Below, one piece after another: positions 1 to 64,000 of a DNA stretch of 64,000 nucleotides. Each line of letters begins with the position of its first letter. Positions within the stretch are counted from its first letter, which is position 1. The stretch is from Clostridia bacterium (GTDB lineage Bacteria; Bacillota; Clostridia; Christensenellales; Borkfalkiaceae), in the NCBI GenBank assembly GCA_021203845.1, contig JAJQAK010000185.1, positions 1,731 through 65,730 on the forward strand, given 5' to 3'. The notes below the pieces were generated by a model. The model saw only the letters and a list, made by a program, of their open reading frames with translations, was not told the DNA's origin and searched no databases. Position numbers and translations under genes: made by a program.

Positions 1-300
1 TTCCAACGCTACCACGGAATCGGTTTCTTCTTTGGTGTAGTAATTGTCTAAATTCTCGCTTTCGCCCTTTTCTCCCTTGAGGGTTTTCCCCGTGTCCTCG
101 CAAAGAACGAACGCATCACCCCTTTCTTTGACAAGCCACATCTCACCGTCGGGGTCAATTATCGTATCCCCCGGCTTGGGGTAAAAGTCATACGGGGTCA
201 AGTCGGCATAGTAAAAGGAGCTGTTTTCAGCCCCTTTCGCCGACACATATATCCCCCCACCTTGAACATACCCGATGCGGGTTTCTTCAATTTCTGCCAT
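1..300 (-). CDS. Tail-fibre-like protein, first 100 codons (gene continues past the left edge)
   Basis: ATG at 300-298 is preceded by GGAGGTGAG and the frame stays open to nt 1. Translation MAEIEETRIGYVQGGG...GEKGESENLDNYYTKEETD has collagen-like G-x-x triplets and a YTKxExD fibre-type motif. It is not in the ORF track because no stop lies in the window. Confidence 0.5.
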   Translation of the reverse strand, partial: MAEIEETRIGYVQGGGIYVSAKGAENSSFYYADLTPYDFYPKPGDTIIDPDGEMWLVKERGDAFVLCEDTGKTLKGEKGESENLDNYYTKEETDSVVALE

Positions 301-320
301 ACTCACCTCCTATGTGAGGT

Positions 321-1400
321 TTATTCTTTTATGGGTACAATCGCTATGCCGCCTATCGCAAGGTTGCTGTCCGCAGGCTCTTCGCCGTCCTCCCAATACT
401 CGACTATGTTCTGTCCGGCGACGACTACTCCCGCCTCATTTACGCCGACCGCGGAGTATGTGCCTGCTATATCCGTGTCCTCAAGAGCCGTCTTTGTGGC
501 CTCGGCGGTTTCTTTTGCCTCGTCGGCCGTTCCCTGTGCCGCCTCCGCTGCACTTTGAGCCGTTGCCGCGTCCGTGAGAGCCTGCGTCGCATCCGTCTGT
601 GCCTGCTCGGCTTGGGCTTTAACTTCCGTAACATGACCCTCGGCGGTATCTGCCGCGGCTTGAGCGGTTTCTGCGGCCTCTTGAGCGGCATCCGCGGCTG
701 CCTGTGCGGTTTTTACGGCTTCCTCGACATTCCCCTCGGCGGTGTTTATGGTCTCAATTTTCTCCTCAAGTTCGGCGACTTTCTCATCATACTCCGACTG
801 ATTTACGAGCCCGCCGATGATGTCGTCGATGTCGATTTCGAGTTCTTCACCCGTGGCGAGTTCTATTTTCAGCTTCTTTGTTTCCTTGTCATATTCACAA
901 GAAAGAATCATCTCCTCAAGTGGGAGGTCTATCACGGTCGTCGTTGTCGTGCCGTCCGCTTTTGTGAACGTAAACGTGTATTTGTACACCGCATCCTCTT
1001 TGTTTATGTTGAGGTCTACGACGTCCGCATACTCTTTCGCCCCCGAGAGGGCGTCCGCGACTGCCTCCTCTATCGCCTCTTGCGTCGCCGTGGAAACCGG
1101 CTTGTCCGCGTCTGCTGTGTTGTCAACGTTTCCCAATCCGAGAGTATCGGGGGTTATGTCGATGTTGCCCTGCTTGTAGCCCTCATCACCCGGCTGTTTG
1201 ATGCCCGTGACGACTCCGCCGTTCGTGATGGCTTGAATGAGCCCGTACAGCTCGGCTACCGCGTCCTCAACGTTCGTGGCAGTTATGCCATCGACCGCCG
1301 TGTAAACAATGTCCGCGCTCGTTTCGGGGTACAGTACGAGAAAGTCTTCCGCCGCCTTTAATTTAAGTTGTGATTTGATTTCGTTTGCCATTTTCGACAC
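321..1400 (-). CDS. Tail fibre protein with A/Q/E-rich coiled-coil stalk
   Basis: 359-aa ORF. It carries the motif LGLGNVDNTADADKPVSTATQ typical of phage fibre N-terminal regions, and a long AQAAADAAQEAAETAQAAAD heptad-like tract. It lies at the distal end of the tail module. Confidence 0.7.
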   Translation of the reverse strand: MSKMANEIKSQLKLKAAEDFLVLYPETSADIVYTAVDGITATNVEDAVAELYGLIQAITNGGVVTGIKQPGDEGYKQGNIDITPDTLGLGNVDNTADADKPVSTATQEAIEEAVADALSGAKEYADVVDLNINKEDAVYKYTFTFTKADGTTTTTVIDLPLEEMILSCEYDKETKKLKIELATGEELEIDIDDIIGGLVNQSEYDEKVAELEEKIETINTAEGNVEEAVKTAQAAADAAQEAAETAQAAADTAEGHVTEVKAQAEQAQTDATQALTDAATAQSAAEAAQGTADEAKETAEATKTALEDTDIAGTYSAVGVNEAGVVVAGQNIVEYWEDGEEPADSNLAIGGIAIVPIKE

Positions 1401-1414
1401 TCCTTTATTGTTTT

Positions 1415-3094
1415 TTATAATGCAAAACAGATTGATATGTTAAGCCCGTTGTCCGCAAGCCATGACATGAGTCGCCCGTTCCTATACATTGTCCAGAAAC
1501 TGTCCGTTGTCCCCAAATGTGAGGTGCGAAGCCAATACGTCGCCCCTCTCTTAAGCTCCTCGCAAGATTCGGAGGGGCTTTGGTCGCCTATGAGATTTTT
1601 GTAATATTCAAGTTGCTCGTCTTCTCCGACATACGTCTCTTTGTAGTCTTGGAAGCCCGCAAGCGTACAGCCTTCTATTGCCTTCGCGGAGTAGATTTCG
1701 GAAACTGCCGGTATGTACAGTTTTGTCGCCGTTTTTGTGACTTCCTCACCGTCCGCCACGCCCTTGTATGCCACCCTCAACACGCTTTGCAAGTCATCGG
1801 GGAAGTCCGCAAGTATCTCATCGAGTATGTCGATATTCATGTCCGTGTGCGTGTAGCCACCCTCATTCGTCGCGTTGTAATTCATGACGTACGTTGAAGC
1901 GGACAATCCCACGGTCTCAACCGTTATCGAGTTCTCGTCGTCGTGGTCAAATCCCGCGATTCTTATCTCTATCTCTTTCCCGCTTTTCGTCGTGAACTTC
2001 TTTGTGTCACCGAGCCGGTAACATCTTCTCGCTCGCCCCTCTTTGACGACTGCACTTATCGTGTCAAACGAATCCTCGGCGAGTGACTGTGATGCCGTTA
2101 TCTTTGTTATCGCTATGCCACCGTCCGCAAGCGTGTCGCTTTCCGTCTGCCCGTCTTTCCAATACTCAACCACGTTTGCCCCGTCTATCACAATGCCGTC
2201 TTTTGTCACGTTGACCTGCTGATACGTGCTTTCTTTCTCCTTGTCCGCGAATTTTCCGCCCAATGCGTCAACTCTTTCATTGAGTTCCGCTATCGCTTTT
2301 TCCGCATCCTCTTTCTTCATGTACGGCATCGTGAGCGTCACACCCGACAATTTCGCGCTTTGTTTGTTTAAAAGGTTGAGGGTGATTTTGTCGTCCTCTT
2401 GCTCCGCTTCGAGGCTTGTGCCGAACTCCAGCTCATTTATCTGTGTGCCGTTTATGGTCATTATATGGACGAACTCCCCGCTTTGGTACTGCCATAAATA
2501 ACCGCTGTCGGTGCATAGGTATATGTCGTTTTCGAGTACGTCTTTGCCCTTGCTCGCTATCTCGGCATAAATGTCCTCCGCCGTGTCTGCGAGTCCCGAA
2601 TAGAACATACCGCCCACAATGCGCCCCATAACCTGTGAGGCGTTTGAGTCGCCGAGTTTGACCTCCAAATGCCCCCATTTGTTTATGGTGAACTCCGCGT
2701 CTAACCAGTCCGCCGTGACTATTACAAGCTCGCCGTTTTCAACCTTTGTGCCTATGAATTTCGTTCCGGCTCTCTTTGCTTCGATTATCGCCTCATCCGC
2801 TTTCTCGTCTATCGCTTTGACTTCGGATATGGGTATTTTCGTCGGCTCGCCGTCTTCGTTGACTATGGTAATGTACCCTTCCGATTCCTCCAGCGCCTCA
2901 CTCTCATAGTCATCGGGGTTTTCCGACAATACCTTGATGTCCTCGGAGGTTAAATCACCCTTGACCTCCGTACCGTTTATGGTAGGGATGTTGTCAAGGT
3001 CGTTATAGTCCGGAGCGAATGACGTGAGGCGTTTGGTTATCTTCACCTCGGTGCTGTTTCCGCTCTTTCCAAACCTGTCTTCTCTGTGCTCCAT
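1415..3094 (-). CDS. Tail fibre / receptor-binding protein
   Basis: 559-aa ORF next to the other fibre genes. An internal segment (VEYWKDGQTESDTLADGGIAI) matches the C-terminus of 321..1400. The C-terminal globular part (EIRIAGFDHDD...ATYWLRTS) resembles Firmicutes surface-binding domains. The call rests on position and motifs. Confidence 0.6.
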   Translation of the reverse strand: MEHREDRFGKSGNSTEVKITKRLTSFAPDYNDLDNIPTINGTEVKGDLTSEDIKVLSENPDDYESEALEESEGYITIVNEDGEPTKIPISEVKAIDEKADEAIIEAKRAGTKFIGTKVENGELVIVTADWLDAEFTINKWGHLEVKLGDSNASQVMGRIVGGMFYSGLADTAEDIYAEIASKGKDVLENDIYLCTDSGYLWQYQSGEFVHIMTINGTQINELEFGTSLEAEQEDDKITLNLLNKQSAKLSGVTLTMPYMKKEDAEKAIAELNERVDALGGKFADKEKESTYQQVNVTKDGIVIDGANVVEYWKDGQTESDTLADGGIAITKITASQSLAEDSFDTISAVVKEGRARRCYRLGDTKKFTTKSGKEIEIRIAGFDHDDENSITVETVGLSASTYVMNYNATNEGGYTHTDMNIDILDEILADFPDDLQSVLRVAYKGVADGEEVTKTATKLYIPAVSEIYSAKAIEGCTLAGFQDYKETYVGEDEQLEYYKNLIGDQSPSESCEELKRGATYWLRTSHLGTTDSFWTMYRNGRLMSWLADNGLNISICFAL

Positions 3095-3097
3095 ATG

Positions 3098-3679
3098 TTA
3101 CCTCTCTACCGCCCAAAACCCGCTTCCGCAGATTTCGGGTCTTTTGCCGTTTTTATATTTCACTTCGAGAAAATAATCGCATACCGCCTCGTTCATTTTT
3201 TCAAGCTCGAACGAGGGAATTACAAGCACAACGTCGCCGCGCTCGAAGTGCATTTCTTTTCTGAACCCGTCCTGTAGCGGGCATACAAAGTCTATCCACT
3301 CGACGTCGGGAATGTTTTCTTTGTGTATCACGTTAAATGCGTGTCTGAATTCCATGCCCTTCTTCGCCGTTATCGTGAAGTAATAATCTTTGTTTATTTT
3401 CGACTCGACTTTGAACACGCCTTTGTGTATCAAAGTGATTTGCTGTCCGTTTTTTACCGCCGTGACATCGAACCAGCACGTACACGGTTTAAGTCTCTCG
3501 GTCTGCCTCGTCGTGAGCCTGAAACAATAGGCCCCCGCGCCGCGCGAATATCCCAAGTACACGGAGAGATTTAAGAAAGGGCACGACAGGTACACGTCCT
3601 CGGCGTTGAGGTCGTCTCCGAACTCGAACCAGTATTCCATCGCGTCGCCCTGAATGACCGATATTTCATAGTCCGCCAT
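3098..3679 (-). CDS. Hypothetical tail-module protein
   Basis: The track ORF is 3098..3757. I prefer the ATG at 3679 (MADYEIS...), which follows GGAGGTTGAC and sits directly after the stop of 3681..4013. Confidence 0.55.
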   Translation of the reverse strand: MADYEISVIQGDAMEYWFEFGDDLNAEDVYLSCPFLNLSVYLGYSRGAGAYCFRLTTRQTERLKPCTCWFDVTAVKNGQQITLIHKGVFKVESKINKDYYFTITAKKGMEFRHAFNVIHKENIPDVEWIDFVCPLQDGFRKEMHFERGDVVLVIPSFELEKMNEAVCDYFLEVKYKNGKRPEICGSGFWAVER

Positions 3680-3680
3680 G

Positions 3681-4013
3681 TCAACCTCCGTCTTCTTCCG
3701 TCGGCAGTGTGGGTATCGAGTGGCCGTTTTCGTCCGTGCCTTCGGGACTGCCGTCAACCATGAGCGTGGGTACGGTGTACGCGGCCGTCTCGTCGTACGT
3801 CACGGCTTTCGGGATATGTACGCATAAATACCCTTCGTCGTCAACATACACGTGCCGGTTTGCCTCATACACTCCGCTCTCGATATGCCAAAAATGAGGC
3901 CTGTCCAACGGCGTCCCTTCGTGTATGATTTCACCCGCCTCGTCGGTTTCCCAATCGACCCATTCCGTTCTCTCATACTCGGTTTTGTCTTTCTCGTCTT
4001 TTGTCTCCGCCAT
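3681..4013 (-). CDS. Hypothetical tail-module protein
   Basis: 110-aa ORF. The RBS GGGAGG lies 6 nt upstream of the ATG. It is tightly packed between its neighbours. Confidence 0.55.
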   Translation of the reverse strand: MAETKDEKDKTEYERTEWVDWETDEAGEIIHEGTPLDRPHFWHIESGVYEANRHVYVDDEGYLCVHIPKAVTYDETAAYTVPTLMVDGSPEGTDENGHSIPTLPTEEDGG

Positions 4014-4014
4014 G

Positions 4015-4440
4015 TCATTCCTCCCAAGGTATGTGTGTCACCTTTATGCCGCTTGTGTCCTCGTCGATTTCCTCGGATGTCTCCTTGTACTGTACCCTCA
4101 CCCTCACGGCGAAAGACTGGTACCCGTTCACGGTCGTGTTCACGTCAAATTGTCCGAGGGCTTTTTCTTTCGTTGTCCCTACGGGGTCACCGTCGTTAAT
4201 TATTTCGTCAAGGTCTTCGCTTGTGTACATCAAATATACCGTATTGATTGTGTGTGTCTTGTCGGTTTGGTCGTTTATGATTCTGAAGGTGAGCAAAATC
4301 ACGTTGCCGTTCACTTCCCTATCTATAAACTGTGCCTTCCCGACTTTAACCTCATCGTCCACCGTGTATGTGTATAATGCCTTTTTCAACTCGTCGGCGA
4401 AAGCGACGCGTCGTCCCTTTAAAAAATCACTCGTAAACAT
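4015..4440 (-). CDS. Hypothetical tail-module protein
   Basis: 141-aa ORF that overlaps its upstream neighbour by 14 nt, in operon-like packing. Confidence 0.55.
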   Translation of the reverse strand: MFTSDFLKGRRVAFADELKKALYTYTVDDEVKVGKAQFIDREVNGNVILLTFRIINDQTDKTHTINTVYLMYTSEDLDEIINDGDPVGTTKEKALGQFDVNTTVNGYQSFAVRVRVQYKETSEEIDEDTSGIKVTHIPWEE

Positions 4441-5155
4441 ACGTGTACCCAGCCTTCAATTCTTCGACGTATTTTTTGATGTATTGTCCGCACTGCCATT
4501 TTTGGTTGTAGTATTTTGTATCGCTCGCGTCCGTCATGTGCCGGAGCCCGCAACAAATTCCCGTTCGGGTGAGCCTGTCAACGACCGGCGACACGTGTAT
4601 CTCCGTCATGTACGGCGATATGCTGTAACTCAAAGAAACGCCCGCTGGCTTGAGAATCGGTAGTTTGTCAAGCGGTATCGACTGACCTTCAAGGTTGCCT
4701 ATCTCGACTATGACAGTTCCGGGATGTTCTTCGCTTTCTATGAACATGACCGAGTAATCGTCGCCCAAGATGAGCTTTATCTCGTCTACTATGTCCTGAT
4801 ATGTGCCCTGAGCCACGTTTGCCGCCGACTGGTACTTCAAATACATTCGATATTCTTCGTCTTCCAAAAGCGTGTATTCTTCCGCGGTGATAAGTTTCGC
4901 CGCATCCGCCCTCGACAAACAGAGTATGTCGCCTATTGCGTCGAGTATCTTCTCCTCGGCCACGTCCAAGTTTACAAACGCCGATATGGTGTATACCGCA
5001 TACCGCAATTCTTCCAGCTGTCTGTCCGTTTCGTCTGCGAGAATGTTGTTGAGGTTGCCCTTTTTGAACTGCTGTATCATGTCGTACATCGTGGGCTTTA
5101 TTTCATAAAAGTCCTCATACGGCAAATCGGGATTGTTCAGCTCGTCATCCGCCAT
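4427..5155 (-). CDS. Baseplate/tail protein in the position of XkdU or gpI
   Basis: 242-aa ORF immediately downstream of the baseplate-J-like gene. The call is from synteny only. Confidence 0.5.
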   Translation of the reverse strand: MADDELNNPDLPYEDFYEIKPTMYDMIQQFKKGNLNNILADETDRQLEELRYAVYTISAFVNLDVAEEKILDAIGDILCLSRADAAKLITAEEYTLLEDEEYRMYLKYQSAANVAQGTYQDIVDEIKLILGDDYSVMFIESEEHPGTVIVEIGNLEGQSIPLDKLPILKPAGVSLSYSISPYMTEIHVSPVVDRLTRTGICCGLRHMTDASDTKYYNQKWQCGQYIKKYVEELKAGYTYVYE

Positions 5156-5164
5156 AATTCTCTC

Positions 5165-6877
5165 CTATGCCGATTCGATTTTTACGGTAAGCCTGTTTTC
5201 AACGTCAAATACCGCTTTTTCTTCAAGGTTTACCGTTATGTACCTGTCCGTGTATTTATTTTCTGAAGGCTCGTCGCTCTCGTCCGTGCTTTTCGCCGCT
5301 TTGACGTTCATGTATGCCACGCCCGCCACTTTTGCGTTTATGTACGGTATCATCTGTTGTATGTAGATTGATTTGCCGGAGTCAAGCGTGTCAACATAAT
5401 CCTGAACGCCCTGCATCGTGAGCTCGGCGAGGTTTGTGGGATGGGTTTGATTCGGGTCGGTGAAAAGTGTGACTTCTACCCATACAAACACTTCGACAGG
5501 GCGCGCGAAGTTTATGGTAATGGAGCTGTTGTAGTCCGTGGGCACCTCCACGGACTCGGCCACGTCGTCGTTCGCCCCTCTCCATGTGAGTATTCCGGCG
5601 GGTTTGTAATTGTATATCTGCAAGGCTATGTCGGTCTTTTCTCCGCCGTCAACCACCACAAATATCGAGTGCGCGGGCATCCCTTCGGGGGAAACCTCAT
5701 CCGTATCGTTCTCGAAACATACGGCCGTCAATACCCCTTCGCAGTTTTGTAAAATCGCCGCCGATATACTCGCCGTCATCGCCGTTGACCTTGAGGCCTG
5801 TTTTGCCAAATATGACTGTCGCAACTGTTCGTCCGTTTCTCTTTCCGAGCCATATACCGCGATTGGCAAATTGCTTACCGCTTTAAGCCCCGTTATTTCG
5901 TTTATGATTGTATCGACCGCTCCGGCGTTCAGATGGTATTCGCCGTTTTCCTCGGTCTTGAACTGCATGACCGTGCTCATGCTTTCCGCCGTCATGTTCT
6001 TGCTGAAGTTCATCGCGGCGTTCGTGTACTCATCCCGCGAGGCGATTGATAATACGTCCGTACCGTTTAGGTCCTCTATGTTCGTTATGTATTTCGCGCT
6101 CTCGCCCTCGTTTATTTTTTCCAAAAGCCCTTCCAGTATTGCACGCCTTAAAGTCGTCTCATACTCGTCGTAGTAGCTCGATTCGACATTGTAATAAATT
6201 AACAGTTTTGCCGCGTATTGCTCGGTGTAATTGGGCGGCATTGAATAGGTATTCGTCTCATCATTATAATCCATTCCCAAGACGCCGTTTTCATAGTCGT
6301 GTATTATACCTATCTCGTCTTCGGTGAAAAGTCCGGCTTTTTCAAGCTCCAAATCTATGCTCGCCTTGGCGAGCGACGTGTACGCGTACTCCGTGTCACT
6401 CAACGTTATCGTGTACGTTTCTTCTTCAGAGGGCGACGGGATGCCGATAAGACATTTGTTGAATTCGTCCCTTGCGATATAGCCGTCGTTTACGGGCACC
6501 ATGTATATTGTGGGGCTCGCGCTCGTCGCTATTCTTGCCTCGTCTGCGGATATTCTCGTGCCGTCGTCGCCCGTGCATACGATATAATATTTTGTCGGCG
6601 TGCTTTCTTTTCTCGTGACTCCGGCAAACTGACAGGCGTAATCCAAATTTATGCCCTCGGCCGTGGAAGGAAACATATTAAAGTATACGGCCTCTATCGT
6701 TTCCCACATCTCCGCTATTTTGTCGGAAAGACTCGAAATGAGAACATTGATATAGCTTTTGGGATTCGTGGCGACGTCTATTCCCGTACCATTCTTTATT
6801 GCGAGTTGAAACTCCTCATATATGGCATCATAGCGTTTTCTGTTGAACCCCTGTTTGGTCACTCCGTAATCAGACAT
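5165..6877 (-). CDS. Baseplate J-like protein
   Basis: 570-aa ORF. Its size and position (after a gp25/W-like gene, before the fibres) are typical of the Baseplate_J family. Confidence 0.7.
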   Translation of the reverse strand: MSDYGVTKQGFNRKRYDAIYEEFQLAIKNGTGIDVATNPKSYINVLISSLSDKIAEMWETIEAVYFNMFPSTAEGINLDYACQFAGVTRKESTPTKYYIVCTGDDGTRISADEARIATSASPTIYMVPVNDGYIARDEFNKCLIGIPSPSEEETYTITLSDTEYAYTSLAKASIDLELEKAGLFTEDEIGIIHDYENGVLGMDYNDETNTYSMPPNYTEQYAAKLLIYYNVESSYYDEYETTLRRAILEGLLEKINEGESAKYITNIEDLNGTDVLSIASRDEYTNAAMNFSKNMTAESMSTVMQFKTEENGEYHLNAGAVDTIINEITGLKAVSNLPIAVYGSERETDEQLRQSYLAKQASRSTAMTASISAAILQNCEGVLTAVCFENDTDEVSPEGMPAHSIFVVVDGGEKTDIALQIYNYKPAGILTWRGANDDVAESVEVPTDYNSSITINFARPVEVFVWVEVTLFTDPNQTHPTNLAELTMQGVQDYVDTLDSGKSIYIQQMIPYINAKVAGVAYMNVKAAKSTDESDEPSENKYTDRYITVNLEEKAVFDVENRLTVKIESA

Positions 6878-7238
6878 CTATAACCACCTCCTCCGCGACC
6901 TGCGTGATGTCCGCTCCGTCCTCTATCGTGCATTTGAAACTCACGTCGCATTTTCTTGTACTCTTGTCTAAATCCACCGTCAAAGAATCGACGGAGACGA
7001 CTCCCTCGACCGACAATATCTCTTTTCTTATACGGCTCGCGAAAAGCGAAGTGGACGGGTTTTTCACGAAGACCTCCTCATAGTACGGCAACCCGAAATC
7101 GGGCCTCATGCGCCATTCGTTCAAAAACCACTTCAGCCGTATAATTATCGCCTGCGGTATGCTGTCCGTTATCTCGACGTCCCCCGTTATCGGCGACAAA
7201 TATAAGTCTCCGTCTTTTGTGATACGTAAGTCTTTCAT
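6870..7238 (-). CDS. Small baseplate protein (gpW/gp25/XkdS-like)
   Basis: 122-aa ORF overlapping the J-like gene by 8 nt. The pattern ...WRMRPDFGLPYYEEVF... is typical of this small baseplate family. Confidence 0.6.
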   Translation of the reverse strand: MKDLRITKDGDLYLSPITGDVEITDSIPQAIIIRLKWFLNEWRMRPDFGLPYYEEVFVKNPSTSLFASRIRKEILSVEGVVSVDSLTVDLDKSTRKCDVSFKCTIEDGADITQVAEEVVIDV

Positions 7239-7301
7239 TGTAAAACCCCGTGAGAGCCGCGAGGACGTTCTCTACGGCTCGTCTTTCTCTTTCTCGTATA
7301 T

Positions 7302-7910
7302 TTATTCGGGTTCGCCCGATTCGTCTGTATCGCCGTCCTCGTCGCTCTCTGCACCCTTGTCCGTATCGTCGTCCTCGGCGCTTTCCCCGTCCTCATCCGT
7401 GGAAGCGTACAAATGCCCCGTGACATACACATCGCCCTTGAGGACTATCCCGCCCTCCGTGAGAGTTATCTGCGCGTCCCCGTTCCGTATTATTACCGAG
7501 TCGTCTTTTTGCGCCGTTTGAAAATCTTTTCCGGGCGTCTTCATTATGCCGGGGATGCACACCGCACCTGACAGCGAGTGTTTGAGTGTTGAGCTTGTGT
7601 TGCCGAGTCCGAGCCATTTCTCGGTCGCCTGTTCGGAAAAAACGATAAGACAGTCGTCGCCTTCTTTTACGGGGAAAACCATGCCGCGGTCACCCGCGTA
7701 CGGAAAGACAATCGGCACTCCGGGGATGTCGGGATAGTTCAGCTCCTCACCGTTGAAATTCATCTTTGCCGCGGGCCTCACCTTTGCAAGTCCTTTGCCC
7801 GCATCCACCTCGACTATCTCACCGGGGAGGGCCGTGTGTATGTCTTGAATTTCATTGCTTATGATTCTTTTGAGTTGTGTCGGAAATTCCAACATCGGGC
7901 TTTTTGCCAT
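7302..7910 (-). CDS. Baseplate spike/hub protein (Mu gp45 / Gp138-N-like) with acidic C-terminal tail
   Basis: 202-aa ORF. The segment PGVPIVFPYAGDRGMVFPVKEGDDCLIVFSEQ resembles spike N-terminal OB-fold families. The C-terminus is a D/E/G/S-rich tail. Confidence 0.6.
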   Translation of the reverse strand: MAKSPMLEFPTQLKRIISNEIQDIHTALPGEIVEVDAGKGLAKVRPAAKMNFNGEELNYPDIPGVPIVFPYAGDRGMVFPVKEGDDCLIVFSEQATEKWLGLGNTSSTLKHSLSGAVCIPGIMKTPGKDFQTAQKDDSVIIRNGDAQITLTEGGIVLKGDVYVTGHLYASTDEDGESAEDDDTDKGAESDEDGDTDESGEPE

Positions 7911-7912
7911 TA

Positions 7913-8845
7913 CTATCCCTCGCTCTGCGTTGTGTAATCATCTGTCCATGTGGCTTCTTCCACGGTCGCCGTACACTGCCAGTCTCCCGAAATGTTGTCC
8001 CCCGTTATCTGTAGGTCGGAGACAAAATAAATGCCTCTCGCTATGTTTGTCTCAAGCATTATAAGAGACCCCACGCCTATCGCTCCGTTCATGAAGTACG
8101 TTATTTCGTAACCATACAAGGTGTCCTGCAGCGAGCCCGTGTCGGTTGAGTTCACGGCCGAGTTGTACACCCTTTTCGGTGTTCCCGTAAGCCCCGTTTC
8201 TTCATTGAGCAAAAAGATGTATGTGTCTATGCCCTCATTTGAGTACATGACCTGCAGCACTCCGTTTTGGAGCGACCATGAAACATCCGTCCCGTCGCAT
8301 ATCTCGGTAAGTATGTCCTCCGCATATCCTATGTGTACGTACCCGTTTCCGAATTTTTTCTGTTCAAGTTTTAGTTGAGCGTTCGCGGAGTATGTCACGG
8401 GCGTGCCTATTCTGTTTGACACGTCCGACAGAATTTGATATGCGGAAACTCCGGCGGCATATGATACCGCCAAGGTTGTCTGCGTCGTTTCCAAAAAACA
8501 GTCCACGCACTCTATCTCTATGTTCCAATCGGCCCCGTCCCTTTGCTTTGACAAATTCGTGACCGTTCCGCTGAACACCACGGGTCTTGAATCGCCGTAA
8601 CCCGCGCAAAGTTGCAGAGAGCAGTTTACTTTCGTGAGTATGTCGATATGCGCCTGCGACAAATTCCAAATGTTCATCTTTGCCGAGTTGTACGTTATCT
8701 CGTCCGTACGTTGCACGGAAAAACTTATGTGTATCGCTCTCCCGTCCTCGGCTTGCTGGCCTATCGTGAAGCCGTCGTATGTGCCGTCGTCGTTTTGCAC
8801 GGTCGCCGTGAGCCTGTACTGTCTGTCCCAGTTATGCTCCTGCAT
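7913..8845 (-). CDS. Baseplate hub / late-control-D-like (XkdQ-position) protein
   Basis: 310-aa ORF between the tape-measure-proximal genes and the spike. The call is from synteny. Confidence 0.5.
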   Translation of the reverse strand: MQEHNWDRQYRLTATVQNDDGTYDGFTIGQQAEDGRAIHISFSVQRTDEITYNSAKMNIWNLSQAHIDILTKVNCSLQLCAGYGDSRPVVFSGTVTNLSKQRDGADWNIEIECVDCFLETTQTTLAVSYAAGVSAYQILSDVSNRIGTPVTYSANAQLKLEQKKFGNGYVHIGYAEDILTEICDGTDVSWSLQNGVLQVMYSNEGIDTYIFLLNEETGLTGTPKRVYNSAVNSTDTGSLQDTLYGYEITYFMNGAIGVGSLIMLETNIARGIYFVSDLQITGDNISGDWQCTATVEEATWTDDYTTQSEG

Positions 8846-9167
8846 CGTATGCCTCCACTTCCGACTTCGTGAAATATGCTATTTGCGCGTTGCCGTTGTT
8901 GAAGTCCTCGCGCCCTATTCTGTCGAGTTTCGTGACGAGGCCGAAATAACCTTGCGGCAACTCTATGTATTGTCTGCACCAATGATTTACGGGGTATCTC
9001 GGCACCAGCTTTATGCTCGTTATGTATGGTGTCTCCGTATTGCGGTAAAAGCCCATCGACCAATATCCGCCTATGTAGTTGTAAGAAAACCTCAAGATGT
9101 ATTCCTTGTTTTCCAGTATGATTCTCGTCACGCTGTCGTTACTGTCGGGCGGTGTGAAATATACCAT
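8832..9167 (-). CDS. Hypothetical tail protein
   Basis: 111-aa ORF overlapping its neighbour by 14 nt. Confidence 0.5.
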   Translation of the reverse strand: MVYFTPPDSNDSVTRIILENKEYILRFSYNYIGGYWSMGFYRNTETPYITSIKLVPRYPVNHWCRQYIELPQGYFGLVTKLDRIGREDFNNGNAQIAYFTKSEVEAYDAGA

Positions 9168-9178
9168 GTTCCGCCTCC

Positions 9179-9691
9179 TTATTTATCGTACAGATACCCT
9201 ACGTCCAGCTCTCCCGTTTCCGTTGACGTCGTACCCGTGGGGTACTGCGTTTCTCCGCTGTAATCGTACGTCGCGGCACATACCGTTATCGGCGTCGTCA
9301 ATGTGACCTGTTTAAGCGATATGCTTATCTGCATGGCGTTTGAGTAGTCTTGTTCGGGAAAGCTCAAAGAGGTTATCGCCATGTTCTCATATATCGAATC
9401 GGGTGTCGTCAATGTGTACAACTCTCCCGAATAAAACATATCCAAGAGCTTGTCTTTAAAGTCTATAACTCTGTCCAGTCCCGAAATTTCCGTCCGGTGC
9501 GATACAATCATCTCGCTCACAAAAACTTCAAGCGACAGCTCCAACGGCTCCCTCAATATCGTGTCGGCCGTGTACGAACCGCTTTCGACGGGGTATTGCG
9601 GCACGGTCGCCGAATACTCGACGCTCCTTGAGACCACGCACTCGAACTGCAAGTCGCCGAGTTTTGACGGTACCTTCGCTATTCTCGGCAT
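9179..9691 (-). CDS. Tail/baseplate protein downstream of the tape measure (Mu gp43 N-terminal-like)
   Basis: 170-aa ORF. The call is from position, with weak motif resemblance (YPVESGSYTADTILREP). Confidence 0.45.
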   Translation of the reverse strand: MPRIAKVPSKLGDLQFECVVSRSVEYSATVPQYPVESGSYTADTILREPLELSLEVFVSEMIVSHRTEISGLDRVIDFKDKLLDMFYSGELYTLTTPDSIYENMAITSLSFPEQDYSNAMQISISLKQVTLTTPITVCAATYDYSGETQYPTGTTSTETGELDVGYLYDK

Positions 9692-9695
9692 ATCG

Positions 9696-9905
9696 TTACC
9701 CCCTTATGTCGTATACAAGATAGAACGCAAAAGCCAAAACAATCAACACGGCCGTGAACACGAACGAATTGAAGCCTTGTGCCTCAAGCCACTTTGCGAA
9801 CTTCCCTTTTTCTCGCCCTTCTCCGTGCGAAACAATCCAAGCGGCCACATATGCCACCCCGCTCGCTATTCCCGTCCAAAAACATACTATGCTCGCCGTG
9901 TGCAT
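9696..9905 (-). CDS. Small predicted membrane protein with two hydrophobic helices
   Basis: The ATG overlaps the tape-measure stop as TAATG (9907-9903), and GGGGG lies ~9 nt upstream. The 69-aa product is MHTASIVCFWTGIASGVAYVAAWIV...FNSFVFTAVLIVLAFAFYLVYDIRG. This is the only non-overlapping part of track ORF 9696..10313. Confidence 0.45.
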   Translation of the reverse strand: MHTASIVCFWTGIASGVAYVAAWIVSHGEGREKGKFAKWLEAQGFNSFVFTAVLIVLAFAFYLVYDIRG

Positions 9906-12070
9906 TATCTGACCCCCGCCAAAACTTTGTTTATCTGTTCCACGACCTGATTTGCTATGTCGGTCGCCGCGGCCGTCTCGGTCTTTTGCAAGTCCTTCCC
10001 GCCCTCGAACGTGTTGTATATCTGCGTGTTTGTGTTGAACACCCTGTTGTCGTACGTTACTCCGCTCATTCCGGACAACGCCGCCATTTTGGAAGCGGGC
10101 GAGAAATTGTCCATGACCATTTGCATTGCCAGCATGACGTTTTCTCGGAGCTTGCTTTCGGGGGCGACAATCTCGCCCTCGGTCATGTTGTCGCCTATAA
10201 CCGCAAGCCTCGGCATATTGCGCCCGATATAACCGCCTTCCGCAAGGTACGATATTCTCTTGAAAGATACTTCGTTTATTTCGGGGATTGCCGGTATACC
10301 CATCCATGTCCATATCTTTGACAACCCTTGCGTGAATCCGTTTATCGCCTTGACAAAGAAATTACAGAAAGCCTCAAAGCCGTCGATTATGCCGTTGACT
10401 ATCTTGATAAAGAAGTTGGCAATCGACTTGAACATATTCTGCAAAAACTCCTTCACATTATTGAAGGCGTCTTTGATTTTTTGAAAGAAGTCTTTTATTT
10501 TCTGCCAAATCTTTGAGAACCAGTCGCCGACCTTCGAGAACCATTCCCCCATGGCCTGAAACGCCTTTTGCAATAATTCTGTATCTCCAAACAGGGACGA
10601 CAATAACTCCGAAACAGTTCCGAGAGCGTCAAGAACCGGCTCCAAAAACTTCATTAGCCCCGAATTTATGATTTGTGAAATCATGTCGAACAGCGGTTGC
10701 AATAAATCAAGTATCGGCGTAAGCACGTTCATTATCGCCGTGATTAGTTCAACGATGACTTCCAAAATTGGCGCGAGAAGCGACATGAATACGTCTACCA
10801 ACTCCATAATGAGCTCAAGAATCGGCTCTAATGCGGCAAAAATCACGTCAAGTACACCAGAAATCAGGTCGGCAATCATTTCTATGACGCCCACTACCAA
10901 ATCTATTATCTTCGACACCGTGGGCATTATTTTGTTCACAAACGACATCACTATGTCTATAACCCGCGACACTATCCGCATGACCGGCTCAATGATGGAT
11001 GTTACGATTTTTTGACACGCGGCCATAATCTCGTTCAATGCGTCCATAACGACGTTGAAAAAGTCCATCATAACGTCATAGACGGGTGAAAGCAGGTCGT
11101 AAATTTGGTTTATGAAGTCAAAAATAAATGAGCAACTGTCTATAATGAGACTGAATATCGGCTCAAGGTACCCCAAAATCATTTCAAGATTTTCGGCTAT
11201 CATATCAGTGAGCCCCGTGGCGTCGTTTAGGTTTGTCAAAAACGTGCCGAGCGAGTTTTTGAACTCACCAAAGGCCTCACTTATCGTCACTCTTACATTT
11301 GAAAAACTTTCCTCTATCTCCTCCGACGAGCTTTCAAATGCCGTGTATAATTGCGCCGCGGTCAGCTTGCCTTGCGTGCCGAGCGACTTCACTTGCTGTT
11401 CGCTCATGTTGAGGCTTTCCGCAAGTAGTGAAATCGTTTCGGGCGACTCCGACATTATGCTGTTGAACGCCCCCGCGGAAACTCGCCCCGTTCTAAACGA
11501 CTCAACCAACGCGTTGTTTAGGGAGGCTATCTCGCTTTCACTCGCACCCGATGCCTTAAACTGCTTGTCGGCAAGCACAAGGAAGTCCGCGGCCTCCTCC
11601 GTCGTTTGGAAAAGGCTGTTACCGGTACGCACCAAGTCGCCTACGCTCTCGCCTATCGTAGAGTATGAAACCCTCAACTCGTTCGCGGCGTCGTTTATGT
11701 AGTCATGTACCTCGGCCGTGCTTTCAAGGTCGGTATTTATGTTGTCGAGTACGACGTCAACCTGATACCAAGCCTCAATCATTGAGTTTATTTCTTTTAA
11801 AGCGGCAATTATTGCGGTCGTTGCCGCCATTCCGGAAGATTTGAAGCTCCCCCACCAAGACTTGCCGCCCTGCTCGCCTTCGCTCTCTTTCTTTTTTGCC
11901 TCGTCAAGCCCTTCCGATACCTCACTCGTGGCATCGCTCGCGGCCTCGCTCGTGTTGCCGAGCATGGTGTTTATCTGCTCTTGCAGCCCGTCTATTTGGG
12001 ATTGAATCTGTGCGGTGGCGTCGCTGTCCAGCTCGAATCCGATTTGTATCACTAACTCGCCGACTGTCAT
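9905..12070 (-). CDS. Tail tape measure protein
   Basis: 721-aa ORF directly after the chaperone pair. It has a long helical, I/L/V/M-periodic central region typical of tape measure proteins. Confidence 0.85.
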   Translation of the reverse strand: MTVGELVIQIGFELDSDATAQIQSQIDGLQEQINTMLGNTSEAASDATSEVSEGLDEAKKKESEGEQGGKSWWGSFKSSGMAATTAIIAALKEINSMIEAWYQVDVVLDNINTDLESTAEVHDYINDAANELRVSYSTIGESVGDLVRTGNSLFQTTEEAADFLVLADKQFKASGASESEIASLNNALVESFRTGRVSAGAFNSIMSESPETISLLAESLNMSEQQVKSLGTQGKLTAAQLYTAFESSSEEIEESFSNVRVTISEAFGEFKNSLGTFLTNLNDATGLTDMIAENLEMILGYLEPIFSLIIDSCSFIFDFINQIYDLLSPVYDVMMDFFNVVMDALNEIMAACQKIVTSIIEPVMRIVSRVIDIVMSFVNKIMPTVSKIIDLVVGVIEMIADLISGVLDVIFAALEPILELIMELVDVFMSLLAPILEVIVELITAIMNVLTPILDLLQPLFDMISQIINSGLMKFLEPVLDALGTVSELLSSLFGDTELLQKAFQAMGEWFSKVGDWFSKIWQKIKDFFQKIKDAFNNVKEFLQNMFKSIANFFIKIVNGIIDGFEAFCNFFVKAINGFTQGLSKIWTWMGIPAIPEINEVSFKRISYLAEGGYIGRNMPRLAVIGDNMTEGEIVAPESKLRENVMLAMQMVMDNFSPASKMAALSGMSGVTYDNRVFNTNTQIYNTFEGGKDLQKTETAAATDIANQVVEQINKVLAGVR

Positions 12071-12357
12071 TTTTTAGCCCTCCGCATTTGTTCTTCCATT
12101 TTTTCCATTTCCTGACCCTCAATGTCTTTTTGCATATTGTAAAACGCATAGACGTTGAGAGCCTCATCCAAGGTGTATACCTCCTTTAACTCGTACATGG
12201 TCGCTATTTTGAAATGTATCATCATGTACATATAAAGTTCCAAGGTTGTGAATTGCGATAAGTCCAGCGTCCCGTACTGCTCAAGCGACGGCTTTTCTTC
12301 ACCGACTACTTGTCTGCTTTTGCCTTGCCAGATTGGGTGCTGAAACGAGCGAAAAAA
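12067..12357 (-). CDS. Tail assembly chaperone, -1 frameshift extension (G-T type product 12755..12351 joined to 12357..12067)
   Basis: Track ORF 12067..12426 is in the -1 frame relative to 12306..12755. The join is at the slippery heptamer T_TTT_TTC. Confidence 0.6.
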   Translation of the reverse strand, partial: FFRSFQHPIWQGKSRQVVGEEKPSLEQYGTLDLSQFTTLELYMYMMIHFKIATMYELKEVYTLDEALNVYAFYNMQKDIEGQEMEKMEEQMRRAKK

Positions 12358-12755
12358 CCCTGATAGTTCTCCTTTACCACATAAAACGCAAGGACGAATA
12401 TATTCTCTATGTCGCCCGCCATCCACTCGTCGAGTATTTCCTCGGTGAGGTATTGTGTTTGCCCGTCATAGTCAACCGCTATGTTGTCATGTCTTATAAG
12501 CAGTTTTTCGAGCGCGTCCTCAATCTGCTTCCCATCCGTGTCCGCAAGGCATTTCTCCAGTCCGTCAACAATCACGGACAAATCCAAATTCTTCAAGTCG
12601 CTCAAGTTGTCACCCTGAACGAAACCGTCAAAAAACGGCGTTATTATCTTCAAGACATCGGCCGAGAGTCTTACCGCCGTCATCGCTCTGAACGGCTTCA
12701 CGAAATATGAGTGTCCCCCGACTTTGTATTCTTTTGTCTCATCGTATTTGCTCAT
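12306..12755 (-). CDS. Tail assembly chaperone (gpG-like)
   Basis: 149-aa acidic ORF between the tube and tape measure genes, the canonical position. Confidence 0.7.
   Translation of the reverse strand: MSKYDETKEYKVGGHSYFVKPFRAMTAVRLSADVLKIITPFFDGFVQGDNLSDLKNLDLSVIVDGLEKCLADTDGKQIEDALEKLLIRHDNIAVDYDGQTQYLTEEILDEWMAGDIENIFVLAFYVVKENYQGFFARFSTQSGKAKADK
12351..12357 (-). promoter_or_regulatory. Candidate -1 programmed ribosomal frameshift site T_TTT_TTC
   Basis: The minus strand reads CAG GGT TTT TTC GCT in the G frame. After a -1 slip the frame reads CGC TCG TTT CAG..., which is RSFQHPIWQGK and matches the 119-aa ORF. Confidence 0.6.
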
Positions 12756-12860
12756 TTTTTAAATTCTCCCCATATATAAAAATTATCCCCCCTTACTGTT
12801 GCCGACGCCCCGCGTTTCGCAAAAACATCGGCAACGTGATATGGGGGAATCTGCGTGTAA

Positions 12861-13310
12861 TTAGGTACCGCTGAACTGCCACTCGTCAACGGGTCCGGTC
12901 TCTATGTTCCACTCACGGTTGTTTACTCCCTTGCCGTAAGTGATGTCCACGGGCTTTACGACCCAAGCCGTGTCCGCATGAAACAGCAACCCGCCTTTGG
13001 CGTCCTTTATCTCGATGGGGAACATCCCCTCGCCTTCCAGCCTGTCGCGTATGTAATAATTGTTTAATGTGTCGTTAGACGTCGAGGTTTGGAGCAACAC
13101 AATTTTAATTGCGTACCCCGTGTTGGGGTCCAAAGCCCTCGCAACCTCCCCGTCACAACCCCTTACCGAGGAAATGCCGTCCGTAAGAGGCGAAATTTGC
13201 ACGAATGAGTCGTCCGCCATTCCCGTTATATGGTGTGTTCCGATTACCACGGTGACGAGACGACTATTGTATGTTGAAACTCTCGTTGAAGATGCTGTTT
13301 CCGTAGGCAT
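12861..13310 (-). CDS. Tail tube protein
   Basis: 149-aa ORF immediately downstream of the sheath-sized gene. The call is from synteny. Confidence 0.65.
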   Translation of the reverse strand: MPTETASSTRVSTYNSRLVTVVIGTHHITGMADDSFVQISPLTDGISSVRGCDGEVARALDPNTGYAIKIVLLQTSTSNDTLNNYYIRDRLEGEGMFPIEIKDAKGGLLFHADTAWVVKPVDITYGKGVNNREWNIETGPVDEWQFSGT

Positions 13311-13326
13311 ATCTCATTCCTCCTTA

Positions 13327-14397
13327 TTAAGTCGTCAAAACTCCGGTTATTTCCACAAGGTGTATCGCGCCCTGAAGTCTCGCCGTGAAAGAGCAGCCCC
13401 TCAAGAACCTTGCCTGTTTGTCGGCCTCCTTCACGCTCGACAGCGTGGGCATCGTCACGGTGTAGCCCTCCACTTTGTTGCCCTCATCATCATACTCCGT
13501 GGTCGCTATGCCTCCGACGTTTTGTCCTGTTTTAAGCGATGTTATTATCTGATTTTCTATCATGGTAATGCCCGCCGTCGTGTACGGTACTTTCGCGTTC
13601 TCGGCAAACACGTTGAACACCCTTGTCTGTATGTCGTCCACAAGCCAGTCCCTGAACCTCACTATGTCCGTCCACTCGCCCGCGGTTACTTTCCCGTTCA
13701 ATGTTATGTTTCTTCCGGCGCAGTTGGCATACGAGTTGAAACCGAGCTCCGCAAGGTAATAGGCGTCCTGCGAATCCCACTCGTCGGGCGTCATTCCGCT
13801 GAGCGTCTTATATGCCCATGTTTCGCTGCCCGGCTGATACGTCATGTTCTTTGCAAACGCCGCGACCGCCATGTATTTGTTGTCCGCATTGTCCTCACCG
13901 AGCTTTGTGGCGTATGCCACGGCATAGTAATACGTCGCGTCTATGGGCATGGGCGAGTCTGCCTTGCCGTTTGCGGCTGCTCCCAAATCCGTGTCCGAGA
14001 CGTCAACCGTGAACCCTATGAGTTTGTGGTTGTCCTCGGCCCAGTCCGCCGCCGCTTTAAGATTCGTATCATCCCCGATAAGTGTAAAGCCGTACCATCC
14101 GTTGTTTTTGGCTGCCGTTTCAAGCGCCGTTTCAATGTCCTTATCCATGGACGTGTAGATGTAAAGCACCTCTGCGCCGTTTGCAAAAGCTATTCTCGCG
14201 GCATTGTAAATTTCGCTGTCTTCGCCCCATCCGCTGTACTGCACCTCCGACAAAGTGGTGTACGAGTTCAGTCCGCTGACGTTCCCATTTGCCTTTTCAA
14301 GGTCCACAAGCAACAGGTTGTTGAAAGCGCTTGTGTTTGCCGTGCCGTTTGATATGGAGATTGAAACGTTAACGAGGCTGTCGATTAAATTATTCAT
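13327..14397 (-). CDS. Tail sheath protein
   Basis: 356-aa ORF in sheath-then-tube order upstream of the chaperones and tape measure. Size and position are those of short (DUF3383-type) sheaths. Confidence 0.65.
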   Translation of the reverse strand: MNNLIDSLVNVSISISNGTANTSAFNNLLLVDLEKANGNVSGLNSYTTLSEVQYSGWGEDSEIYNAARIAFANGAEVLYIYTSMDKDIETALETAAKNNGWYGFTLIGDDTNLKAAADWAEDNHKLIGFTVDVSDTDLGAAANGKADSPMPIDATYYYAVAYATKLGEDNADNKYMAVAAFAKNMTYQPGSETWAYKTLSGMTPDEWDSQDAYYLAELGFNSYANCAGRNITLNGKVTAGEWTDIVRFRDWLVDDIQTRVFNVFAENAKVPYTTAGITMIENQIITSLKTGQNVGGIATTEYDDEGNKVEGYTVTMPTLSSVKEADKQARFLRGCSFTARLQGAIHLVEITGVLTT

Positions 14398-14398
14398 A

Positions 14399-15001
14399 TC
14401 ATTCTCCTTGTTTTTCGATATTGTCGGTTATCTCGACATCCTCGATATAACCTGTCTGCATATTTGCCAGTTCCGACGTCCCTCCTCCGCTCGCCGTGGG
14501 CTTCCAGTCTTTTCTCGCTATGCCCGCCCATCCGGTGAAGTGTTGCGTGAACGTCACAACTATGTCCTGCGTCGCACGATAATCATATGCCGTGTCGAGT
14601 ACGGCCGTTATGTCCTGAACCTGTGTTCCCGGCTGTATCTCTATGTCGTATTTCTCACTCAATTCCTCAACCACATAATATGAGGTAAGGTAATGCTCGA
14701 AGTCAATTAAATCATTCACGGCCGTATTGACTTGTATCGTCCCGCCGTTTACCTTTCTTTTTTCACCCTTGGAAAAGAGCTGTATGCGGATATTCGCCGT
14801 TGACGGCTGACTCTGCACCACGTCGTCCTCATATGTTTCTATGAAGTAAGTCGAGCGCTGTACATTCAAAAGTTTCAACGTGACGAGGTTTACGCCGGGA
14901 TTCACGGCCTTTTGCTCCTCCTCCCACATGACGTTTGTATCGGCGAAACATTCCTTGGTGATGTTGTATATTGCGGTCTTAAGCTCCTCAATCGTCATCA
15001 T
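14399..15001 (-). CDS. Neck / tail-completion protein (hypothetical)
   Basis: 200-aa ORF between the connector genes and the sheath. Confidence 0.5.
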   Translation of the reverse strand: MMTIEELKTAIYNITKECFADTNVMWEEEQKAVNPGVNLVTLKLLNVQRSTYFIETYEDDVVQSQPSTANIRIQLFSKGEKRKVNGGTIQVNTAVNDLIDFEHYLTSYYVVEELSEKYDIEIQPGTQVQDITAVLDTAYDYRATQDIVVTFTQHFTGWAGIARKDWKPTASGGGTSELANMQTGYIEDVEITDNIEKQGE

Positions 15002-15410
15002 CCGCCTCCTCCCTCGTCACATGAGGCGGCGGCTCTTGGTCACTTTCGGAAACCCTCTGCCACGTCGCCGTCCAGTGTCTCGTCGGCAAATGCTCATACC
15101 ACTGACAAGAGGAGCACTCATACCACTCACCGTCATACCACAAGAGGTCGGCCCTGTAACCTTGTATCGCGCTCGCCGTCTGTATGGGGAAATTTCCATA
15201 AGACGTAAGTGACTTCGTTTCCTTGTCGCCTTGCGGAGTGTGCTGTATGTTGCTCGAAGATGACTGTACGTCCAAAAGCACCTCTTTGTCCTCGTATGCG
15301 TCGTTCAGAAAATACCCGTCAACTATCTGCGCTCTCTTATACATTCGGAGGATGTAATTGTGTTTCCATATCGTGCCGAGCCCACCTTGATATTTAACGG
15401 GCATAATCAC
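14988..15410 (-). CDS. Neck / head-tail joining protein (hypothetical)
   Basis: 140-aa ORF with overlapping gene boundaries. Confidence 0.5.
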   Translation of the reverse strand: MIMPVKYQGGLGTIWKHNYILRMYKRAQIVDGYFLNDAYEDKEVLLDVQSSSSNIQHTPQGDKETKSLTSYGNFPIQTASAIQGYRADLLWYDGEWYECSSCQWYEHLPTRHWTATWQRVSESDQEPPPHVTREEADDDD

Positions 15411-15829
15411 TCCTCCTTCTTGCCGATGGAGATAACTATGTCTTTCTCCATGCCTTTGAGCGGTGACAGAATTTTATGTGTGTGCGGTATCTGCGACATC
15501 GTGGGCTCATCGTTCTCTATCGCGGCTTCAATGTTTATCTTCACCTGCTCGGCCGCCGATTCCATTAAATCGTTCGCATTGGTCGGTTTTTCAATAAACG
15601 TACTCATGTCCGCCCCGACATTTTCGAGAACGGTTTTTTTGTCCATGTGGTACGCCCTCGTCATAAACGGACGAGCTTGTATCTTGGATGTGCCGTACTC
15701 AAAGAACATCGCTATCGCCGCTTTATTGCCCACAAACCCGACTTTCGCCGACATATCTTTCAACTCATCCATACTCTGCATGAACTTTTCGCCGTCCTCT
15801 GTAAAACGAAATATGCACTGATTACTCAT
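15407..15829 (-). CDS. Head-tail adaptor-like protein (hypothetical)
   Basis: 140-aa ORF with a 4-nt overlap on both sides. Confidence 0.5.
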   Translation of the reverse strand: MSNQCIFRFTEDGEKFMQSMDELKDMSAKVGFVGNKAAIAMFFEYGTSKIQARPFMTRAYHMDKKTVLENVGADMSTFIEKPTNANDLMESAAEQVKINIEAAIENDEPTMSQIPHTHKILSPLKGMEKDIVISIGKKEE

Positions 15830-16233
15830 GGAAGTAAGCCTCCCGATATTGAAATTCTCGGCACGTACTTCGTTTTTAAATCAAGGTATTGTATGCCGTA
15901 AATTGTCAAAGCATATTCGGCGTCCGGTGTAGACAAGATACTGCCGCCCATCCAGTTGTTGAACGAAACGCTGACTCCGCCCTCGCTGTATGAACTCACA
16001 TGAGACGCATCCGCTATCGTTCCGAGTGACGTGTCCCCCTGTCCGTTCATCTTCATTTTGTGACAAATTAAAAGCGCCAAGGCAAGCGTGTAAACATCCT
16101 TGAATTTCTTCTTTGCCACAAGCGGAGACAAAGTTTTAATCATCATGTTGATTTCTTCGTCCGTAACCTCCGAAAATTCTGCGCCTATCGCGCGGATGTT
16201 TCTTAACACTTCCTTGGCGTCTTCTTCTGTCAT
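15826..16233 (-). CDS. Head-tail connector protein (DUF4054-position)
   Basis: 135-aa ORF following the capsid gene cluster. Confidence 0.5.
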   Translation of the reverse strand: MTEEDAKEVLRNIRAIGAEFSEVTDEEINMMIKTLSPLVAKKKFKDVYTLALALLICHKMKMNGQGDTSLGTIADASHVSSYSEGGVSVSFNNWMGGSILSTPDAEYALTIYGIQYLDLKTKYVPRISISGGLLP

Positions 16234-16235
16234 TG

Positions 16236-16502
16236 TTATGCCTCTGTGACCTCCGCGGTATCAGTCTCCTCGGTGTCCGTGGTATCTGCGGTTTTCTTGG
16301 ATGTCCTCTTTGCGGTCTTTGCGGCCTTGCTCTCGCTTGCGTCTTTATGAACGTAAAGCCTGCTGTCTACTTTTGAAATAGAGCTGAGAACGTTCACGTC
16401 GTCAAGCTCAACCTCGGCATTTGCCTCTATGATGTTGGGTTGAAGTCCGTGGGGCTTGCCGATGACGATGGTTTTGCCGGTCATGTTTTTGACTGTTGCC
16501 AT
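16236..16502 (-). CDS. Small hypothetical head-associated protein
   Basis: 88-aa ORF with a K/T/E-rich C-terminus, first gene after the capsid terminator. Confidence 0.5.
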   Translation of the reverse strand: MATVKNMTGKTIVIGKPHGLQPNIIEANAEVELDDVNVLSSISKVDSRLYVHKDASESKAAKTAKRTSKKTADTTDTEETDTAEVTEA

Positions 16503-16519
16503 TTTTTTAATTCCTCCAT

Positions 16520-16559
16520 ATAAAGAAATAGACTTTCGGAGGCCGTTGGCTCGGCCTCC
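16520..16559 (-). terminator. Hairpin downstream of the major capsid gene (possible partial terminator)
   Basis: On the minus RNA GGAGGCCG (16545-16538) pairs with CGGCCUCC (16559-16552) in an 8-bp stem with a 6-nt loop. It is followed by GAAAGUCUAUUUCUUU, an interrupted U-tract. Confidence 0.4.
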
Positions 16560-16613
16560 TTCGTCTGTTTATGCACACGATTCTATATATAAAATATATT
16601 TTCGTTGTCTGAA

Positions 16614-17669
16614 TTAGATGCCGACGGCAATCATGGCCGACATAGGATAGTACACGAGAACTCCGGCGACCCTCGCCTCGCAAAGAACCTTCATGGTGAG
16701 ATTCTGCGGCTGTACGGGATGCTGGTAGAACATCATGGGTATCTCAAGGGTGAGTTTGTCGGGGTCCTTCGTGTAAAGGAGAGCGACCGCCTTTCCATCT
16801 GCGGCATACGGATTGGTGTCGGGTGAGTTGCTGGAAAGCTCGTCGATGCCCTCTATCGACTTGATGTACGGGTTGTTTCTCTGCAAGAACGTGAGAATCG
16901 TTATGGCCTCGGTGTTGGGAATTCTCGTGGTGGACAGGTAAATAAACACGTCCGCGGGAACGAGCAACGTGTCGGGCTTCTCAACGTTGTGCGTGAGGTA
17001 AGAGACGGCGGCGACCATCCCGTTGATGTCGTCGAGAATCTCATCGGGGGTCTTGTGTCTCCAATCCGTATATCCGGAAGTCCCTTCGGGTACAGCGTAA
17101 AGAGGTATCTCTTGCTCCGGTGAAAGTATGCCGTACAGTTCGTACTCGCTATCGCCAGCCCATGCTATTCTGTTTATCTTCCTGTCTATCGCCTTCCTTG
17201 CGGACGTGCCCTTTTTCGCGTCAAGAGGGATGCCCTGATAACGGGCGGCTCTCATTTCCTGAACGCTGTATACATAGGACTCGCCTATCGACTTGATGGC
17301 GACGCTGGACTCTTTGCCCTGTACGTCTGCTCTGGGAAGGTCATCCGCATAATCTTTGATTATGTTGGCCTCACCGGTCATGTCGTATGTCTGATATACG
17401 ATTCTGTTGGCGCCTTCGTTTGCGTCACTCGAAACGGGGAAGCATTTGAAAGCGTTAAGTTCTGCATACTGAACGTCATAGGTCTTCTTCTTGATGTAGT
17501 CGAGCTGTCTCGCAAAGAATACGGAACCCATTTCGCCGCCATCATAACGTACCACGTTACCCACATCGGTTATGGTCTCATCAACGGCATGAAGTAAAGA
17601 AGAACCCCTCAGCACTTTCTCGTCATACGCGTCGTATCTCTTGTGCTTGTATATGTCTTTTGCTACCAT
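16614..17669 (-). CDS. Major capsid protein (DUF2184-type)
   Basis: 351-aa ORF. It follows the order scaffold-like, small protein, capsid that is typical of Mu-like/DUF2213-DUF2184 head modules. It has a strong RBS and a hairpin after its stop. Confidence 0.75.
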   Translation of the reverse strand: MVAKDIYKHKRYDAYDEKVLRGSSLLHAVDETITDVGNVVRYDGGEMGSVFFARQLDYIKKKTYDVQYAELNAFKCFPVSSDANEGANRIVYQTYDMTGEANIIKDYADDLPRADVQGKESSVAIKSIGESYVYSVQEMRAARYQGIPLDAKKGTSARKAIDRKINRIAWAGDSEYELYGILSPEQEIPLYAVPEGTSGYTDWRHKTPDEILDDINGMVAAVSYLTHNVEKPDTLLVPADVFIYLSTTRIPNTEAITILTFLQRNNPYIKSIEGIDELSSNSPDTNPYAADGKAVALLYTKDPDKLTLEIPMMFYQHPVQPQNLTMKVLCEARVAGVLVYYPMSAMIAVGI

Positions 17670-17688
17670 GATTTCTCATTTCCTCCTT

Positions 17689-18213
17689 TTAGCCTTGTCT
17701 GTAAAGTTCTACACCGGCCACGTAAACCTCTGCGGCCGTGTTCATGGCCTTGTCCACGGGCGTTATGAACCTTGCGTTGAGTTTGAGGTTGGTTTCCTCA
17801 TTGGTGAGGAATCCCTGCGTCTCGCCCTCCTGCGTGATAACGTAAACGTCATCGTTGAGCTGGGTCGTGATTCCTTCGGGAACTCTCGCCCAAATTCTGC
17901 CCCATGCGAGTACGTTTATCGCTACCCTTGAGCGTACGTAAAGTTCGCCTTCAAGCCCGTGCTCGGAAGTACGGTCGGTGCACGTAATGCCCAAAACGTC
18001 TTTGACCGTCGAGGCGCTCGTGGGGAGAACGACGGTTTCCGTGAGCGTGTCCTCAGTTTCCTCATCCTTTGCGTTTACGACGGCGACGCCGTACTTCATA
18101 ACGTTGAGCTCCTCGCCGTTTGCGAAAGAGTCAACAGCCATAGGCGTGACATCGAGCAGTCCGCCCGGTGCGCCAAAAAACGCCCTTCTTCCATAATGTG
18201 TCTGTGCGCTCAT
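17689..18213 (-). CDS. Head structural/decoration-like protein
   Basis: 174-aa ORF between the scaffold-like gene and the capsid gene. Confidence 0.55.
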   Translation of the reverse strand: MSAQTHYGRRAFFGAPGGLLDVTPMAVDSFANGEELNVMKYGVAVVNAKDEETEDTLTETVVLPTSASTVKDVLGITCTDRTSEHGLEGELYVRSRVAINVLAWGRIWARVPEGITTQLNDDVYVITQEGETQGFLTNEETNLKLNARFITPVDKAMNTAAEVYVAGVELYRQG

Positions 18214-18216
18214 TTC

Positions 18217-20277
18217 TTACTTGTCCTCCTTTTTGGTTTTAGATTGAGCCTCGATTTTCCTAATCATTCTTGCTCTCGCATCGTTCGACGACCCATTATC
18301 GTCCCGCTCTGCGAAGTCATAATTTCCGTCCATCTTGAACATCTGTCTCTTTTGATACTCGGTGCCTTTCTTTCTCGTCGCCGTTATGTCTTTTACCGCC
18401 ATGTCGTATGCGGCATTGATATAAGCATCCGACTTGCCGTCAAGCCTCAAGCTGGGTCTTACTTTCTTTATGACCTGTATCTTGGCTTTTCTTATGGGCA
18501 TCGTTTCGAGACCGTCAAGGTGTATCTGTCTGCCGACGACTCCGAGTTTCGCACGCTCTATGGCGGCTTTGTCTATCTCTTTCTGAATGTCCTTGCGACT
18601 TATGGCGGAGTCCATTCTCTTCGACTTTTTGCCGTCATGTCTGTGGTCTTCCTGATATTTCTTATTGCCGCAACAAGCACCCTCGTCTTTCTTGAAGCTC
18701 TCGATTGTAACCTGTCCGTCGTCCGTGTCGTCCTCGTCCTCCTCGAACTCCTCATCGTCCTCGTCCTCCTCGAACTCCTCATCGTCCTCGTCCTCGGTTA
18801 AATCGTCCTCAAGGTCTTCGTCGTCCTCATCTTCTTCAAGGTCTTTGAGCTCGTCGTCCTCGTCGTCGTTCAAATCTTCGTCGTCAAGGTCGTCATCCTC
18901 ATCTTCCTCAAAGTCCTCATCCTCGAAGTCGTCCTCGGTCAATTCGTCGTCGTCCTCATCCTCATTTTCCTCGTCGTCCAAATCCTCATCGTCTTCGTCC
19001 TCCTCGTACTCATCGGAATCCTCCGTGTCGTCCTCGTCCTCGGCAAGTTCGTCCTCGTCCTCGTCTTCGTCCTCCTCGATGTCTTCCTCAAGGAACTCCT
19101 CGTCTTCGTCCTCCTCAACGTCTTCCGTAACGTCAACCTCGGTTTCCTCGTCCTCGTCGCCTTTTTGGTCAGGGAACTGATAGTCAAGCTTCGCAAGCAA
19201 CGTGTCTATTATCGTCTCATAGTTTGCGATTATGGCCTTCAGGTCTTCCCCTCCCTCCTCGGCTTTGGGCTGAGGTTTAGGTTGAGGTTTAGGCTGTGCC
19301 TTGGGTTGCGCCGGAGTCTGTGCGGGAGCTTGAGCCTTGGGTTGCGCCGGAACCTTGGGCTGGGGTGCGACGGGCTTTGCGGGCGGTTGCTGAACGGGTA
19401 CCGCGGGAGCCGCATCCTCGGTCACTTCCTCTGCGACCACGGTCTTCTTTTTCGGTGTAGGTGCCGGTGTTTCCTCTACGTCTTCTACTTCCTTGGGTGC
19501 GACTTTCTTGGGCTGTTTCTTAACAACCTCTTTCTTGCCGGCATCGTCGGGTGTCGTAACGGCGTCTACGGGCTTTGCGACATCTACATCATCGGCATCG
19601 TTTTCCGTGCTCTTGTGCTTTTCGAGATACTCTTTTAAGAGTCTCGCAAGCTCCTGCTCGGAAACAACACCATCATGGTTGACTGTTTTTGTCTTTTTTG
19701 CCATTGTCGTGTTTCGACCTCCTGTTCTGATTGTTAAATCGTTTTTGCTGTCTATGTTGAGTCGTGCGTCATCGCCCGCACGGGCTTCCTGTACGAGAGC
19801 CAAGTGGTTCACCCGTATGTTTCTCTGTATCGCATCGTAGTGCATGCCGTTCCACGTCCCCGGAGTTTCTTCAAGGTCAAGGCTGTAACCTATCGACAGT
19901 TCCCGAAGCCCGCAATCTTTCATCGCATCCGCCTCATGAATGACTATCTCGGCCGTAACCTTGTCGTCCTCAAATTTCTCACCGTCCGTCAAAATCGTGC
20001 CGATATACTCACTGCCCACGTTGTCCTTGTCTATAAGACCCGCGCTGTGGGTTATGATTATCGGCTTGCCTTTATACGACTTGAGGCTTTCTTTATTGAA
20101 AACTTCTTCGGGGAGCCTTAACTCGCTCCGCTCCGTACCGTCACCATTTGCGTATTTGAAAATCCCCGTCCTCGTAAGCACGGGCTTGTCCATCAAATAA
20201 CCCTCCTCGGTGAAGTGCGTCGCGTATACATCCGTCCCGTCCAGTCGGATAACGCCTTTTAATTTAGGGATTTCCAT
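18217..20277 (-). CDS. Scaffold / prohead-maturation-like protein (DUF2213-type N-terminus) with P/A/Q/K repeats and a ~170-aa poly-acidic tract
   Basis: 686-aa ORF. The N-terminus [43 protein letters not shown] fits the DUF2213 pattern. It lies between MuF and the capsid gene. Confidence 0.65.
18690..19180 (-). repeat. Low-complexity D/E-coding tract with local tandem repeats
   Basis: On the plus strand this is a (tcc/tcg/tca)n run, including a direct duplication at about 18727-18795 that encodes EEFEEDEDD twice. Its antisense frame gives the poly-Ser ORF in the track. Confidence 0.9.
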
Positions 20278-20366
20278 TATCCTCCTCCTTTGTCGCTCTT
20301 TACCGGGACTCCCCGGTCAGGGCGCACACCCTGACATGAAATTTTCACGTCCCTTTGATTGTATTT

Positions 20367-21302
20367 TCATTTCTGATTCCCCTTATCGTCTTTTATCGGC
20401 AACGTCACGGCGTCCCTCTCGAACACCGGTATCGCGACGCACCTGCAACAGTAATCTTCACCGGGGTGACATCTTCGCCCCTCATATACCTTTCCGCTTT
20501 TCGCCTCGTGCCACATTTCGGGCGGGTCGTCCCAGCTGAATATTTTGCCGTCCAATGCTCTATGCGACGCCCTCACGCGCTCGTCTCTGCAGGTGAGCCA
20601 CTTGTATTTTGTGATTCCCGCGTCCCTTTGATATGCTTGCGTTATCTGTGAGTTGAGTTTCGCTATTTGGTCTCGCGATATGAGCTTCGCTCTCCGCTCG
20701 TCCATGTCAAATTTTGCCTGTATCTGTTTTTGCAGTTCTGTAACTTTAAGTCCCGATGAATATGCATTGTCTATAAGCTCCGACATCTGCGTCGCCATAT
20801 CGTCCGTAAGTCCTTGTATGAGACTCACGTTTTGCTCAACCCACTTTGAAACGTTGTCTTGGAAAAAATCACCCATGTAATAATCGTCGTAAATATTGAC
20901 TTTTAGTGTGTCATTTATGGTTTTCTTCCATTCCGTCAGGGCGGTTTTTTGCGTTTGCTCGCCGACTTTCAAAAGTTGCCCCACGAGAGCGGCGCCCAAA
21001 ATTATCTTGCTTGTGTTCTTGCGAATCACCGACAGTAACGCGCCGAGAAGCGAGGTAAAATTAAAAGCCGCGTCCGTGTGTATCTCATCCTTGTATGCCT
21101 TGAGTATCTGCGGCATAGCTTTCTTGTACTCCGCCCGTATCTTTTTTGTGTATCCCTCTAAAAGCCTCGTATAGGCTCTCTCCGCTTGATATGGGTAAAG
21201 TTGTATATGTGTCGGGACGAGCCGTTTCTTGCGTTTAAACGCGTTCCTCACGGCTCTGTCGGCGTCCTCGGCGATTATCGCCTCATATCTTTCGTTGTCC
21301 AT
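20367..21302 (-). CDS. Minor head protein, Mu F / SPP1 gp7 family
   Basis: 311-aa ORF. The C-terminal signature is ...RVRASHRALDGKIFSWDDPPEMWH...GRRCHPGEDYCCRCV. Confidence 0.8.
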   Translation of the reverse strand: MDNERYEAIIAEDADRAVRNAFKRKKRLVPTHIQLYPYQAERAYTRLLEGYTKKIRAEYKKAMPQILKAYKDEIHTDAAFNFTSLLGALLSVIRKNTSKIILGAALVGQLLKVGEQTQKTALTEWKKTINDTLKVNIYDDYYMGDFFQDNVSKWVEQNVSLIQGLTDDMATQMSELIDNAYSSGLKVTELQKQIQAKFDMDERRAKLISRDQIAKLNSQITQAYQRDAGITKYKWLTCRDERVRASHRALDGKIFSWDDPPEMWHEAKSGKVYEGRRCHPGEDYCCRCVAIPVFERDAVTLPIKDDKGNQK

Positions 21303-21329
21303 ATAAAATAAAAGAGCAATCGCTTGCCC

Positions 21330-21578
21330 TCATGTCGATATTTTGTTTAACGGGATTTCCCTGCATTTCCGGAGCAACCTTCGCCACTCTTTCAGCTCAT
21401 GCCCGACTTCCGATTCTTTCAACCTCGCAATTTCGGTTTTGCAGGTCTTTACGTACTCATCCACTTTCGGTTTGACCTCTTCGGAAATGTTCACATATCG
21501 CTCGCCTTCGCCACTTACAGCCATGTCCAGCCTGCGGGCGATTTCGGTAATGTCCGTTTCTATCTCTTGACGTGTCAT
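21330..21578 (-). CDS. Small protein, W-x-x-L-x-x-C-x-x-x-P family (paralog of 24325 and 24621)
   Basis: The track ORF starts at 21620, but that start lies inside a terminator-like hairpin. The ATG at 21578 (MTRQEIE) follows GGGGCGAG. The C-terminus is KEWRRLLRKCREIPLN. Confidence 0.5.
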   Translation of the reverse strand: MTRQEIETDITEIARRLDMAVSGEGERYVNISEEVKPKVDEYVKTCKTEIARLKESEVGHELKEWRRLLRKCREIPLNKIST

Positions 21579-21595
21579 TTTCTCGCCCCATATGA

Positions 21596-21618
21596 CAAAA
21601 GGGCGATACCTTCGCCCC
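21596..21618 (-). terminator. Leader hairpin GGGCGA-AGGUA-UCGCCC followed by UUUUG, just after the class-2 promoter
   Basis: The minus strand reads GGGGCGAAGGTATCGCCCTTTTGTCAT. A third segment GGGGCGAG (21589-21582) could pair alternatively with UCGCCC. Confidence 0.5.
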
Positions 21619-21642
21619 ATAGAATATAACTTGATTGATTAT

Positions 21643-21671
21643 ACTATACACATCAAATTAGGGTACGTCAA
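21643..21671 (-). promoter_or_regulatory. Class-2 promoter TTGACG-17-TATAGT heading the MuF/head/tail operon
   Basis: The -35 is at 21671-21666 and the -10 at 21648-21643. About 55 nt are nearly identical to the element at 51836-51885 (ATATGTAGT..TTTTATTGACGTACC.TAATTT...TATAGTATAAT). Confidence 0.6.
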
Positions 21672-21735
21672 TAAAAATTTCACTACATATGGTATTGTTT
21701 TTTTAAATATTTAAATTCGGGTATTTTTTAGCCTG

Positions 21736-23355
21736 TCAATCAATAAAATCTTCTATCATGTCGGTGAAGTAGTCCGGCATTTTTTCGCCTTTTACATACA
21801 TACAGAAAACCTCGGCAAAAAATTCACTCGCACTTGTCGAGCCGTAGTCCGAGACTTTCTTTATGTCGCCGGTTTGTTTCGCCTTCGCGTACGCCGCGCC
21901 GACTTTCAATGCTTGCTGATACTGCCTGTGGTCTTCTATATCCTTTTTGTAGGCCGTGTATGTTTCATACATCCGCTGTGTGGTCAAGTCTTCTATGTCG
22001 TCCATGTCTATCTGCTTGCTTGCGAGAAGCTCCGCATATTCTCCCTTGACCTTATCGCGCTCATAACCCCATTCCTCTATCAGACTCTCGCTTGCCCAGC
22101 ATCCGTCTACAAAACTTTTATTCATAAGTCCGTGGCCGAGTTCGTGAACCATAACCCCGGCGGCCGTGTCGTAAACCGTCCATCTTTTATAGCTCTTATG
22201 TTTGGGCTCGTTGAGTCCTATGTCTGTGGAGTATAAGTCTCTTATTCCTAACTCGCCGTCGTCTCTTGTGCCGTATCGCCAGTACGCACGGGCGTTCGCC
22301 AAGTCGTCATTCCACGATTTACTGCCGGTGTCAACTTCTATTTTACTCGGCACGATGCCGTAGTTTTCTCTTATCGTGAGTATGGCGTCGCTCATTTGAT
22401 TGGCCTTGTCGATATTCATTCCCGATACCTTTCCCCACTTCGCGACGTCTATTCCGAGTTCCTTGCTTAAATGGCCCGTAACCTCATCCTCGGTATCGAA
22501 GTGTTTATAGGTCTTGATTCCGGTTTTTCTCTTTTCTCCCCTGTGTTCGGCGAGCTTTTTCTGCCTTTCCGCTCTCGCTTCCCTCATCGGTTTCAGCTGT
22601 TCCAAAAGTTTTTTGTCCTTGCCTCCGGAAAGCGTGTCCATCATGTCATTATAAATCTCGGTGATATATTTCTTAACATCGGCATCTCCCTCATCGGTTA
22701 TACCGTCTATACTGCTTTTTATTTCCGTCAATATACGATTCAAGGCTTTGGTGTAATCCGCCGCCTTCTTACGTTTCCCTTGAGCTTTTAAGTCTATGAT
22801 TCTTTCATTTGCTCTTTTTGCGCTAAAAGCCGACTGTAATCCCTCAATGCAGCTTTGTATGGAATTAAATACGGAGTCCGCCATACCGCCTGTATTCTCT
22901 CTCGCCTTCTTGAGCTCGTCTCTGCCTTTGCTGTAAAGATTGAATATGTGAGCAAAATCCTGCGTGTATGTCTGGTACTTTATTGCGCTCTTTATGCAAC
23001 CCATTATTTCATCAACGCTCTCTCGTCCGGCGTCTATCGCCTTCTGCATCGTCTTATCGAAATCGCCTTTCTTTTTGAGCGTGCCTTTCTTCGGCTCAAA
23101 GCCCTCCATTGACCCGTGTTTCTGAAGATATGAGTATGCCTCTGTAGGAGAAATGCCTTTACCCTTCAATGCCTCCCAAGCCTGTTTGGGTGTCGTTTTT
23201 TCGGGTAAATCAATGCCGTATTTTTGACAAAGACCATACGGAAGTCGTGTGTTTCCGTGTCCCGTTTCCGAGGCCGTCTCGGTTTCGTCCTCATCGGCAT
23301 CCATATGCAAATACATTCGTATCATTCTGTTGCGTTCAAAACTTATGCATCTCAC
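21736..23355 (-). CDS. Module-tagged HExxH zinc metallopeptidase
   Basis: 539-aa ORF. The GTG start overlaps the upstream stop as GTGA. The N-terminus is MIRMYLHMDADEDE...GHGNTRLPYGLCQKYGIDLPEKTTPKQAWEALKGKGI. The C-terminus has VMVHELGHGL (about 22122-22155) and ...SEFFAEVF, a gluzincin-like third ligand. Confidence 0.75.
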   Translation of the reverse strand: MRCISFERNRMIRMYLHMDADEDETETASETGHGNTRLPYGLCQKYGIDLPEKTTPKQAWEALKGKGISPTEAYSYLQKHGSMEGFEPKKGTLKKKGDFDKTMQKAIDAGRESVDEIMGCIKSAIKYQTYTQDFAHIFNLYSKGRDELKKARENTGGMADSVFNSIQSCIEGLQSAFSAKRANERIIDLKAQGKRKKAADYTKALNRILTEIKSSIDGITDEGDADVKKYITEIYNDMMDTLSGGKDKKLLEQLKPMREARAERQKKLAEHRGEKRKTGIKTYKHFDTEDEVTGHLSKELGIDVAKWGKVSGMNIDKANQMSDAILTIRENYGIVPSKIEVDTGSKSWNDDLANARAYWRYGTRDDGELGIRDLYSTDIGLNEPKHKSYKRWTVYDTAAGVMVHELGHGLMNKSFVDGCWASESLIEEWGYERDKVKGEYAELLASKQIDMDDIEDLTTQRMYETYTAYKKDIEDHRQYQQALKVGAAYAKAKQTGDIKKVSDYGSTSASEFFAEVFCMYVKGEKMPDYFTDMIEDFID

Positions 23356-24278
23356 GTTGCGCCTCCTCCCTTTTTAGCGGAAACCAATTTTTGTTTAAGA
23401 CCAGAATGCGTTTTAATATTTGTTCTCCTCGCCCAATCCATAGGAATAATCAGAGGTTCATCGTCGCCACCGTGTGTCGGAAGCTCGATGCCCTTAATTT
23501 CCCATACACCACGCCGTGTGATATTTTTATCAGTGGTGTCAAAAAATGTCCCATCCAACCATTCGGGAGTTGCGACAGAAATGCCTTTCTCCGGTCTGTT
23601 TTCCATGGAATTATAGGAGTTGTGATACGTTCCACCATAAGTGTCGATTGAGGGCTCGCCGATTCTATAATATGTTTTAATTTCGGGTACGTCCCATTTT
23701 GGGTATTCCAGCCCCAAACACATCATCATCTGTGCATCAAATGACAAGTCATTAAGTTTGCCCCCATAAAGTAATTCTTCGTATGTCTTGCCTTCTGCGG
23801 CATATTTCTGTCCACGAGTTACCAAATCTCTTATTTTGTTGAGCGAGTATTGATTATATTTACCAAACTGTTTTTCTCTCGGATTAACATATTTTTTTTT
23901 CTCCACGTCTTTAGATGTGGCTCTTGCCGTATTTATGAAAACGATGTCGTTACTCTTGTCACTATTGTGAGGTTCTTTGTTGTTGTCTTTCGGTGCGACT
24001 GCCTTTTCTTTGGGCTTAAAGTCTTTGACCGAGCCCGTCTCTTTTAGGTGTCTGAACACTTCTTGAGCCTTAATGCCTTTTCCTTCTAAAGCATCCCATG
24101 CATCTTTTGGGGATGCCCCCTCCGGTAAATCTATGCCGTATCTCTTACAGAGCCCGAAAGGTATTCGGGTATTCCCACCATAATTCTTTTTCGGCTCTCT
24201 TTCTTCATCATCTTCGGCATCCAAGTGAAGTATTCTGTTAATCATGCGGACTCGCGCCTTTTCCGTTTCTGTTGACAT
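23352..24278 (-). CDS. Module-tagged protein with unknown ~200-aa cargo
   Basis: 308-aa ORF. The N-terminus is MINRILHLDAEDDEE...GGNTRIPFGLCKRYGIDLPEGASPKDAWDALEGKGI. Confidence 0.7.
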   Translation of the reverse strand: MSTETEKARVRMINRILHLDAEDDEEREPKKNYGGNTRIPFGLCKRYGIDLPEGASPKDAWDALEGKGIKAQEVFRHLKETGSVKDFKPKEKAVAPKDNNKEPHNSDKSNDIVFINTARATSKDVEKKKYVNPREKQFGKYNQYSLNKIRDLVTRGQKYAAEGKTYEELLYGGKLNDLSFDAQMMMCLGLEYPKWDVPEIKTYYRIGEPSIDTYGGTYHNSYNSMENRPEKGISVATPEWLDGTFFDTTDKNITRRGVWEIKGIELPTHGGDDEPLIIPMDWARRTNIKTHSGLKQKLVSAKKGGGAT

Positions 24279-24290
24279 ATTTCACTCCAT

Positions 24291-24315
24291 AGAAAAAGGG
24301 CGATTCTCTCGCCCC
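24291..24315 (-). terminator. Intrinsic terminator GGGCGA-GAGAA-UCGCCC-UUUUUC
   Basis: The stem spans 24314-24309 and 24303-24298, with the U-tract at 24297-24293. It lies between the small paralog pair and the next tagged gene. Confidence 0.6.
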
Positions 24316-24324
24316 ATGTTCGCC

Positions 24325-24609
24325 TCACATTATCGGCATATTTATAGGCACCTCGTCGCAGGCCTTGAGAACTTTCCTCCAGCCCTTCGTCTCGTCCTCG
24401 CCAATGCCCGGCTCTTTCAAATGCTTGTTGCAAATCTTTCTGTACCCACCAAGCCTTTCCTCGGCCCACTTTGACGCCTCACCGTATGTCATTCGGCCCT
24501 CTTTCTTCATTTTGTCGCCGTACATCAATAGGTCGTTCGTGTAACCCATTGACTCGACAACCTTCTTGTCTATTGCCTTTACTTTACCGTATAAAGTTTT
24601 CCATTCCAT
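24325..24609 (-). CDS. Small protein, W-x-x-L-x-x-C-x-x-x-P family
   Basis: 94 aa, MEWKTLYGKV...KGWRKVLKACDEVPINMPIM. It is clearly paralogous to 24621..24908. Confidence 0.7.
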   Translation of the reverse strand: MEWKTLYGKVKAIDKKVVESMGYTNDLLMYGDKMKKEGRMTYGEASKWAEERLGGYRKICNKHLKEPGIGEDETKGWRKVLKACDEVPINMPIM

Positions 24610-24620
24610 GATTTTACCCT

Positions 24621-24908
24621 CTACATCAACGGCATATCAATCGGCACGGCGAGACAGGCATCCAGCGCTTTCTTCCAGCCCTTGTACTCCTCACGGTTTG
24701 TCTCCGCGGTTTCCTTCATGTGTTTGCGACAGACTTTCTCGCATTTCTCCAGCGTCGCCCTGTACTTGTCGCAGGCATCCGGATATGTCTCCGCCCCCTC
24801 TTTTTTCATTTTACCGCCCGACAACATTAACGTGCTTGAATAGTTGAGGGCTTTGTGTACCTTCTCGTCTATCTTCTTCGCTCTGTCGTAAACGTCTTTC
24901 CATTCCAT
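24621..24908 (-). CDS. Small protein, W-x-x-L-x-x-C-x-x-x-P family
   Basis: 95 aa, MEWKDVYDRA...KGWKKALDACLAVPIDMPLM. Its RBS is GGGAGGTAG. Confidence 0.7.
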   Translation of the reverse strand: MEWKDVYDRAKKIDEKVHKALNYSSTLMLSGGKMKKEGAETYPDACDKYRATLEKCEKVCRKHMKETAETNREEYKGWKKALDACLAVPIDMPLM

Positions 24909-24934
24909 ATGACTACCTCCCTGAATTTTCCGCC

Positions 24935-24963
24935 ATTATACCACGCGAACCGTTATTTGTCAA
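24935..24963 (-). promoter_or_regulatory. Consensus promoter TTGACA-17-TGGTATAAT
   Basis: The -35 is at 24963-24958 and the -10 at 24940-24935, with an extended TG. The upstream element is GCGTAAAAGTA. Confidence 0.7.
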
Positions 24964-24982
24964 TACTTTTACGCAAAAATAT

Positions 24983-26632
24983 TCAGTCTAAATATTCTTC
25001 CACCAAGTCAATCATATAGTCGGGAAGTTCCTCACCTAGTGCGTATGCGGTGAAACATTCGGCGAAAAACTCGTGCGTGTTCGTCGCGCTATACTTTGAC
25101 AGATATTTCTCTATATCACCGTTGTTGCTCGCCCTTGAAAAGACTTGATTTGTGTCTATGTACAGCCTGACGGCTTGAGGATGCTCTCTGTATTTTTGAA
25201 ACAGGCTTCCGTAGTCTTTTGCCGTCTTTTCGACCTCATAGTTAAACTCGTCATAACTCATCGTGCCGTCTGCCAAGTCTTTCCCGTGTTCGTCGTAAAC
25301 GGACTTCCTCGCATTGTTGAGCCATTCGTCCATGAGTAGTGTGTCGTGGTAGTCTATTTCGCTTACGACCTTTTTCTCCATTACGCCGTGCCCCATTTCG
25401 TGCGTCACGGAGCCCCTCGGAGAGTAATTGACAACTATTCGTTTAAATCCATATCCGCTGTTTTTGATTTCGTTGTTGCCTTTGTATTCCAAATTCACCA
25501 AATACAGCTTGCTCGCTCCGTACTCCCATGCTGCGCAGGCGCCCTGTAGCGCCTTGTCTTGATACGTGCCCATCGCTATTGTTTGGGGCTTAATATCGTA
25601 ATCGACTTCCAGCGTCTGAAGCGTGCTGTATATCTCGTTCGCCTTGCCTATCGCGTCCGGTGAGGCTTTTCCGAGACCCATGACGTTCGACATATTGCCT
25701 TCCATTCCGAGTGCCTTACCGACGTCCTCCACGCTGTCAAACGTCCTATGTTCCACCAGTTTGGTCTTTCTTTTCTTCCCGCGATTCTTGTCACACTCGG
25801 CGCGGAATTTTTCTCTGCCTTTGACGTAATCCTCTTTTGCGTGTGCGGCTTTTTGTTTCATCATTTCGTCCACGTTGTCGAGGTCGCGTTGCAATTCGTC
25901 CCTTTTGGTTTTGAGCCAGCCGCTTATCTCCGAGTCACATCCGTCCGTCTTGGCAATTTCTGCATCCATCCACTTGAGCTTGTCATTGAGGCTGTCTTTC
26001 CAAAAAGCAACATCGCCTTTTTTGTTTTCTATGCTGTCCTTTATATTCTCAAATGTGTTGAGTCCCGAAAAATACCACGTGAGCGCTCTGACGGTCGCAT
26101 ACGTCGATTTTATTGCTTTCCCTTCATCGCTTCTCTTGTCGTATTTGTTTTCCATGTGGCGCATTACCGCGTCCCACTCCGGGCGGTCATGCACGAAATT
26201 GTCATATGTGCGGTAATCGGCCCCGTTGTCCTCCAGCTCTTTCTTCCATTTGTCGAAGCAGTTCTTGAGTTTGTCGCGGAAACCCGTGAACGTCTTTCTG
26301 TCCTCGCCGGACAGATTGAGCGTGTCTATGTCTATCGCTTTTTTCGCGGGCTTTGAGGTTTTCTTTTTCGGCTCGAAGCCTTTCACCGTGCCGTTCTTCT
26401 CAAGATACTGATACACAGCTTTTGAGTTTATACCCTTCCCCTCCAATGCGTCCCATGCGTCTTTGGGGGATGCACCTTCGGGGAGGTCGATATTGAAACG
26501 CTTGCATAACCCAAACGGTATACGTGTGTTCCCTCCGTGTCCCTTTGGGGATTCCCTGTCCTCGTCCTCATCGGCGTCAAGGCGCAATATGCGTCTTATC
26601 ATATTATCCCTCGCATTTCTTGCTTTCTGCAT
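24983..26632 (-). CDS. Module-tagged HExxH zinc metallopeptidase
   Basis: 549-aa ORF. The N-terminus is MIRRILRLDADEDED...GGNTRIPFGLCKRFNIDLPEGASPKDAWDALEGKGI. It also has SVTHEMGHGV (about 25376-25412) and THEFFAECF. Confidence 0.75.
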   Translation of the reverse strand: MQKARNARDNMIRRILRLDADEDEDRESPKGHGGNTRIPFGLCKRFNIDLPEGASPKDAWDALEGKGINSKAVYQYLEKNGTVKGFEPKKKTSKPAKKAIDIDTLNLSGEDRKTFTGFRDKLKNCFDKWKKELEDNGADYRTYDNFVHDRPEWDAVMRHMENKYDKRSDEGKAIKSTYATVRALTWYFSGLNTFENIKDSIENKKGDVAFWKDSLNDKLKWMDAEIAKTDGCDSEISGWLKTKRDELQRDLDNVDEMMKQKAAHAKEDYVKGREKFRAECDKNRGKKRKTKLVEHRTFDSVEDVGKALGMEGNMSNVMGLGKASPDAIGKANEIYSTLQTLEVDYDIKPQTIAMGTYQDKALQGACAAWEYGASKLYLVNLEYKGNNEIKNSGYGFKRIVVNYSPRGSVTHEMGHGVMEKKVVSEIDYHDTLLMDEWLNNARKSVYDEHGKDLADGTMSYDEFNYEVEKTAKDYGSLFQKYREHPQAVRLYIDTNQVFSRASNNGDIEKYLSKYSATNTHEFFAECFTAYALGEELPDYMIDLVEEYLD

Positions 26633-26656
26633 ATCGCGCCCGTCCTCCTTGATGTT

Positions 26657-26926
26657 CTAATCTACCTTCATCCCATACGCATCCTTAATGAACGCCTTTA
26701 TGCCCGCCATCGTCATCGGATATTTGTTTTCACAATTATGCCCGTTTTCATAGTCCGCTATTGCGGTGCCGACATTTACCACGTTGCCACCATAATGTGT
26801 GGACGAATTGTGACCGTAGTCACTATGTGTGTCCGTCCAAATCTTGCCGGTGTCCTTATTAAGGTACATAATCCCATAGTCCGGTGAATAGGCTCCACCG
26901 CTGTTTGCGGACTTAAATTCGCCCAC
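26657..26926 (-). CDS. Small hypothetical protein, H/G/N/Y-rich
   Basis: 89-aa ORF with a GTG start and a weak RBS. The start is uncertain. Confidence 0.35.
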   Translation of the reverse strand: MGEFKSANSGGAYSPDYGIMYLNKDTGKIWTDTHSDYGHNSSTHYGGNVVNVGTAIADYENGHNCENKYPMTMAGIKAFIKDAYGMKVD

Positions 26927-26933
26927 CGCTTTT

Positions 26934-28508
26934 TTAAGCCCACTCAGTTTTACTGCCCCCCCCCGAAGTGGTTGCCTTGGGGCTGTTTGCCGCTGAAACG
27001 TCGCTACCTTTACTTATGTACGGGAGGCTACTGTTTTCTGCCTGTCTTGCCGGCAAAACAACCCCTTCGCCGTTGTCGCCTTTAATGTAGATACCTCTGA
27101 GTTGCCCCGGCTGTTTTGCCCACGGTAGTTCTATTATTTTGTTGGCATAGTAGAACTTTGGATTCTCGAACTGGTTGGCCGTGTCCAAAAGCATTTGAGC
27201 ATTGATTGCCATCCTTGTTTTCCCTGAGGGCGTCTCGACGACATCTGAAAATCCGTTTATGAAAACGCCAAAATCCGAGTATTCTGCTCTCTTGTGTTCC
27301 TCTTTTGCTTTCGACTTGGTAGAATTGACGAACTTTGACAAATCATCCACCGTGATGGGAAGCTCTGTACGTGCAGTTCCCTTGGTATTGTCAATAATCG
27401 TGTACACCATGTGCTGCCAGTTATTTGTCGGCTTGCCGGGGTCGTCTGACACGCTGACGCCACTGTTGAACCTCACTCCCATGTACCCGTTGCTGTAAAA
27501 CTGTTTTCCCTCGCTGTCCACAAGAACTTTGTTGTTTGTGCCTACCTTCTTGTCCGCCGTCCTAATTAGCGCGTTCAACGATTTTGTCTGTTTCTTGCTT
27601 GTGACCGTTTGGGTATTGGGATGCGAAGCCGGTGTGTTTGCCTTTGCGGAGGTTTCCGTCGCAGACTTGGGAATCTCTTTTTTCTCAGGACTTGCGCTCG
27701 TGCCCTTGCCTCGTTCGAGCCCCTCCATCATGGCGGGTCTCACTTTCTCGTGCCATAACTTGTACGTTTCGGGCGCGAATTTGTCCTGTTTCCCCTCACC
27801 GTACAGCTTGTCGATTCTCTTGATGTTTTTGTCGAGGAAGTCCTTGAGTTGTTTCTTCTCCTCGGCAACCGTAGCCGTCATGATACCGGACGCCTCGTCT
27901 TTTTTGATTTGACTTTCCAAATGTTTTTGCTGATAGTACACGTATTGCACGTCCGCATGAGCCACCATCTTCCTCACGGAGTCGCGGCGCAACTTTCTCA
28001 TGTACTCGAAATTTGAGCCGGGCGTAACGCTCCCCTCCTGACCGCCTTGCTTCAAATCCTCTTTCAAGACATTGTTGAGCCTTGCCTTGACGTTCTTCAT
28101 AAGCACGGCCTTCTCTCCACTTGAGCCTTTGAGACTTTTGAACGTCTGCGTTGCGTGGTCTATCGCTCTCTTGGCTTGGGGATATTTTTTGTCAACTTCA
28201 GCGAATTGCTTTGACTGCCACCCTCTCGCCTCTTTGAGTATCTGCCTGTCTTTTGCCTCTTTGACTATCTCCTTTGCCGAGCCGGTCTTTTGAAGCGTCG
28301 CATAAGCCTCCGTGGGGCTCACTCCCTCGCCTTTGAGGGCTTTCCAGCAGTCCTTGGGTGAAAAGCCCGTTGTGTCGATGCCGAGAGCTTTGCAAAGTCC
28401 GTACGGCAGTCTTGTGTTCCCGCCTCCATGATGGGCCTCGCTTTCGTCCCTGTCGCCTTCGGCATCCATGTTCATAAGTTTGTAAATCATACGGTCTCTT
28501 TCTTTCAT
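26934..28508 (-). CDS. Module-tagged protein with helical linker and C-terminal clamp-like domain
   Basis: 524-aa ORF. The N-terminus is MIYKLMNMDAEGDRDE...GGNTRLPYGLCKALGIDTTGFSPKDCWKALKGEGV. The C-terminal ~190 aa are homologous to both repeats of 31569..32795. Confidence 0.7.
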   Translation of the reverse strand: MKERDRMIYKLMNMDAEGDRDESEAHHGGGNTRLPYGLCKALGIDTTGFSPKDCWKALKGEGVSPTEAYATLQKTGSAKEIVKEAKDRQILKEARGWQSKQFAEVDKKYPQAKRAIDHATQTFKSLKGSSGEKAVLMKNVKARLNNVLKEDLKQGGQEGSVTPGSNFEYMRKLRRDSVRKMVAHADVQYVYYQQKHLESQIKKDEASGIMTATVAEEKKQLKDFLDKNIKRIDKLYGEGKQDKFAPETYKLWHEKVRPAMMEGLERGKGTSASPEKKEIPKSATETSAKANTPASHPNTQTVTSKKQTKSLNALIRTADKKVGTNNKVLVDSEGKQFYSNGYMGVRFNSGVSVSDDPGKPTNNWQHMVYTIIDNTKGTARTELPITVDDLSKFVNSTKSKAKEEHKRAEYSDFGVFINGFSDVVETPSGKTRMAINAQMLLDTANQFENPKFYYANKIIELPWAKQPGQLRGIYIKGDNGEGVVLPARQAENSSLPYISKGSDVSAANSPKATTSGGGSKTEWA

Positions 28509-29995
28509 AATTTATCTTCCTCCCCCCACAATGCCTTAACCAATGCGGGTCTTACTTTTTCACGCATGAATTTTCGCCCCTCCTCACTCATCTGTCCTCG
28601 CTTGTAGGTCGTGTCTATTTTGTTGAGACTTTTGTTTAAGAAATTCTCGTACTCGCCTTTTTCATCTTCCAAAACCGAACTCGAAACGCCCTTTTTCTTC
28701 AGGCTGTCGAGCCGGTCTTGCATATGCTTTTGCCTGTAGTACATCCCCGTGACGTCGGCGGTCGCCATCTTCTCGGTTATGTCTTTCTCCCTCGCAGCAA
28801 GTTGTTTCTTTTCCTCCTCGTCTTGAGATTTGAGCCTTGCCCTCGTGGTGTCGCCAAGAGCCCGTTTGAGCGTCGTGTGGACGTTCTGCATAAGATACGC
28901 CGTGTCGCCGTATGAATGTGCGTTTGGGTCTTTTTTGAGCTCTCTGAACGTGTTATCGACGTCTGTGAGCGTCTTTGTAATTTCGGGATATTTTGCATCT
29001 ATGCCCGATTTGCTCTTAACGTCCTCAACCTTCACTATCGCCCTTTCTCCGTTCAATAAAGCGTTGAACTCCGCTTGCGCCTTTCGGGTCGCCTCCGCTC
29101 CATGCTTGGTCGCCTCGCCCACTTTGTCCGCGGCTTGAATGACTTTTTCGAGCCTTTCTCCGGCTTCGGGATGTCTTTCTTTGTATTGTTTTAGGTCTTG
29201 CGGATGCGAACCGAGCTCAAGCACTCCCTTGAGGTCTCTCACTTTGTTGCCGACTTCCTCAATGTCCTTATCGGTTGCCGTACTCGCTCCGCCTATCTTC
29301 TTGAAACAACTTGCCATCGAATTGTAATTGTGGCGGTAGAAGTCACTGTCGGCATCTATGTCTTTTAATGGTTTCAACATTTTGGAAAGCCGTTTTTTGT
29401 CCAGCTCGTCTGTTTCATTGTCTATAAGCTGTTGAAGCGTTTTTCCTGCCGCTATATAATCGGCGTTGCTTTCGTCTCCCCATTGGGGGTAGCTTAAAAC
29501 GCCTTTTGAGAGCATTTTGTCGAACTCTTTCAGCCTTCTTATACTTCCATTGTATGCCGTGGATATGCGGCTCGCCGCCGAGGCGGAATGTGGTATCGCA
29601 AGTTTTGCCTTATGTTCAAGCTCTTTATCGGTTATCGGCGTGTCCTCCGTGGCTCCTTTCGGACGATAATGCGTTGACGAGTGTTGGCTGTTCGTAGTCG
29701 GTTTTGTGCCCCTATAATGCTCCTGCCTAACCTTGTGCTTGTAGTTACTTATATTCTTGTACTTTTTGAGCGAGCCATATGCCTCGTCGGGAGTTATGCC
29801 CTCGCCCTTCAAAGCCTCCCATGCAGCCCTCGGTGACGTGCCCGCCGGCAAGTCTATACCGAACTCCTCACACAGACCGTACGGAAGTCGGTTGTTGCCG
29901 TGACCCCCTCCCTTCTTTTTCTTCGGCTCATCCTCGTCCTCCGCGTCGCCGCGAATGAGGCGATATATCATTCTCTGTCTTTCCTTGGAGCTCAT
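28505..29995 (-). CDS. Module-tagged helical protein, cargo unknown
   Basis: 496-aa ORF. The N-terminus is MIYRLIRGDAEDEDE...GHGNNRLPYGLCEEFGIDLPAGTSPRAAWEALKGEGI. It shares the linker motif YY.QKH...EKVRPA with 26934..28508. Confidence 0.7.
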   Translation of the reverse strand: MSSKERQRMIYRLIRGDAEDEDEPKKKKGGGHGNNRLPYGLCEEFGIDLPAGTSPRAAWEALKGEGITPDEAYGSLKKYKNISNYKHKVRQEHYRGTKPTTNSQHSSTHYRPKGATEDTPITDKELEHKAKLAIPHSASAASRISTAYNGSIRRLKEFDKMLSKGVLSYPQWGDESNADYIAAGKTLQQLIDNETDELDKKRLSKMLKPLKDIDADSDFYRHNYNSMASCFKKIGGASTATDKDIEEVGNKVRDLKGVLELGSHPQDLKQYKERHPEAGERLEKVIQAADKVGEATKHGAEATRKAQAEFNALLNGERAIVKVEDVKSKSGIDAKYPEITKTLTDVDNTFRELKKDPNAHSYGDTAYLMQNVHTTLKRALGDTTRARLKSQDEEEKKQLAAREKDITEKMATADVTGMYYRQKHMQDRLDSLKKKGVSSSVLEDEKGEYENFLNKSLNKIDTTYKRGQMSEEGRKFMREKVRPALVKALWGEEDKL

Positions 29996-31572
29996 CTTCC
30001 TTCTCCTTTGAGGCTTTTGCTTATCTCGGTAAGCGTGTTTCTCGTCATGTACCTGTATACCTTGGTTCTTCCCTCGGCGAACTTATACTTGCCTGCGTCC
30101 ATTCTGCTTACAGCATTGTCGCATTTACGTGCTATCTTGCCGAGCTGTGCGTTTTTCTTCGCCTCCGACATATCGGGGTTGTTGCGAATCGCGTCTATCT
30201 GTCCGCAAAGATTTCCCATGCTCTTGCCGTATGCGTCCATGTCTCGACTCAAATATTTCATATAATTGGGATTGTTCTTCGCGAACTTCGAGTTTGTGAC
30301 CTTGTCTTTCATTTTGGTAAACGCATTTTGGTCAAACGTGAGATTGCCGTAGTTCACTCCCGACTCAAAGACTTTTTCCGCTTGCTTGTGCTCGAAGTCA
30401 AGCCTCTCTTTTTGCCTGCTCATCCTTTCGCGCTCGGCCGCGATTTGGTCTTGCGACATCACCTTTTTATTGGTTGCTCCTTCTTCCTCCTTTTCGACGG
30501 CGGCCCCGCTTTCTTTGTCTCCGCTTTTCTTCTTGTCCCGCAAAAGCAACGCACCCATCGCGGCCCCTATGGGCCCTAACATGGCGGCAAGCACGAGTGA
30601 AAGAACTTTGGCGGCGGCTCCCGGCGAAGTCTTTGAATCCTGAACTTTCCCTTTTGCCTCTTGTGCGGGTTTCGCAACTTTCTTGTCAAACTCCTTTATG
30701 GTCTTGTCGTCGCGCCTCATTGTGTTGAGCGTTTTCATCTCACCGCTCCAGTATCTGTACGCCTCTTTGTCACCGTTTGCCTTCGCTATGGCCATCTGCT
30801 CCTTTATTGAGGCCGACAACTCCTTGTAGTTGTACTGCGGCGCTTTATACGGCGTGTTGAGAGGGTCTTTGCGGTATTCATTGAGTGTACCCTCATGCTC
30901 GGTTTTTGCCGTCTTTACGGCCGTCTTGGTCCGTTTTGCCTTCTTCGCCTGCTCTTTCTTGCCCGCAGGTTGCTTTGTCGCCATTTCTTGCTGTTGTGCT
31001 TGCTCCGAATTTTGCGCTTCTGCAACTTGTGCGGACGATTGCCCGGGATTTTCTTTCTTTACTTCAACCTTGTCCCCTCCCTCTTGAACGGTCTGCGTCT
31101 CAGTCACGGGTTGATTGCCTTGTGTGACGGTCGGCTCGGATATAGGCTGATTGCCCTCGGAAACGGGTGGCTGAGCGGACTTCTCTTTCTTCTCGCCCAA
31201 TCCCTCGGTCGGATTGACTTTCCCCGTGGCGGGCGCAACTTTCTTACTACCCTTGAAACCTTCTATCGTGCCGTGCTCCGCAAGGTGCTTATATGCGGCT
31301 TCTTGGCTTATGCCTTTGCCCTCAAGAGCTTTCCATGCATCCCCCGGCGTCGCATCTTCGGGGAGTTCTATGCCGTACTGCATACACAGTCCGAACGGCA
31401 ATCTCGTGTTTCCGTGCCCGCCTGTACTTCCTCCTCCGGAACTTTTGTGCATCCCGTGACTCCGGATGATTCTGTTGGGATTCTCCTCCTCGTCGTCGTC
31501 ACCGTCCGCGTCCAAATTGAGCATATGAGCCATCATTTTGGCCCTTGCGTCCCTTGCATCGTAGTGCGTCAT
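29992..31572 (-). CDS. Module-tagged protein with P/Q/E-rich region and one predicted transmembrane helix
   Basis: 526-aa ORF. The N-terminus is MMAHMLNLDADGDDDEE...GHGNTRLPFGLCMQYGIELPEDATPGDAWKALEGKGI. A hydrophobic stretch AAKVLSLVLAAMLGPIGAAMGALLL is encoded at about 30546-30630. Confidence 0.7.
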   Translation of the reverse strand: MTHYDARDARAKMMAHMLNLDADGDDDEEENPNRIIRSHGMHKSSGGGSTGGHGNTRLPFGLCMQYGIELPEDATPGDAWKALEGKGISQEAAYKHLAEHGTIEGFKGSKKVAPATGKVNPTEGLGEKKEKSAQPPVSEGNQPISEPTVTQGNQPVTETQTVQEGGDKVEVKKENPGQSSAQVAEAQNSEQAQQQEMATKQPAGKKEQAKKAKRTKTAVKTAKTEHEGTLNEYRKDPLNTPYKAPQYNYKELSASIKEQMAIAKANGDKEAYRYWSGEMKTLNTMRRDDKTIKEFDKKVAKPAQEAKGKVQDSKTSPGAAAKVLSLVLAAMLGPIGAAMGALLLRDKKKSGDKESGAAVEKEEEGATNKKVMSQDQIAAERERMSRQKERLDFEHKQAEKVFESGVNYGNLTFDQNAFTKMKDKVTNSKFAKNNPNYMKYLSRDMDAYGKSMGNLCGQIDAIRNNPDMSEAKKNAQLGKIARKCDNAVSRMDAGKYKFAEGRTKVYRYMTRNTLTEISKSLKGEGR

Positions 31573-32795
31573 TCTTCATACCTCGCTTTTTTCATGGTTT
31601 TATAATCTCTGGAATCCTTTATGGTATTGTACCTTACCGGGCACACAATCGCATCGCCGTCATCACCTTTAATGTATATGGGGTTTAACGGATTCCCTGA
31701 CAAATAAATTTTAGGATTTTTAAGCTGACTCGCCGTGTTGTATAAAAGCCTTGCGTCCATTGCGACATTACCCGCGCTCATCGCATTGCTGCCGTAAATT
31801 GAGTTTACCTCGTGCGGAAGATTCTTGTAGTCCGTCAGAACTATTTTGTAGTCCTCTTTGCTCGCGCGTTTCCCTGTCTCCTCTTTTACGACCGCCCCTA
31901 TGCCTTTCATAAACTTGGTCAAATCCTGCATAGAAAACTCTTTAAGTTCGTCCGTACAGGCCTCTCTCGTTTCGTCTATGAGATTGCACACCTTCTCCGC
32001 GACTTGAGATTTGTCCTCCGCCGGGTTCGCAATCACCGGCTTGTCATAGCGTATGCCCATGAATTTGTTGCTGAACACCTGTTTACCATCCGACGCATCA
32101 TACACTTTGGGGGCTTCATTGCTTATTCTCGCAAGTTTCTCCATCGCTGCGACGCGTTTTTTGTCGCCGTCAGATATGGGTTTCAGTGCATTGGGATTTT
32201 CGGGTTTCTGCGGAGCCGCCTCCTCACCCCTCGGTACATCCTTTATATCGGTTTTCTTTGCCTCGCCCGTCATCGGCATTATGAAGCCTTCACCGTCCGC
32301 TCCCCTGACTCCCAAAACGGCAACCCTTTTTGTTGCGTCTGTCATCGGGAAAAACTCGGCATCGGGGAAGATTTGTAAAGCGTTTCGTAGATATTTCGGG
32401 TCAACGCTTATTTCCTTGTCGCCGAACAAAAAACTTATGACATTCTTTTGGAATTTGCCTTCCTTTTTAATACCGTACTCTTTCTCGTACGGCGTCGGTT
32501 TGAGTTTCTTTTTCTGCTCGGCTTCGTCTTTTTTTGCCTTATCCATGAAATAACCGAGCTCCTGTGGCGTTATGCCGGCTTTCACGGCGTCGCCCCGATT
32601 GTAGTTGTCCAGCATATCCTCAATCAAGTCCATGAGGTGAAGGATCCTGTTGTCTTCTCCGACTTCATCGGTTATCGCGTTGTTGAACCTGAACGCTATG
32701 TCGCCATTCGTATAATATTGCCGCCCCTTACCGTCTTGTACTACCGGTTTTTCTGGCCATTTCTTCTCATCATTGAGTGCGTTTATGAGCTTCAT
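31569..32795 (-). CDS. Untagged protein with two tandem clamp-like domains (cargo half of a split gene?)
   Basis: 408-aa ORF whose ATG overlaps the stop of the module-only ORF as ATGA. Two internal repeats each end in ...D.(K/R).L.(N).....(P)....(I/V).(G..G.G)(F/A)I(M/V).P(M/V). Confidence 0.7.
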   Translation of the reverse strand: MKLINALNDEKKWPEKPVVQDGKGRQYYTNGDIAFRFNNAITDEVGEDNRILHLMDLIEDMLDNYNRGDAVKAGITPQELGYFMDKAKKDEAEQKKKLKPTPYEKEYGIKKEGKFQKNVISFLFGDKEISVDPKYLRNALQIFPDAEFFPMTDATKRVAVLGVRGADGEGFIMPMTGEAKKTDIKDVPRGEEAAPQKPENPNALKPISDGDKKRVAAMEKLARISNEAPKVYDASDGKQVFSNKFMGIRYDKPVIANPAEDKSQVAEKVCNLIDETREACTDELKEFSMQDLTKFMKGIGAVVKEETGKRASKEDYKIVLTDYKNLPHEVNSIYGSNAMSAGNVAMDARLLYNTASQLKNPKIYLSGNPLNPIYIKGDDGDAIVCPVRYNTIKDSRDYKTMKKARYEE

Positions 32796-33133
32796 TCTCC
32801 GAGCATTGAGCTTTTCCGTACTCGGAGCCTTTTTCGTCGCGGGTTTTTTTCGGTCATTTTCGCGTTGTTGCTCGCCTTGACTTCGCTCGCATACGGCTTT
32901 ATCGTGCCCTCTTTTTGGAGTGACGAATACGCGGCTTTCGGGTCAACCCCTTTGCCCTGTAAAGCCTTCCAGCAGTCCGTCGGCGAGAACCCCGTCGTGT
33001 CGATACCGAACTCCTCACAGAGCCCATATGGCAGGCGGGTATTGCCGTGAGAGCCTTTGCCTCGTCCTTCCTCATCCTCGTCCGCATCTAAATTGAGTAT
33101 GCGGGCCATCATTCTTCCTCTTGCATTTGTCAT
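32792..33133 (-). CDS. Stand-alone copy of the shared N-terminal module
   Basis: 113-aa ORF, MMARILNLDADEDEEGRGKGSHGNTRLPYGLCEEFGIDTTGFSPTDCWKALQGKGV..., followed by a short basic tail. Confidence 0.65.
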   Translation of the reverse strand: MTNARGRMMARILNLDADEDEEGRGKGSHGNTRLPYGLCEEFGIDTTGFSPTDCWKALQGKGVDPKAAYSSLQKEGTIKPYASEVKASNNAKMTEKNPRRKRLRVRKSSMLGE

Positions 33134-33136
33134 AAC

Positions 33137-35137
33137 TTACCTCAGTTTGTTGTAATCAAGTGGTGCCTGTTCTACCACCTCCAAGTCGATAAACCATTTG
33201 CCGTTCGTGTCCTTCTTGCATTTCGTTATCTTGAAATACGTGTCTCTTTGGAGCAACATTTCGTTCTCGTCGTGTATGTCGGCCGCCGTGAAATCTCCGC
33301 CTCTGTAATTGTGGTGCGTGGCATATGCGTTTGGGGCTATGTACGCGGCTTTCGTGCCTTTCGGACAGTAAATGTTCAATATAACGTTCCGATTGAACCC
33401 CGTGTCTTTGGAGGCCCCGCACGAGCAAAAGCCCGGCATATGCAGAACCTTGCCTTCCTTTATCATGTTCTGTATCTCGTCCATTGAGAGCTTTTCGACC
33501 CCCAGCGTCCGCTCGAAACCGCGGTCGGTCACGCCCCTCTTGAGCCACGTGTCGTTTTCCAGCGAGCTTTTCGCTATCAACTTTGTGAGCGTGTCTATGC
33601 TTTTTCTCAACTTTTTGTCATCGTAAATGGCGTCGTTGTTGCCTATGCCCTTGTAGCTGATTGCCATCATGTCTTTGTCATCGTATCCCGACAATGCCGC
33701 GGTCGCCCAGTATGAGGTTTTAGCATAATCCCCCACGGCCCTCAATTCGTTGTTTGTGGCATTGCTAAACAGCTTGTCCGCCATTCCTTTGAACTTTTCT
33801 ACGGACTCCGCTTTTGATTTACACCATATCGCGTTGTCCTTTCGCTCTTTTGTGAACGCCGAGTTGTCGAATTTGACGTGTTGTCCTCTTATGCAGTTTG
33901 ATTTGTTGGCTTTCGGGTTGTCGTACTTCCCGGCTGCCTTGTCTGCATTGGTCAATCTGCTCTTTAACGCACTTTTATATAAATAACTCAACGACGGCGA
34001 TGAGCTCAGTTGCCTGAGCCCACTCCACAGTTGTGCCTTGTATAACTCCGTCGAGTTTAGAAGTTTTCCGCCGTTTTTGATGTCGTCGCATTTTTCCTTG
34101 AGTTTTTCCCTTATCTCCTTAAGTCCTTCATTTCGTTCTTCAGCCGTGAGTGTTTTATTTTCCATCACGGCGGCTATTCCGTCAACCACCTTATTCATTG
34201 CCTCGGCGTATTTCATAATGCCGTCCGCGATTTCGTTCTCATAGTCCATGTGCTTTTGGCAGTATGTGTTCTCACTTAAATCGTCAAGCCCCTTCGCCTG
34301 TTTTGCCTCGTCGATTTGCAGTTTGTTTAAATCAAACGCCGAGAACCCTTCCGCTCCGGCGTATTGAGCCGCCATTTTGTCATGTTCATCGCTTATCTTC
34401 GCAAGTCCGCCGTAAATGTCTATTTTTGAGTCGGGATGCCGTGCGTTAAAATCGTCAAGCCGTTGCTGAAATTTGGGGGACGTCGCCGATGCCATCAATT
34501 CCCCATAATCTACCATTTTGCTGTGAAAGCCCCACAAATGCTCCGGCACGGTCTCTTGAAGCTTTTTATACGGCTTAAGTATGTTCACGTTGTATGACTG
34601 AATGAAATTTGCGTCGTCCCATAAATCGGTCAGTATTTTTTTGTTGGCGAGAAGCCTCTCCCTTTCCTTCGTATTGGTCGTGTAACCGAGTTGTTGGTTT
34701 ACCGAACTCATGGCAAGGGAGATGCTTTGACGGTCTAATTCTTGAGGCACTGCGGTGAACGGGTTTTTGTTTATGCTTTCCGCTATGGCTTTACACTTGT
34801 CGTATATGTCTTTCACACCCTTCGCCATTTTAGGCTCCTTGGGTTTGTTTTTTTTCTCCTCGACCTGTTTTCCTTCCTTCTCCTCAACGTACTTGTCTAT
34901 CGTACCGTCCTTTTCGAGAGCCGCGTATGCTTCATCGGCGTCTACCCCTTTGCCTTGCAAGGCGTCCCAAGCCTGTTTGGGCGTTGCACCTTTCGGGAGC
35001 TTGATGCCGAACGCCATACACAACCCGTACGGAAGTCTCGTGTTCCCGTGCGAACCTCCTCCGCCTCGCTCGTCCTCATCGTCCTCGGCATCCGTATGAA
35101 GATACCGCTGTATCATGTTTAACCTCGAAACATTCAT
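33137..35137 (-). CDS. Module-tagged ADP-ribosyltransferase (R / S-x-S-like / E-x-E type)
   Basis: 666-aa ORF. The N-terminus is MIQRYLHTDAEDDEDE...HGNTRLPYGLCMAFGIKLPKGATPKQAWDALQGKGV. The C-terminus has WLKRGV (about 33535-33555), GFCSCGAS (about 33410-33437) and ENEMLLQR (about 33244-33272). Confidence 0.75.
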   Translation of the reverse strand: MNVSRLNMIQRYLHTDAEDDEDERGGGGSHGNTRLPYGLCMAFGIKLPKGATPKQAWDALQGKGVDADEAYAALEKDGTIDKYVEEKEGKQVEEKKNKPKEPKMAKGVKDIYDKCKAIAESINKNPFTAVPQELDRQSISLAMSSVNQQLGYTTNTKERERLLANKKILTDLWDDANFIQSYNVNILKPYKKLQETVPEHLWGFHSKMVDYGELMASATSPKFQQRLDDFNARHPDSKIDIYGGLAKISDEHDKMAAQYAGAEGFSAFDLNKLQIDEAKQAKGLDDLSENTYCQKHMDYENEIADGIMKYAEAMNKVVDGIAAVMENKTLTAEERNEGLKEIREKLKEKCDDIKNGGKLLNSTELYKAQLWSGLRQLSSSPSLSYLYKSALKSRLTNADKAAGKYDNPKANKSNCIRGQHVKFDNSAFTKERKDNAIWCKSKAESVEKFKGMADKLFSNATNNELRAVGDYAKTSYWATAALSGYDDKDMMAISYKGIGNNDAIYDDKKLRKSIDTLTKLIAKSSLENDTWLKRGVTDRGFERTLGVEKLSMDEIQNMIKEGKVLHMPGFCSCGASKDTGFNRNVILNIYCPKGTKAAYIAPNAYATHHNYRGGDFTAADIHDENEMLLQRDTYFKITKCKKDTNGKWFIDLEVVEQAPLDYNKLR

Positions 35138-35147
35138 GTCTCACTCC

Positions 35148-37127
35148 TTACAGTTTGGAATAGTCGAGCGGAGCCTGTTCAACCACGGCAAGCGTTATGT
35201 GTATTTCGCCATAATCATCCCGCCTTATTTTCAGTGGCTTGAACCCCGTGCCTCTTTGTAAAATGAGCTCATCCTCAAATGTCGTATTGCTGAAAAAATT
35301 GCTGTCCCTTAATGATTCTTCTAATTTCTCATCCGATACCCCAAACGCGCTTAACCCCGACACATATAATGCGTTCATGCCTTTCGGACAGAATATGTCG
35401 AGTTTTATGTTGGAGTCCTTTGCCGTGCCCTCGGATGCTCCACATGAACAAAACGACGGCTGATACACGGTCTTGCCGCTGTTCACGGCTCTTTTCAGTG
35501 TCTCGTATGATGTGTTTTCTACCCCGAATAGTGCTGTTATTCCGGAGCCACAGACACCTCTTTCAACCCACACGTCTCTGTCCAGTTCGCTCTTGCCTAT
35601 TATCTCGGTCAATGCGTCTATCGCCTTTCCCTTGCCGTATGCGTCCATGTTTACGTTTCCCACGCCTCTAAAGTCCGACTTCTCCCAGCAGTAACCATTG
35701 GGGAAAAACGATTCATACCCACACAATGGAAGATTGAAGCCGTCTGAACCGCCCGTATAATCTATCGCCGATTCTATTTGCTCTGTGGTCGCATTTGCGA
35801 GCGCCTTTTTTGTGGCTTTCTCGAACACGCCCCTTGACATATATGGGTCATAACAGACAGTGGCTCTGTCCAGCCTGTCCTCGGTAAATGACTTTGCATT
35901 GAATTCCTTATACATTCCCTCAATGCAATTCTTCTTTGTTGCGTTTGGATTGTTGAACTTGCCCGATGCAATTTCCGAGTACGATGCGTCCTCCATTTTT
36001 TGGCAAAGTTCCCAGTCGGGGCGACATCTTTCTGCCATTTCGTTAATTCCGCAACGCATTGCGTCTTTATAAACCGATGGCCCCTCTCCCTTCAGCAATC
36101 TTCTGCAAAGTGTTTCATGTAACTCAAGATATGCCTGTCTTTGAGCTTCTTTATCGCCCTTTTGCGGTATCGCTTTAATTTGGGCGGCGATTTTGTCCAT
36201 ACTGCTTACATATCTCTCGGCACTTTTGATTATGTTTTCCATAAGTTTGGGATGTTTCTTGCCGTATCTTGAGTTCCGAAGTTTCTCCTCGGCCGCCACA
36301 AGTTTCTTCCTGTCACATTTAAGCCCATTTACATCATACGCTCCAAACACCTTTTTTGCGTCCGTTTCCATAAAGTCATAATACTCGGCTTTGTCTCTTA
36401 TCTTTTTGAGCTCTCCCCTAACTTTCTTGCCGAGTTCCGGATATTTTTCATCAATTTGTTTTAAATATCCTTTGAATTGTTTGTCATTAACATCGTCAGA
36501 CAAAAGATGGCGAATCATATGCGCCCTACCCTCAAGTTCGAGGCCAGACTCCATTTCTAAAAAACTGGCATATTTGCGCCCTATGTCGGCATATTTGTTA
36601 CAGAAATCACTCATCCCCTCGAACTTGCAGGCGGACAGCACTTTGTTTTCTTTCTCCTTGAGCCACTTTTTTTCATCCGCGCTCCTCGTGTCTTCACTCA
36701 AGCGTTTTCGTATGTTGTCCAAGCTGTTTTCCGTGCGATAGAATGACGGCACGAACTCCTTATCTACTCCCAAATTGTCAATATCTCTTTCGAGTATTCT
36801 GTTAAATACTTTACCTATGTAATCTATGTTGTCGTTTATGTCGTCCGCAAAATACTTTCTGCCGTATTTTGCGTCCGCGGCGTTCTCCTCGTTCCAATCC
36901 TCACCCTTTATCATCGCAACATAGTCATCTATCGTGCCATCCTCTCCGAGCGCCTCGTATGCCTTACTGAACCTCACCCCCGCCTGCCTCAATTCCCACC
37001 ACGCATCTCGCGGTGTGGCATCGGGTGGCAATTCAATACCGAACTCTTTACACAGTCCGAATGGTAACTTATTATTCCCATCCAAACGCAATAATCTTTG
37101 TATCATTGCCGCCCTTGCGTAGTTCAT
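35148..37127 (-). CDS. Module-tagged ADP-ribosyltransferase whose module lacks the acidic run
   Basis: 659-aa ORF. The N-terminus is MIQRLLRLDGNNKLPFGLCKEFGIELPPDATPRDAWWELRQAGV. The C-terminus has VWVERGV, PSFCSCGAS and EDELILQR. Confidence 0.75.
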   Translation of the reverse strand: MNYARAAMIQRLLRLDGNNKLPFGLCKEFGIELPPDATPRDAWWELRQAGVRFSKAYEALGEDGTIDDYVAMIKGEDWNEENAADAKYGRKYFADDINDNIDYIGKVFNRILERDIDNLGVDKEFVPSFYRTENSLDNIRKRLSEDTRSADEKKWLKEKENKVLSACKFEGMSDFCNKYADIGRKYASFLEMESGLELEGRAHMIRHLLSDDVNDKQFKGYLKQIDEKYPELGKKVRGELKKIRDKAEYYDFMETDAKKVFGAYDVNGLKCDRKKLVAAEEKLRNSRYGKKHPKLMENIIKSAERYVSSMDKIAAQIKAIPQKGDKEAQRQAYLELHETLCRRLLKGEGPSVYKDAMRCGINEMAERCRPDWELCQKMEDASYSEIASGKFNNPNATKKNCIEGMYKEFNAKSFTEDRLDRATVCYDPYMSRGVFEKATKKALANATTEQIESAIDYTGGSDGFNLPLCGYESFFPNGYCWEKSDFRGVGNVNMDAYGKGKAIDALTEIIGKSELDRDVWVERGVCGSGITALFGVENTSYETLKRAVNSGKTVYQPSFCSCGASEGTAKDSNIKLDIFCPKGMNALYVSGLSAFGVSDEKLEESLRDSNFFSNTTFEDELILQRGTGFKPLKIRRDDYGEIHITLAVVEQAPLDYSKL

Positions 37128-37157
37128 GCTCCCTCCTCATAATCATTCTCCGTGCAT

Positions 37158-37182
37158 TGAAAAAGCCGGTTTTCGCCGGCCT
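37158..37182 (-). terminator. Intrinsic terminator GCCGG-CGAAAA-CCGGC-UUUUUC
   Basis: The stem spans 37180-37176 and 37169-37165, with the U-tract at 37164-37160. It lies directly after the stop at 37200 and before the ART gene RBS. Confidence 0.6.
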
Positions 37183-37199
37183 TCAAGTTTGATGATATG

Positions 37200-37589
37200 T
37201 TATTTATTTTCTTTCGATTCTTCCAGTACGTCTCGCAAGGCTTCGAGTATTTTGACAAACACCTTGCTGTGTTGCTCGTTAAACGGGTTGCTTTGCATAT
37301 AATGCGTCACTTCCCGCCAGTACGAGAAATATAGGTTTCCGAGGTCTTTCCAGCTTTTGACTTCCGACAGGAGTTTCTTTAGCTTGTCCGCATCGTCCAT
37401 CGGTATCGGTTTACCGCCGCAATATTTCTCCGAAAAGCTCTTGCCATGGTCCGATATGAATCCATACTCTTTGGATGCTTTCATAATCTCCTCGCCTATG
37501 ATTCCGCGCACCGAAGAAGTTCTCAATCTAAACACGCGTAAATGCCGATTTACCAGTTTCAGCAGCTCCTTTTTGCTTTTCGCCATCAC
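37200..37589 (-). CDS. Small protein, paralog pair member (candidate ART partner/immunity)
   Basis: 129 aa. It contains ...ASKEYGFISDHGKSFSEKYCGGKPIPMDDADKLKKLLSEVKSWKDLGNLYFSYWREVTHY... Confidence 0.7.
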   Translation of the reverse strand: MMAKSKKELLKLVNRHLRVFRLRTSSVRGIIGEEIMKASKEYGFISDHGKSFSEKYCGGKPIPMDDADKLKKLLSEVKSWKDLGNLYFSYWREVTHYMQSNPFNEQHSKVFVKILEALRDVLEESKENK

Positions 37590-37972
37590 TCGCCCTTCTT
37601 TTCCAAAACTTCTATGAGCCTTTTGATTATCGCCGAGAACACCTTAACGTTCTCCTCGCTGAACGGGTCATCGTACTCGTCGAAATGCGTGACCTCTCGC
37701 CAGTACGAGAAGTATAAGCCCCCCAAATCCTTCCAGCTGTCACACGTAGCAAGCACCTTTTTGAACTCCTCATCGTCGCCGTTGGGTATCTCCTCGCTGT
37801 TGCAGTATTTCTCCGAAAATCTGTTACCGTGGTCTGACTTGAAGCCGTACTCGGACGCAAGGTCGAACATCTCATCGTTCATTTTGTCCTCGTTCCCACC
37901 TTTCCTGAACGTCTTAAGATGGCGTTTCAAGATGTCCAAAAGTTTCTTTCTGCTCAGTTTTTTCTCCGCCAT
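37586..37972 (-). CDS. Small protein, paralog pair member (candidate ART partner/immunity)
   Basis: 128 aa. It contains ...ASEYGFKSDHGNRFSEKYCNSEEIPNGDDEEFKKVLATCDSWKDLGGLYFSYWREVTHF... and overlaps its paralog by 4 nt. Confidence 0.7.
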   Translation of the reverse strand: MAEKKLSRKKLLDILKRHLKTFRKGGNEDKMNDEMFDLASEYGFKSDHGNRFSEKYCNSEEIPNGDDEEFKKVLATCDSWKDLGGLYFSYWREVTHFDEYDDPFSEENVKVFSAIIKRLIEVLEKKGE

Positions 37973-37998
37973 TTAGTCACCTCCCTATATTTGCGTCA

Positions 37999-38027
37999 AT
38001 TATAACACATATCCGCCACATTGTCAA
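37999..38027 (-). promoter_or_regulatory. Consensus promoter TTGACA-17-TGTTATAAT
   Basis: The -35 is at 38027-38022 and the -10 at 38004-37999. The upstream element is GCGTGAAAGTG. It sits 18 nt after the portal-fusion stop. Confidence 0.7.
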
Positions 38028-38045
38028 CACTTTCACGCAGAATAT

Positions 38046-41000
38046 TTAAGAGCTTTTCTTTTTTGTTTTCTTTTGTAGCTTTCCGGGGTAATCCACTTTG
38101 TCGTAGTCGAGCGGGTACTGCCCCACAACGGCGAGGTCAAGATACACTTTCCCATGCTCCCCCTCCGTGCATTTGAGAAGTTTGAACTCCGTGTTTCTTT
38201 GGAGCAGAAGTTCGTTCTCGCTGCCCACGTCGTAAAAATTCTCGCCCTTGTAATTGTTCTTGCCGCCGTAATAGCTTGCCGGGGCAATATATGCGCCCTT
38301 CGTGCCTTTCGGAGCATAAATGTTGAGTATGAACTTCTTGTCCGTGAATCCCGCGTTTTTGGATGCCGAACATGAGCAAAAACTCGGCTGCATGAACGTT
38401 TCGCTGCTCCCCACTTTCGCCTTGAGCGCGTCAAACGAAAACTCGTCAAGCCCGAACATATCGCAGATACAGCCCCTACTCGTGCCTCTTTGAAGCCACA
38501 TATCTTCAGGAATCTCGTTGTTGTTTAAAAACTCTGTCAAGTCCTTTACAGTCTTGTCTATTTTGTTCTTGGACATATCGACGTTGCCTATGCCGACGTA
38601 ATTGTCCTTCTTCCAGCCGTCCCGATACCCCGCGAGCGTCCTGTTGTAGTTTCCGCTACCTTTTGTGTACTCCCATACCGACGTGCGTTGCGGCCCCGTG
38701 GCATTGGCGAACGTCTCACGCGCCCACGGCTTGAGTTTCTGTACGGACGATGCTCTAGTTTGACACCATAAGGCGTTGTCCATTCTCTCTTGCGTGAACG
38801 CATCCTTTTCAAACGTGGTTGACATCCCCGGCATGACGTTTTCGGCACTCACGCCTTTTGCGTTGTACTTACCGTTGTGTATGTCGGAGTATGTGATAGT
38901 GTTTGCGAGTGAATCCACCAAATCACCCCACGTGCCGGCGCAAAAACCGCTTATCTTGTATAGCCCCGATACCATATAGTCCTTATATCCGATGCCTACA
39001 TTCGGGTTTGCGTAATTGTTATTGTCTTGTCTGTCCCTTGCCGCGACATTCAGTTTTACGCTTAAGTCTCTTAACTCGCCGATTTTCTGCGGAGCGGTTT
39101 TGTTGGCATCCGACGTTATCCGGTTTATTTCATCGGCGACTTTCTGCATATTGTCGATATATTCATCGACTTCCTCCCATTTCTTCTCGACGTATTTGGG
39201 ATGGGATTTGCCGTATGTGGAGTTCTCGATTTCTTCCATGACGTTCCCCGTCGCCACGTGGTTGGGCATGAGTTTATCCACATCGAACGCGGAATTGAAC
39301 AGGTCTTTTGCAAAATCGCTTTCCGCCTCTATCTCATTGTACATTTCGGCGGCATCCTCCCGCATTTTGTCATATGCCGCTTTTAGTCCCGGGATGTCGG
39401 AATGTTCTTCTATTGTCTTTTTGAAGTCCTCTCCGCAGATTTGATTGTAATAATAGGACGCGGCGGACATCGCAGTGGCTACGCGCCGAGAATCTTTGCA
39501 GTAGAGTTTCAGCTGCTCATAATCACTTATCTTTTTGTCGATTTCTTTCCAAACAGTCGCCATTTCACGCTCTTTGGCATATTCCGTCACAAGTTGCTTA
39601 TAATATTCTTTCAGCTCGGAGTCATATGTGTCTTTTGCATATTCCGAAATCATCCAGCCGCTATCGAACGATGGGTATTTGAAAGGGTCTAATCTTTGGG
39701 TAAATCCGTTTTCCTTTATAAGCTCCGCGTTCTCATCGTTTACCGTTTTGGTGCGGTCTATGAGGTCTTTGGCGAACACAACACCCTCCACGTCCTTGAA
39801 CTTTTCAGCGGGCTCGGTCTTTTCGGGCTCTTTGGACGCTTTCTTTGTTTCGGGATGTTCTTCGTTCACCTTCTCTACTATGCCCTTCGTGTTTCCGGTC
39901 TTTTCAAGCTCCGTGTACACGTCCGTGGGCTTAATCCCTTTCCCCCTCAAAGCATCCCATGCGTCTCTCGGCGCGGCTCCTTCGGGCAAATCTATGCTGA
40001 ACTCCTTGCAAAGTCCGAACGGCAGTCTCGTGTTGCCGTGGTATTTGTGGTGCGTATCCCTCGGCTCGTCCTCATCGTCCTCTGCGTCCGTGTGGTAGCT
40101 TCCCTGTTTCCAGTTTGTGTACAGCCTCACCGCGTCACCGAACGGATTAAACAGCAAGTCATGCATTTCCTCTAACTCGTCGAGTGTGTAATACTTGGGT
40201 TTCGTGAGCTCGCTTGTGTTTCTCGTCGTGGGTGTGCCCTCAAACTCCGTGCATATGAATATGTCGGGACGAAGCTCCGTTTCTTTGTCGGTCTTGCCTC
40301 TGCCTATTCTCACCATGACCTTCGGAATTATGGAGAACTCCTCTTGAGTTTCACGAATTGCGGCATCGAGACTGTTCTCGCCTTCTTCCAAATGACCGCC
40401 GGGGCCACATAATGTGCCTATGCCGTTGCCCTCCTCTCTCATGGCCGTGAGCACCTTGCCGTTATGGAGAACTATTACCCCGCACGAGGGTTTCTCGTAG
40501 TCTATTTCGTGTGTGTATGCATCGCCGGTCGTGGGTTTGCGATATTCAAGCTCCAGCTCCTCTTTGTAATCGCGCTTTATTTCGTCAAGCGCCTTCTCGG
40601 CATCGGTTTTTTCGGGGAACTCGAACGATTTGGCGTTCTTTTGTCTGTACGCCTCTTTGATTTCCGACAGTCGTATCTCCGCGGCATAATTGGGGTCATT
40701 CACAGACGAGTATTTCGGCGTGTCAACGGGCGCGTCCATAGGTATGTCGATGGGGGTGTAATCGGGGGTGTAAACGTCCCCTTCGTCCGTCTCGCTCTCT
40801 TTGTTTGCCTTACCGTATTCTGCCTTTATTTTTTCGAGTTCTTCACCGACGGAGTGGGGCTCGGCCTGAACGGACGTATCTTGTCCGGCTCTGTTTGTAA
40901 GACCTTCGGAATCGGGGTTATCAATAACAATTTTTTCGGAGAAATCAGATGACATGGGTGATTCCTCGGCCTGTCCTTCATTTTTCGTCTGTGCCCGCCC

Positions 41001-42908
41001 CTCAAGACCGAACCCTTCCGCGGTGTTTTTGTCTTTATATTCTTCTTTTATGTTGTTTAGAGCATATTGCGCCTTGAGACCGCCGAGAACGCTCTCTGCA
41101 GTGTTTTCTTCGCTCCCTTGATATTCTGCTCGTGTTTCGTTACGGGCCTCTCTGTCGCTTTCTGTGGGCTCTGACGACCTCACAAGCGGATTGTTCTTTT
41201 CATTCTCAACTCCCAGCTCCGTGGATGTAGGATTGCTGTTGGGTATGTCCTGTTTTGCCGGCTCGCCTATCTGCATACCCTTGGAGTTTTCCTCTTTCGC
41301 CTCCTCCTTCTCCTCATCGTCGGGGGTAGCCGACTGCGGTTCATTGGAAGCCTCTTGTCCTCCGTCGGGAGTCTGCCCTTGCCCTCCTCCGAGCATGGCC
41401 ATCATTTGAGACATCGGGTCGTCCCCTCCGCCTTGCTGTTGCGGCATATTGGCCATGAGCTCATCTTCCGGTATGTCGTCAAGCATGGTATCTATGTCGA
41501 AGTCATCCTCTTTCGCGAGCGCCTTTCTGACCTCTGTGGGGTCCAAAACTCCGAGCTGTATGTATTGGCTCGCCGTGCTTGCTTTCGTAGCCTGCGTGCT
41601 TGCTTTCGTGGCGTCGAGTTGTGCCTGTTCCGTTTCACTCAAGCTCCAAAGCGACTCGAACGCTATTTCTATTTTCGGCACTTCGTCTATTTTTTTCGTG
41701 TTGACGCCCGCCTGAAATATAAGTCTCAAAAGATAACCTATGTTGTTGCGAAGATTTCCCTCCTGCATACCGGCTATTTTGTTGTAGTAGTTTTCGAGGT
41801 CTGACTGACCCGTGGCGTTTTGTCCTGCGGGCGAGCGTCCGAAAAGTATGGTCTGCGGTATGCCGGTGGCCGCCGACAACATATTGCAAGTCGTGTTGAT
41901 TATGTCCGATACGCCCGTGTACGTGAACTGAAGATTTGAGTAGTCTTCGCCGTCCGCGTCCAAAAGCATGGTGTTCAAAAGCCCCTTGGCTTGGTCTATT
42001 GCGTCGAGTCTTTTAAGGACGTCCTCCTCACCGTGCTCTCTTGAAAGTTGCTCTTGCATCCCTTTCATTTTGTATATCGGTTGTACGGACTTCTCCAAAA
42101 ATCGGGGGCCGTCGTCGTGAGCCACCTGCACATTGCGAAGCTCTCTTTTTATGCGTAAATATTCCGGCATCCCCCACATCTCATATGTGAAGTTTGAGCA
42201 TTTTTCGGGCAGTCTACCGCCTTTAAAAAGTAAAACTCTTGACTCGTGTACCCAAAAACATCCGTACTTGCTCGCCACGTAGTACCTTTCGGGCTGTCCG
42301 AGCCTTGAGCCGCGCATTTTGAACGGGTCATGCCCGCTGTATGAAAACATGGTCGTTATGTCGGGCACTATGACGGAGCGGTCGTAAACCCTCATTTCGT
42401 CCACGGACTCTATGTTGTCCCAATCCACGGGCTCGTCTATGCCTCTCCCGTCGTTTATGAGCATGACAATCATTGAGCCACCGAACAATCTTTGCCACCT
42501 CAACGCGTCGGTTGCCTGTTCCTCAAAACTCAAATTCCGAAGCGACTCTTTGTAGAAGTCTATGAGCTTGTCGTCTTTCACGTCCTTGAGCGTGAAGCCC
42601 TTTCGCATGGCATCTTCAGCAGGCGCATCTATTATTCTCGCAAAAATGGCGTTGCCTTCGTATATGACGGCAAGCTCTCCGTCCATTATCGGGAGTTCTC
42701 TCTCATAATGGTAATGCTCCATCGTGTCTTTGGACGTGCCGTAGTTGTTTATCATGTTTACGTAGCCGTCCGCACGATACTCATCCATTCTGTAATCACC
42801 GGGATTGTAGTTGTATGTCTCGTAAGCGTTTTTGAGTTTTATCCCCGTCTGTTTCTCTACCGCGCGGAGATACCTTTTCATTATCGCTTTCTGTTTTTCC
42901 GAGTCCAC
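38046..42908 (-). CDS. Giant fusion: portal (DUF1073-type) - low-complexity linker - NUDIX hydrolase - shared module - helical region - ADP-ribosyltransferase
   Basis: 1620-codon uninterrupted ORF directly downstream of the large terminase gene. The NUDIX box GHLEEGENSLDAAIRETQEEFSI is at 40329-40397. The module HTDAEDDEDE...HGNTRLPFGLCKEFSIDLPEGAAPRDAWDALRGKGI is at about 39880-40095. ART motifs are MWLQRGT (about 38480-38505), PSFCSCSAS (about 38360-38390) and ENELLLQR (about 38197-38222). Confidence 0.75.
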   Translation of the reverse strand: MDSEKQKAIMKRYLRAVEKQTGIKLKNAYETYNYNPGDYRMDEYRADGYVNMINNYGTSKDTMEHYHYERELPIMDGELAVIYEGNAIFARIIDAPAEDAMRKGFTLKDVKDDKLIDFYKESLRNLSFEEQATDALRWQRLFGGSMIVMLINDGRGIDEPVDWDNIESVDEMRVYDRSVIVPDITTMFSYSGHDPFKMRGSRLGQPERYYVASKYGCFWVHESRVLLFKGGRLPEKCSNFTYEMWGMPEYLRIKRELRNVQVAHDDGPRFLEKSVQPIYKMKGMQEQLSREHGEEDVLKRLDAIDQAKGLLNTMLLDADGEDYSNLQFTYTGVSDIINTTCNMLSAATGIPQTILFGRSPAGQNATGQSDLENYYNKIAGMQEGNLRNNIGYLLRLIFQAGVNTKKIDEVPKIEIAFESLWSLSETEQAQLDATKASTQATKASTASQYIQLGVLDPTEVRKALAKEDDFDIDTMLDDIPEDELMANMPQQQGGGDDPMSQMMAMLGGGQGQTPDGGQEASNEPQSATPDDEEKEEAKEENSKGMQIGEPAKQDIPNSNPTSTELGVENEKNNPLVRSSEPTESDREARNETRAEYQGSEENTAESVLGGLKAQYALNNIKEEYKDKNTAEGFGLEGRAQTKNEGQAEESPMSSDFSEKIVIDNPDSEGLTNRAGQDTSVQAEPHSVGEELEKIKAEYGKANKESETDEGDVYTPDYTPIDIPMDAPVDTPKYSSVNDPNYAAEIRLSEIKEAYRQKNAKSFEFPEKTDAEKALDEIKRDYKEELELEYRKPTTGDAYTHEIDYEKPSCGVIVLHNGKVLTAMREEGNGIGTLCGPGGHLEEGENSLDAAIRETQEEFSIIPKVMVRIGRGKTDKETELRPDIFICTEFEGTPTTRNTSELTKPKYYTLDELEEMHDLLFNPFGDAVRLYTNWKQGSYHTDAEDDEDEPRDTHHKYHGNTRLPFGLCKEFSIDLPEGAAPRDAWDALRGKGIKPTDVYTELEKTGNTKGIVEKVNEEHPETKKASKEPEKTEPAEKFKDVEGVVFAKDLIDRTKTVNDENAELIKENGFTQRLDPFKYPSFDSGWMISEYAKDTYDSELKEYYKQLVTEYAKEREMATVWKEIDKKISDYEQLKLYCKDSRRVATAMSAASYYYNQICGEDFKKTIEEHSDIPGLKAAYDKMREDAAEMYNEIEAESDFAKDLFNSAFDVDKLMPNHVATGNVMEEIENSTYGKSHPKYVEKKWEEVDEYIDNMQKVADEINRITSDANKTAPQKIGELRDLSVKLNVAARDRQDNNNYANPNVGIGYKDYMVSGLYKISGFCAGTWGDLVDSLANTITYSDIHNGKYNAKGVSAENVMPGMSTTFEKDAFTQERMDNALWCQTRASSVQKLKPWARETFANATGPQRTSVWEYTKGSGNYNRTLAGYRDGWKKDNYVGIGNVDMSKNKIDKTVKDLTEFLNNNEIPEDMWLQRGTSRGCICDMFGLDEFSFDALKAKVGSSETFMQPSFCSCSASKNAGFTDKKFILNIYAPKGTKGAYIAPASYYGGKNNYKGENFYDVGSENELLLQRNTEFKLLKCTEGEHGKVYLDLAVVGQYPLDYDKVDYPGKLQKKTKKKSS

Positions 42909-42920
42909 CTTGCTCCCTCC

Positions 42921-44336
42921 TTATATCAACCCTTTCAGGCTGAACTGGTTTACTATCTCCAGTTCCGAAAACGCGTTTGCCGACGCGTCCACCATGTCCT
43001 TGAACTTGTAATCGGGAAAATTCTCCATCTGCATTAAATAACTCTCGTTCCAGCCCGCCGTGACGAGGCTGACGTTCCCCGCCTGCCATTGAGCGGCGAG
43101 CGGTTCCGCCCTCAACTCTTTTGAGCCGGTTTCTCTTTCCGCCCTTACGTCAAATCCGGCCAAGAACTTCACAAAGCTCTCCGCCTGTGCTTTGCCCGCC
43201 TGTCCGGGGTCTTGTGGAAGCCTTACTCTTACCCGTCCGTATTTTTGTCTGTCCAGCTCCGCCGTCTGTTTTATGAGACTCCTCACGTCCCCCGCGCCGA
43301 GCTGTTTGTTTATGACGTCGGCAATGACGTATCTTCCGTCTCTGCGTTTGCCCATGAGAACTCCGGCCGTATAGCACGGGTCGCCGCTCGCCGTCTTTTC
43401 GGTTGCGGCCAAATCCCAGCAGCGCACCCATCTGTCAACGTCTTTCGGGGCGAACGGCAGAAAACCGTCTTTTTCGGGAAGTTGCTCCCTTCTGAAATAC
43501 AGTCCCGCGGACGGCTTTATTTTCCAGTTGCCCATCAAAAGTCTTTCACGCTCTATCACGGACAATGCCTTGAGGTTCGCCATATACTGCGGATTGATTC
43601 TCATAAGCTCCGTGTTGTCGGTGAGCCTTGACATTATGAAGGTGACCGAGCGGGGCTCTTGTCTCTCCTCCTCGGTCTTTAACTCGAACCGCTCCCACAA
43701 TTCTTCGGGAGTGTCGGCCCATATTATTTCTTCGTCCCTTCTGACAAACCAGCGCAGTTTCCCACTTTTTTCGGGCACCGGATAGCCCTCGTCGTTAAGC
43801 CACCAGTCTATGAACTTTGCCACCCAGCTGTTTGCGTCGGGGTTGCACGTGGCTCTCACGAACGGCTTTACTCCGCAAGTCGAACGGTTACGGGACAACA
43901 TATAGAAAAACGTCTTTTCCGAAAAATGCGTGAGTTCATCGAAGCCTATGAAACATATCTGCGAGCCCTGCCATTTGGCGACGTCCTCATCTCGCTCTAT
44001 GTGTGCGAATGTGAGCCTTGACATCACCTCGCCGTTATATGAAAACGACCACTGACTCCTTGTGAGACTCGCATCGCTCCCCCGTATGCCTCTGTACATC
44101 TTGTCGGCTTCTTCCCAAAGCCCGCCCGGTGAAAAAATTTGGTTGTAGTTGTGTCTGAATATCGCGCCGCTGAAGTCTTTTACGTCCTTGTACCTTAACG
44201 GACATAAGAGAAGCCCGTATGACTTCCCCCCACCCGCCGCGCCGCCGTATATACAAATGTCGGCCCTCGTGGACAAGAACCTTTCCTGCGGCCCTTTCTG
44301 CGGTTTAAGTATCATTCCCGTCCCTCTTATCCGCAT
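42921..44336 (-). CDS. terL: Terminase large subunit
   Basis: 471-aa ORF. It has the Walker A motif ICIYGGAAGGGKS and a C-terminal nuclease-like region, in the position small terminase, large terminase, portal. Confidence 0.85.
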   Translation of the reverse strand: MRIRGTGMILKPQKGPQERFLSTRADICIYGGAAGGGKSYGLLLCPLRYKDVKDFSGAIFRHNYNQIFSPGGLWEEADKMYRGIRGSDASLTRSQWSFSYNGEVMSRLTFAHIERDEDVAKWQGSQICFIGFDELTHFSEKTFFYMLSRNRSTCGVKPFVRATCNPDANSWVAKFIDWWLNDEGYPVPEKSGKLRWFVRRDEEIIWADTPEELWERFELKTEEERQEPRSVTFIMSRLTDNTELMRINPQYMANLKALSVIERERLLMGNWKIKPSAGLYFRREQLPEKDGFLPFAPKDVDRWVRCWDLAATEKTASGDPCYTAGVLMGKRRDGRYVIADVINKQLGAGDVRSLIKQTAELDRQKYGRVRVRLPQDPGQAGKAQAESFVKFLAGFDVRAERETGSKELRAEPLAAQWQAGNVSLVTAGWNESYLMQMENFPDYKFKDMVDASANAFSELEIVNQFSLKGLI

Positions 44337-44877
44337 CGGGGAGTTGCACCTCTGTTTCTTCGGGCTTGTCCTTGGGTTTTTCTTCCTCGTCTATCGCGGG
44401 CAGGTAAATGACGACGTCGCTTTCGGGTGTTCCGTCCTGAACGGGCTTCGCGGCGAGCTGTCTGGCGACCTCGATTTTCTCTCGTTCCAAGAGATACTTT
44501 GGGTCTTGCCCGCTGTTCGTCACCAAGAACTCCGCGGCTTTCGTGTCTCCGTTTATGGCCTTTATGCCCTGCGCCACAACTATCGCCGTGGCATACGTCA
44601 TGTCGTCGGGATTGTGTATACCCATTTGCTCCAGCCGTTCTCTCACATTCCCGTCGACCTTCATTTCCAAAAACAGGTCTATGACCTCTTTTATGTGCTT
44701 TTTCCGTTGCGTCGTCTCCCGATGTGTTGCCGAGGCTTTTTCTATTAGTTTCGCGTGTACCTCCGGCGTGATTTTGTTTGTTTTTATGAGATTTTGCTCC
44801 GACCTCGCTCTGCCCGCGGCCTTTGAGCCCAGCAACTCGGTAACTTCTTTTCCCCTGTCGTTTCCCCCGTCCGGCAT
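44305..44877 (-). CDS. terS: Terminase small subunit (Terminase_2-like)
   Basis: 190-aa ORF. The segment ...TYATAIVVAQGIKAINGDTKAAEFLVTNSGQDP fits the SPP1 G1P-type small terminase pattern. It overlaps terL by 32 nt. Confidence 0.7.
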   Translation of the reverse strand: MPDGGNDRGKEVTELLGSKAAGRARSEQNLIKTNKITPEVHAKLIEKASATHRETTQRKKHIKEVIDLFLEMKVDGNVRERLEQMGIHNPDDMTYATAIVVAQGIKAINGDTKAAEFLVTNSGQDPKYLLEREKIEVARQLAAKPVQDGTPESDVVIYLPAIDEEEKPKDKPEETEVQLPDADKRDGNDT

Positions 44878-44881
44878 ATCG

Positions 44882-45622
44882 TTACCCCCATATGTTATAT
44901 TCTATTTTCTGTCTCCTTATGACTTTGCACTGTAAGACTTCCCGACCGGTTTTATTGTTTGTCTTTTTGATTATGTATTTGCCCCAGTCTTTTTGCAGCT
45001 TGTCGAGACTGTCGCGGTTTCTGTCCGTGACCTGATTCCATGGCGTACCCGACTTTATGTAATATCGGTTGTCTATCCATACGATTCTGTCCCACATCAT
45101 GCTCTGCATACAGTAGTCCATGCACTCCGAGAAGTCGTCGTCTATGAAATATCTCTTGCGTCCTATGACGCCGATTATTGCGTCCGCTATGCCGGTAAAC
45201 AAAAACGGCTCCGTGGGATTGTAGTTCGCGGGTGACAGCTCGTTAAAGCCGAACACGTGCGCTCTCGCGCCTTTCGCCATTGTCGCCGTGTTATGTATCG
45301 CCTCTAAAAACTCCTCTTGAGACGCGAGATTTGAAGCTCTCTCGCCGCTTGCCGACTTGACCGCCGTTATGTCGTCCCGAAACATTATCAGCGTTTCTTC
45401 CGCGAAGTTGTCCAATGCCCAGTTTCGTATCTGCCCCACGCTTTTCGCGGGACAACCGACTATCGGATTTATGAGGTTTCTTTCATACTCTGCTTTTTGA
45501 GTTTCCGGCACAAGAATTTCGGTGTCCGCGGGGAGGAGCTTACCTGTACTCACCCCTAACGGATTGCCTCGGCTTATGATTATGAATTTTATGTCACTCA
45601 AAGACGGTTTTCTTCCCTTCAT
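44882..45622 (-). CDS. Hypothetical protein (possible GT-A-like nucleotide-sugar transferase fold, very tentative)
   Basis: 246-aa ORF. The N-terminal beta-strand-like FIIISRGNP and the acidic FRDDI are the only hints. Confidence 0.3.
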   Translation of the reverse strand: MKGRKPSLSDIKFIIISRGNPLGVSTGKLLPADTEILVPETQKAEYERNLINPIVGCPAKSVGQIRNWALDNFAEETLIMFRDDITAVKSASGERASNLASQEEFLEAIHNTATMAKGARAHVFGFNELSPANYNPTEPFLFTGIADAIIGVIGRKRYFIDDDFSECMDYCMQSMMWDRIVWIDNRYYIKSGTPWNQVTDRNRDSLDKLQKDWGKYIIKKTNNKTGREVLQCKVIRRQKIEYNIWG

Positions 45623-46242
45623 TTTTTGTTTAATTTTTCAATCAATACCTTGCCGTCCAAAACTCTGCCGAGCCCCGTCTTTCTCGTCTTGCCTTCGTTT
45701 ATCTCGACGTCCTCAAGTCCAAATCTTGTGACCGCCTCCGACCACAAGCCTTCATTTCTGAACACAAATACGATATAATCGTAATGCTCGAACTGTTTGA
45801 GCTCCATTTCATTAAGCTCCTGCACGGGCTTTACTTCCGGAGTTTCCGCCAAATCGTTAAACCCAAACTTCGTCATGTCCATGGTAAGCCCTTTAAGTTC
45901 AAACCCCAGCATATCCGTCCATAACGAATACTCGCCCACTTTGTTGTCGGCGAGCCTGAACGCCTTAACCTGCTCCTCCGTCAAGTCCTCCGCACGTATG
46001 CACGGCACTTTGTCCATGTGTAGATGTTTCGCCGCCTCGTACCTCGTGTGACCGGCTATTATTGTGCCGTCCCTATCCACGATTATCGGGTTGCGAAAAC
46101 CGAACTCCTTTATGCTGTTCACGACGTACGTTATCGACTCTTTGTTGTTTCTCGGATTGAACGCATACGGCTTTATCTCGTCCAGTCCGAGCCATTCCAC
46201 TTCCATGCTGGCCATTCCTTCCCCCATAACAAAAACGCCCAT
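45619..46242 (-). CDS. ParB-like nuclease (ParBc) domain protein
   Basis: 207-aa ORF. It contains LDEIKPYAFNPRNN...SIKEFGFRNPIIVDRDGTIIAGHTRYEAAKHLHMDKVPC, the classic ParBc pattern. Confidence 0.75.
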   Translation of the reverse strand: MGVFVMGEGMASMEVEWLGLDEIKPYAFNPRNNKESITYVVNSIKEFGFRNPIIVDRDGTIIAGHTRYEAAKHLHMDKVPCIRAEDLTEEQVKAFRLADNKVGEYSLWTDMLGFELKGLTMDMTKFGFNDLAETPEVKPVQELNEMELKQFEHYDYIVFVFRNEGLWSEAVTRFGLEDVEINEGKTRKTGLGRVLDGKVLIEKLNKK

Positions 46243-46286
46243 GAACTTGTCGTGAGCGTTTGTGTGTTAATTTGTATGTCTGTTGT

Positions 46287-46544
46287 TTATGAATCGCAGT
46301 AGCGAATCGTGTCCTCTATAAACCCCGCGTCAGCATCCGTGACCTTGGCGTTCATATACTTTTTTGCGAGACGCAACATATCCTCCACCGCCTCGTCCTT
46401 TGCGAGACAGGCATCGTACCAGCCCTCAACCCAATCTTCTCGGTCTTTCTTGCTGTAGTCCCTCGGCGCATACTTCGCTATGAACTTGTGAATTGTCTTA
46501 AGCTGTTCTTCCGTGAGCTTTTTGGCTTCTTCGCACATATACAT
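46287..46544 (-). CDS. Small hypothetical protein
   Basis: The track ORF starts at 46559, inside the RBS GGGAGGTGAG. The ATG at 46544 (MYMCEEAKK) has proper spacing. Confidence 0.55.
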   Translation of the reverse strand: MYMCEEAKKLTEEQLKTIHKFIAKYAPRDYSKKDREDWVEGWYDACLAKDEAVEDMLRLAKKYMNAKVTDADAGFIEDTIRYCDS

Positions 46545-46576
46545 AATCTCACCTCCCATCTCTTTCTCTCAAGTAT

Positions 46577-46605
46577 ATTGTACCACGTCAAGCGTGATTT
46601 GTCAA
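46577..46605 (-). promoter_or_regulatory. Near-consensus promoter TTGACA-17-TGGTACAAT
   Basis: The -35 is at 46605-46600 and the -10 at 46582-46577. The upstream element GCGTAAAAGTA is nearly identical to the 24.9 kb copy. Confidence 0.65.
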
Positions 46606-46630
46606 TACTTTTACGCAACTTTCGGCAAAA

Positions 46631-48184
46631 TTATTGCTTCCATTCCTCGCTGCCCCATTCAACGGGAATGTCTTCGCCTTTTGCGTTTTTTGAACTCAAC
46701 ACTTTCGCGGGACGCCCGTTGTTGTCGATTCTCACGCAACTGTCGAAGCCCTGTCCGTTTGACATCTCGTCCCATACTTTTCTGCAGCCACCGTCTATCT
46801 CTCTCGTAATGTAACGGAGTGACAAAATACGTCCGGTCTTTACCGCTCTCGTCATCATTCTTCTTGCCGCGTTTGTGTTCTTGACGTCGTTGTATACAAG
46901 ATTAACCTCGTAACCCTGTTTCTTCAACGCCGCGAGATACTTCTTTATTTTCTTGGGGTTTGAGCCGACTATCGGGATTGCGACGTTCGCGCCGTCCATT
47001 GAACCGTCAAAGAACTTTGGCAACAGTTCTTGGTTGAGAATATCCGAGCTTTCCTCGTGAACTTTCCCCGCGCCTTTGCCGTTGTCAAATTCGGGCATCA
47101 TGCTTTTAACCACATCGCTGTCCATGACCATCGCGCCGTAATATTGTGATATTCTGTTCACGGCGACGGATGACTTGCCCGCGGCAGGCGGCCCCATGAT
47201 TAGGAATGCTTTCTTTTCTTTCTTTACCTCTCCAGTGTACTGCTCATCCCCGTTCTCATCTATCACGACACTGCCCGAATGAAGCATTTTCTCGACTATC
47301 GGCTTATGCACGCTGTCGATTCTGTCTTGGTTGTATACAACATTTCCGTTCTCGTCCCTTTCGGGAACGGTTTTGCCGTTGTCATCCTTCATTTTCCCTG
47401 TAAATTTCCACTGTGTTTGGTCTTTTTCGGGAGTTTGGTTGAGTTTCATAAGTTTCTTCACCATCGGGTTTTTTGCGAGCTCACTTATCGGGTACGTCGG
47501 GAACTCCATGAGGTCTTTGTATAGCCCCCTCGCTCTCTCCAATGCCACAGGCGGCTGGTAGTAATTTATACTGTTCACGGACAGTCCCGAAATTTTGGAA
47601 ATCTGTTCGGGCGACATTTTGCGCTTTTTCGCCATGTAGTCCAATAGCCGCGACAGGTTTCTTTGGTCGGCGAACGGTCTTTCCTCCTCATCCAGTTTTT
47701 CAGGATTGACCATTTTAAGTATCTTGCTTTTCGAACCGAACTCCTTTTCGGCATATGTCCTTAACTTGTCGTAAGCCGATTTGCATATATGGGCATCTAT
47801 CATACCTTTCCGCCTATGAGCCGCCTCGCTAAACTGTTCGGGGGGAGTATACGGTTTTTCTCGCTCTCTGCGGTCGCGTCCCGAACCTCCGGTAATCCCC
47901 TTGTCTCTCATTTCTTGAACATACGAGTCTATCGTGCCGTTCTTTTGCAACTCCGCAAACGCGGCCTTGGGCGTTATGCCCTTTCCGGCGAGAGCCTCCC
48001 AACAATCCGTCGGGGAAAACCCTTCGGTGTCTATGCCGAACTCCTCGCATAGACCGTACGGCAAGCGGGTGTTCCCTCCGCCTCCGCTTTGTTTCTTGGA
48101 GGTCTCCTCAGTATCGTCATCCGCATCCATATGCATTATTCTACGTATCATGCGGTCTCTTGCACTTATAAAATTCTTCCCCAT
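46631..48184 (-). CDS. Module-tagged zeta-toxin-like P-loop kinase
   Basis: 517-aa ORF. The N-terminus is MIRRIMHMDADDDTEE...GGNTRLPYGLCEEFGIDTEGFSPTDCWEALAGKGI. The C-terminus has the Walker A motif FLIMGPPAAGKSSV (about 47174-47210) and downstream zeta-like blocks (DSD..., GYEVNLVY). Confidence 0.7.
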   Translation of the reverse strand: MGKNFISARDRMIRRIMHMDADDDTEETSKKQSGGGGNTRLPYGLCEEFGIDTEGFSPTDCWEALAGKGITPKAAFAELQKNGTIDSYVQEMRDKGITGGSGRDRREREKPYTPPEQFSEAAHRRKGMIDAHICKSAYDKLRTYAEKEFGSKSKILKMVNPEKLDEEERPFADQRNLSRLLDYMAKKRKMSPEQISKISGLSVNSINYYQPPVALERARGLYKDLMEFPTYPISELAKNPMVKKLMKLNQTPEKDQTQWKFTGKMKDDNGKTVPERDENGNVVYNQDRIDSVHKPIVEKMLHSGSVVIDENGDEQYTGEVKKEKKAFLIMGPPAAGKSSVAVNRISQYYGAMVMDSDVVKSMMPEFDNGKGAGKVHEESSDILNQELLPKFFDGSMDGANVAIPIVGSNPKKIKKYLAALKKQGYEVNLVYNDVKNTNAARRMMTRAVKTGRILSLRYITREIDGGCRKVWDEMSNGQGFDSCVRIDNNGRPAKVLSSKNAKGEDIPVEWGSEEWKQ

Positions 48185-48197
48185 ACTTAAAACTCCT

Positions 48198-49925
48198 TTA
48201 GTCGTCCATGATTATCTTTGTCACGGCATCCATGTATTCCTCTATGTAATCGGGAAGCTGCTCACCCATGTAGTACATCGTAAAACACTCGGCAAACATC
48301 TCGCACGGCTTGCCGTCCTCATATGCGTATACGGATATTTTGCCCTTGTCACCATGTTTCGAGACCAAATCCCATAGTTTTTTCTCAACGAACTTCCCCG
48401 ATGTAAAAATGACATCTCCGGATTTTAATTTCGTTGCTTCTAGAGTCTGCTTGCTTTTTAACACATCGTCCACGGCGTCTCTCAACATATGTCCCAGCTC
48501 GTGAACCACGAGCGACTCCATTTCCCTGCCCTCTATGAACACATTGTGCCGGCGGCTAGGGTCGGTGTAGGCCTCTCTTGCTTTTTCCAAGTTTGCTTTG
48601 TCTTGTTTTTTTGCAGCGATGTCATTCTCAATTTGCGTTATCGCCTCTTTGTTGCCATCCGTTTTTGCGGTTTTCAAAGACAGCTCCATCTCTGCTATTG
48701 TCTCCTCGGCCTTGCTTATCATTTTGTCATATGTTTTTCTGTATGTTTTTATGGCGGGCAATCGGTTTGTGTTCAAAAAATCCATTTCGTGCCGGCCAAC
48801 TTGCCACCACGCGAGTTTTCCCGTTTTAAACCGATTGCTCGCTCCTATCTTTGCGGGTTTGACGCCATAACTTTCGTATATCGACATCAATGCATTGTTT
48901 ATTTGGTTGCACTGCTCGGCCGTGAACTGCTTTGTGGCATACGCATCCTTGCCGGCTGATTTGCCATGTGCGTCATTGTACATATCTATTCCGAGATTGT
49001 CCTTCGCCCATTTCGCGGCCTCGGCCGGAGTCTTGCACTCACTTACTTTTCGGACGCCCCGCTTGCCCCAGTTCGGGTTTTTCTTCAGCTCGGCCCTTGC
49101 TTCCTGTTTCTTTTTCTCTTGCTCTTTCCTTCTTTGCTCGGCCTCCTCTTGAGCTTTGCGTTTTTTTTCTTTGTTTTCCTCTAGCTGTTTGTCTATCTCT
49201 TCTTGCGGCATGACAATCTTATCGAGCATTTCCTCGCACCATGCCTTCACTTCGTCATCCTCACAGGTTTCCATAGCCTCTTTCGTTCGGCCTATATAGT
49301 CCTTCATGTACGATTTGTGGTTCCCCACTTCCGTAAACCCATGAGCAAGGGCGCTTTTGATATTTCTCGTTTCTCTCTCAACTTCCATTACCGCCGCCAC
49401 GGCTCTGTAATTGTCACAAATTGCTCGATAAACATCACTAACCCCATCGTCGTTTTCGTGTTTTCTGTATATCTCGTAGCTCTCACTTGGATAATTCGGC
49501 GGGTTTCCGGTCAGCCATTCCTTGCCGTTTTTTTCGTTGTCTCGTATTGCCTCGAACCACTCTCTCGTGGCTTTTCTCCTTCCCTTGAATGACTCCCTTT
49601 CTTGGTCATTTAGGTTTAAAGAATCTATCGGGTCTTTCTTTACGGTTTTACTCCCTTTCGGCTTGTACCCCTCTATCGTGCCGTGCTCGTTCAAATATTG
49701 ATAGGCCTCTTTCGGACTCACGTCCTCGCCCTTGAGGGCTTTCCAACAGTCCTTCGGAGTAAAACCCGTGGTATCTATGCCATACTCTTTACATAAACCG
49801 TACGGGAGTCGCGTGTTGCCATGTGAGTGTATTCCTCTCTCATTTCGCTCGTCATCGTCATCGGCGTCCAGCCGCAATATTCTGTTTATCATGTCGTGTC
49901 GTGCGTCGTTTGCCGTGCCGCTCAT
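48198..49925 (-). CDS. Module-tagged HExxH zinc metallopeptidase
   Basis: The track ORF starts at the TTG at 49940, inside the RBS. The ATG at 49925 (MSGTANDARHDMINRILRLDADDDDE...HGNTRLPYGLCKEYGIDTTGFTPKDCWKALKGEDV) is preferred. It also has LVVHELGHML (about 48482-48513) and EMFAECF. Confidence 0.75.
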   Translation of the reverse strand: MSGTANDARHDMINRILRLDADDDDERNERGIHSHGNTRLPYGLCKEYGIDTTGFTPKDCWKALKGEDVSPKEAYQYLNEHGTIEGYKPKGSKTVKKDPIDSLNLNDQERESFKGRRKATREWFEAIRDNEKNGKEWLTGNPPNYPSESYEIYRKHENDDGVSDVYRAICDNYRAVAAVMEVERETRNIKSALAHGFTEVGNHKSYMKDYIGRTKEAMETCEDDEVKAWCEEMLDKIVMPQEEIDKQLEENKEKKRKAQEEAEQRRKEQEKKKQEARAELKKNPNWGKRGVRKVSECKTPAEAAKWAKDNLGIDMYNDAHGKSAGKDAYATKQFTAEQCNQINNALMSIYESYGVKPAKIGASNRFKTGKLAWWQVGRHEMDFLNTNRLPAIKTYRKTYDKMISKAEETIAEMELSLKTAKTDGNKEAITQIENDIAAKKQDKANLEKAREAYTDPSRRHNVFIEGREMESLVVHELGHMLRDAVDDVLKSKQTLEATKLKSGDVIFTSGKFVEKKLWDLVSKHGDKGKISVYAYEDGKPCEMFAECFTMYYMGEQLPDYIEEYMDAVTKIIMDD

Positions 49926-49937
49926 GGCTTCACCTCG

Positions 49938-49967
49938 CAAAAGAAAAGGGCTTGCCCTCGCAAACCC
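49938..49967 (-). terminator. Intrinsic terminator GGGUUUGC-GAGG-GCAAGCCC-UUUUCUUUUG
   Basis: An 8-bp stem (49967-49960 and 49955-49948, one G-U pair) starts right after the stop of 49968..50258. Its U-tract overlaps the RBS of the next gene. Confidence 0.65.
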
Positions 49968-50258
49968 TCAATATTCCAAATGGTCGTATCGCTTCATTAT
50001 TATCTCACTCGCCAACTTGGAGACCTCCATTACCTCATCGTGTAATTCCTTGGGAAAGCCCTCACCTTTGGGATGTTCTTCCAGTGCCGCATTGATGATG
50101 TCAACAAGGTCACTGTTTGCCCGTTTTAAAACCTTATCCAAATAGTCGCATATCTTGTCGGACATAAACTCTTTTTCTTCTTCTTGCCGCCTCCGGAGGT
50201 CTTTGAGCCTCTTAAGCCGCTTGTCATACACCGCTTGCAATTTCCCAGCGTCTACCAT
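49968..50258 (-). CDS. Small helical hypothetical protein
   Basis: 96-aa ORF. The RBS GGAGG lies 7 nt upstream of the ATG. Confidence 0.6.
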   Translation of the reverse strand: MVDAGKLQAVYDKRLKRLKDLRRRQEEEKEFMSDKICDYLDKVLKRANSDLVDIINAALEEHPKGEGFPKELHDEVMEVSKLASEIIMKRYDHLEY

Positions 50259-50352
50259 ATTGCGCCTCCGATTAACTATTTAACACGTATAGGTGAAATC
50301 TGCCACATTCTTCAGCCGTTCCCATATCGCGCACCTCAAGACTTTTTACGTT

Positions 50353-50520
50353 TTAATAAATCGGCTCGTTCTTTAAATACTCCTTTTCGAGTTCAAACAA
50401 TTCATCGTACTGCTTTTCGGCATCCTCATCCGTTTCTCCGACGCCCTTCACGTCAAGCTCTATCATGCTCTCCGGTAGTCCGAGCTTTTTCAACTTGCTT
50501 CTAAATTCATCCTTCGTCAT
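50353..50520 (-). CDS. Small acidic ORF (55 aa), below the track cutoff
   Basis: ATG at 50520 is preceded by GGAGGTGATAAAGA. The product is MTKDEFRSKLKKLGLPESMIELDVKGVGETDEDAEKQYDELFELEKEYLKNEPIY. It fills an otherwise empty 248-nt gap. Confidence 0.45.
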   Translation of the reverse strand: MTKDEFRSKLKKLGLPESMIELDVKGVGETDEDAEKQYDELFELEKEYLKNEPIY

Positions 50521-51814
50521 TCTTTATCACCTCCGTGATTATATCGCCAACCTGTTTGGCTATCTCTCTGGGTTCGGTGTTATTAAGATATTCAGACCAT
50601 GCCTCCGCTATGAACTCACTGAGCCCCTGCCCGTTCTTTAGAACTTGCGGAGAAGTCGGGTATGACGAAAGCCCGGTCTCTATCTGCGCCTTCGACAGCG
50701 AGTTGTACAACTTGCGTATTTCAGGGTTCTTGCTTATGCCGTATGTGTGGTCTATCAAATGTCCCACCTCGTGGTCCATGATTGACTTTATTGTGTCACA
50801 ACCTTTAGGGTGAAATCCATTGTTGGACTCTATTCTTGCGTCATGTTCGAGCGAAGCGTAGTTGCCTGTGTTTGAATCCTCCACATAAATTCCGGCAAAC
50901 GGTCTTAAGGCCTCTGCCCACTCTTTCTTTTCCTCGTCATTGAACTGTTTGTATCCGCCGAAAGACTCATCCGTGTAGAACGCCCATCTGCGTCCCTTTT
51001 GCCTTATGAGGGCATTTCTGTTCGCCCACTCCTCGCACCACCAGTCGGGCTTTGACGGCAACGCTCTTTTCACAAACTTGAGGAGTATCGGTTTCTTTGC
51101 TGCCCTTATCTCCTCACGGATTGCGAGCAGTGAGCCGCAACACTGTATCTTGTCTTTGATTTTCGGAGCTCTCGCGAAATTGTCTGCCAAGGAGTTCGCC
51201 ATCGTTTTCGACACCCTAGCATCAACATTCCACCCAAACGAGCAGTTGGGCACTTTGAGTTCATTCTTTATATAATCCGTCACTCCGCTGTTTGTGGCCG
51301 CCGTACAGGGCGCGTAATGCGGCTTCTCTGTTTTCCCCGACTCATTCTTCGAGCCGTCTTTGTCGTCCTCTGAAGCCCCCTCCGACGCCTTATTTGCCGT
51401 GCTTTTATTTTGGGTCTCTTTCTTTACTTTGTCAACATACGGCTTGATGTTTTTGTCCTCTTTCAACGCTTTATAAGCGTCCGTCGCGCTTACGCCCTTA
51501 CCTTCCAGTGCTTCCCATGCCTGTTTGGGACTCGCACCTTCGGGAAGCTTTATACCAAACTCCTCACAAAGGCCGTATGGTAAGCGGGTGTTCCCGCCGT
51601 GCTTTACCTCACCCCCATCTCTTTCCTCATCCTCATTGGCATCCCCATGTGTCATGCGGAATATGTACCTGTCCCTCGCCATTTTTGCGTTTCCGGTGAC
51701 CGGCTTTCCGAGGTAACGCTCGATGTATTCTTTTCTCGCTCTTTCGGTATCTTTCATAACGCGCCCATATGCTAAAATCGCCTCGGTGGGCGATTTCTCG
51801 CCGTCAAGGCCCAC
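50507..51814 (-). CDS. Module-tagged HExxH zinc metallopeptidase (start uncertain)
   Basis: 435-aa track ORF. By alignment with its paralogs the start is more likely MARDRYIFRMTHGDANEDEE...GGNTRLPYGLCEEFGIKLPEGASPKQAWEALEGKGV, at about 51676. It also has IMDHEVGHLI (about 50746-50782) and SEFIAEAW. Confidence 0.7.
   Translation of the reverse strand: MGLDGEKSPTEAILAYGRVMKDTERARKEYIERYLGKPVTGNAKMARDRYIFRMTHGDANEDEERDGGEVKHGGNTRLPYGLCEEFGIKLPEGASPKQAWEALEGKGVSATDAYKALKEDKNIKPYVDKVKKETQNKSTANKASEGASEDDKDGSKNESGKTEKPHYAPCTAATNSGVTDYIKNELKVPNCSFGWNVDARVSKTMANSLADNFARAPKIKDKIQCCGSLLAIREEIRAAKKPILLKFVKRALPSKPDWWCEEWANRNALIRQKGRRWAFYTDESFGGYKQFNDEEKKEWAEALRPFAGIYVEDSNTGNYASLEHDARIESNNGFHPKGCDTIKSIMDHEVGHLIDHTYGISKNPEIRKLYNSLSKAQIETGLSSYPTSPQVLKNGQGLSEFIAEAWSEYLNNTEPREIAKQVGDIITEVIKNDEG
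51774..51802 (-). promoter_or_regulatory. Leader with three mutually pairing segments GGCGA / UCGCC / GGCGA followed by UUUU (attenuator-like)
   Basis: The minus strand reads GGCGAGAAATCGCCCACCGAGGCGATTTT. Segments 1 and 2 would form a GAAA-loop hairpin, while segments 2 and 3 would form a hairpin followed by a U-tract. Confidence 0.35.
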
Positions 51815-51835
51815 TGTATATAATTTCTTTATTAT

Positions 51836-51864
51836 ACTATACTCTTAAAATTATGGTACGTCAA
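51836..51864 (-). promoter_or_regulatory. Class-2 promoter TTGACG-17-TATAGT heading the effector/terminase/portal block
   Basis: The -35 is at 51864-51859 and the -10 at 51841-51836. It is nearly identical to the 21643-21700 element. Confidence 0.6.
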
Positions 51865-51932
51865 TAAAAAAGTAACTACATATAGTGGTTATTTCATGCG
51901 GGGGATTCGTGCCCCTTTCGTGGGGAGACGTT

Positions 51933-52883
51933 TCAAGCGGCGATTAAGCCGCTCTTTGCGCTCATCCTTTCCTCTGCGTCCGTCATGTACTTGCATATCT
52001 TGCTCGCCTCCGTCACGGCTTTAAACAGCGCGTTCGGGTTTTCCTTGATTGCCACCTTCCACGAGTCGATATACGCGGCCGAGTTCTCTATGTGGCTTTC
52101 CGTTATCGCCACACCGAACTCCTGACCTATGAACAGCGACGCTATCTCGGCTATGAGTTCTTCCTGCGCATATGTCTTGCTCCCGAAATGACCACTCAAA
52201 TCTCTGTTCAGCCTTTCCTTTGCGCCCGTCGAGTGGGCTATCTCGTGCAATGCGACGCCATAGAAGTCATCGTCGCTCACGAAGTTCTTTCTTACCGGAA
52301 GATGTATCTCGTCTTTCATGGGCACGTAGCAGGCCTCGCCCCCTCCGTACACTATCTCGCACTCACTCTCACTCCAGTTCCCAATGAACTCGTCTATGCG
52401 GTCGTTTATGTTCTCCGTGTGTTTCACGATGTATTCGGGCATATCTTTTATGAGGCTACAGTTGAACACCATATAGTATTTGCGGACGGTGTACACATTG
52501 TCGCGCAGATATTTCTTCGCCTCGTCCGTGTCCATGTCCTCCAGCGTCGCCCTCGTAAACGCCTTATGCGTCATTTTGTCGTACGTCTCGAAATACTCGA
52601 CGGGCACTCCGGCGTTCGTGCCGAGACATTTCCCCTCCTCGTCTCTCTTGAACGACAGTCCCGCCTTCTTCATGGCATTGAACGTCATCCAGCGGCAGTC
52701 CTCATACCCCCTCGCCATTGATACGAGCGACAACAGCAATTCATTGTCGCCCCTATACGGCTTTCCATTTGGGGACATCATATATCCGCCTTTCCAGCCC
52801 TGTTTCCAAACACAACCCTTGTCAAGGTTTTCCATCAGCGTGTCCACCAGCATTTTCTGCGCTTTCGATAACTTTTCTTCCAT
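51933..52883 (-). CDS. ardC: ArdC-like anti-restriction protein (ssDNA-binding N-domain plus HExxH metallopeptidase)
   Basis: ATG at 52883 follows TTGAGAGGTGACGGT. The N-domain pattern is ...PYRGDNELLLSLVSMARGYEDCRWMTFNAMKKAG. The C-domain has VALHEIAHSTG (about 52225-52255). Confidence 0.75.
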   Translation of the reverse strand: MEEKLSKAQKMLVDTLMENLDKGCVWKQGWKGGYMMSPNGKPYRGDNELLLSLVSMARGYEDCRWMTFNAMKKAGLSFKRDEEGKCLGTNAGVPVEYFETYDKMTHKAFTRATLEDMDTDEAKKYLRDNVYTVRKYYMVFNCSLIKDMPEYIVKHTENINDRIDEFIGNWSESECEIVYGGGEACYVPMKDEIHLPVRKNFVSDDDFYGVALHEIAHSTGAKERLNRDLSGHFGSKTYAQEELIAEIASLFIGQEFGVAITESHIENSAAYIDSWKVAIKENPNALFKAVTEASKICKYMTDAEERMSAKSGLIAA

Positions 52884-52989
52884 ACCGTCACCTCTCAATC
52901 ATCTATCCTTTCGAGCGGGCTCATTGGCGCGGGTTCGCTCGCCTCCCGCGGACGACGGGTCGCCCCGTCGTTTCGCCTTTCTCTCCTCG

Positions 52990-53238
52990 CTATGCGGCGG
53001 TCTTTCTCGCCCCCTTGAACATTCCCGTGTCACGGTCGCGGGATGTGTGCGGTTGTATCTCAACCTGCCAATATCCTTTGTTGTTTTGCCACAGTTTCGT
53101 AACCGCCGTGGGGGTCGTGTTTCCGAAGTACGTCGCGCGTACCGTCTCGCCCTCATCATTGACGACAGTCATCGTCCAGTAGTTCTGATTGCGCGCCGTG
53201 GTCTTTCTTTCTATCAATTCAAATTCATATCCCTTCAT
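52990..53238 (-). CDS. Small protein, duplicated gene (copy A)
   Basis: 82 aa, MKGYEFELIE...YFGNTTPTAVTK...EIQPHTSRDRDTGMFKG. It is paralogous to 55937..56185. Confidence 0.7.
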   Translation of the reverse strand: MKGYEFELIERKTTARNQNYWTMTVVNDEGETVRATYFGNTTPTAVTKLWQNNKGYWQVEIQPHTSRDRDTGMFKGARKTAA

Positions 53239-53336
53239 ATCTCACCTCTCAAATATCTCACCCGTGACCTCGGTCAAGAGCCTTTCTCTCCCCCTCATCA
53301 CACCTATATTATAGCATATTGTATTTACCATGTCAA
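53239..53336 (-). promoter_or_regulatory. Early promoter-leader cassette 1
   Basis: The -35 TTGACA is at 53336-53331 and the -10 TGCTATAAT at 53313-53308. Then come the invariant box ATAGGTGTGATGAGGGGGAGAG and ...GATATTTGAGAGGTGAGATATG. Confidence 0.75.
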
Positions 53337-53405
53337 TAGTTTTTTGCAAATATTTTAAAACTTTTTTTACTTTTTTCAAAATAATTTCAAAAATATTCAC
53401 GTATC

Positions 53406-53429
53406 CGAAAAGAGCCGGGATTGCTCCCG
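53406..53429 (-). terminator. Candidate terminator CGGGA-GCAA-UCCCG-GCUCUUUUCGG
   Basis: A 5-bp stem (53429-53425 and 53420-53416) plus a U-rich tail, downstream of the stop at 53498. Confidence 0.4.
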
Positions 53430-53497
53430 ACCCTCTTGGGGGATATGTAAAAAATCAAATGTTCTGACCTTATGTACTCCTTTTCTGTATCGCCCTT

Positions 53498-53857
53498 CTA
53501 CGAACTCTCGCGGCGACTCATTACTTCCTCGAAACACCCGATTGTCTTGTCCTCTATGGCGCTTGCCATCGGAAGAATCTTTTTCTCGATAAGCGGCACA
53601 ATGAACTTTCCCATGTGCGTAAACTTGTCGGCATCTTCCCACTCGCCCGTCTTTATGTCGTACGTGCCGGTGAGCTTGTCGGCTATACGGAAATGATTAC
53701 TCAAATCATACCAACCGAGCCCGTGTCTGTATACATCTAAAACGTCCGACCCGATTGTGAGTCTCGCGTAATAGAAATCACTATCGTCTTTCTGATTCCA
53801 AAGTATGACGTCGAACGCCGTTGCGGTCTTTGTCCTCTCCACTTCTTCCAGTCTCAT
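53498..53857 (-). CDS. Hypothetical early protein
   Basis: 119-aa ORF. Confidence 0.6.
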   Translation of the reverse strand: MRLEEVERTKTATAFDVILWNQKDDSDFYYARLTIGSDVLDVYRHGLGWYDLSNHFRIADKLTGTYDIKTGEWEDADKFTHMGKFIVPLIEKKILPMASAIEDKTIGCFEEVMSRRESS

Positions 53858-53927
53858 TCTATTCCCTCCGCTTTTATATGGGCTCTCCGCAAGCCGTTTG
53901 TTTCCCTTGAGTATTTACCCGTGCCTT

Positions 53928-54291
53928 TCAAATACTGCCGTGTACGCGCGGATATGAGCGTCTCATGGCGTTTTCGTCCACATTTACCCGACTGACTCTC
54001 ATAACCTCGACGCGTCCGTTCCTGATTGTCACATCGTAATCTTGGTTTTTAAGTTCAGGATGCGCGAACAGCAAGCCTTTAATTTCCATATCGAACTCAT
54101 GCGTTTCCGGCAACAGCCAGCCGTCGCTCATAAGCCCGTAAAGCCCGATATGCGTGCAGGAAGTATCGTCATTCCCATAGTAGAAGTCCAATGTGAGCCC
54201 ATCGCCTCTGCACTCCTTGACGGCCAATAAATCCTCTTTGTGACCGTTCACGTAAAGGCAGCCCTCGAATTTGTATCTTTCCAATATCATG
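53928..54291 (-). CDS. Hypothetical early protein (shares an F-[AS]-HPE-[LI]-K motif with 59724..60068)
   Basis: I prefer the ATG at 54291 (MILERYKF), which follows GGAGGCGTGAGGAC. The longer track ORF would overlap the upstream gene. Confidence 0.55.
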
Positions 54292-54294
54292 TCC

Positions 54295-54501
54295 TCACGC
54301 CTCCCCATATGTCTTGTAAGCCGAGCTTTCCGCTCTCTCGATATACTTGTCGATGTCGGCAACCTCTCTTGAAATCGCCCTGTACTGGTCCAAAAGCCCT
54401 TTTAAAAGGCTGTATGCCCGCATAAGTTCCGCAAGGTCGTATCTGCCCTCCGTCGCCATTCTGTTGATTCTCATCTGCATATCGAAAATCTTGTCTTCCA
54501 T
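54295..54501 (-). CDS. Hypothetical early protein
   Basis: 68-aa helical ORF. Confidence 0.5.
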   Translation of the reverse strand: MEDKIFDMQMRINRMATEGRYDLAELMRAYSLLKGLLDQYRAISREVADIDKYIERAESSAYKTYGEA

Positions 54502-54513
54502 ATCGTCACCTCC

Positions 54514-54879
54514 TTATGCCGTAACCGGCTCTTTGTGCTTTCTCGCGGCCTCCGCCTTATTGAGCTTCTTCGCCCTGTTTATAACGCTCACGGGGTTTCC
54601 GAGCTTCTTGTCGTATTTTTTCATCGCCCTCGCAAGCCGTATCAACATATCAAGCGTCTCACTGTCCGATATGGGATGCGCACCATAATAATGTTTGTCG
54701 ATAAGCATCTCAATCATGTAGTACATATCGCCCCATATGTCGCCGGTGTCCATGAACCCGAAGTCTCTTATGCGACCGATGATGAGCATCCTGCATATGT
54801 TGTACCACCGGTCGATTTCCTTGTCGATTGCCTCGCTGCTTATGAGCTTTACCTTTCCGTTTATGTATACTTCCGACAT
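54514..54879 (-). CDS. Hypothetical early protein
   Basis: 121-aa ORF. Confidence 0.55.
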   Translation of the reverse strand: MSEVYINGKVKLISSEAIDKEIDRWYNICRMLIIGRIRDFGFMDTGDIWGDMYYMIEMLIDKHYYGAHPISDSETLDMLIRLARAMKKYDKKLGNPVSVINRAKKLNKAEAARKHKEPVTA

Positions 54880-55166
54880 CTTATCCCCTCCTCAATCTCT
54901 TTCCTTTCTCTGTCCGTGAGTTTCCTTATGAACTCGCAAAACAACTTAATTGCCTTTTCCTGCTCCTCGGTTATGACCGCCTTGTGCATTTCAAGTTTCC
55001 GTTTCTCAATGTCGTAGCAACCGAAGTTCTTATTATATCCGTTCATTTCTTTTATGTCGTCGTGTGTGCTTTCAAAGCTGATAATGTTTGAGCCCATCAC
55101 CCTCGACGCTCTCACGCCGTCAAACTCCAGCTCGTAGATATATCCGAATCTCTCAATGTCCGCCAT
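54861..55166 (-). CDS. Hypothetical early protein
   Basis: ATG at 55166 (MADIERFGYIYE) follows GGAGGTGAGAGT. The track ORF extends spuriously upstream. Confidence 0.55.
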   Translation of the reverse strand: MADIERFGYIYELEFDGVRASRVMGSNIISFESTHDDIKEMNGYNKNFGCYDIEKRKLEMHKAVITEEQEKAIKLFCEFIRKLTDRERKEIEEGIRCRKYT

Positions 55167-55182
55167 ACTCTCACCTCCCATA

Positions 55183-55845
55183 TCACTCGTCCGCCCAGTA
55201 AGTCCAAATGTTGAGTTTTGACGTGCCGTATTTCTTGAGGTACGCCTGAAGTCTTTTCTCGAACCTCCCCCTCTCAATGAGGTATGCCCTCAAAAGATTG
55301 TACAGGTCATTCTCGGTAAGCGGGATGTACTTGTGCGGTCCGTCCACCTCCTCGCCGTAACAATCCCACTTTGCGGGGTTAAAGATGCTGAAGTAAGCGT
55401 GTTCCTCGCTGCCTCCGCAGTAGTGAGGCGCACCACTCACGCAATGATAGCGGGCAGGACATTCCAAAGCGTCCATTATCGGCTCGATTTTGCAATCGAA
55501 TTTGTCTTTCAAATTCTCGGCATAGAAGTATTTGCCTCCATCCGTTGCACATCCGTAAGCGGCCTCCGTCGCATCCTCGCTCTCTCTGTACCCTCCGCAG
55601 TAACCATACCCGAAACAGAAATGCGTGTCTATGTTCTCTTTCTCAATATCCACGAGACGCCCACAGTCAAGCTCTACAAGCCTCGCCGTTCTTCCCAAGA
55701 ACCATTTCACGTACCGCTCGTCGCCCCATGTCGCCCTGGCCATCGGCTCGAACCGCTCAAACAGCCTTTTCTGCTCCTCGACATCCGCTTTCTTTTCTTC
55801 TCCCGTCAAATAGATACTGTCAATTCTTCTCTTTACTCCATACAT
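55183..55845 (-). CDS. Hypothetical early protein, Cys/Tyr/Gly-rich
   Basis: ATG at 55845 (MYGVKRRIDS) follows GGGAGGTGCGAT. Confidence 0.6.
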   Translation of the reverse strand: MYGVKRRIDSIYLTGEEKKADVEEQKRLFERFEPMARATWGDERYVKWFLGRTARLVELDCGRLVDIEKENIDTHFCFGYGYCGGYRESEDATEAAYGCATDGGKYFYAENLKDKFDCKIEPIMDALECPARYHCVSGAPHYCGGSEEHAYFSIFNPAKWDCYGEEVDGPHKYIPLTENDLYNLLRAYLIERGRFEKRLQAYLKKYGTSKLNIWTYWADE

Positions 55846-55936
55846 ATCGCACCTCCCAATCTCAAAGTCCCATGAGCTCCTCACCCATCACATACTCACA
55901 TATCTCTCTTATCGACTGTCTTGGTCAAGCCGTGGC

Positions 55937-56185
55937 TCACGCTACGACCTTCCTTGAACCCTTGAACATTCCCGTGTCACGGTCGCGGGACGTGTGCGGC
56001 TGAATCTCTGCCTGATAGTAACCATACTTGTTCATGTACACTTTCGTAACCTCGGTCGGGGTCGTGTTCCCAAAGTACGTCGCCTGAACCACCTCGCCGT
56101 CCTCAAGCGTCACATTCATAACGTAGTAATTGCAGTTCCTTGCCGTCCTATCCTTTTTAACAATCTCAAAAGCATATCCCTTCAT
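55937..56185 (-). CDS. Small protein, duplicated gene (copy B)
   Basis: 82 aa, MKGYAFEIVK...YFGNTTPTEVTK...EIQPHTSRDRDTGMFKG. Confidence 0.7.
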   Translation of the reverse strand: MKGYAFEIVKKDRTARNCNYYVMNVTLEDGEVVQATYFGNTTPTEVTKVYMNKYGYYQAEIQPHTSRDRDTGMFKGSRKVVA

Positions 56186-56283
56186 ATCTCACCTCTCAAA
56201 TATCTCACCCGTGACCTCGGTCAAGAGCCTTTCTCTCCCCCTCATCACATCTATATATTACCACTTTCCGATGTGTTTGTCAA
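56186..56283 (-). promoter_or_regulatory. Early promoter-leader cassette 2
   Basis: The -35 TTGACA is at 56283-56278 and the -10 TGGTAATAT at 56260-56255. The leader is identical to cassette 1 from ATAGATGTGATGAGGGGGAGAG through to the ATG. Confidence 0.7.
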
Positions 56284-56344
56284 TACTTTTTTGCAAATTT
56301 TTTTGAACTTTTTCAAATTATTTTAAAATTTTTTCAAACAAACA

Positions 56345-56378
56345 CCAAAACAAAAGAACCGAGGTTATCTTCCCGGCT
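56345..56378 (-). terminator. Candidate terminator AGCCGGG-loop-CCUCGGUU-CUUUUGUUUUGG
   Basis: A 7-bp stem with two G-U pairs, then a U-rich tail, directly after the stop at 56388. Confidence 0.4.
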
Positions 56379-56387
56379 CTCTCGATT

Positions 56388-56819
56388 CTATGCCGCAAGT
56401 CTCGCATTTCCCGCAAGCCAAGCGGTTATGGTGTTTACCAGCGCCTTCTCAAACAGGGCCATGCTCATGTCGTATGCCTTGCCCCTTGTTAGTTTTTCGG
56501 GGGTGTATTCCGAATCAATGACTTCCGGAGCCACGCACACACAACGATATGCCGTTCTCAGCGCCTCCAAGGCCTCGTCGAAATTCTCTTTTATGAACTT
56601 CACAATTTCGTCCGTCACGAAGTCCTCTGTTTCTTCGGGCTCACACACACTCTCTGCTTCCCAGTAATAATGCTCGATTACTATATAGGAGCCGTCTATG
56701 AACGGCCTTACGCGGGCGTATACGACTTCAGGAGAGCTGTTGTGCAACTCGTCCCGAAGTTCATGTGTTTCTATGGCCCAATAGAACTCACTCCTCACGT
56801 AGTCGTCTATGTATGTCAT
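56388..56819 (-). CDS. Hypothetical early protein
   Basis: 143-aa acidic ORF. Confidence 0.6.
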   Translation of the reverse strand: MTYIDDYVRSEFYWAIETHELRDELHNSSPEVVYARVRPFIDGSYIVIEHYYWEAESVCEPEETEDFVTDEIVKFIKENFDEALEALRTAYRCVCVAPEVIDSEYTPEKLTRGKAYDMSMALFEKALVNTITAWLAGNARLAA

Positions 56820-57247
56820 TTTGCCTCCTTTACGGGGCTTATGCCCATTTTGCTTATAACAGAGTATTTCTTAACCTTCTCGCCATCCTCCTCCACGCAT
56901 TCCGTGTTAAGATACTCATAAAGATATACACTCACGTTCAGCCCATTTACTGCGTTCCTATACTTTTCAAGCAGGAAGTTGTTTCTGTCTCGAATCATGT
57001 CAACGGAGCAAAGAGAGATATACCCCTTCCCCTCTTGAACCGATGATTTGACCACGACATCGCACCATGCTGTTTCTCCGGTCGCGTTGTGAGTCGTATT
57101 TATGTCGATTTCGTACCCACTCGTCTTTTTGTCGTACAACTCAAACGACTCACTCGCATATATCAGCCTTCCGCCGTCTTTCTCAAGCTGCTCGATAACC
57201 AAAGTTTTTGCGGCCAACCAATCTTTTCTTTCCGCTGTCATTTCCAT
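56816..57247 (-). CDS. Hypothetical early protein
   Basis: 143-aa ORF with a 4-nt overlap with the downstream gene. Confidence 0.6.
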   Translation of the reverse strand: MEMTAERKDWLAAKTLVIEQLEKDGGRLIYASESFELYDKKTSGYEIDINTTHNATGETAWCDVVVKSSVQEGKGYISLCSVDMIRDRNNFLLEKYRNAVNGLNVSVYLYEYLNTECVEEDGEKVKKYSVISKMGISPVKEAK

Positions 57248-57251
57248 AGCT

Positions 57252-57512
57252 TCACCTCCCGAATCTCATTGATTTTATGTTTATATACCTGAAGTGCATA
57301 ACCCGTCCGTCCTCAAGCACAAGGTCTATCGTGCGGGCGTCCAGCCCCTCCATGTCCCATTGAAATTTACCCTCGAACGTTTCGCCGTTGTAGGTCGTCA
57401 CGGCACACGGCTCATTGTAAAGAGCCTCCATAGCGTCCCAACCATAATATCTGAAAACTTTGTCTTTCGTGCTAATTCCCGTATGCTGTCTTGTAAGATT
57501 TGTGTTTTCCAT
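57252..57512 (-). CDS. Hypothetical early protein
   Basis: 86-aa ORF. Confidence 0.55.
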   Translation of the reverse strand: MENTNLTRQHTGISTKDKVFRYYGWDAMEALYNEPCAVTTYNGETFEGKFQWDMEGLDARTIDLVLEDGRVMHFRYINIKSMRFGR

Positions 57513-57527
57513 ATCTGCAACCTCCTC

Positions 57528-58134
57528 TCAAAATTTTCTCATGTATATCTTGTCGAACAGTGTTGAGCTTACTCTTATGACCGCTCTGTAGTTGCCGTTC
57601 ATGTCACATCCACCGATTACGCGCGCCCTTGCGTATGCCCCAATGACCGCCTGCTCCAGTTTGGTTGCCTTCTCACAAACCTCATTTCTGTCCTTGCATC
57701 TAACCTCGATGTAGTTGTCCCAAATGTCGGCATACAGACTTATGTTAGTATTTTCACCTATGCACTCACCCATGTACTCATTTACAAACTCAGCGAGATT
57801 CCTATTCAAGAACTTCTCCGTGGCGTAGTCCTTACAAATTGTCAACCCGGGCTTTTTCTCCATGACGACACCGTTTCTTACTGACTCCATAATTCCCTCG
57901 ATTATGTCGTCCTCGTCACTATCTTTCCAGCTGAACCAGTAATCCGCGATATACCGGTCATCCGCATGGCTGTATTTCATGTCATATTTGCGCCCATTCT
58001 TAATGAAATAACGGGTTTTAAATGCCACCTCGTTTATTTCCCTCTCGGACACCCCTTTTGTGTTTGACCTGTCGAGGTCTAAAAACCTCACCCCTCTCAC
58101 CGTCGTGTATTCAAGAATCTTTTCGCTCGTCATA
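57528..58134 (-). CDS. Hypothetical early protein
   Basis: ATG at 58134 (MTSEKILEY) follows GGAGGTGTGAT. Confidence 0.6.
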
Positions 58135-58144
58135 TCACACCTCC

Positions 58145-58468
58145 TCAAACAATCACGCTCACGGTCGCCCCGTAAAGCCCTCTGTAATCCCTGTCGTGAT
58201 GGCAGTGGATTCTTGCCTTGCCTATCGCTTCGGCGATTCTGTATGCCCTTTCAGCCACGCGACTTTTGTTTTCGTTTTTGACCTCGGCGTACTCGCCATA
58301 CTCATCCGCGCACATGAACACAACCTCGCCGTCACTTGCCGCATCGTTCACGCTCTTGATAAACCCCATGTCGATGTACTTCATGGTTTTCTCGTCACAG
58401 GCGACCCGCACGCCATTTTTAAGCCCTCTGTTCATTATTGCGTTTCTCATAACCAGTTCTTTCGACAT
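58145..58468 (-). CDS. Hypothetical early protein
   Basis: ATG at 58468 (MSKELVMRN) follows TTGAGAGGTGGCGAT. Confidence 0.6.
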   Translation of the reverse strand: MSKELVMRNAIMNRGLKNGVRVACDEKTMKYIDMGFIKSVNDAASDGEVVFMCADEYGEYAEVKNENKSRVAERAYRIAEAIGKARIHCHHDRDYRGLYGATVSVIV

Positions 58469-58555
58469 ATCGCCACCTCTCAAACATCTATTTCTTGGGG
58501 TTTCCTCTCCCCCTCATCACACCTATATTATAGCATATCGGTTTTACCTTGTCAA
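58469..58555 (-). promoter_or_regulatory. Early promoter-leader cassette 3
   Basis: The -35 TTGACA is at 58555-58550 and the -10 TGCTATAAT at 58532-58527. It carries the box ATAGGTGTGATGAGGGGGAGAG. Confidence 0.75.
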
Positions 58556-58599
58556 TACTTTTTTGCAAGTTTTATTAAACTTTTTGCAAATATTTTTTT

Positions 58600-58642
58600 C
58601 GAGCAAAACAAAGGAGCCTCACTATATTCCTTTGAAGCTCCT
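58600..58642 (-). terminator. Strong intrinsic terminator AGGAGCUUCA-loop11-UGAGGCUCCU-UUGUUUUGC
   Basis: A 10-bp stem (58642-58633 and 58621-58612, one G-U pair) followed by a U-tract, downstream of the stop at 58721. Confidence 0.7.
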
Positions 58643-58720
58643 GTATCTTTATGCGTTCTTAGACCACTCCTTGCGTGCCTTTGTGAGACGGTCAATGTCG
58701 CTCCTCAAGACTCCTTTCTT

Positions 58721-59428
58721 TCAGTACCGGTGTGCTTCCCGCCATTCTTCTTCTCCCTTTTTTATTAACTCATCAACGTCTTTTGTCACCATGTCGGTAA
58801 AATATTTTACTTTGAAAAATGCGTTCTTTGAAATCTTTTCACCCATAGTCATTTTCGCAAGACACTCACCGAGGAACCAGTGATAATCTCTCCCCATTCC
58901 GGAAAGCGTTTTTAAGAACTCCTTGTCCTCTTGGTTGCCTCCCGCTATCTGCGTCGGGGCCACGTGGTACACATAGTCAAGTTTGTGTTGCTTTATACCC
59001 GATGAGTGGTGATTGATGTTGTCGATGAGCATACAGCCAAGCGCGAAAGCAGTTGCCGACTCTATCTCTTTGCCCTTAACACAATAATGCGTCTTTGCCC
59101 AATACTTTGCGTCGTCACCCATGCAGTCGCCCACGTACAACGTGTCCATGAAGTAATGGATTCCGGGATGGTCATCCACTTCCACCTTCTTGGGGGCGAT
59201 GTCATAGTTTTCGTGCATTGAAATCACGGTATCGTTTATCCTGTTGCACTGCTCCGCGGTGAGAGCGGGATGATATTCAACCGGTATCCCCAGCGTCTCA
59301 CTCAAATACTTCTCGCACTCCTCACGGGTCTCGAAATGCTCATGCTGCCTTATGTGCCTATGCCCTACATACGGACTCGTCGCCAGCCATTCCCTATGAG
59401 CGTTAATCCTTTCTTCTTTCTTTTCCAT
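58721..59428 (-). CDS. Untagged, catalytically degenerate paralog of the HExxH metallopeptidase cargo
   Basis: 235-aa ORF. LGIPVEYHPALTAEQCNRINDTVISMHENYDIAPKKVEV aligns with LGID...FTAEQCNQINNALMSIYESYGVKPAKIG of 48198..49925. AFALGCML replaces VHELGHML, and WFLGECLAKMTMGEKI aligns with EMFAECFTMYYMGEQL. Confidence 0.6.
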   Translation of the reverse strand: MEKKEERINAHREWLATSPYVGHRHIRQHEHFETREECEKYLSETLGIPVEYHPALTAEQCNRINDTVISMHENYDIAPKKVEVDDHPGIHYFMDTLYVGDCMGDDAKYWAKTHYCVKGKEIESATAFALGCMLIDNINHHSSGIKQHKLDYVYHVAPTQIAGGNQEDKEFLKTLSGMGRDYHWFLGECLAKMTMGEKISKNAFFKVKYFTDMVTKDVDELIKKGEEEWREAHRY

Positions 59429-59600
59429 AACTCACCTCTCAATATCTTATTTTCGGTTTCGAGCATTGATTAACTCTTTCGCACTAACGACCCCACCCGA
59501 CTCATTCCGACAGTGAAACCGCTGTCCCGCTACCATGTCTCTCAAATATCTCTCCCCCTCATCACATCTATATTATATCATGTTGTATTGCTCTTGTCAA
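59429..59600 (-). promoter_or_regulatory. Early promoter-leader cassette 4 (long-leader variant)
   Basis: The -35 TTGACA is at 59600-59595 and the -10 TGATATAAT at 59577-59572. The box ATAGATGTGATGAGGGGGAGAG is directly fused to ATATTTGAGAGA. About 100 extra nt follow before a second TTGAGAGGTGAGTTATG. Confidence 0.65.
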
Positions 59601-59723
59601 TAGTTTCACGCAAATAATTTCATTGTTTTACAAAATATTTTGGGGTTTTACTCAAAGAAAAGGCCCGCAGTTTCCCGTGGGTCTTTCCTGATAATAGAGA
59701 TTCATTTATGGGATGCGTGTAAG

Positions 59724-60068
59724 CTAATCTGTTTCAGACGCATCGTCCGTCTTTTCGTTCTTTGTTATTTCTATCCCTTTCTCTGAACTTACGTGAACCG
59801 TGAAATCCATGTCTTTGATTTCGGGATGACTGAACAGATATTCCCATACCATACGGTCGTGTCCGCTCATCGCGCCATTGCCGTTATATTCCCACTCGTC
59901 CGTCAAAACATAGTACGTCGCTATGAGTTGCATATCTGATTTGTAGACCTGCCAAAACTCCAGCTTTATCTCATCGTCTTCTATGCCTTTCCGTATCTGC
60001 AAATCGTCATAGAACGCAAACGGGCCACCGAAAAACTTCTCGATTGTATAAGTTTCAAGTATCGTCAT
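59724..60068 (-). CDS. Hypothetical early protein (F-S-HPEIK motif paralog)
   Basis: 114-aa ORF. Confidence 0.55.
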   Translation of the reverse strand: MTILETYTIEKFFGGPFAFYDDLQIRKGIEDDEIKLEFWQVYKSDMQLIATYYVLTDEWEYNGNGAMSGHDRMVWEYLFSHPEIKDMDFTVHVSSEKGIEITKNEKTDDASETD

Positions 60069-60471
60069 TCTCGACTCTCCTATTCCACCGCTCGCAAGCG
60101 TCCGTGCCGTTTATCGCCGAATAGAACCCGACGTCTGCGCCACAGCTTCCGCACTCTATCTGCGACTTCCCGAACACAATCCGGTAGTTTAAATTTATGT
60201 TTCCGCAAAACGGGCAGGCTTTGAGTTTCAGCGGCGGTTTTATGTCCGCGCCTTTCTGTTTAACAAAGCTGTTACCCTCGTGGATTTCGGATGTTCTTTT
60301 TCTCCATGCGACCGCAAGCTGCCACGGGTCAAATTCTTTCCCGACGAATATTGTATTTGCCCCGCACTTCGCATTTAAGCACTGTACGGCAAACATCTGT
60401 ACTCCTTTCTCTATTCTCGTCTCGCCTTCGCAAAACGGACAGCTCTTTGTCTCCGGTAATTTCTGTCCCAC
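60055..60471 (-). CDS. Tandem Lar-family (restriction alleviation) zinc-ribbon protein
   Basis: 138 aa with two copies of CPFC-(x)-C..CG...A..W(R/N)(K/R)R. The first copy has CPFCEGE...CLNAKCGA...AVAWRKRT. The second has CPFCGNI...CGSCGA...ACERWNRRV. Confidence 0.65.
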   Translation of the reverse strand: MGQKLPETKSCPFCEGETRIEKGVQMFAVQCLNAKCGANTIFVGKEFDPWQLAVAWRKRTSEIHEGNSFVKQKGADIKPPLKLKACPFCGNINLNYRIVFGKSQIECGSCGADVGFYSAINGTDACERWNRRVENDDT

Positions 60472-60490
60472 AGCATCTCTCCTCGTTTGT

Positions 60491-60901
60491 TTACTCCGCG
60501 TCTATCGCACGATTTGAGTACATGAAGTGGACTCCATGCATCCAATCATCAAAGTTCATTGAGCAACCCGTTCCATCGCCGACTCCAAACCCAAAGTCCG
60601 CACAACACACAAGCTCGCCGTCTTTAAAGCCGTTGAATGTCATCTTGCATCCCTTCCCGCCATAAGCCGAGGGCCTTATGACTGCGTTCTCTGTATAATC
60701 GCCCTCATCACTTAACACGGCGCGATTCCATGCGTCTTTGAGTTGCTTTCTAATGTCCATACCGGTCACCATATCGAAGCTGTTGACGGCCGTCTCGTAG
60801 TCCTTGCCGATTCCTTCCTCAATGTAAGCTATATCATTGTGTAAAAAACGCACATAGTCGATTGTCATCAGCAGTGTATCGTATTGCTGTTCATTCATCA
60901 T
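60491..60901 (-). CDS. Hypothetical early protein
   Basis: ATG at 60901 (MMNEQQYDTL) follows GGAGGTGTGAC and lies one nt after the upstream stop. Confidence 0.55.
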   Translation of the reverse strand: MMNEQQYDTLLMTIDYVRFLHNDIAYIEEGIGKDYETAVNSFDMVTGMDIRKQLKDAWNRAVLSDEGDYTENAVIRPSAYGGKGCKMTFNGFKDGELVCCADFGFGVGDGTGCSMNFDDWMHGVHFMYSNRAIDAE

Positions 60902-60902
60902 G

Positions 60903-61184
60903 TCACACCTCCATAACCGCCGCGATAACCGTTGCAATCCCGTTTATCGCAAGCCTCATTTCTTCCTCGTCGCCTTTGCGAACGTTGTTATTGAAAAGGT
61001 TGACGATTTCCTCACCGAGTGACTTTGCGTCTGAACAATTCTTAATCGCCTCTTTGAGATACCAAACAAAGTCATCCATGAATCCGTACGCCGCCCCACA
61101 AACCCCAAAATCTTCTTCTTTTTCAGTGCAAAGCTCCGAGATTTCAGTCATTTCCCAATTCGTTATGTTTCCAAGTTTCGCCAT
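60903..61184 (-). CDS. Hypothetical early protein
   Basis: 93-aa ORF, first gene behind cassette 5. Confidence 0.55.
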   Translation of the reverse strand: MAKLGNITNWEMTEISELCTEKEEDFGVCGAAYGFMDDFVWYLKEAIKNCSDAKSLGEEIVNLFNNNVRKGDEEEMRLAINGIATVIAAVMEV

Positions 61185-61283
61185 ATTTCACCTCTCAAAT
61201 CTCTATTCCCGTGGGAGTTTCAAGCACCTTCGCTCTCCCCCTCATCACATCTATATGTTACCATATTTCATGCCTCTTGTCAA
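61185..61283 (-). promoter_or_regulatory. Early promoter-leader cassette 5
   Basis: The -35 TTGACA is at 61283-61278 and the -10 TGGTAACAT at 61260-61255. It carries the box ATAGATGTGATGAGGGGGAGAG and ...GATTTGAGAGGTGAAATATG. Confidence 0.7.
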
Positions 61284-61330
61284 TAGTTTTTTGCAAAATA
61301 TTTGCGTTTTCTGAAAAATATTTTTTTCCA

Positions 61331-61364
61331 CAATAAGAAAAGACCCACGAATTTCTTGCGGGCC
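61331..61364 (-). terminator. Candidate terminator GGCCCGC-loop-GUGGGUC-UUUUCUUAUUG
   Basis: A 7-bp stem with two G-U pairs on the minus RNA (61364-61358 and 61348-61342) and a U-tract at 61341-61335, after the stop at 61407. Confidence 0.5.
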
Positions 61365-61406
61365 TTCCCTATGTTTTGAGAGGTTAAAGTATAATCATAT
61401 TTGTTG

Positions 61407-61649
61407 TCACTTCTCGGCCATCTCGACCAAATGTATCTTGGTAAGAAATTCACAAAACGTTACGACTGCATCGTGCATATCTTCAAAATACAAACCAATC
61501 AGGTCGTCATCCTTGCTAAAATCTGTTTTGTTGTATTTTATGTCATATGTCGCGTATGTCCTCCCGTTCGGGAATTTGAACTTCACGAACTTCGAGCCAT
61601 CCTCCCACACCGCGGCCAATGCGCAATCGAGTTTAACTATGTACTCCAT
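61407..61649 (-). CDS. Hypothetical early protein
   Basis: 80-aa ORF. Confidence 0.55.
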   Translation of the reverse strand: MEYIVKLDCALAAVWEDGSKFVKFKFPNGRTYATYDIKYNKTDFSKDDDLIGLYFEDMHDAVVTFCEFLTKIHLVEMAEK

Positions 61650-61657
61650 AATTCACC

Positions 61658-61915
61658 TCACATAAGTCCGGTTTCTTTGAGTTCTTCGATGAACTCCATA
61701 CAGGTCTTTTTGAACTCTTCGATACGTTCTGCTGTAAATATTTCAGGAAGATACTCCGAAAATATGAGCTCCCCGTTTCTATATGTGGCAATAAACCCGC
61801 TCGCCGCCCCGGTGAATATAACGTTATCATCCGTTTCCCGTCCGGGATGCGGAGTTCCAAAATGCATCGTGGCCACAACTCCGCCATCCAGTCTTGCTGT
61901 CAACGCGTGCTTCAT
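61658..61915 (-). CDS. Hypothetical early protein
   Basis: 85-aa ORF. Confidence 0.55.
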   Translation of the reverse strand: MKHALTARLDGGVVATMHFGTPHPGRETDDNVIFTGAASGFIATYRNGELIFSEYLPEIFTAERIEEFKKTCMEFIEELKETGLM

Positions 61916-62187
61916 TTCTCGCCTCCTATGTCTACAGGGTTTTCTTCGTGGAGTTCATTCCACTTGTCCTGTATTTGATAGATATTGAGTCCCTTTATTT
62001 CTTCCGCAGGTAAATCGTTGTAAGTTACCACGCTCTTGTACCCATGCCTCTTTTCTGCCGGAGTGAGGTACTCGTCATTGTTGCGAGCCTCACTTATCGC
62101 CTCGTTCTTATCCTTCCCGAAGTAAAGCACGAAACGCTCATTGTCCTCATTGATTTCATACGCCTTGTAATACCTTATCATTTCCAT
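61912..62187 (-). CDS. Hypothetical early protein
   Basis: 91-aa ORF with a 4-nt overlap with the next gene. Confidence 0.55.
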   Translation of the reverse strand: MEMIRYYKAYEINEDNERFVLYFGKDKNEAISEARNNDEYLTPAEKRHGYKSVVTYNDLPAEEIKGLNIYQIQDKWNELHEENPVDIGGEK

Positions 62188-62200
62188 ACTGTTCCCCTCC

Positions 62201-62443
62201 TTATGCCGCGTCTCGCATCATTGTAAGATAATTTGAAATGGGGTACATGAACTCGCTTCTGTTGCGTCTGTTCGTCCAGTAAATCATAAGCTCCTTCAAG
62301 TCCACCCTTGCCACGAGCCTGTCTCCGCGCCCCCTGTTGACAAAGAACATGAGGTTGTCTTGGGGGTTTTGGGTTTCCCCCTCGACGGCATACCTGACCT
62401 TCATGTCATAGATTCCCAAATATTCACTGTCCATAAATTCCAT
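62201..62443 (-). CDS. Hypothetical early protein
   Basis: 80-aa ORF. Confidence 0.55.
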   Translation of the reverse strand: MEFMDSEYLGIYDMKVRYAVEGETQNPQDNLMFFVNRGRGDRLVARVDLKELMIYWTNRRNRSEFMYPISNYLTMMRDAA

Positions 62444-62455
62444 ACCGTCACCTCC

Positions 62456-62782
62456 TCAAGCCACGAAATCCGCAACCTTGCCATTGCCGCAGTAGAGGTC
62501 TCTCTCTATCGCAGGCATTACCATGCGTCCGAATCTTACGTGTATCTCCTCAAGTTGCTCCTGAGTGAAGTACCCATACTCCCAGCCGTGTCCGAACTCT
62601 GCGAGCCCATAGAACTCGTATTTGCCGTTTTCGAGCTTATTTCCCTCAAGCACGAGCCATGTCCCAACTCCGTACGGATTGAAGTACTTTACAAGTACCT
62701 CAGCGTCGTTCCCCTTTCCATCCTGCGAGTAAATCGGATGTTTTGCCAACTTTTTCTCAATCTCTTTCGTCATCAACTTCAT
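62456..62782 (-). CDS. DUF2958-like protein (family common on conjugative elements and in anti-restriction contexts)
   Basis: ATG at 62782 (MKLMTKEIEKKLAKHPIYSQDGKGNDAEVLVKYFNPYGVGTWLVLEG...FYGLAEFGHGWEYGYFTQEQLEEI) follows GGGAGGTGACGAT. Confidence 0.6.
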   Translation of the reverse strand: MKLMTKEIEKKLAKHPIYSQDGKGNDAEVLVKYFNPYGVGTWLVLEGNKLENGKYEFYGLAEFGHGWEYGYFTQEQLEEIHVRFGRMVMPAIERDLYCGNGKVADFVA

Positions 62783-62798
62783 ATCGTCACCTCCCAAA

Positions 62799-63110
62799 TC
62801 AATAGTTATGCCATTCATCGGCAAGGTTGTCAAGCATTACTTGAGCCTCCCTCTTTTTCCCGCCGAAAATCGCACCGAGAACTTTTCTTATCTCATTTTC
62901 CGCATTGCGAACGCGGTCAAAAGTGTACATATCAACACGCCCATAATCACACCAGTCGGCAACCTTGTACATTTGATTGAGTACCCACTTCTCCGCACGA
63001 AGCTCACCGGCTTTCACCTTCGCATAAATCACATTGACCTGCCTACGAGTCACATCGGTTTCAGTCCAATGAGCAACCTTATCACCAACCCTACATTCTA
63101 CATCCTTCAT
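62799..63110 (-). CDS. Hypothetical early protein
   Basis: ATG at 63110 (MKDVECRVGDK) follows TTGAGAGGTGAGCGT. Confidence 0.6.
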   Translation of the reverse strand: MKDVECRVGDKVAHWTETDVTRRQVNVIYAKVKAGELRAEKWVLNQMYKVADWCDYGRVDMYTFDRVRNAENEIRKVLGAIFGGKKREAQVMLDNLADEWHNY

Positions 63111-63200
63111 ACGCTCACCTCTCAAATATCTTTTCTCTTTCGGAGGTTCCCTTCCCCCTCATCACATCTATATTATAGCATCTCCCATCCCTCTTGTCAA
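63111..63200 (-). promoter_or_regulatory. Early promoter-leader cassette 6
   Basis: The -35 TTGACA is at 63200-63195 and the -10 TGCTATAAT at 63177-63172. It carries the box ATAGATGTGATGAGGGGGAAGG and ...GATATTTGAGAGGTGAGCGTATG. Confidence 0.75.
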
Positions 63201-63253
63201 TAGTTTCACGCAAGTTTTTTTTAAATATTTTCAAATTATTTTCTTGAAATATG

Positions 63254-63282
63254 TTGACATCTGCAAGTGTGTATGATAGAAT
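63254..63282 (+). promoter_or_regulatory. Plus-strand consensus promoter TTGACA-17-TGATAGAAT, the only one seen on this strand
   Basis: The -35 is at 63254-63259 and the -10 at 63277-63282, with an extended TG at 63274-63275. It sits back-to-back with cassette 6, with about 54 nt between the two -35 boxes. Confidence 0.6.
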
Positions 63283-63288
63283 GGTTAT

Positions 63289-63375
63289 ATCAAAACAGAT
63301 TACACGACAATCTCAAATATCTATTTTTCTATCACAAAAGAACGCCCTCGGTTGAAATGACCGGGGTGCTCTTTA
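63289..63375 (+). ncRNA. Candidate ~85-nt sRNA with a 12-nt seed complementary to the early-leader RBS region
   Basis: It would start about 7 nt after the -10. It contains UCUCAAAUAUCU (63311-63322). It ends at the hairpin CCUCGG/CCGGGG (63346-63351 and 63361-63366) followed by UGCUCUUU. The extent is inferred, not measured. Confidence 0.35.
63340..63374. terminator. Hairpin usable in both orientations
   Basis: On the minus RNA it reads CCCCGG-loop-CCG(A)GGG followed by CGUUCUUUUGUG, after the stop at 63418. On the plus RNA it is a 6-bp stem with one G-U pair followed by UGCUCUUU. Confidence 0.4.
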
Positions 63376-63417
63376 CAACAAATAAAAGGAGCTATATATA
63401 TGACATACGGAGGTAGG

Positions 63418-63711
63418 TCACCGTATGGATATAATGCATTTTAAATGGCCGTTCTCATCCGTGTAGTATCTCGGCACAAGCTCGCCGGTTTCGTTTAAAA
63501 AAGCATCCATAGCTTTCCGAGAACTCAACAACTCGTCAAACAACGCCTTATAGTATAGTTTCTCCGCCTGCCTACCCGTAAGTTTTCCGGGCTTTACTTT
63601 TATAGATGTTTGCGGATTTACGCACAGAAAACCACCTTCGTAAAGACGCTTCAATATCGTCCATGCGCCTTGGTGATATATCTCTTTGCCTTGAGAGTTC
63701 AACTCGTCCAT
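63418..63711 (-). CDS. Hypothetical protein
   Basis: 97-aa ORF downstream of the methyltransferase. Confidence 0.55.
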   Translation of the reverse strand: MDELNSQGKEIYHQGAWTILKRLYEGGFLCVNPQTSIKVKPGKLTGRQAEKLYYKALFDELLSSRKAMDAFLNETGELVPRYYTDENGHLKCIISIR

Positions 63712-63715
63712 GTCT

Positions 63716-64000
63716 CTAATTAACCCACTTAATTATCGGGTCACCGCGGAAACCCTTCTCCCATACATACCAACCGAAAGCCATCGCACTATTCCCGTAC
63801 TTCACAAAGTCACCGTTTTTCGCGGCTTGTATACGGGACGAGCATACATACAGCGTCCTAAACGGCTGATTGTCGAACAATTCTCTCCGCTCCTTGCTTT
63901 CCAAAAAGGTGAGCTTCAAAAACATGGCAAGTTTCCCACCATCGGGAAGTAGATTCAACCCATGCTCTATGAACTGTCGTGCTATCTTGTACGGGGGATT
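63716..64000 (-). CDS. DNA N6-adenine methyltransferase, C-terminal part (gene continues past the right edge)
   Basis: The frame stays open to nt 64000. The reverse complement of 63959-64000 reads NPPYKIARQFIEHG (catalytic motif IV NPPY), followed by LNLLPDGGKLAMFLKLTFLE.... The 'M' in the track is an internal TTG. Confidence 0.65.
   Translation of the reverse strand, partial: NPPYKIARQFIEHGLNLLPDGGKLAMFLKLTFLESKERRELFDNQPFRTLYVCSSRIQAAKNGDFVKYGNSAMAFGWYVWEKGFRGDPIIKWVN

Follow-up and report, generated by a model that had tools for sequence, protein, structure and literature searches.

An N-terminal loading signal that is common to diverse cargo is known from the T4 CTS (PMC3012670), P1 DarB N30 (PMC9024508) and the PVC packaging domain (PMC10097599), and fusion of MuF to an ADP-ribosyltransferase (ART) is known from the EFV toxin (PMC5576092). 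Here we describe a domain of about 60-90 residues, hereafter the module, that is common to 13 toxin-like proteins encoded among the head-assembly genes of one phage.

Results

We built an HMM from the module copies and searched it (hmmsearch --max) against the six-frame translation of the window, the whole 64-kb stretch of DNA analyzed. There were 13 significant matches, all on the minus strand (full-sequence E about 4e-43 to 7e-28), and the next best match had an E value of 0.43. The 13 copies, coordinates and consensus given in an earlier note on this DNA were accurate. All copies but one are N-terminal, the remaining one being internal in a portal fusion. The earlier note had also argued, from codon differences, that conservation is at the peptide level, and this holds: at the 17 best-conserved positions, copies that share an amino acid encode it with different codons in 60% of cases, and nucleotide identity there is 55-78%. 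Such scrambling of synonymous sites implies long-term selection at the protein level. The module is a real domain under purifying selection.

The cargos had been described as unrelated. Several distinct families are indeed present, but BLASTP shows this to be an overstatement: there are about eight families, with paralogs, comprising three related HExxH proteins and a lone HExxH protein, three ARTs, three repeat proteins, a zeta-like protein and two singletons. All four HExxH proteins were confirmed. Copy 1 (23080..23343, domain E 1.7e-41) opens g21736 (21736-23355, 539 aa), a putative metallopeptidase of HExxH family A with HELGH at aa 404. Its paralogs are g24983 (24983-26632, 549 aa; copy 3, 26351..26620, E 4.7e-42), which has HEMGH at aa 411 and a cargo 27% identical to that of g21736 over 420 aa, and g48198 (48198-49940, 580 aa; copy 12, 'TTGFTP.DCW' subtype, 49647..49910, E 1.1e-40), with HELGH at aa 480 and a weak ATLF match. 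Copy 13 (51413..51685, E 1.1e-39) lies near the N-terminus of g50507 (50507-51814), whose HEVGH domain is a homolog of the C-terminal half of 'head morphogenesis' proteins of the MuF type and matches phrog_324 at positions 332-608 of 624 (E 8e-15).

Pfam likewise confirmed three ARTs (ADPrib_exo_Tox) and one zeta-like kinase (Zeta_toxin). The ARTs are g33137 (33137-35137, 666 aa; copy 8, 34865..35137, E 4.8e-41), with matches to PF03496 (5e-16) and phrog_16625 (Bxa ART, 4e-27); its paralog g35148 (35148-37127, 659 aa; PF03496 1.4e-5), whose copy 9 (36897..37127, E 1.9e-26) lacks the acidic run, as had been noted, and also the spacer; and an ART fused to the portal. This 1620-aa ORF (38046-42908) runs, by Pfam, portal (Phage_portal_3), NUDIX, module, ART, with copy 10 at aa 939-1018 (about 927-1018 for 39855..40130, E 7.1e-31). 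The zeta-toxin-like kinase is g46631 (46631-48184, 517 aa; PF06414 3e-12), opened by copy 11 ('TEGFSP.DCW' subtype, 47900..48166, E 2.9e-40).

What stands of the clamp-like repeat proteins listed earlier is a set of repeat-containing paralogs: g26934 (26934-28508, 524 aa; copy 4, 'TTGFSP.DCW' subtype, 28242..28508, E 2.5e-38), g28505 (28505-29995, 496 aa; copy 5, 29717..29989, E 1.7e-39) and g31569. The last is an untagged 408-aa ORF (31569..32795, minus strand), 28% identical by BLASTP to the g26934 cargo over 231 aa (E 6e-20). Its frame is open upstream through an A7 run at about 32844-32850, and a -1 shift there would fuse this cargo, through a K/P-rich linker, to a module. The module in question is copy 7 ('TTGFSP.DCW' subtype, 32867..33133, E 9.8e-41), in an ORF (32792-33133) that had been taken for a separate gene; it does carry the module, but it is only 113 aa long and probably represents the 5' portion of a gene that the A7 frameshift has separated from 31569-32795. 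Its product is identical to the NCBI MAG protein LUD47_07695.

The one membrane protein that had been noticed is g29992 (29992-31572, 526 aa), with a TM-like segment at aa 326-344 (Kyte-Doolittle 19-residue maximum 2.18); its copy 6 (31237..31554, E 7.8e-37) has a long Gly/Ser/His spacer. The cargo of g23352 (23352-24278, 308 aa; copy 2, 24000..24263, E 3.2e-42) is without an assigned family: it has no match in Pfam or PHROGs, and tagged homologs elsewhere were not found. Most cargos are unmatched in Pfam and PHROGs, so calling them effectors extrapolates in about half of the cases.

The module consists of a folded core and a lineage-specific leader. An AF2 model of the core (pLDDT 86) gives a helix, a 9-residue extended segment and three more helices; the leader comprises a basic helix, an "h-D-A-acidic" motif and a Gly/Asn spacer. 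We picture a tagged protein as starting with one or two short, probably amphipathic basic helices (consensus YRxRRxxRL; 'ARxRMIxRIL' in the window), followed by a short linear motif, hydrophobic-D-A-(acidic run), and a presumably disordered Gly/Asn/His spacer. Next would come the compact core of about 55 residues, with the predicted order N-T-R-L-P-[FY]-G-L-C helix, extended 'I-x-L-P-x-G-A-T-P', 'D-A-W-x-A-L' helix and two further helices, and then a K/E/P-rich linker and the cargo. The earlier note had guessed at SAP/Rho-N/HeH homology. This is unsupported: no Pfam model matches the module even at E<=10, Foldseek and hhalign against E. coli Rho-N gave nothing, and the basicity of the core is not notable. 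The AF2 model does give the helix, extended segment and helix of that guess.

Searched alone as a profile, the module matched no known family, with no match in Pfam, PHROGs, PDB sequences or Foldseek. It was not found in GenBank phages or plasmids, nor in the literature searched, and it has no existing name. An exhaustive HMMER scan of 1.84 billion proteins nevertheless yielded 588 clusters that contain it. The Pfam-recognized cargos across the family are ADPrib_exo_Tox, Gln_amidase, Zeta_toxin, Rib_hydrolase, ATLF, ART and DUF3626, mainly toxin/effector types; DUF3626 is of a function unknown to Pfam. Among 195 fetched members, 79 to 1886 aa long, the module begins at a median of aa 28 and, in 97% of them, no later than aa 110.

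The neighboring genes (portal, TerL, MuF, DUF2213 protease/scaffold, ParB_N, ArdC-N+MPTase-PolyVal) were all confirmed, and Pfam bears out the domain repertoire of polyvalent proteins. The phage carrying the 13-copy array is contractile-tailed and from a gut-type Clostridia metagenome. On the minus strand lie the large terminase subunit gene (42921..44336; Terminase_6N and Terminase_6C), the gene for an untagged MuF-family minor head protein (20367..21302; PF04233 9e-21; phrog_324 positions 64-328, E 4e-61) and, adjoining the tagged array, the gene for a DUF2213 head maturation protease with a long C-terminal scaffold-like region (18217..20277; PF09979 3e-34; phrog_530 3.5e-66, annotated 'head maturation protease'). 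In about 20 of 26 IMG/VR viral loci the order is ParB-TerS-TerL-[tag]-portal+NUDIX-[tag]-MuF-[tag]-DUF2213 protease/scaffold-cement-MCP, and loci with that head cassette hold 1-4 tagged genes each. Two unrelated phage types have tagged genes beside those for terminase, portal and MuF. The second is SPP1-like (Terminase_3, portal, Phage_min_cap2): in all five such contexts a tagged gene precedes the large terminase gene by 1-3 genes, and in one of the five a further tagged gene follows the MuF-like gene. A third array, L027, has six copies in 25 kb and adjoins 'head morphogenesis' and 'minor head protein' PHROG matches. The carrier can also be swapped: the g50507 cargo, which is fused to MuF in other phages, and the MuF protein of the window cover different parts of phrog_324.

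Small ORFs downstream of tagged genes co-vary with the cargo and not with the tag, which is the behavior of immunity genes; a small ORF follows 89% of MuF-toxin genes (PMC5576092). A cargo identity of 40% between loci L034 and L039 goes with 35% identity between their small ORFs (E 1e-12). Within the window, where all of these ORFs are on the minus strand, paralogous HExxH genes are each followed by paralogous small ORFs. Directly after g21736 is a 96-aa ORF (21330..21620), which has no Pfam match and is a paralog of 24325-24609 (BLASTP E 1e-6); its product is a candidate immunity protein, inhibitor or chaperone. Directly after g24983 are two tandem ORFs (24325..24908; 94 and 95 aa, with 45% identity), whose products may be immunity proteins or inhibitors. 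The portal-ART fusion and the pair of ART genes are separated by two more tandem ORFs (37200..37972; 129 and 128 aa, sharing 48% identity), which may encode ART immunity proteins or inhibitors, and a 90-aa ORF (46287..46559) after g46631 is a candidate antitoxin. None of these last three sets has a match in Pfam or PHROGs.

Discussion

On balance we lean toward the reading that the module is a capsid-loading and delivery tag. The earlier note's proposal of encapsidation, co-injection or processing is consistent with every comparative observation made: the N-terminal position of the module, its place in head cassettes, the kinds of cargo, the swap with a MuF carrier and small ORFs that co-vary with the cargo. 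We infer that the module would act as an N-terminal address label marking effectors for incorporation into the procapsid, the core, or core plus leader helix, docking on an interior component of head assembly. Candidate partners are the MuF-family protein, the portal crown and the DUF2213 protease-scaffold; the last is also a candidate processing enzyme, for which the h-D-A-acidic element may be the cut site. Cleavage there may trim the leader or release cargo from carrier fusions. Tagged effectors would exit together with the DNA, and in the cell just infected they, among them the ARTs, zeta-like kinase, zincins and membrane-segment protein, would act on the host; cognate downstream small ORFs would neutralize them in the producing cell.

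The core may, alternatively, serve some function unconnected with capsids, as suggested by three short family members (90-133 aa) with no phage gene called nearby, and so may not be exclusive to virion cargo. Also against a tag is the fact that fusions to the portal and to other carriers retain the module, although targeting would be redundant there. Two leader patterns count in favor of a tag. First, the leader follows lineage: 27 of the 31 copies from loci of the lineage with the window-type head cassette have it, and 5 of the 6 in L027, against 1 of 13 copies of siphophage type and none of the 4 that look chromosomal. Second, in those internal copies that were examined (the portal fusion of the window, the two P0058 copies, and P0135 with its relatives in L004/L017) the basic helix is absent and the acidic motif is kept, as h-D-A-acidic ('HTDAEDDEDE' in the aligned portal fusion) or, in one P0058 copy, 'RMDEDEEE'. 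This fits a dispensable targeting helix and a retained processing site. The motif was not found in the window's MCP, scaffold/protease, MuF or TerL, so these proteins give no independent sign that it is the site of the DUF2213 protease.

A capsid-loading and delivery tag would have clear precedents in the T4 CTS, P1 DarB N30 and the PVC packaging domain. The module, known here from sequences alone, would then be a new variant of the logic of the T4 CTS, P1 DarB and MuF toxins.

An Old, Protein-Level Repeat

The minus-strand ORFs between 16.6 and 52.9 kb were translated, the N-terminal copies of the module (an unnamed domain of ~60-90 residues, which we also call the tag) were aligned, and the resulting HMM was used to search a six-frame translation of the whole window with filters off. 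Thirteen segments were detected with E values from 4e-43 to 7e-28; the next best match had an E value of 0.43. As the earlier note had described, the pattern opens 12 window ORFs, so that the module is N-terminal in 12 of its 13 copies. The thirteenth is internal, at residues 939-1018 of the 1620-residue ORF 38046-42908, which by Pfam consists of Phage_portal_3, NUDIX, the module and ADPrib_exo_Tox; we refer to it as the portal fusion. Two subtypes of the module lie side by side in the window, one reading '...LPxGA[ST]PK[DQ]AW' and the other, shorter by one residue, '...T[TE]GF[ST]P.DCW'. A linker rich in K, E, P and S follows each window module.

Compared pairwise, the copies have on average 12.5 identical amino acids across the 17 most conserved residues. 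At 60% of those identical residues the codons differ, and nucleotide identity over the most conserved 51 nt is 55-78%. We therefore conclude that the repeats are old and have been kept by selection on the protein, and the previous claim that their codon divergence speaks against recent gene conversion holds. The window is a metagenome-assembled contig, and some of its cargos (the regions after the module) are paralogous, hence gene duplication has happened; the repeats might therefore be an assembly error, or a recent tandem duplication or gene conversion of one 5' segment. We give this explanation virtually no weight. Besides the nucleotide and codon divergence, it is contradicted by the presence of two subtypes within one window and by the occurrence of the same domain in 588 independent protein clusters and on dozens of other contigs. 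Gene conversion and assembly error are ruled out by the codon divergence, the clusters and the contigs.

One tagged ORF appears truncated. The 113-aa tagged ORF 32792-33133 overlaps by 4 nt with an untagged 408-aa ORF, 31569-32795, whose frame stays open through the tail of the tagged ORF. An A7 run lies at ~32844-32850 (minus strand 'gaaaaaaaccc', in window 32780-32900), and a -1 shift on A_AAA_AAC would join module, K/P-rich linker and cargo in one protein. Three explanations of this frame break are conceivable: a sequencing error in the homopolymer, a true pseudogene, or programmed slippage.

A Large Family without a Name

The earlier note could not say whether the module already had a family name. 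Taken alone, it matched no named family in Pfam, PHROGs, a PDB profile search or Foldseek. Pfam assigned nothing to it in the full tagged proteins (E ≤ 0.01) and nothing meaningful in the 13 isolated modules (E ≤ 10); no PHROGs model matched it; and the best hit of a sequence profile search of the PDB was one 28-residue chance match (E 0.3). With one module and the family consensus as queries, tblastn found nothing in 50,697 GenBank phages, even at E ≤ 1, and nothing in 72,556 plasmids, so that no plasmid or conjugative-element copy was found. Literature searches with core motif strings such as LPFGLC produced no relevant paper, their lone match being an unrelated phage-display peptide study.

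An exhaustive HMMER scan of 1.84 billion cluster representatives nevertheless gave 588 members at E ≤ 1e-3, 401 of them at E ≤ 1e-10, and a word-indexed search gave 57 short relatives. The window proteins themselves are singleton clusters. Among representative genomes of 185,579 species there were only two loci, both in Clostridia or Eubacteriales MAGs. We fetched 195 members, which range in length from 79 to 1886 aa; the module starts at or before residue 110 in 97% of them, with a median start at residue 28. It is internal or double in seven family proteins (P0058, P0059, P0061, P0066, P0135, P0166 and P0171). Three of these (P0058, P0061 and P0066), like the window portal fusion, are multi-unit proteins in which the module stands between units. 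P0066 has the architecture NUDIX-module-ART (ART, ADP-ribosyltransferase), the same unit as in the window but without the portal; the window portal+NUDIX ORF continues into a module-ART unit.

Predicted Structure of the Module

AlphaFold2, given a 54-sequence alignment of the whole module, predicted an N-terminal helix, a disordered acidic/Gly segment and a helical core (mean pLDDT 75). For the core alone, ~55 residues modeled from 84 diverse sequences, the mean pLDDT was 85.7, with values of ~90 across the core. In this model a first helix (residues 6-15, LPFGLCxxYG) leads through an extended segment (16-24, IxLPxGATP) to a second helix (25-34, xDAWxALxxK), and further helices span residues 39-49 and 53-60. 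The near-invariant residues are P8, G10, L11, C12, I17, P25, A28, W29, A31, L32 and G37, which look like the core of a fold rather than a catalytic or basic surface. The net charge of the core is -3 to +3 in the window copies and averages +1.9 in the family.

The earlier note had guessed that part of the module resembles the helix-extended-helix (HeH) motifs of SAP and Rho-N domains. This guess agrees with the predicted topology, but no homology in profile, sequence or structure accompanies it. None of the 13 modules matched the HeH, SAP, Rho_N, LEM or Ish1 models of Pfam, even at E ≤ 10, and hhalign against E. coli Rho 1-66, its N-terminal HeH, returned a probability of 0.3%. Foldseek, a weak instrument for domains of ~55 aa, found nothing below E=1 in the PDB with full-module and core-only models or in BFVD with the full-module model. 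DNA binding by the core is not indicated.

The first core helix contains a single cysteine (in G-L-C; Cys40 of the tagged ART protein g33137, column 12 of alignment A5; window ORFs are named by their lower coordinate). Alignment A2 has it in all 54 sequences, and A5 in 82 of its 84 diverse members, the other two having Ala. A lipobox or signal peptide at this position was considered and, on inspection, rejected: the Cys is preceded by Leu, not by Gly, Ala or Ser, a hydrophobic N-region is absent, and the residue lies inside predicted helix 1.

Tagged Genes Lie among Phage Head Genes

The window itself belongs to a contractile-tailed phage. Its tail genes encode sheath, tape measure, baseplate hub and wedge, and fibre, and its head genes a DUF2184 major capsid protein (MCP, 16614-17669), a cement protein, MuF (20367-21302) and TerL; a DUF2213 protein (18217-20277) matches 'head maturation protease' PHROGs. 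Patterns back-translated from the 13 window copies led us to 26 IMG/VR loci (L001-L026, from rumen or gut samples) with 1-4 tagged genes per ~20 kb. A search with the window head proteins showed that ~20 of these 26 share the order ParB-TerS-TerL-[tag]-portal+NUDIX-[tag]-MuF-[tag]-DUF2213-cement-MCP.

A C-terminal NUDIX domain on the portal protein (Phage_portal_3/DUF1073) is conserved in the window lineage (38046-42908 in the window; loci L001-L024), which would place a NUDIX hydrolase at the portal inside the capsid. Another locus, L040, has a 702-aa portal+NUDIX gene at 7407-9515 and, between a 924-aa tagged gene and the portal, an ADP_ribosyl_GH gene (6537-7340) that is possibly an ART antidote. 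At L038, which has an SPP1-type portal and Phage_min_cap2, a gene for an Acb2/Tad1 hairpin protein (2886-3233), resembling anti-CBASS/anti-Thoeris sponges, separates a tagged gene from the terminase genes. Relatives with large cargos, ~1,000-1,250 aa, occupy the interval between TerL and portal (alignment A4; for example L002, L010 and L021); in the window, an ortholog of this large cargo is missing from that interval. Two of them match Pfam Ish1 (E 2e-7) and two match DUF3626. The two proteins with Ish1 matches were not among nine that were rescanned, and no window module matches Ish1.

Eleven further members were located by exact protein sequence. Five of them (P0021, P0107, P0114, P0064 and P0073) lie in an unrelated, SPP1-like cassette, in which the tagged gene is followed by a small ORF, mostly by one or two ORFs including TerS, and then by Terminase_3, portal and Phage_min_cap2; in one such locus a second tagged gene lies a few genes past the MuF-like gene. 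P0153 is upstream of a portal+NUDIX gene. P0058 belongs to locus L027 (positions 1-25661 of the 162.5-kb contig ENA ERZ27257203 k141_4540766), where six module copies occur in 25 kb. Two of the six are in a single 1886-aa protein, which also has a 'zinc-finger protease' PHROG match. Three tagged genes in a row, of ~420 aa, each have 1-2 ORFs of ~90-140 aa behind them, and neighbors match 'head morphogenesis' and 'minor head protein' PHROGs, in an array region that is nearly all Pfam-blank.

P0110 is on a 2.3-kb contig, which is short for context. No phage gene was called near three short members of 90-133 aa (P0039, P0014 and P0050), the first of which lies within two tandem pairs of tagged gene and small ORF. 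At L028 (9136-10629) and L029 (4637-6130), tandem tagged genes of 148 and 126 aa are each followed by a ~70-aa ORF; no phage gene was called nearby, and the neighbors are an AAA ATPase, Metallophos, Endonuclease_NS, a sigma-70 factor and sugar-utilisation genes. These loci could represent a degraded element or a non-phage use of the core domain.

The leader, which precedes the core, varies with this context. It comprises a basic helix, RxRRxxRL, often doubled, followed by the h-D-A-acidic motif and a Gly/Asn spacer. It is present in 27/31 copies from head-cassette loci of the window type and in 5/6 copies in L027, as against one of 13 siphophage-type copies and none of the four chromosomal-looking ones; in these latter groups the core begins at residue 1-40 ('MANNRLPFGLC...'). 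The internal copies examined lack the basic helix but keep an acidic motif. This applies to the portal fusion, both copies in P0058, and P0135 with its relatives in L004 and L017, and the motif is of the h-D-A-acidic form in all except one P0058 copy ('RMDEDEEE'). The h-D-A-acidic motif is absent from MCP, cement, DUF2213, MuF and TerL, and from the N-termini of MCP homologs. The 'FDSADAA' of MCPs was considered as a shared protease site and rejected as part of the capsid fold.

Diverse Cargos with Co-varying Small ORFs

The earlier note had described the cargos as unrelated. BLASTP of the post-module regions upheld the diversity, with ~8 distinct families in the window, but showed that several cargos are paralogous. 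A HExxH family comprises g21736, g24983 and g48198, and g50507 is a separate, fourth HExxH protein. Three ADP-ribosyltransferases (PF03496) are found in g33137, g35148 and the C terminus of the portal fusion. Three repeat-containing paralogs are g26934, g28505 and the untagged g31569. In addition there is a zeta-toxin-like kinase, g46631 (PF06414), and two singletons, g23352 and g29992. One cargo region each is found in 11 of the 13 tagged ORFs, and none in ORF 32792-33133. The singleton g29992 (29992-31572) contains, at residues 326-344, the sole strongly hydrophobic, TM-like segment among the tagged proteins, LVLAAMLGPIGAAMGALLL, which is reminiscent of ejection proteins that insert in the host membrane.

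The survey of related phages proposed in the earlier note revealed further cargo types beyond the window. Most cargos of 126 family members are Pfam-blank. The recognised ones are mainly toxins or effectors (ADPrib_exo_Tox, glutamine deamidase, zeta, ADP-ribosyl cyclase, ATLF and ART), with DUF3626, a family whose function is unknown to Pfam, also among them. The repertoire that the note had likened to that of polyvalent proteins is likewise present in the window by Pfam: ART, zeta, NUDIX, ParB, ArdC-N and MPTase. Two genes that contribute to it have no module. A stand-alone ArdC-N + MPTase-PolyVal gene of anti-restriction type (51933-52898) is just upstream of the tagged group 46631-51814, and a ParB_N gene (45619-46242) is just downstream of it; in other elements, their equivalents are built into polyvalent proteins.

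The same cargo can be attached to different carriers. The window MuF matches positions 64-328 of phrog_324 (E 4e-61), and the cargo of g50507 matches positions 332-608 (E 8e-15). Because these are successive parts of one family, cargo of the g50507 type is covalently joined to the head protein MuF in other phages and carried by the module here. This cargo is also the commonest tagged one elsewhere (19 of ~240 tagged sequences compared). Similarly, the window has an ART cargo fused to its portal, and in the EFV toxin an ART is joined to MuF (PMC5576092). A word-indexed search for the g21736 cargo on other carriers returned the query alone.

Eight small ORFs of 89-129 aa are interspersed among the tagged window genes (21330-21620, 24325-24609, 24621-24908, 26657-26926, 37200-37589, 37586-37972, 46287-46559 and 49968-50258); none has a Pfam or PHROG match. 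They include two paralog families, which correspond to the HExxH and ART cargo families respectively. In one, s24325 and s24621 are 45% identical and s21330 is related; these ORFs are 94-96 aa long and come after the HExxH genes g24983 and g21736. In the other, s37200 and s37586 (128/129 aa) are 48% identical and adjoin ART genes. The 90-aa ORF 46287-46559 comes after the zeta gene. This co-variation extends outside the window: between L034 and L039, the cargos are 40% identical and the downstream ORFs 35% identical (E 1e-12), and among the loci compared there, unrelated cargos have unrelated small ORFs. By position and co-variation, the small ORFs are candidate immunity proteins, inhibitors or chaperones.

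A Label for Capsid Loading?

Overall, the most economical reading of these data is that the module is an N-terminal label that loads effectors into the procapsid for delivery with the DNA. It is plausible, our results strengthen it, and on balance we lean towards it. That the domain exists, is under selection and occupies an N-terminal position, that its genes accompany head genes, that cargos switch carriers and that small ORFs co-vary with them are direct observations. From these we infer packaging and ejection. An assembly component inside the head would be the docking site of the core, alone or together with the leader helix, and the h-D-A-acidic motif would be a candidate site for cleavage by the adjacent maturation protease. 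The motif is kept in carrier fusions, where a targeting helix would be dispensable.

Three observations weaken the loading interpretation. The h-D-A-acidic motif does not recur in MCP, scaffold or MuF, the core is retained in the portal and other carrier fusions, where targeting would be redundant, and some short members have no visible phage neighbors. These leave room for a role of the core after delivery, and this is the main rival: the core would steer the enzymes to one host structure (DNA or nucleoid, membrane, or a protein hub) or hold them inactive until delivery, with encapsidation left to the leader or needing no signal. It would fit with the leaderless core being the part common to siphophage-type and chromosomal-looking members, with a topology that recalls small nucleic-acid- or protein-binding modules, and with the mildly positive average charge of the family. 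We consider it unlikely, if well worth keeping in mind, in view of the lack of homology to any DNA-binding family, the range of core charges on both sides of zero in the window and the mainly buried type of the conserved residues (P, G, L, C, I, W, A). Moreover, it leaves unexplained the strict N-terminal position and why, in two phage types, the genes are so tightly linked to those for terminase, portal and MuF. Their location inside the head morphogenesis cassette would also suit a structural role, in which the module is an oligomerisation or assembly domain, the enzymes are secondary and the tagged proteins are parts of the head interior, for example of an inner body, an ejection channel or the accessories of the scaffold. 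The TM-like segment of one member, as in ejection-channel proteins, the homology of the g50507 cargo to part of a 'head morphogenesis' family, and the conservation of ~1,000-1,250-aa cargos between TerL and portal in relatives point the same way. But cargo turnover is high, several window cargos having no tagged homolog elsewhere, and copy number varies from 1-6 per ~20-25-kb locus to 13 in ~30 kb of the window. The recognisable cargos, moreover, are mainly toxin-type enzymes with co-varying small ORFs, which would be unexpected for core structural proteins, and we judge this explanation distinctly improbable.

Polymorphic toxins are laid out in the same way, with a conserved domain at the N terminus, a variable toxin at the C terminus and a small cognate ORF, and one could imagine that the module directs prophage-encoded toxins out of the bacterium, by a T7SS-like or lysis-dependent route, for interbacterial competition. 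The short tandem pairs of tag and small ORF in bacterial-looking contexts could be taken in this sense, as could the hosts, which are Firmicutes, where LXG/T7SS toxins are common. However, Pfam recognised no LXG, WXG or other trafficking domain, there is neither a signal peptide nor a hydrophobic N-terminus, and none of the Pfam-annotated neighborhoods showed a secretion-system gene; the genes are interspersed with those for terminase, portal and MuF, and one copy is covalently part of the portal. Export of this kind is the least probable of the functions considered here.

Returning to capsid loading, we can propose something bolder, with slightly less than even confidence: that the 'LPFGLC' domain is an undescribed, portable capsid-loading domain that defines a new phage-borne family of polymorphic effectors in phages of gut and rumen Clostridia, where one folded label, with a lineage-specific helix and processing motif, loads at least a dozen enzymes, each with a cognate neutralising protein. 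If true, this would amount to a modular 'tagged ejectome', a polyvalent arsenal divided among separately encoded, exchangeable cassettes. What happens in the first minutes of infection is decided by injected phage proteins, through anti-restriction, host shut-off and superinfection exclusion. Because each is unique, such proteins are nearly impossible to recognise in uncultured phages. A conserved, searchable label would give bioinformatics direct access to the proteins that this phage group ejects, and more generally to injected effectors in uncultured phages; it marks at least 588 protein clusters, mostly with cargos of unknown function. With its 13 tagged units and ~8 cargo families, the window is an extreme case, and suggests how polyvalent mega-proteins and single-effector genes interconvert. 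The co-varying small ORFs would provide a ready catalogue of effector-inhibitor pairs. Were the tag sufficient for loading, it would also serve, as the T4 capsid-targeting sequence (CTS) and the packaging domains of the contractile injection system PVC already do, as a compact natural means of loading foreign proteins into phage heads, and it could be used to engineer phage protein delivery.

Comparison with Known Systems

The T4 CTS is a peptide of ~10 residues that is removed by gp21. The loading reading of the module parallels it (PMC3012670): as in T4 IPI-III and Alt, and in P1 DarB, an N-terminal element is common to diverse, fast-evolving anti-host proteins of one phage, and as in T4, a prohead-type protease is encoded alongside (DUF2213 in the window). 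In DarB, whose signal measures between 9 and 30 residues, the N-terminal 30 residues (N30) suffice to load a reporter; no common sequence unites the P1 Dar proteins (PMC9024508). Unlike the short, unstructured, cleaved CTS, however, the module consists of a folded ~55-residue core and a 25-45-residue leader. It also differs from the T4 and P1 signals in the breadth of its conservation, which extends over at least 588 protein clusters and two phage types, and in having no sequence similarity to them.

With MuF polymorphic toxins (PMC5576092) the tagged proteins share a conserved N-terminal part that names the delivery route, a variable C-terminal toxin and a small ORF downstream. Both are encoded with portal and terminase genes, both include ART cargo, and the g50507 cargo is the domain that follows MuF in phrog_324. 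Yet the module is 5-6 times smaller than MuF, no tagged protein matches PF04233, and MuF is a separate, untagged gene in the window. As many as 13 tagged genes occur per genome, far more than the single MuF toxin gene that the 2017 study by Jamet and colleagues would lead one to expect.

The repertoire of ART, zeta, NUDIX, ParB, ArdC-N and MPTase-PolyVal, and the predicted packaging and injection, are those of polyvalent proteins (PMC5512222). But where those proteins combine 2-15 effector domains in one polypeptide, the tagged ones are mostly encoded one cargo at a time, by separate genes that each bring their own tag; among the window tagged ORFs, only the portal-NUDIX-module-ART fusion has multiple effector domains. 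The module also differs in having no matching Pfam or PHROGs model and no plasmid or conjugative-element copy.

In PVC, an extracellular contractile injection system (eCIS), packaging domains are N-terminal, partly disordered, and necessary and sufficient for loading diverse payloads into a contractile nanomachine (PMC10097599), and payload genes cluster beside the structural operon, an arrangement that recalls the tagged genes. However, PVC has no capsid, terminase or portal, and its tube is loaded with the ATPase Pvc15. The window, in contrast, is a complete phage that encodes MCP, portal, terminase and maturation protease; its tagged genes are in the head module rather than the tail module, and its label has a folded core. 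The likeness to the HeH motifs of SAP, LEM, Rho-N and Ish1 domains is confined to the first two predicted core helices, joined by a 9-residue extended segment, and to a superficially similar 'G-I-x-L-P...W-x-A-L' pattern; the core has two extra helices, is not consistently basic, and matches none of these domains in profile, sequence or structure. Finally, unlike LXG/T7SS toxins, the modules have no LXG Pfam match and the annotated neighborhoods no T7SS or WXG100 genes.

The module is thus neither a CTS, nor a MuF domain, nor an eCIS payload domain, nor a demonstrable HeH, and its proteins, with the exception of the portal fusion and a small number of relatives, are not polyvalent. It follows the trafficking logic of the CTS and MuF types, yet it forms an unnamed family outside them, and its multiplicity, 13 units in one genome, is unusual.

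Follow-up and report, generated by a model that had tools for sequence, protein, structure and literature searches.

The analyzed stretch of 64,000 nt (Clostridia bacterium GCA_021203845.1 JAJQAK010000185.1:1731-65730, one strand; hereafter the window) originates from an uncultivated gut Clostridia phage, an E217/Pam3-like myovirus, and contains three uninterrupted ADP-ribosyltransferase (ART) reading frames, all on the minus strand, as are the other head-module and leader-bearing genes described below. ART1 (33137..35137, 666 aa) consists of an N-terminal leader module (aa 1-91; 34868..35137), a helical middle part and a C-terminal R-S-ExE ADP-ribosyltransferase, whose catalytic domain is delimited by Pfam to 33176..33700 (PF03496, aa 480-654); ART2 (35148..37127, 659 aa) has the same order of parts with a short leader that lacks the acidic linker. 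ART3 terminates a fusion protein of 1620 aa (38046..42908) in which a portal domain (aa 80-438; Pfam Phage_portal_3, 1.4e-76) is followed by a NUDIX domain (aa 808-914; Pfam NUDIX, 1.2e-11), a leader (aa ~928-1021; 39858-40139), the middle part and the ART domain (Pfam aa 1399-1584; 38157-38714). The ART genes are positioned in the head module between the portal and a stand-alone, SPP1 gp7-like MuF head protein without toxin extension (20367..21302; PHROG 324 positions 64-328, E 4e-61); the module further comprises the major capsid protein (16614..17669; PHROG 264 from aa 46, E 3.9e-86) and a prohead protease (DUF2213/PF09979) joined to a very acidic scaffold (18217..20277; Pfam 2.6e-34; PHROG 530 head maturation protease, 3.5e-66). 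ArdC-N plus MPTase-PolyVal, Zeta toxin and ParB-like domains are also encoded in the neighborhood.

An earlier note on this DNA had aligned the C-terminal ~300 residues of the three proteins with each other; this was borne out (35-39% identity, 66 invariant columns), and the homology was found to reach the full length of the unit. ART1 and ART2 share 28% identity over 694 columns (E 1e-76), ART1 and residues 921-1620 of the portal fusion are collinear with 33% identity over 699 columns (E 7e-95), and ART2 and ART3 are 29% identical over the whole unit (E 6e-77). At the sequence level, the paralogy of the entire leader-middle-ART unit is thus far beyond chance, and each ART forms the C-terminal domain in a unit of ~690 aa. 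The DNA identity between the copies amounts to only 60-77% while the protein motifs are kept, suggesting that the duplications are old and that purifying selection has acted on the copies; that the three diverged copies reflect several host targets or an arms race, as had been proposed, is plausible.

The profile and structure searches that the earlier note had named as the test of its R-S-E class assignment placed all three domains in the ART superfamily. PF03496 (ADPrib_exo_Tox) was matched by ART1 with 59 bits (E 5e-16), by ART2 with 25 bits (E 1.4e-5) and by ART3 with 50.9 bits (E 1.6e-13), all above the Pfam gathering cut-off of 23.4 bits; PHROG 16625 (Bxa ADP-ribosyl transferase) was matched by ART1 (aa 398-661, E 4e-27) and ART2 (E 5.5e-13). 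The AF2 model of ART1 (pLDDT 88.4, pTM 0.88) retrieved 143 PDB matches at E<=1e-3 with Foldseek, the best of which were C3bot1, Lmo0066, Plx2a, CDTa, Certhrax, VIP2 and iota-Ia (E ~5e-13, TM to target 0.70-0.84). The proposed membership in the C2/C3/VIP2 and T4 Alt/Mod class was supported with respect to the C3, VIP2, iota and CDTa matches, but a tblastn search of 50,697 phage records with the ART domain (E<=1e-5) revealed no similarity to Alt, ModA or ModB, the sole matches being a VIP2-like toxin of a mycobacteriophage and a Bxa-like protein of Bacteroides. The link to T4 Alt rests on the published clade assignment and on analogy.

The R-G, FCSC[GS]AS and E-[ND]-E motifs reported previously were located in all three reading frames: the motif of the catalytic arginine on strand 1 as WLKRG (33533-33547, ART1), WVERG (35556-35570, ART2) and WLQRG (38484-38498, ART3), the STS equivalent as FCSCGAS (33410-33430, ART1; 35433-35453, ART2) and FCSCSAS (38361-38381, ART3), and the E-x-E of the ARTT loop as ENEMLLQR (33245-33268, ART1), EDELILQR (35253-35276, ART2) and ENELLLQR (38196-38219, ART3). 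The shared opening motif was recovered in part, N-x-x-L-x-G being present in ART2, ART3 and relatives but reading T-A-A-L-S-G in ART1. An alignment of 10 homologs shows no variation at R-G, F-x-S, E-x-E and Q-R. The view that S-T-S is replaced by C-S-C-x-A-S had to be corrected: the proper register is F-x-S-C-[G/S], aligned to F-M-S-T-T of Lmo0066, with only the first serine of the STS equivalent being invariant and positions 2 and 3 occupied by C and G/S. Nor is this replacement, which the earlier note had called unusual, peculiar to the present phage, since S-C-G occurs in unrelated metagenomic relatives (P0178-P0180) as well. Judged by these alignments, the catalytic arginine, the first serine of the "STS" and the E-x-E appear intact and the functional serine is present. 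Iota and VIP2 likewise have the E-x-E form, which is specific for arginine, whereas C3 possesses Q-x-E. Judged by sequence and predicted structure, the products of the three genes would be mono-ADP-ribosyltransferases of the arginine type (R / S / E-x-E) that belong to the C3/VIP2/iota family and are catalytically intact; the ARTs themselves are a further member of an already known ART type. That the head retains one or more copies, above all ART2, as mere structural filler, these duplicates being in decay or catalytically dead, is very improbable: ART2 is indeed the most divergent copy, lacks the acidic linker and exceeds the Pfam cut-off by little (25 versus 23.4 bits), but R, S, E-x-E and Q-R are kept in all three, the reading frames are uninterrupted, and motif retention at the given DNA identity indicates purifying selection.

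The leader that precedes each ART unit, overlooked in the earlier note together with ten further cargo genes that bear it, is present 13 times in the window (leader-profile hmmsearch; E 4e-41 for ART1, E 4e-26 for ART2). It comprises ~85 aa with a basic ARxRMIxRxL helix, an acidic linker and an HGNTRLPYGLC helical core; the latter, a small domain of helices, has two G-[IV]-x-x-P turns and folds confidently in AF2 models (ART1 aa 31-96, pLDDT 82-93). No covering Pfam or PHROG model, no PDB or BFVD fold match and no structural or sequence relative of known function was found for it. The cargos attached to this one leader vary (ART, Zeta-toxin, zincin, unknown). Zincin-like cargos are encoded at 21736..23355, 24983..26632 (HEMGH) and 48198..49940 (HELGH, weak ATLF match), which form a paralog group, and a HEVGH zincin at 50507..51814; the cargo of the last is found in PHROG 324 as a C-terminal extension of MuF (positions 332-608, E 8e-15). 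A Zeta-toxin-type P-loop kinase is encoded at 46631..48184 (Pfam Zeta_toxin, 3.2e-12). Cargos of unknown function follow the leader at 23352..24278, 26934..28508, 28505..29995 and 29992..31572 (leader with long Gly-rich insert). The unit at 31569..33133 is split: a leader-only ORF (32792-33133, 113 aa) overlaps by ATGA a leaderless cargo ORF (31569-32795, 408 aa) that is paralogous to 26934-28508 (E 5e-20) and belongs, with 28505..29995, to the same paralog group. The 13 leader-tagged proteins occupy ~21 kb of the head-morphogenesis module. If all 13 cargos (300-690 aa) were present in many copies, the load would be large for a ~74-kb capsid, which counts against packaging.

Among 1.84e9 metagenome proteins, 563 cluster representatives matched the leader at E<=1e-3; it is situated within the first ~130 residues in 169 of 175 retrieved sequences and internally in the remaining 6. 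In at least 20 related viral contigs the leader genes are placed among those for TerL, portal-NUDIX, MuF, protease and capsid; contig L030 has the same arrangement, with NUDIX-leader-ART as one gene. This distribution bears on the possibility that the ARTs are unpackaged and act late in the producing cell on host or phage proteins like T4 ModA/ModB, the leader being an oligomerization, regulatory or DNA-binding module, e.g. a tether to phage DNA. The small helical core with its two turns could bind nucleic acid, in some members of the leader family the core itself forms the N-terminus, helix and acidic linker being missing, and the ART genes are co-transcribed with late genes. This explanation is nevertheless unlikely: the leader genes are in many phages found strictly among head genes, the same cargos are elsewhere fused to MuF or portal, the leader gave no DNA-binding fold match, and the parallels in helix and motif with the protease/scaffold would be left unexplained. 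The leader is a previously undescribed tag of 85 residues that probably loads the proteins bearing it into the capsid, from which they would be injected into the host.

The said parallels are of two kinds. The C-terminal tail of the protease/scaffold (18220-18291) shares the ARxRMIxR motif with the leader helices; this protein terminates in AR[DE]RMIA[KR] not only in the window but also in L030 and seven distinct relatives, and the strict helix motif is confined in the window to the leader N-termini and the protease/scaffold C-terminus. The portal-fused leader lacks the N-terminal ARxRMIxRxL helix. In relatives the leader helix reads YRxRRxxRL, a loose resemblance to the protease tail that counts against mimicry. 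The second parallel is an R-[LMFY]-D-[AGS] motif that recurs in leaders, scaffold and capsid protein and is, among the predicted proteins of the window, almost entirely restricted to those of the head module; a related broader pattern yielded 20 matches in minus-strand frames versus 1 in plus-strand frames. The protease/scaffold contains five R/H-[LMY]-D-[GSA] motifs, and the positions of the cleavage-type motif are conserved in this protein. The capsid protein has its own conserved copy, R-[FY]-D-[SG] (aa 41-44), directly ahead of the start of the family homology and of the mature core (8 capsid proteins from 8 phages), and in 104 of 151 leaders from outside the window, internal ones included, R-[MFL]-D-[AD] precedes the core by 13-27 aa. 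These positions suggest a candidate protease processing site; the motif could also be structural rather than a cut site.

Taken together, we favor a model, with a probability of roughly 60%, in which intact ARTs are among 13 leader-tagged head cargos that are packaged and injected. The reading of the ARTs as cargo, as in the earlier note, is strongly favored by the context (genes between portal and MuF, one copy fused to portal-NUDIX, nearest relatives, including P0029 and P0178, being MuF-ART fusions). The basic leader helix would mimic the protease/scaffold tail and thereby draw the cargo into the procapsid as it assembles; covalent loading would presumably explain why the portal-fused copy has no such helix. 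The maturation protease might then cut at R/H-[LMFY]-D-[A/G/S], which would take off the helix, or part ART3 from portal-NUDIX, so that the head would contain the cargo in free form. As T4 Alt and MuF/portal-fused effectors suggest by analogy, this cargo would leave the capsid together with the DNA and, as soon as infection begins, ADP-ribosylate host proteins at arginine residues. Direct backing exists for the ART family and its fold, for the intact motifs of the active site, for the leader as a family and for the synteny of the head module; beyond fold and family, the model is built on comparison.

The producing cell might be protected by small ORFs behind consensus promoters, in the manner of immunity proteins. 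Just past the stop codon of the portal-ART fusion, a minus-strand sigma-70 promoter with 12/12 consensus and extended -10 (37999..38027) precedes two small paralogous ORFs on the same strand (37586..37972, 128 aa, a candidate ART immunity or accessory protein, and 37200..37589, 129 aa; 48% identical). Consensus promoters likewise precede small ORFs behind the HEMGH cargo (promoter 24935-24963; paralogous ORFs 24621-24908 and 24325-24609) and the Zeta-toxin cargo (promoter 46577-46605; 90-aa ORF 46287-46559), so that three toxin-like cargos are directly followed by such an arrangement. A homolog of ORF 37586-37972 comes after NUDIX-leader-ART in L030 (E 5e-8), and none was found in ART-less relatives. 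Profile searches gave no match of 37586-37972 or 37200-37589 to known families, including immunity families; an ADP-ribosylglycohydrolase or Macro domain is absent from the window, and there are only two small ORFs for three ARTs, both after ART3 and none after ART1 or ART2.

Immunity-like ORFs behind toxin-like genes would also suit Bxa/MuF-type polymorphic toxins, made late, released by lysis or carried on or along with particles, and directed against competing bacteria or gut epithelial cells instead of the phage's own host; the leader would then be a trafficking or partner-binding domain in place of MuF. The best PHROG match is the Bxa ART, the closest match among deposited phages is a Bxa-like MuF-ART of Bacteroides with a small ORF and an ADP-ribosylglycohydrolase behind it, and Bxa is active on bacteria and host cells and has two immunity proteins (PMC11699363). 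We consider this account improbable: Pfam detects no MuF domain in the three ART proteins, the portal to which one copy is fused lies inside the capsid vertex, and the leader helix resembles the protease/scaffold tail. MuF is itself a head protein, and the account differs from the injection model mainly in the final target, not in packaging.

In comparison with C3, VIP2, iota-Ia and CDTa, the phage ARTs have the same fold, the R-G arginine, the serine of an aromatic-x-S-x-x motif and the E-x-E ARTT followed by hydrophobic-L-L-Q-R. They differ in their low identity (16-22%), in S-C-G or S-C-S for S-T-S, in the lack of a secretion signal and of a domain binding the B component of binary toxins, and in that the ART domain ends a head-module protein with a novel leader. 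The MuF polymorphic toxins including Bxa (Jamet 2017, PMC5576092; Alexei 2024, PMC11699363) contain the closest sequence relatives of the ARTs (PHROG 16625; MuF-ART proteins P0029 and P0178) and are built in a similar way, with a head-associated module that is conserved at the N-terminus, a toxin that varies at the C-terminus and small ORFs downstream; here, in contrast, the N-terminal module is a leader that recurs 13 times in a single genome, MuF has a gene of its own, and the window contains no enzymatic immunity gene of the ARH type. The internal proteins of T4 share an N-terminal targeting peptide (CTS) that is common to sequence-unrelated proteins and removed by the prohead protease; Alt loses a 7-residue N-terminal propeptide only, and the cut made by T4-type prohead proteases follows a glutamyl residue (PMC9026906). 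A head-carried ART co-injected with DNA, as T4 Alt is, and a protease-removed targeting peptide would follow the same logic, deduced here from the genes; the leader differs by its length of ~85 aa with a folded core and by the candidate cleavage motif R-Phi-D-[AGS]. Finally, fusions of portal, MuF, NUDIX and ART are described among polyvalent proteins (Iyer et al. [quoted passage not shown] At least two effector domains in one polypeptide (NUDIX and ART) are found in the portal fusion only, ART1 and ART2 having a single one; in contrast to the polyvalent proteins, most effectors are encoded here not within one giant polypeptide but by separate genes that each carry the same leader, a variant arrangement that has not been described before.

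Three large open reading frames of the head module, carried by the minus strand as is every gene of the window, have the extent described in the earlier note: ART1 (33137-35137, 666 aa), ART2 (35148-37127, 659 aa) and a 1620-aa portal fusion (38046-42908) ending in ART3; their C-terminal ~300 residues are, as claimed there, mutually alignable (35-39% identity, 66 invariant columns). The similarity extends beyond the C-terminus: by pairwise BLASTP, ART1 was collinear with ART2 (694 columns, 28% identity, E 1e-76) and with the long ORF from residue 921 to 1620 (699 columns, 33%, E 7e-95). There is therefore one ~690-aa unit present in three copies, the third of which is joined in frame to the portal protein.

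All three domains matched PF03496 (ADPrib_exo_Tox; E 5e-16, 1.4e-5 and 1.6e-13) and exceeded its Pfam gathering cut-off of 23.4 bits; matches among the PHROGs were "Bxa ADP-ribosyl transferase" (ART1, E 4e-27) and "ADP-ribosyltransferase exoenzyme toxin". The AlphaFold2 model of ART1 residues 380-666 (input, a 10-sequence alignment; mean pLDDT 88.4, pTM 0.88) gave 143 Foldseek matches in the PDB at E<=1e-3, the structure search that the earlier note had proposed; the best were C3bot1, the Listeria ART Lmo0066, Plx2a, CDTa, Certhrax, VIP2 and iota-Ia, with TM-scores of 0.70-0.84 (normalised to the target) for the top matches. With Pfam, PHROGs and Foldseek in agreement, the original interpretation stands, and the three domains are almost certainly ADP-ribosyltransferases (ARTs). 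The class assignment was borne out for the C3/VIP2-type fold, but T4 Alt was absent among the nearest sequence matches, which were two MuF-ART fusions (P0029, P0178) and a Bxa-like protein (869 aa) from Bacteroides phage Versailles. Few ART relatives were returned by the word-indexed protein search, and megablast of the 9.8-kb region found no match in GenBank phages.

R-G, F-x-S and E-x-E, then Q-R, are invariant in the 10-sequence ART alignment; in this enzyme class, an arginine acceptor is associated with E-x-E rather than with Q-x-E. The opening motif proposed for the three domains is nearly correct, except that the Asn of N-x-x-L-x-G is lost in ART1. In the phmmer register F-C-S-C-G lies over F-M-S-T-T of Lmo0066, which makes S-C-G the counterpart of STS in ART1 and ART2, and S-C-S that in ART3. 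Because S-C-G, S-T-G or S-T-S occurs at this position among the relatives, the cysteine, formerly regarded as an unusual replacement, is a trait of the subfamily and not peculiar to the phage.

The N-terminal ~85 residues of ART1 and ART2 also open many neighbouring genes, and the long ORF contains this leader internally, directly behind the NUDIX domain. With a profile made from the leader stretches, 13 copies were detected in the window (E 4e-26 to 3e-42), 12 of them N-terminal and one internal, in the portal fusion (residues ~928-1021). In the leader, a basic amphipathic helix (A-R-x-R-M-I-x-R-x-L) is connected through a junction ([RHN]-[LMT]-D-A), an acidic stretch and a Gly-rich linker to a core, H-G-N-T-R-L-P-[YF]-G-L-C...G-I-x-L-P...P-x-x-A-W-x-A-L-x-G-K-G...A-Y-x-x-L. 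AlphaFold2 (35 sequences) predicted a core of four short helices, with pLDDT 82-93 over residues 31-96; the leader's first helix was uncertain and the linker disordered. No match to the leader was found among the Pfam, PHROG, NCBIfam and PADLOC models or, by tblastn, in 50,697 deposited phage genomes, and the best Foldseek match of its model in PDB and BFVD was no better than E 3.6; a helix-hairpin-helix or SAP-like DNA-binding domain, considered for the core, is therefore unsupported. An intein-like or autoproteolytic function of H-G-N-T was also among the roles considered. A recent origin of the copies by duplication or gene conversion was rejected on the basis of their DNA identity of only 60-76%, so that the copies are old.

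Only an exhaustive search with the profile against 1.84 billion cluster representatives revealed the family (563 leader proteins at E<=1e-3, 295 at E<=1e-10); the word-indexed search returned few, mostly short matches. The leader lay inside the first ~130 residues in 169 of the 175 sequences retrieved and at internal positions only in the other six; two leaders were present in four, one of which is also among those six. These double-leader proteins (P0032, 1886 aa, with leaders at 843-925 and 1355-1438; P0036; P0049; P0060) have the pattern expected of polyproteins that would be cut into several cargos. Genome matches came only from metagenome-assembled genomes of Clostridia/Eubacteriales, at least one labelled fecal. 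No published description of the leader was found; it is a new element, a folded tag that recurs 13 times within one genome and is widespread in uncultivated phages. The family, large, uncharacterised and confined to such phages, flags about a third of the window as cargo.

Leader-cargo genes occupy ~21 kb of the 64-kb window. Besides the three ARTs, they encode a Zeta-toxin-type kinase (46631-48184, minus strand; Pfam 3.2e-12), four HExxH zincin-like proteins (minus strand, at 21736, 24983, 48198 and 50507) and several proteins of unrecognised function; seven cargo domains had no match in searches of Pfam, PHROG, NCBIfam and PADLOC. Among 101 leader proteins from outside the window, recognisable cargos were few and again comprised ART, Zeta toxin, ADP-ribosyl cyclase and peptidases, along with the specificity (S) domain of a restriction system. 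Three zincin-like cargos (21736-23355, 24983-26632, 48198-49940) form one paralog group and three unrecognised ones (26934-28508, 28505-29995, 31569-32795) another, and tandem diversification is therefore general in the arsenal and not ART-specific. The last of these, a leaderless 408-aa ORF paralogous to the cargo of 26934-28508, is overlapped by ATGA by a leader-only ORF (32792-33133, 113 aa); the pair (31569-33133) looks like a leader-cargo gene split by frameshift, by sequencing error or by genuine translational coupling. Directly upstream of the first leader gene, 51933-52898 encodes, without a leader, an ArdC-N ssDNA-binding domain and an MPTase-PolyVal zincin of antirestriction type; a Lar restriction-alleviation domain is found elsewhere in the window.

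The window represents the structural half of a myovirus with E217/Pam3-like tail and head genes (parent contig, 73.7 kb). In 26 related IMG/VR loci, 1-4 leader genes were present per ~20 kb, and in the ~20 loci with detected head genes they lay beside or between TerL, the portal-NUDIX fusion, MuF, protease/scaffold and major capsid protein; the head genes show strong conservation (E ~1e-170), the cargos differ, and an ART was absent from all 26. Two ARTs are present in L030, an independent 70-kb genome with the order portal, leader-ART, NUDIX-leader-ART, 123-aa ORF, MuF, protease and capsid, the leader-ART units of which are collinear with those of the window. Hence the junction NUDIX-leader-ART is genuine, and what sets the window apart is only the further fusion to the portal. 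An assembly artefact as the origin of the portal-ART fusion is unlikely, because NUDIX-leader-ART is a single gene in L030 and internal leaders occur in other proteins. The portal-NUDIX fusion itself is conserved across the phage clade (loci L001-L024; window 38046-42908); in L010 it is followed by a second NUDIX ORF, and in L030 the NUDIX domain is detached from the portal and heads an ART gene.

Since the closest ARTs are MuF-ART fusions, and since PHROG 324 joins in a single protein a first half matching the stand-alone MuF (20367-21302) and a second half matching the cargo of 50507-51814, these sequence relationships indicate that the leader and fusion to MuF, a head protein, are interchangeable. 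The leader appears to be a substitute for covalent fusion to MuF or portal, and it bears hallmarks both of capsid targeting and of processing by a protease.

The prohead protease/scaffold (18217-20277; DUF2213/PF09979; PHROG head maturation protease, E 3.5e-66) bears at its C-terminus the same motif as the leader helices; in the window, the strict helix pattern occurs only there and at leader N-termini, and the tail A-R-[DEKN]-R-M-I-A-[KR] was retained in seven of seven distinct relatives and in L030. The encapsidation signal of the HK97 maturation protease is its C-terminal tail; scaffolding proteins likewise bind the coat protein through C-terminal helices. The portal-fused leader has no basic helix, as expected if covalent attachment makes it unnecessary. 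The protease/scaffold further contains a nearly all-Asp/Glu run of ~200 residues, far longer than in aligned relatives and preceded by a Pro/Gln/Lys/Ala-rich repeat region.

The pattern [RH]-[LMFYT]-D-[AGS] occurred 23 times in the 19,821 residues of the window's predicted proteins, nearly always within head-module proteins; a broader, related pattern matched 20 times in minus-strand frames and once in plus-strand frames. The motif is found where helix and acidic run meet in the leaders, at five sites of the protease/scaffold (several conserved across relatives, one conserved motif lying ~20 residues ahead of the C-terminal helix) and in MuF. In eight phages the capsid protein has R-[FY]-D-[SG] at residue ~41, directly ahead of the part matching the capsid family, and R-[MFL]-D-[AD] precedes the core by 13-27 residues in 104 of 151 non-window leaders, internal leaders included. 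Outside the head module, the only structural protein carrying the candidate motif is the 570-aa product of 5165-6877 in the tail/baseplate region (K-R-Y-D-A at residue 15). Such a distribution is that expected of a maturation-protease site. The basic leader helix would imitate the capsid-binding tail of the protease/scaffold, a cut at R-Phi-D-[AGS] would free cargo and scaffold of the anchoring helix and release ART3 from portal-NUDIX, and the folded HGNTRLPYGLC core behind the site may serve docking or ejection. This helix-and-cleavage model has about even chances of being correct.

Nine near-consensus sigma-70 promoters were located on the minus (coding) strand (63200, 59600, 58555, 53336, 51864, 46605, 38027, 24963 and 21671) and none on the plus strand; seven share TGC(G/A)xxAAAxTx upstream of TTGACA. 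Four lie in the early-looking 53-63 kb region and the rest within the late head module, three of the nine directly after a toxin-like cargo and ahead of small ORFs, all on the minus strand: a 12/12 promoter (38027-37999) after portal-NUDIX-ART3 is followed by paralogs of 128 and 129 aa (37586-37972 and 37200-37589; 48% identical), one after the Zeta-toxin cargo by a 90-aa ORF, and one after a zincin cargo by two 95-aa paralogs. The 123-aa ORF after the ARTs of L030 is homologous to the 128-aa ORF (E 5e-8), of which no homolog was found in ART-less relatives. The small ORFs, only two of which accompany the three ARTs, had no match in Pfam, PHROG, NCBIfam or PADLOC searches, and neither an ARH nor a Macro gene for enzymatic immunity, as known from Bxa loci, was found in the window; an immunity role can be suggested tentatively.

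Taken together, a clade of gut Clostridia myoviruses may load an interchangeable arsenal into the head by means of the leader tag (13 cargos in this genome and more than 560 clusters of metagenomic sequences), with an early-expressed immunity gene for every toxic cargo. To this reading, in which the leader would be a portable capsid-loading and maturation tag for interchangeable ARTs, Zeta kinase, zincins and unknown cargos, and the whole, with its early immunity genes, a virion-delivered polymorphic-effector system, we assign a probability of about 0.4; that the ARTs are virion cargo is considerably more probable. The leader offers a testable rule for the choice of injected proteins by gut Clostridia phages. 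If sufficient for encapsidation, it would explain the recruitment and inter-phage exchange of sequence-unrelated effectors, and would provide a handle on effector action against abundant gut bacteria as well as a natural tag with which the loading of proteins into HK97-fold capsids could be studied.

Published descriptions already cover head-associated ARTs, portal- or MuF-fused NUDIX domains and effector fusions for which injection is predicted (PMC5512222, PMC9503650, PMC5576092). Head-packaged ARTs are already a known phage strategy, so that three ARTs alone are one further example; the set is nonetheless distinctive in its unusual triple dosage and in the portal-NUDIX-ART fusion. The order of toxin-like cargos and small, putative immunity ORFs corresponds to the toxin-then-immunity layout of MuF toxins, which phage Versailles shows as well; Bxa requires Bsi and the hydrolase BAH (PMC11699363). 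As a shared tag, the leader has its parallel in the T4 capsid targeting sequence, which is common to unrelated internal proteins and removed by gp21 (PMC9026906), as the anchoring helix would be by the phage's own protease.

Follow-up and report, generated by a model that had tools for sequence, protein, structure and literature searches.

How a phage portal gene could come to encode two enzyme domains, and what such a protein would do in the phage head, is the question raised by a 4.86-kb open reading frame (ORF) on the minus strand of the window, i.e. the whole 64,000-nt stretch of Clostridia DNA analyzed here. To our knowledge, proteins that are carried in the head and co-injected with the DNA are poorly known beyond T4, P1, N4, phiKZ and P22. 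The locus also bears on the role of the abundant MuF and portal toxins of gut phages, including ADP-ribosyltransferases (ARTs) such as Bxa.

Architecture and integrity of the portal-fusion ORF

The ORF and its upstream neighbor comprise the following features (window coordinates):

42921–44336 (−): terminase large subunit, terL (Terminase_6N/6C), immediately upstream of the portal-fusion ORF
38046–42908 (−): whole ORF, 1620 aa plus stop, with GTG start and GGAGGGA ribosome-binding site
41472–42908 (−): portal domain, aa 1–479 (PF06381, phrog_15528, solved portals)
40494–41471 (−): acidic low-complexity tether, aa 480–805, with four L.[EK]IK.[ED]Y repeats
40134–40493 (−): NUDIX hydrolase domain, aa 806–925 (PF00293, PDB MTH1)
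39831–40133 (−): shared leader/junction module, aa 926–1026 (module HMM), lacking the Arg-rich helix found on free copies
38814–39830 (−): all-helical spacer, aa 1027–1365, common only to two ART paralogues in the window
38049–38813 (−): C3/VIP2-like R-S-E ART, aa 1366–1620 (PF03496, AF2 model, Foldseek)

Translation of the frame revealed 1620 codons and zero stops. The GTG start at 42908 is preceded by a strong ribosome-binding site (GGAGGGA, 5 nt before) and by the terL stop (12 nt before). NCBI nr lists an identical protein under the title 'MAG: DUF1073 domain-containing protein [Clostridia bacterium]'.

Pfam identified the portal family PF06381 on aa 80–438 (E 1.4e-76; 258 bits vs. a cut-off of 33.8) and PHROGs matched phrog_15528 (3.4e-158), while the NCBIfam equivalog TIGR01555 (HI1409 family) scored 186.3, just under its stricter cut-off of 196.25. 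Solved dodecameric portals, Pam3 and E217 gp19 among them, matched the ORF in a range from 2e-25 to 2e-8 (PDB 9jlf, 2e-25; 9l01, 8hds, 7kln, 8fvh). The portal domain is followed by 326 residues containing 16% glutamate and 8% aspartate, with a net charge of −43. The linker reported in the initial annotation is thus real, and acidic describes it better than the G/Q/E/P/N-rich label it had been given.

Within the NUDIX domain, PF00293 matched aa 808–914 (45.2 bits vs. a cut-off of 21.1; E 1.2e-11). The Nudix box GHLEEGENSLDAAIRETQEEFSI (aa 838–860, exactly 40329–40397) agrees with GX5EX7REUXEEXGU save for the penultimate position (G to S), leaving the E, RE and EE residues intact. The best PDB matches of this domain are MTH1/MutT-like (MTH1, 2e-8), ADPRases reaching merely 1e-4 to 1e-3, and every subfamily among the NCBIfam equivalogs scored far below its cut-off. 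Of the 'two NAD/ADP-ribose-related enzymes' suggested earlier, the description is supported for the ART only.

The ART region matched PF03496 on aa 1399–1584 (50.9 bits vs. a cut-off of 23.4; E 1.6e-13) and contains the motifs MWLQRG (R1474; 38484–38501), FCSCSAS (S1512; 38361–38381) and ENELLL (E1564/E1566; 38202–38219). Among 17 aligned sequences, no variation occurs at S1512 and E1566, and E1564 is kept in at least 90%; R1474 falls below 90%, its position being occupied by His in the homologue P0002. The AF2 model, with pLDDT above 90 across most of the domain, resembles C3bot1 (Foldseek E 2.5e-11, TM 0.77) as well as Certhrax, VIP2 and CDTa (E about 1e-11, TM 0.77–0.82 normalized to the target). 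Sequence and model together assign the domain to the R-S-E type and the C3/VIP2 class (PF03496), with catalytic motifs intact in sequence.

Sequence inspection and profile matches thus confirmed all sequence-level statements of the initial annotation, which had described one gene open over 4.86 kb, a DUF1073-type portal in residues ~1–480 directly after terL, a NUDIX fold with its box at 40329–40397, the shared module, and a terminal ART with R, S-x-S-like and E-x-E motifs. The domain E-values, together with an unbroken frame of this length at about 50% G+C, lie far beyond chance. It is exceedingly improbable that a missed stop or frameshift merged separate genes during sequencing or assembly, even though the exact protein occurs on a single contig. 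Against such an artefact, P0002 has a near-identical portal-to-linker junction and also shares the module-to-ART junction, and the NUDIX-to-module junction recurs in P0026 and P0138, all from independent assemblies, so that both stretches singled out for resequencing in the initial annotation (about 40050–40130 and 41400–41500) find counterparts elsewhere; same-frame homology runs on over every junction, and the module has no upstream internal start with a well-spaced ribosome-binding site. An ATG at aa ~917 was considered as an internal translation start before the module and dismissed as unconvincing, GAGGAA directly abutting it and hence being poorly spaced. As the architecture recurs in homologues (see below), the portal–NUDIX–module–ART fusion is genuine and not an artefact.

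A shared module and its putative cargo genes

Beyond the portal-fusion ORF, the module occurs on a series of free genes in the head-morphogenesis block, which also contains the other features needed below:

46631–51814 (−): three module-tagged genes upstream of the terminase (46631–48184, 48198–49940, 50507–51814)
37200–38027 (−): consensus sigma-70-like promoter (38027 to 37999) and small paralogous ORFs (37586–37972, 37200–37589)
33137–37127 (−): two free ART paralogues (33137–35137, 35148–37127), each with leader helix, module, helical spacer and ART
21736–33133 (−): seven further module-tagged cargo genes (21736–23355, 23352–24278, 24983–26632, 26934–28508, 28505–29995, 29992–31572, 32792–33133), with non-module ORFs between (e.g. 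31569–32795)
20367–21302 (−): MuF-like head morphogenesis protein (PF04233, 9.4e-21), a separate, toxin-less gene
18217–20277 (−): head-maturation protease/scaffold (DUF2213), with a C-terminal tail (about 18244–18276) akin to the cargo leader helix

The C-terminal ~690 aa of the portal-fusion ORF (module, spacer and ART) are a full-length paralogue of the two free ART genes (33% identity to 33137–35137, E 1e-85; 29% to 35148–37127, E 1e-72). In the portal-fused copy, the module (module HMM match, 1.9e-39) starts ...SYHTDAEDDEDE and consists of an acidic patch (HTDAEDDEDE, 40065–40094), the segment GNTRLPFGLC (40008–40037) and a small helical core. Of the 13 copies that the window contains, it is the only internal one, the other 12 all being N-terminal, just as the initial annotation had placed them. 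An exhaustive profile search of public data revealed a family of 567 representative clusters, in which the module is overwhelmingly N-terminal and ART is the commonest recognizable cargo; a word-indexed search with the module profile had returned just 31 short unnamed proteins.

Searched by itself, the module had no Pfam match even at E=10; where it occurs in the tagged proteins, PHROGs, NCBIfam and Pfam likewise returned nothing, and the sole name given by the sources to its public relatives is 'hypothetical protein'. AF2 predicts the module core to be a compact helical domain (pLDDT about 90). Foldseek searches with the module model gave 0 matches in the PDB and none below E=3 in BFVD, and an identity as a HeH/SAP-like domain, raised by two Ish1 matches and a sequence pattern, was therefore dropped. 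The core offers no clue to a binding function or to a protease site.

The module copies share 45–65% of their amino acids and 60–76% of their DNA sequence, and long exact repeats are absent. This level of DNA identity rules out recent duplication or recombination of the module; the joining is therefore old rather than recent.

Recognizable free cargo comprises the two ARTs, a Zeta-toxin-like kinase (46631–48184) and one domain (50507–51814) whose counterparts in other phages are fused to MuF (phrog_324); the remaining cargo is without annotation. As the latter domain is carried by MuF elsewhere, the module here holds the carrier position that MuF occupies in MuF toxins.

In the free cargo genes, an Arg-rich helix precedes the module and resembles the C-terminal tail of the protease-scaffold; the portal-fused copy is devoid of this helix. 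A position-specific scoring matrix of the leader helix scored the scaffold tail at 18.8 bits (background −17.1 ± 5.4), making it the top non-leader match in the window, and ranked it first in nine of ten related loci. Across 26 IMG/VR loci, helix and tail did not covary, the leaders reading YRxRRxxRL and the scaffold tails constantly ARxRMIAK; their near-identity in the present phage could thus be lineage-specific or convergent. That the leader helix might mimic the scaffold tail is no more than a moderate hypothesis. A search for a protease cleavage motif common to the MCP N-terminus, the protease-scaffold and the junctions turned up acidic DADD-like stretches in the scaffold but nothing consistent.

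Prohead proteases and scaffolds such as HK97 gp4 and P22 gp8 have C-terminal capsid-targeting tails, in which a short terminal helix is enough for entry into the procapsid. The helix that leads the cargo proteins is reminiscent of these in resembling the scaffold tail of its own phage, but is located N-terminally on the cargo, and its binding to the coat protein is putative. In T4, Alt and the internal proteins carry an N-terminal capsid-targeting sequence (CTS), are trimmed by the prohead protease gp21 and are injected with the DNA. The present locus shares with T4 an ART bearing a candidate head-packaging leader and several cargo proteins under one leader. Indirect signs pointing to such a type are the common leader, its likeness to the scaffold tail and the presence of a protease gene. 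It differs in that the CTS measures about 10 aa and is unrelated in sequence, the leader here being about 100 aa long with a folded core, and in that Alt is not fused to a portal. T4, SPN3US and P22 were the only precedents found in the literature for a capsid-targeting leader of this kind.

Related portal fusions and known effector systems

The ORF has 1147 homologues, and most of the best 120 clusters among them combine PF06381, PF00293 and PF03496. In view of this recurrence, of the portal–NUDIX protein of Faecalibacterium phage FP_Brigit and of literature precedents, the fusion is not unusual. In homologous portal arrays, the number of unrelated domains reaches five or more, with short conserved motifs between them. 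These junction motifs (GSGN-type, WVT-type and the NTRLP module) lie between domains of the portal arrays and, in free cargo, close to the N-terminus, at least one of them being found in 113 of the 120 portal-fusion clusters. They appear interchangeable, judging from relatives that use alternatives in the same positions. The module itself is also internal in P0002 and P0026.

The comparison with relatives called for by the initial annotation showed the parts to be fused in many homologues and split in one related locus (L004), where a portal–NUDIX gene is followed by a separate ART gene bearing the junction motif of its own portal. Since the ORF C-terminus is paralogous to free ART genes and L004 displays the split state, the proposal that a tagged ART gene was joined onto a portal–NUDIX gene is a reasonable evolutionary reading, although not as a recent event, given the age implied by the DNA identity of the module copies. 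In every relative examined, the gene context comprises TerL, the portal fusion, variable cargo, MuF, the protease and MCP, a head-interior and portal setting into which the suggested link between the tag system and the portal vertex fits.

The closest cultured relative is the 828-aa portal of FP_Brigit (AUV56649), annotated merely as 'portal protein' (47% identity in the portal, 35% in the NUDIX domain). It has the same portal–linker–NUDIX backbone, and its phage the same protease-scaffold tail motif, but a short junction of HPRD type and an unrelated small domain at the C-terminus take the place of module and ART. The module HMM found no copies in the 32-kb head region of FP_Brigit.

Computational surveys have described portal fusions with Nudix, ART, 2H, PBECR and InPase as well as 'polyvalent proteins' (Iyer 2017 J Bacteriol PMC5512222; Iyer 2022 Viruses PMC9503650). 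These works predict, without experimental test, that Nudix and ART domains joined to a portal or to MuF are packaged into the head and injected (PMC5512222, PMC9503650). The present ORF resembles those effectors in bearing C-terminal enzymes on a portal, including Nudix and ART, and in lying within a head/packaging module; it differs from them in joining Nudix, module and ART on one portal. With NUDIX and ART on a portal and a gene located between terL and MuF/protease/MCP, the ORF answers the description of a polyvalent protein and is one member of a widespread, already interpreted class of phage effectors predicted to be packaged in the head. What distinguishes it from the known portal-effector class is the module, for which no description was found; the searched parts of PMC5512222 and PMC9503650 make no mention of the NTRLP module or the GSGN- and WVT-type junction motifs.

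MuF has been proposed as a capsid-targeting domain, with Bxa being a MuF–ART toxin accompanied by Bsi and BAH (Jamet 2017 PMC5576092; PMC11699363). MuF polymorphic toxins (Bxa, Apk2, EFV toxin) and the present system have in common a head-morphogenesis carrier, polymorphic C-terminal toxins, often R-S-E ARTs, and adjacent small ORFs. In contrast, the role of carrier falls here to the portal (in cis) or, in the free genes, to the module; Pfam found no MuF domain within 38046–42908, MuF being encoded separately.

Proposed function and alternative explanations

The reading we favor, and consider probable as a whole if far from assured, is that the ORF serves a Brigitvirus-like myophage of Clostridia/Oscillospiraceae as its genuine portal gene and contributes to a capsid-internal effector arsenal, the portal fusion giving 12 cis-loaded copies that would be cleaved and injected. 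The portal C-terminus is extended, in this order, by the acidic disordered tether, the NUDIX domain, the ~100-aa junction module, the helical spacer and the C3/VIP2-type ART. In known solved portals, the C-terminus faces the capsid lumen, which would place 12 copies of each enzyme in every head, beside the inner mouth of the DNA channel. On the 12 free proteins of the head-morphogenesis block, helix and module likely load diverse effectors into the procapsid; we propose that the helix was lost from the portal-fused copy because the portal itself provides incorporation. Either the head-maturation protease or autoproteolysis might then cut the tether or junction regions, a step that would be required for any action in the host since an uncleaved fusion stays anchored to the capsid. 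The freed enzymes would exit alongside the DNA and be active as soon as infection begins, the ART presumably modifying host proteins by ADP-ribosylation and the NUDIX domain hydrolyzing a nucleotide substrate.

The same packaging could serve a different purpose if the locus belonged to a prophage and encoded a polymorphic toxin together with its immunity genes, as do the MuF toxin systems of Bxa and Apk2. The ART and the tagged cargo would then be mainly antibacterial or host-directed, released with or in virions against non-immune competitors or mammalian cells, and the adjacent small ORFs would neutralize them. The ART does match phrog_16625 ('Bxa'), its best PDB sequence match is a Listeria ART from an ART–ARH toxin–immunity pair, and the C-terminal cassettes are polymorphic over a conserved backbone. 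Moreover, downstream of the ART come two small ORFs, paralogous to each other and preceded by a consensus promoter of their own, and the order ART, small ORF, ADP_ribosyl_GH in L004 corresponds to the Bxa–Bsi–BAH layout. It is possible, as a conjecture, that 37586–37972 and 37200–37589 are immunity genes; however, they have no family match and no homologues in five related loci, including beside the ARTs of examined relatives, no ADP-ribosylhydrolase was recognized among the scanned ORFs of the window, and a NUDIX domain is atypical of toxins. Overall, we regard a toxin–immunity function as rather unlikely. Alternatively, the enzymes might stay covalently tethered to the portal and, with no injection, act in the head or during assembly and packaging, e.g. 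by modifying phage or packaging proteins or by shielding the portal–terminase complex from host immunity. The cleavage-site search that came up empty is compatible with this, the 326-aa flexible tether would let the enzymes reach around the portal vertex, and Iyer et al. offer the countering of portal- or terminase-aimed immunity as an alternative. Yet the ART cassette also occurs in two free tagged genes, arguing for a function independent of the portal, NAD+-like substrates would be unexpected within a DNA-filled head, and the arrays of five or more unrelated domains with conserved short motifs in relatives look like a cleavable polyprotein, so that permanent tethering appears improbable.

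The conserved junction motifs could equally act as recombination joints for the shuffling of cassettes. In line with such a role, P0004, P0005 and P0007 have near-identical backbones in which whole motif-bounded cassettes differ, and the acidic patches of the big ORF and of the ART paralogue 33137–35137 have a 31-nt stretch in common that is 90% identical. We attach little credence, however, to the notion that module and motifs are mere joints or inert linkers, devoid of any part in capsid targeting or processing. Conservation of the copies at the protein level, set against their DNA identity and the absence of long exact repeats, the compact helical fold predicted for the core and the strong N-terminal bias over 567 clusters would all be unexpected for a plain joint. 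Going beyond the favored reading of a capsid-internal arsenal, the ~100-aa leader (Arg-rich helix, acidic patch and GNTRLPYGLC helical core) might be a transferable tag, hitherto undescribed, that directs both loading into the capsid and ejection and defines a dedicated phage 'cargo-effector delivery system'. At least 12 effectors would be loaded in trans and two more in cis via the portal, and the GSGN- and WVT-type motifs would be alternative versions doubling as prohead-protease processing sites. We put this forward tentatively, as a possibility rather than an expectation.

The ORF itself adds one more example to an architecture that public data show to be widespread and that earlier papers have already interpreted. 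The locus as a whole constitutes an unusually clear natural experiment, with one leader present on 12 free proteins and once inside a portal, the helix kept in the free copies and lost in the cis-fused one, and relatives swapping junction motifs. This distribution of the leader, the helix loss and the motif swaps mean that the hypothesis of capsid targeting and processing can be tested directly. Should it hold, it would yield a sequence rule by which injected effectors could be found among metagenomic phages of Clostridia and Oscillospiraceae. The tag reading, if true, would provide a rule for predicting injected phage proteins and a handle to engineer protein delivery by gut phages.

A portal–NUDIX–ART open reading frame

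The minus-strand ORF at 38046–42908 runs for 1620 codons without a stop. It begins with a GTG; the Shine-Dalgarno sequence GGAGGGA ends 5 nt before this codon, and terL (large terminase gene, 42921–44336) stops 12 nt before it. NCBI nr contains an identical protein with an identical start ('MAG: DUF1073 domain-containing protein [Clostridia bacterium]', 73.7-kb contig). Profile searches confirmed each of the three domains named in the initial annotation, with all three Pfam matches exceeding curated cut-offs.

Domains of the ORF at 38046–42908 (minus strand)
aa 80–438: portal (Phage_portal_3, E = 1.4e-76; PHROG portal, 3.4e-158)
aa 808–914: NUDIX (Pfam profile, E = 1.2e-11)
aa 1399–1584: ART (ADPrib_exo_Tox, E = 1.6e-13)

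Solved dodecameric portals also match the portal region, and the Nudix box GHLEEGENSLDAAIRETQEEFSI (aa 838–860) falls exactly at 40329–40397, where it had initially been placed. The ART catalytic motifs are intact and comprise R1474, S1512 and E1564/E1566; in a 17-sequence alignment, S1512 and E1566 are invariant, E1564 is conserved in at least 90% and R1474 in less than 90% (His in P0002, a cluster of portal-fusion homologues). AlphaFold2 modeling of aa 1027–1620 gave pLDDT >90 across most of the ART domain, and Foldseek superposed the model on C3 exoenzymes, Certhrax, VIP2 and CDTa (E ~1e-11; TM 0.77–0.82, target-normalised). Given its C3/VIP2/Bxa-like character, the domain probably catalyzes protein ADP-ribosylation. 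The proposal of two NAD/ADP-ribose enzymes is only half supported, since the NUDIX domain has MTH1/MutT-like top matches and reached no subfamily threshold. The linker (aa 480–805; 40494–41471, minus strand), previously described as G/Q/E/P/N-rich, is indeed rich in E (16%) but is better called acidic (net charge −43) than G/Q/P/N-rich, and carries four short L.[EK]IK.[ED]Y repeats (aa 617, 691, 747 and 774). The C-terminal ~690 aa, consisting of a ~100-aa module, a helical spacer and the ART, form a full-length paralogue of the products of 35148–37127 (29% identity) and 33137–35137 (33%).

Occurrence of the fusion in related phages

A search of 5.8 billion proteins returned 1147 homologues. 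Comparison with related phages, as called for in the initial annotation, revealed portal, NUDIX and ART to be fused in most of the best 120 clusters of these 1147 (size classes of 998 and 1026 aa), including one Colidextribacter genome record and contigs of 100–420 kb that are probably prophages. A split state, with a portal–NUDIX gene followed by a separate ART gene, occurs in the related locus L004. Other architectures among the listed homologues were portal–NUDIX alone, portal–NUDIX–phosphoribosyltransferase, and arrays of 1.4–2.0 kaa. In the nearest cultured phage, Faecalibacterium phage FP_Brigit, the 828-aa 'portal protein' has, besides portal, linker and NUDIX, one further small domain.

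The portal-to-linker and module-to-ART junctions recur in P0002, and the NUDIX-to-module junction in two further homologue clusters (P0026 and P0138). Because both junctions initially flagged for resequencing recur in independent assemblies, an assembly artefact is very unlikely: the fusion is real. The original observation was correct and its structural reading largely right. Iyer et al. (PMC5512222, PMC9503650) report fusions of Nudix, ART, 2H, PBECR and InPase domains to portal or MuF, which they predict to be packaged in the head and injected. The architecture is hence part of a widespread, already interpreted class present in the prior literature.

A module shared by thirteen proteins

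When the window's minus-strand ORFs were compared all against all by BLASTP, a segment of ~85–100 aa emerged that is common to the N-termini of 12 ORFs and to aa 926–1026 of the portal fusion; an HMM built from these copies gave exactly 13 matches within the window.

Parts of the module
Part 1: Arg-rich helix, ARxRMIxRiL
Part 2: acidic patch, lDAdDDEDe
Part 3: Gly/His-rich spacer
Part 4: core, GNTRLPYGLCxEFGIDLPEGxSPKDAWxALxGKG...Y..L

In AlphaFold2 models, the core forms three to four short helices (pLDDT ~90) and the part upstream is disordered. Searched exhaustively with the module profile, 1.84 billion representative proteins gave 567 clusters at E ≤ 1e-3, of which 302 reached E ≤ 1e-10, with the module almost always in the first ~130 residues, and rarely in the interior, of proteins of 100–1400 aa. 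Most of 82 scanned members lack a Pfam domain; ART was found in seven, Zeta toxin in one and NUDIX in one. The module itself had no Pfam match, PHROG and NCBIfam scans of tagged proteins gave no match within its region, and no significant structural neighbour was found; source names read 'hypothetical protein' at most.

Genes around the portal fusion, in the listed order
16614–17669: MCP
after MCP: cement-like protein
18217–20277, minus: head-maturation protease/scaffold (DUF2213)
20367–21302, minus: MuF
21736–37127, minus: ~16-kb block of module-tagged genes
37586–37972 and 37200–37589, minus: two small paralogous ORFs, between tagged block and portal fusion
next to the portal fusion: TerL, possible TerS, ParB-like gene
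46631–51814, minus: three further tagged genes, past the ParB-like gene
46631–48184, minus: among these, module plus Zeta-toxin/AvrRxo1-like P-loop kinase domain (PF06414, 3e-12)
51933–52898, minus: anti-restriction protein homologue (phrog_7245, 4.8e-56), adjoining the upstream tagged group

The tagged kinase gene lies upstream of the terminase genes, outside the main cargo block. Where markers are present, synteny is kept in five relatives (via portal homologues) and 26 IMG/VR loci (via the module), and variable cargo genes are interspersed among TerL, portal, MuF and protease. The tagged protein at 50507–51814 (minus) matches, with aa 124–428, positions 332–608 of phrog_324 ('head morphogenesis'), whose N-terminal half is MuF; one and the same C-terminal cargo domain is thus joined to MuF in other phages and to the module here, which occupies MuF's place in MuF-fused proteins. 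Three further small ORFs (94–96 aa; 24621–24908, 24325–24609 and 21330–21620, minus), lying among the tagged cargo genes, make up a second paralogous family, and promoter-like sequences of repeat families D8 and D10 precede other small ORFs and cargo genes of the late head module (24935–24976, 46577–46618; 21635–21693, 51828–51886).

Related phages place other short junction elements at the same two positions: in free cargo they sit close to the N-terminus, and in portal arrays at internal domain boundaries. These are of GSGN type (GGxGSGNWGHxGRPGxxGGS), WVT type (acidic patch, then W[VI]T[VI]NGxH[VI]PL...GG) or, in Brigit, HPRD type (HPRDxxGxF). WVT is carried by 98 of the 120 closest portal-fusion clusters, GSGN by 15 and the NTRLP module described here by only three. 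Three WVT-type motifs lie in a 1197-aa ART polyprotein encoded by one of the relatives L004 and L005.

The 12 free leader helices served to build a PSSM, which was run over every minus-strand ORF of the window. The best non-leader match was the tail at the very C-terminal end of the protease-scaffold protein (18.8 bits vs. a background of −17.1 ± 5.4), followed by matches of 14.6 and 9.9 bits; in six-frame searches with the same PSSM, the scaffold tail ranked top in nine of ten related loci. The 14.6-bit match is a second, internal leader-like helix (GRAHMIRHLLS, aa ~200) in the ART paralogue at 35148–37127 (minus). Scaffolds and prohead proteases carry established procapsid-targeting elements in their C-terminal tails (HK97 gp4, P22 gp8). 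Together with the resemblance, this suggests that the leader helix docks cargo onto the coat shell. The portal-fused copy, which would be incorporated regardless, retains acidic patch and core but has lost the Arg-rich helix, with 'AVRLYTNWKQGSY' in its place. A caveat to docking is that, in the wider family, leader helix and scaffold tail showed no covariation across the 26 IMG/VR loci (leaders YRxRRxxRL, tails constant ARxRMIAK). Between its DUF2213 protease domain and scaffold-like C-terminus, the protease-scaffold protein has a Pro/Ala/Gln/Lys-rich stretch and then a ~150-aa, almost pure Asp/Glu tract (~18718–19170), much longer than in FP_Brigit or other relatives. We found no prior description of the module, its 13-member client set, the scaffold-tail resemblance or the relatives' interchangeable junction motifs.

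Possible roles of the portal-borne enzymes

The data also fit a toxin–immunity role for the portal-ART, as for Bxa, a reading that in part coincides with delivery from the virion. Directly past the fusion's stop, a perfect TG-extended sigma-70-type promoter (TTGACA-17-TATAAT, 38027→37999, minus) precedes the ORFs 37586–37972 and 37200–37589, paralogues of 128 and 129 aa (48% identical) that are, by position directly downstream of the ART, candidate immunity proteins (cf. Bxa, Bsi). In relatives (L004 14229–16699; L005 15930–19523), an ART is followed by a small ORF and an ADP-ribosylglycohydrolase, an order that in L004 resembles Bxa-Bsi-BAH (PMC11699363). The two window ORFs, however, belong to no Pfam or PHROG family and lack homologues in the five related loci. 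Less likely are enzymes permanently tethered to the portal, a reading opposed by the two free, tagged copies of the ART cassette; a module serving as an inert recombination joint, opposed by its N-terminal bias across the 567 clusters; and an assembly artefact.

The preferred reading is delivery. Portal topology would place the C-terminal extension inside the head, in 12 copies per virion; the tether, junction motifs and maturation protease gene suggest that the enzymes may be cut free. As for T4 Alt and MuF toxins, and as predicted by Iyer et al. for such fusions, they would then exit with the DNA.
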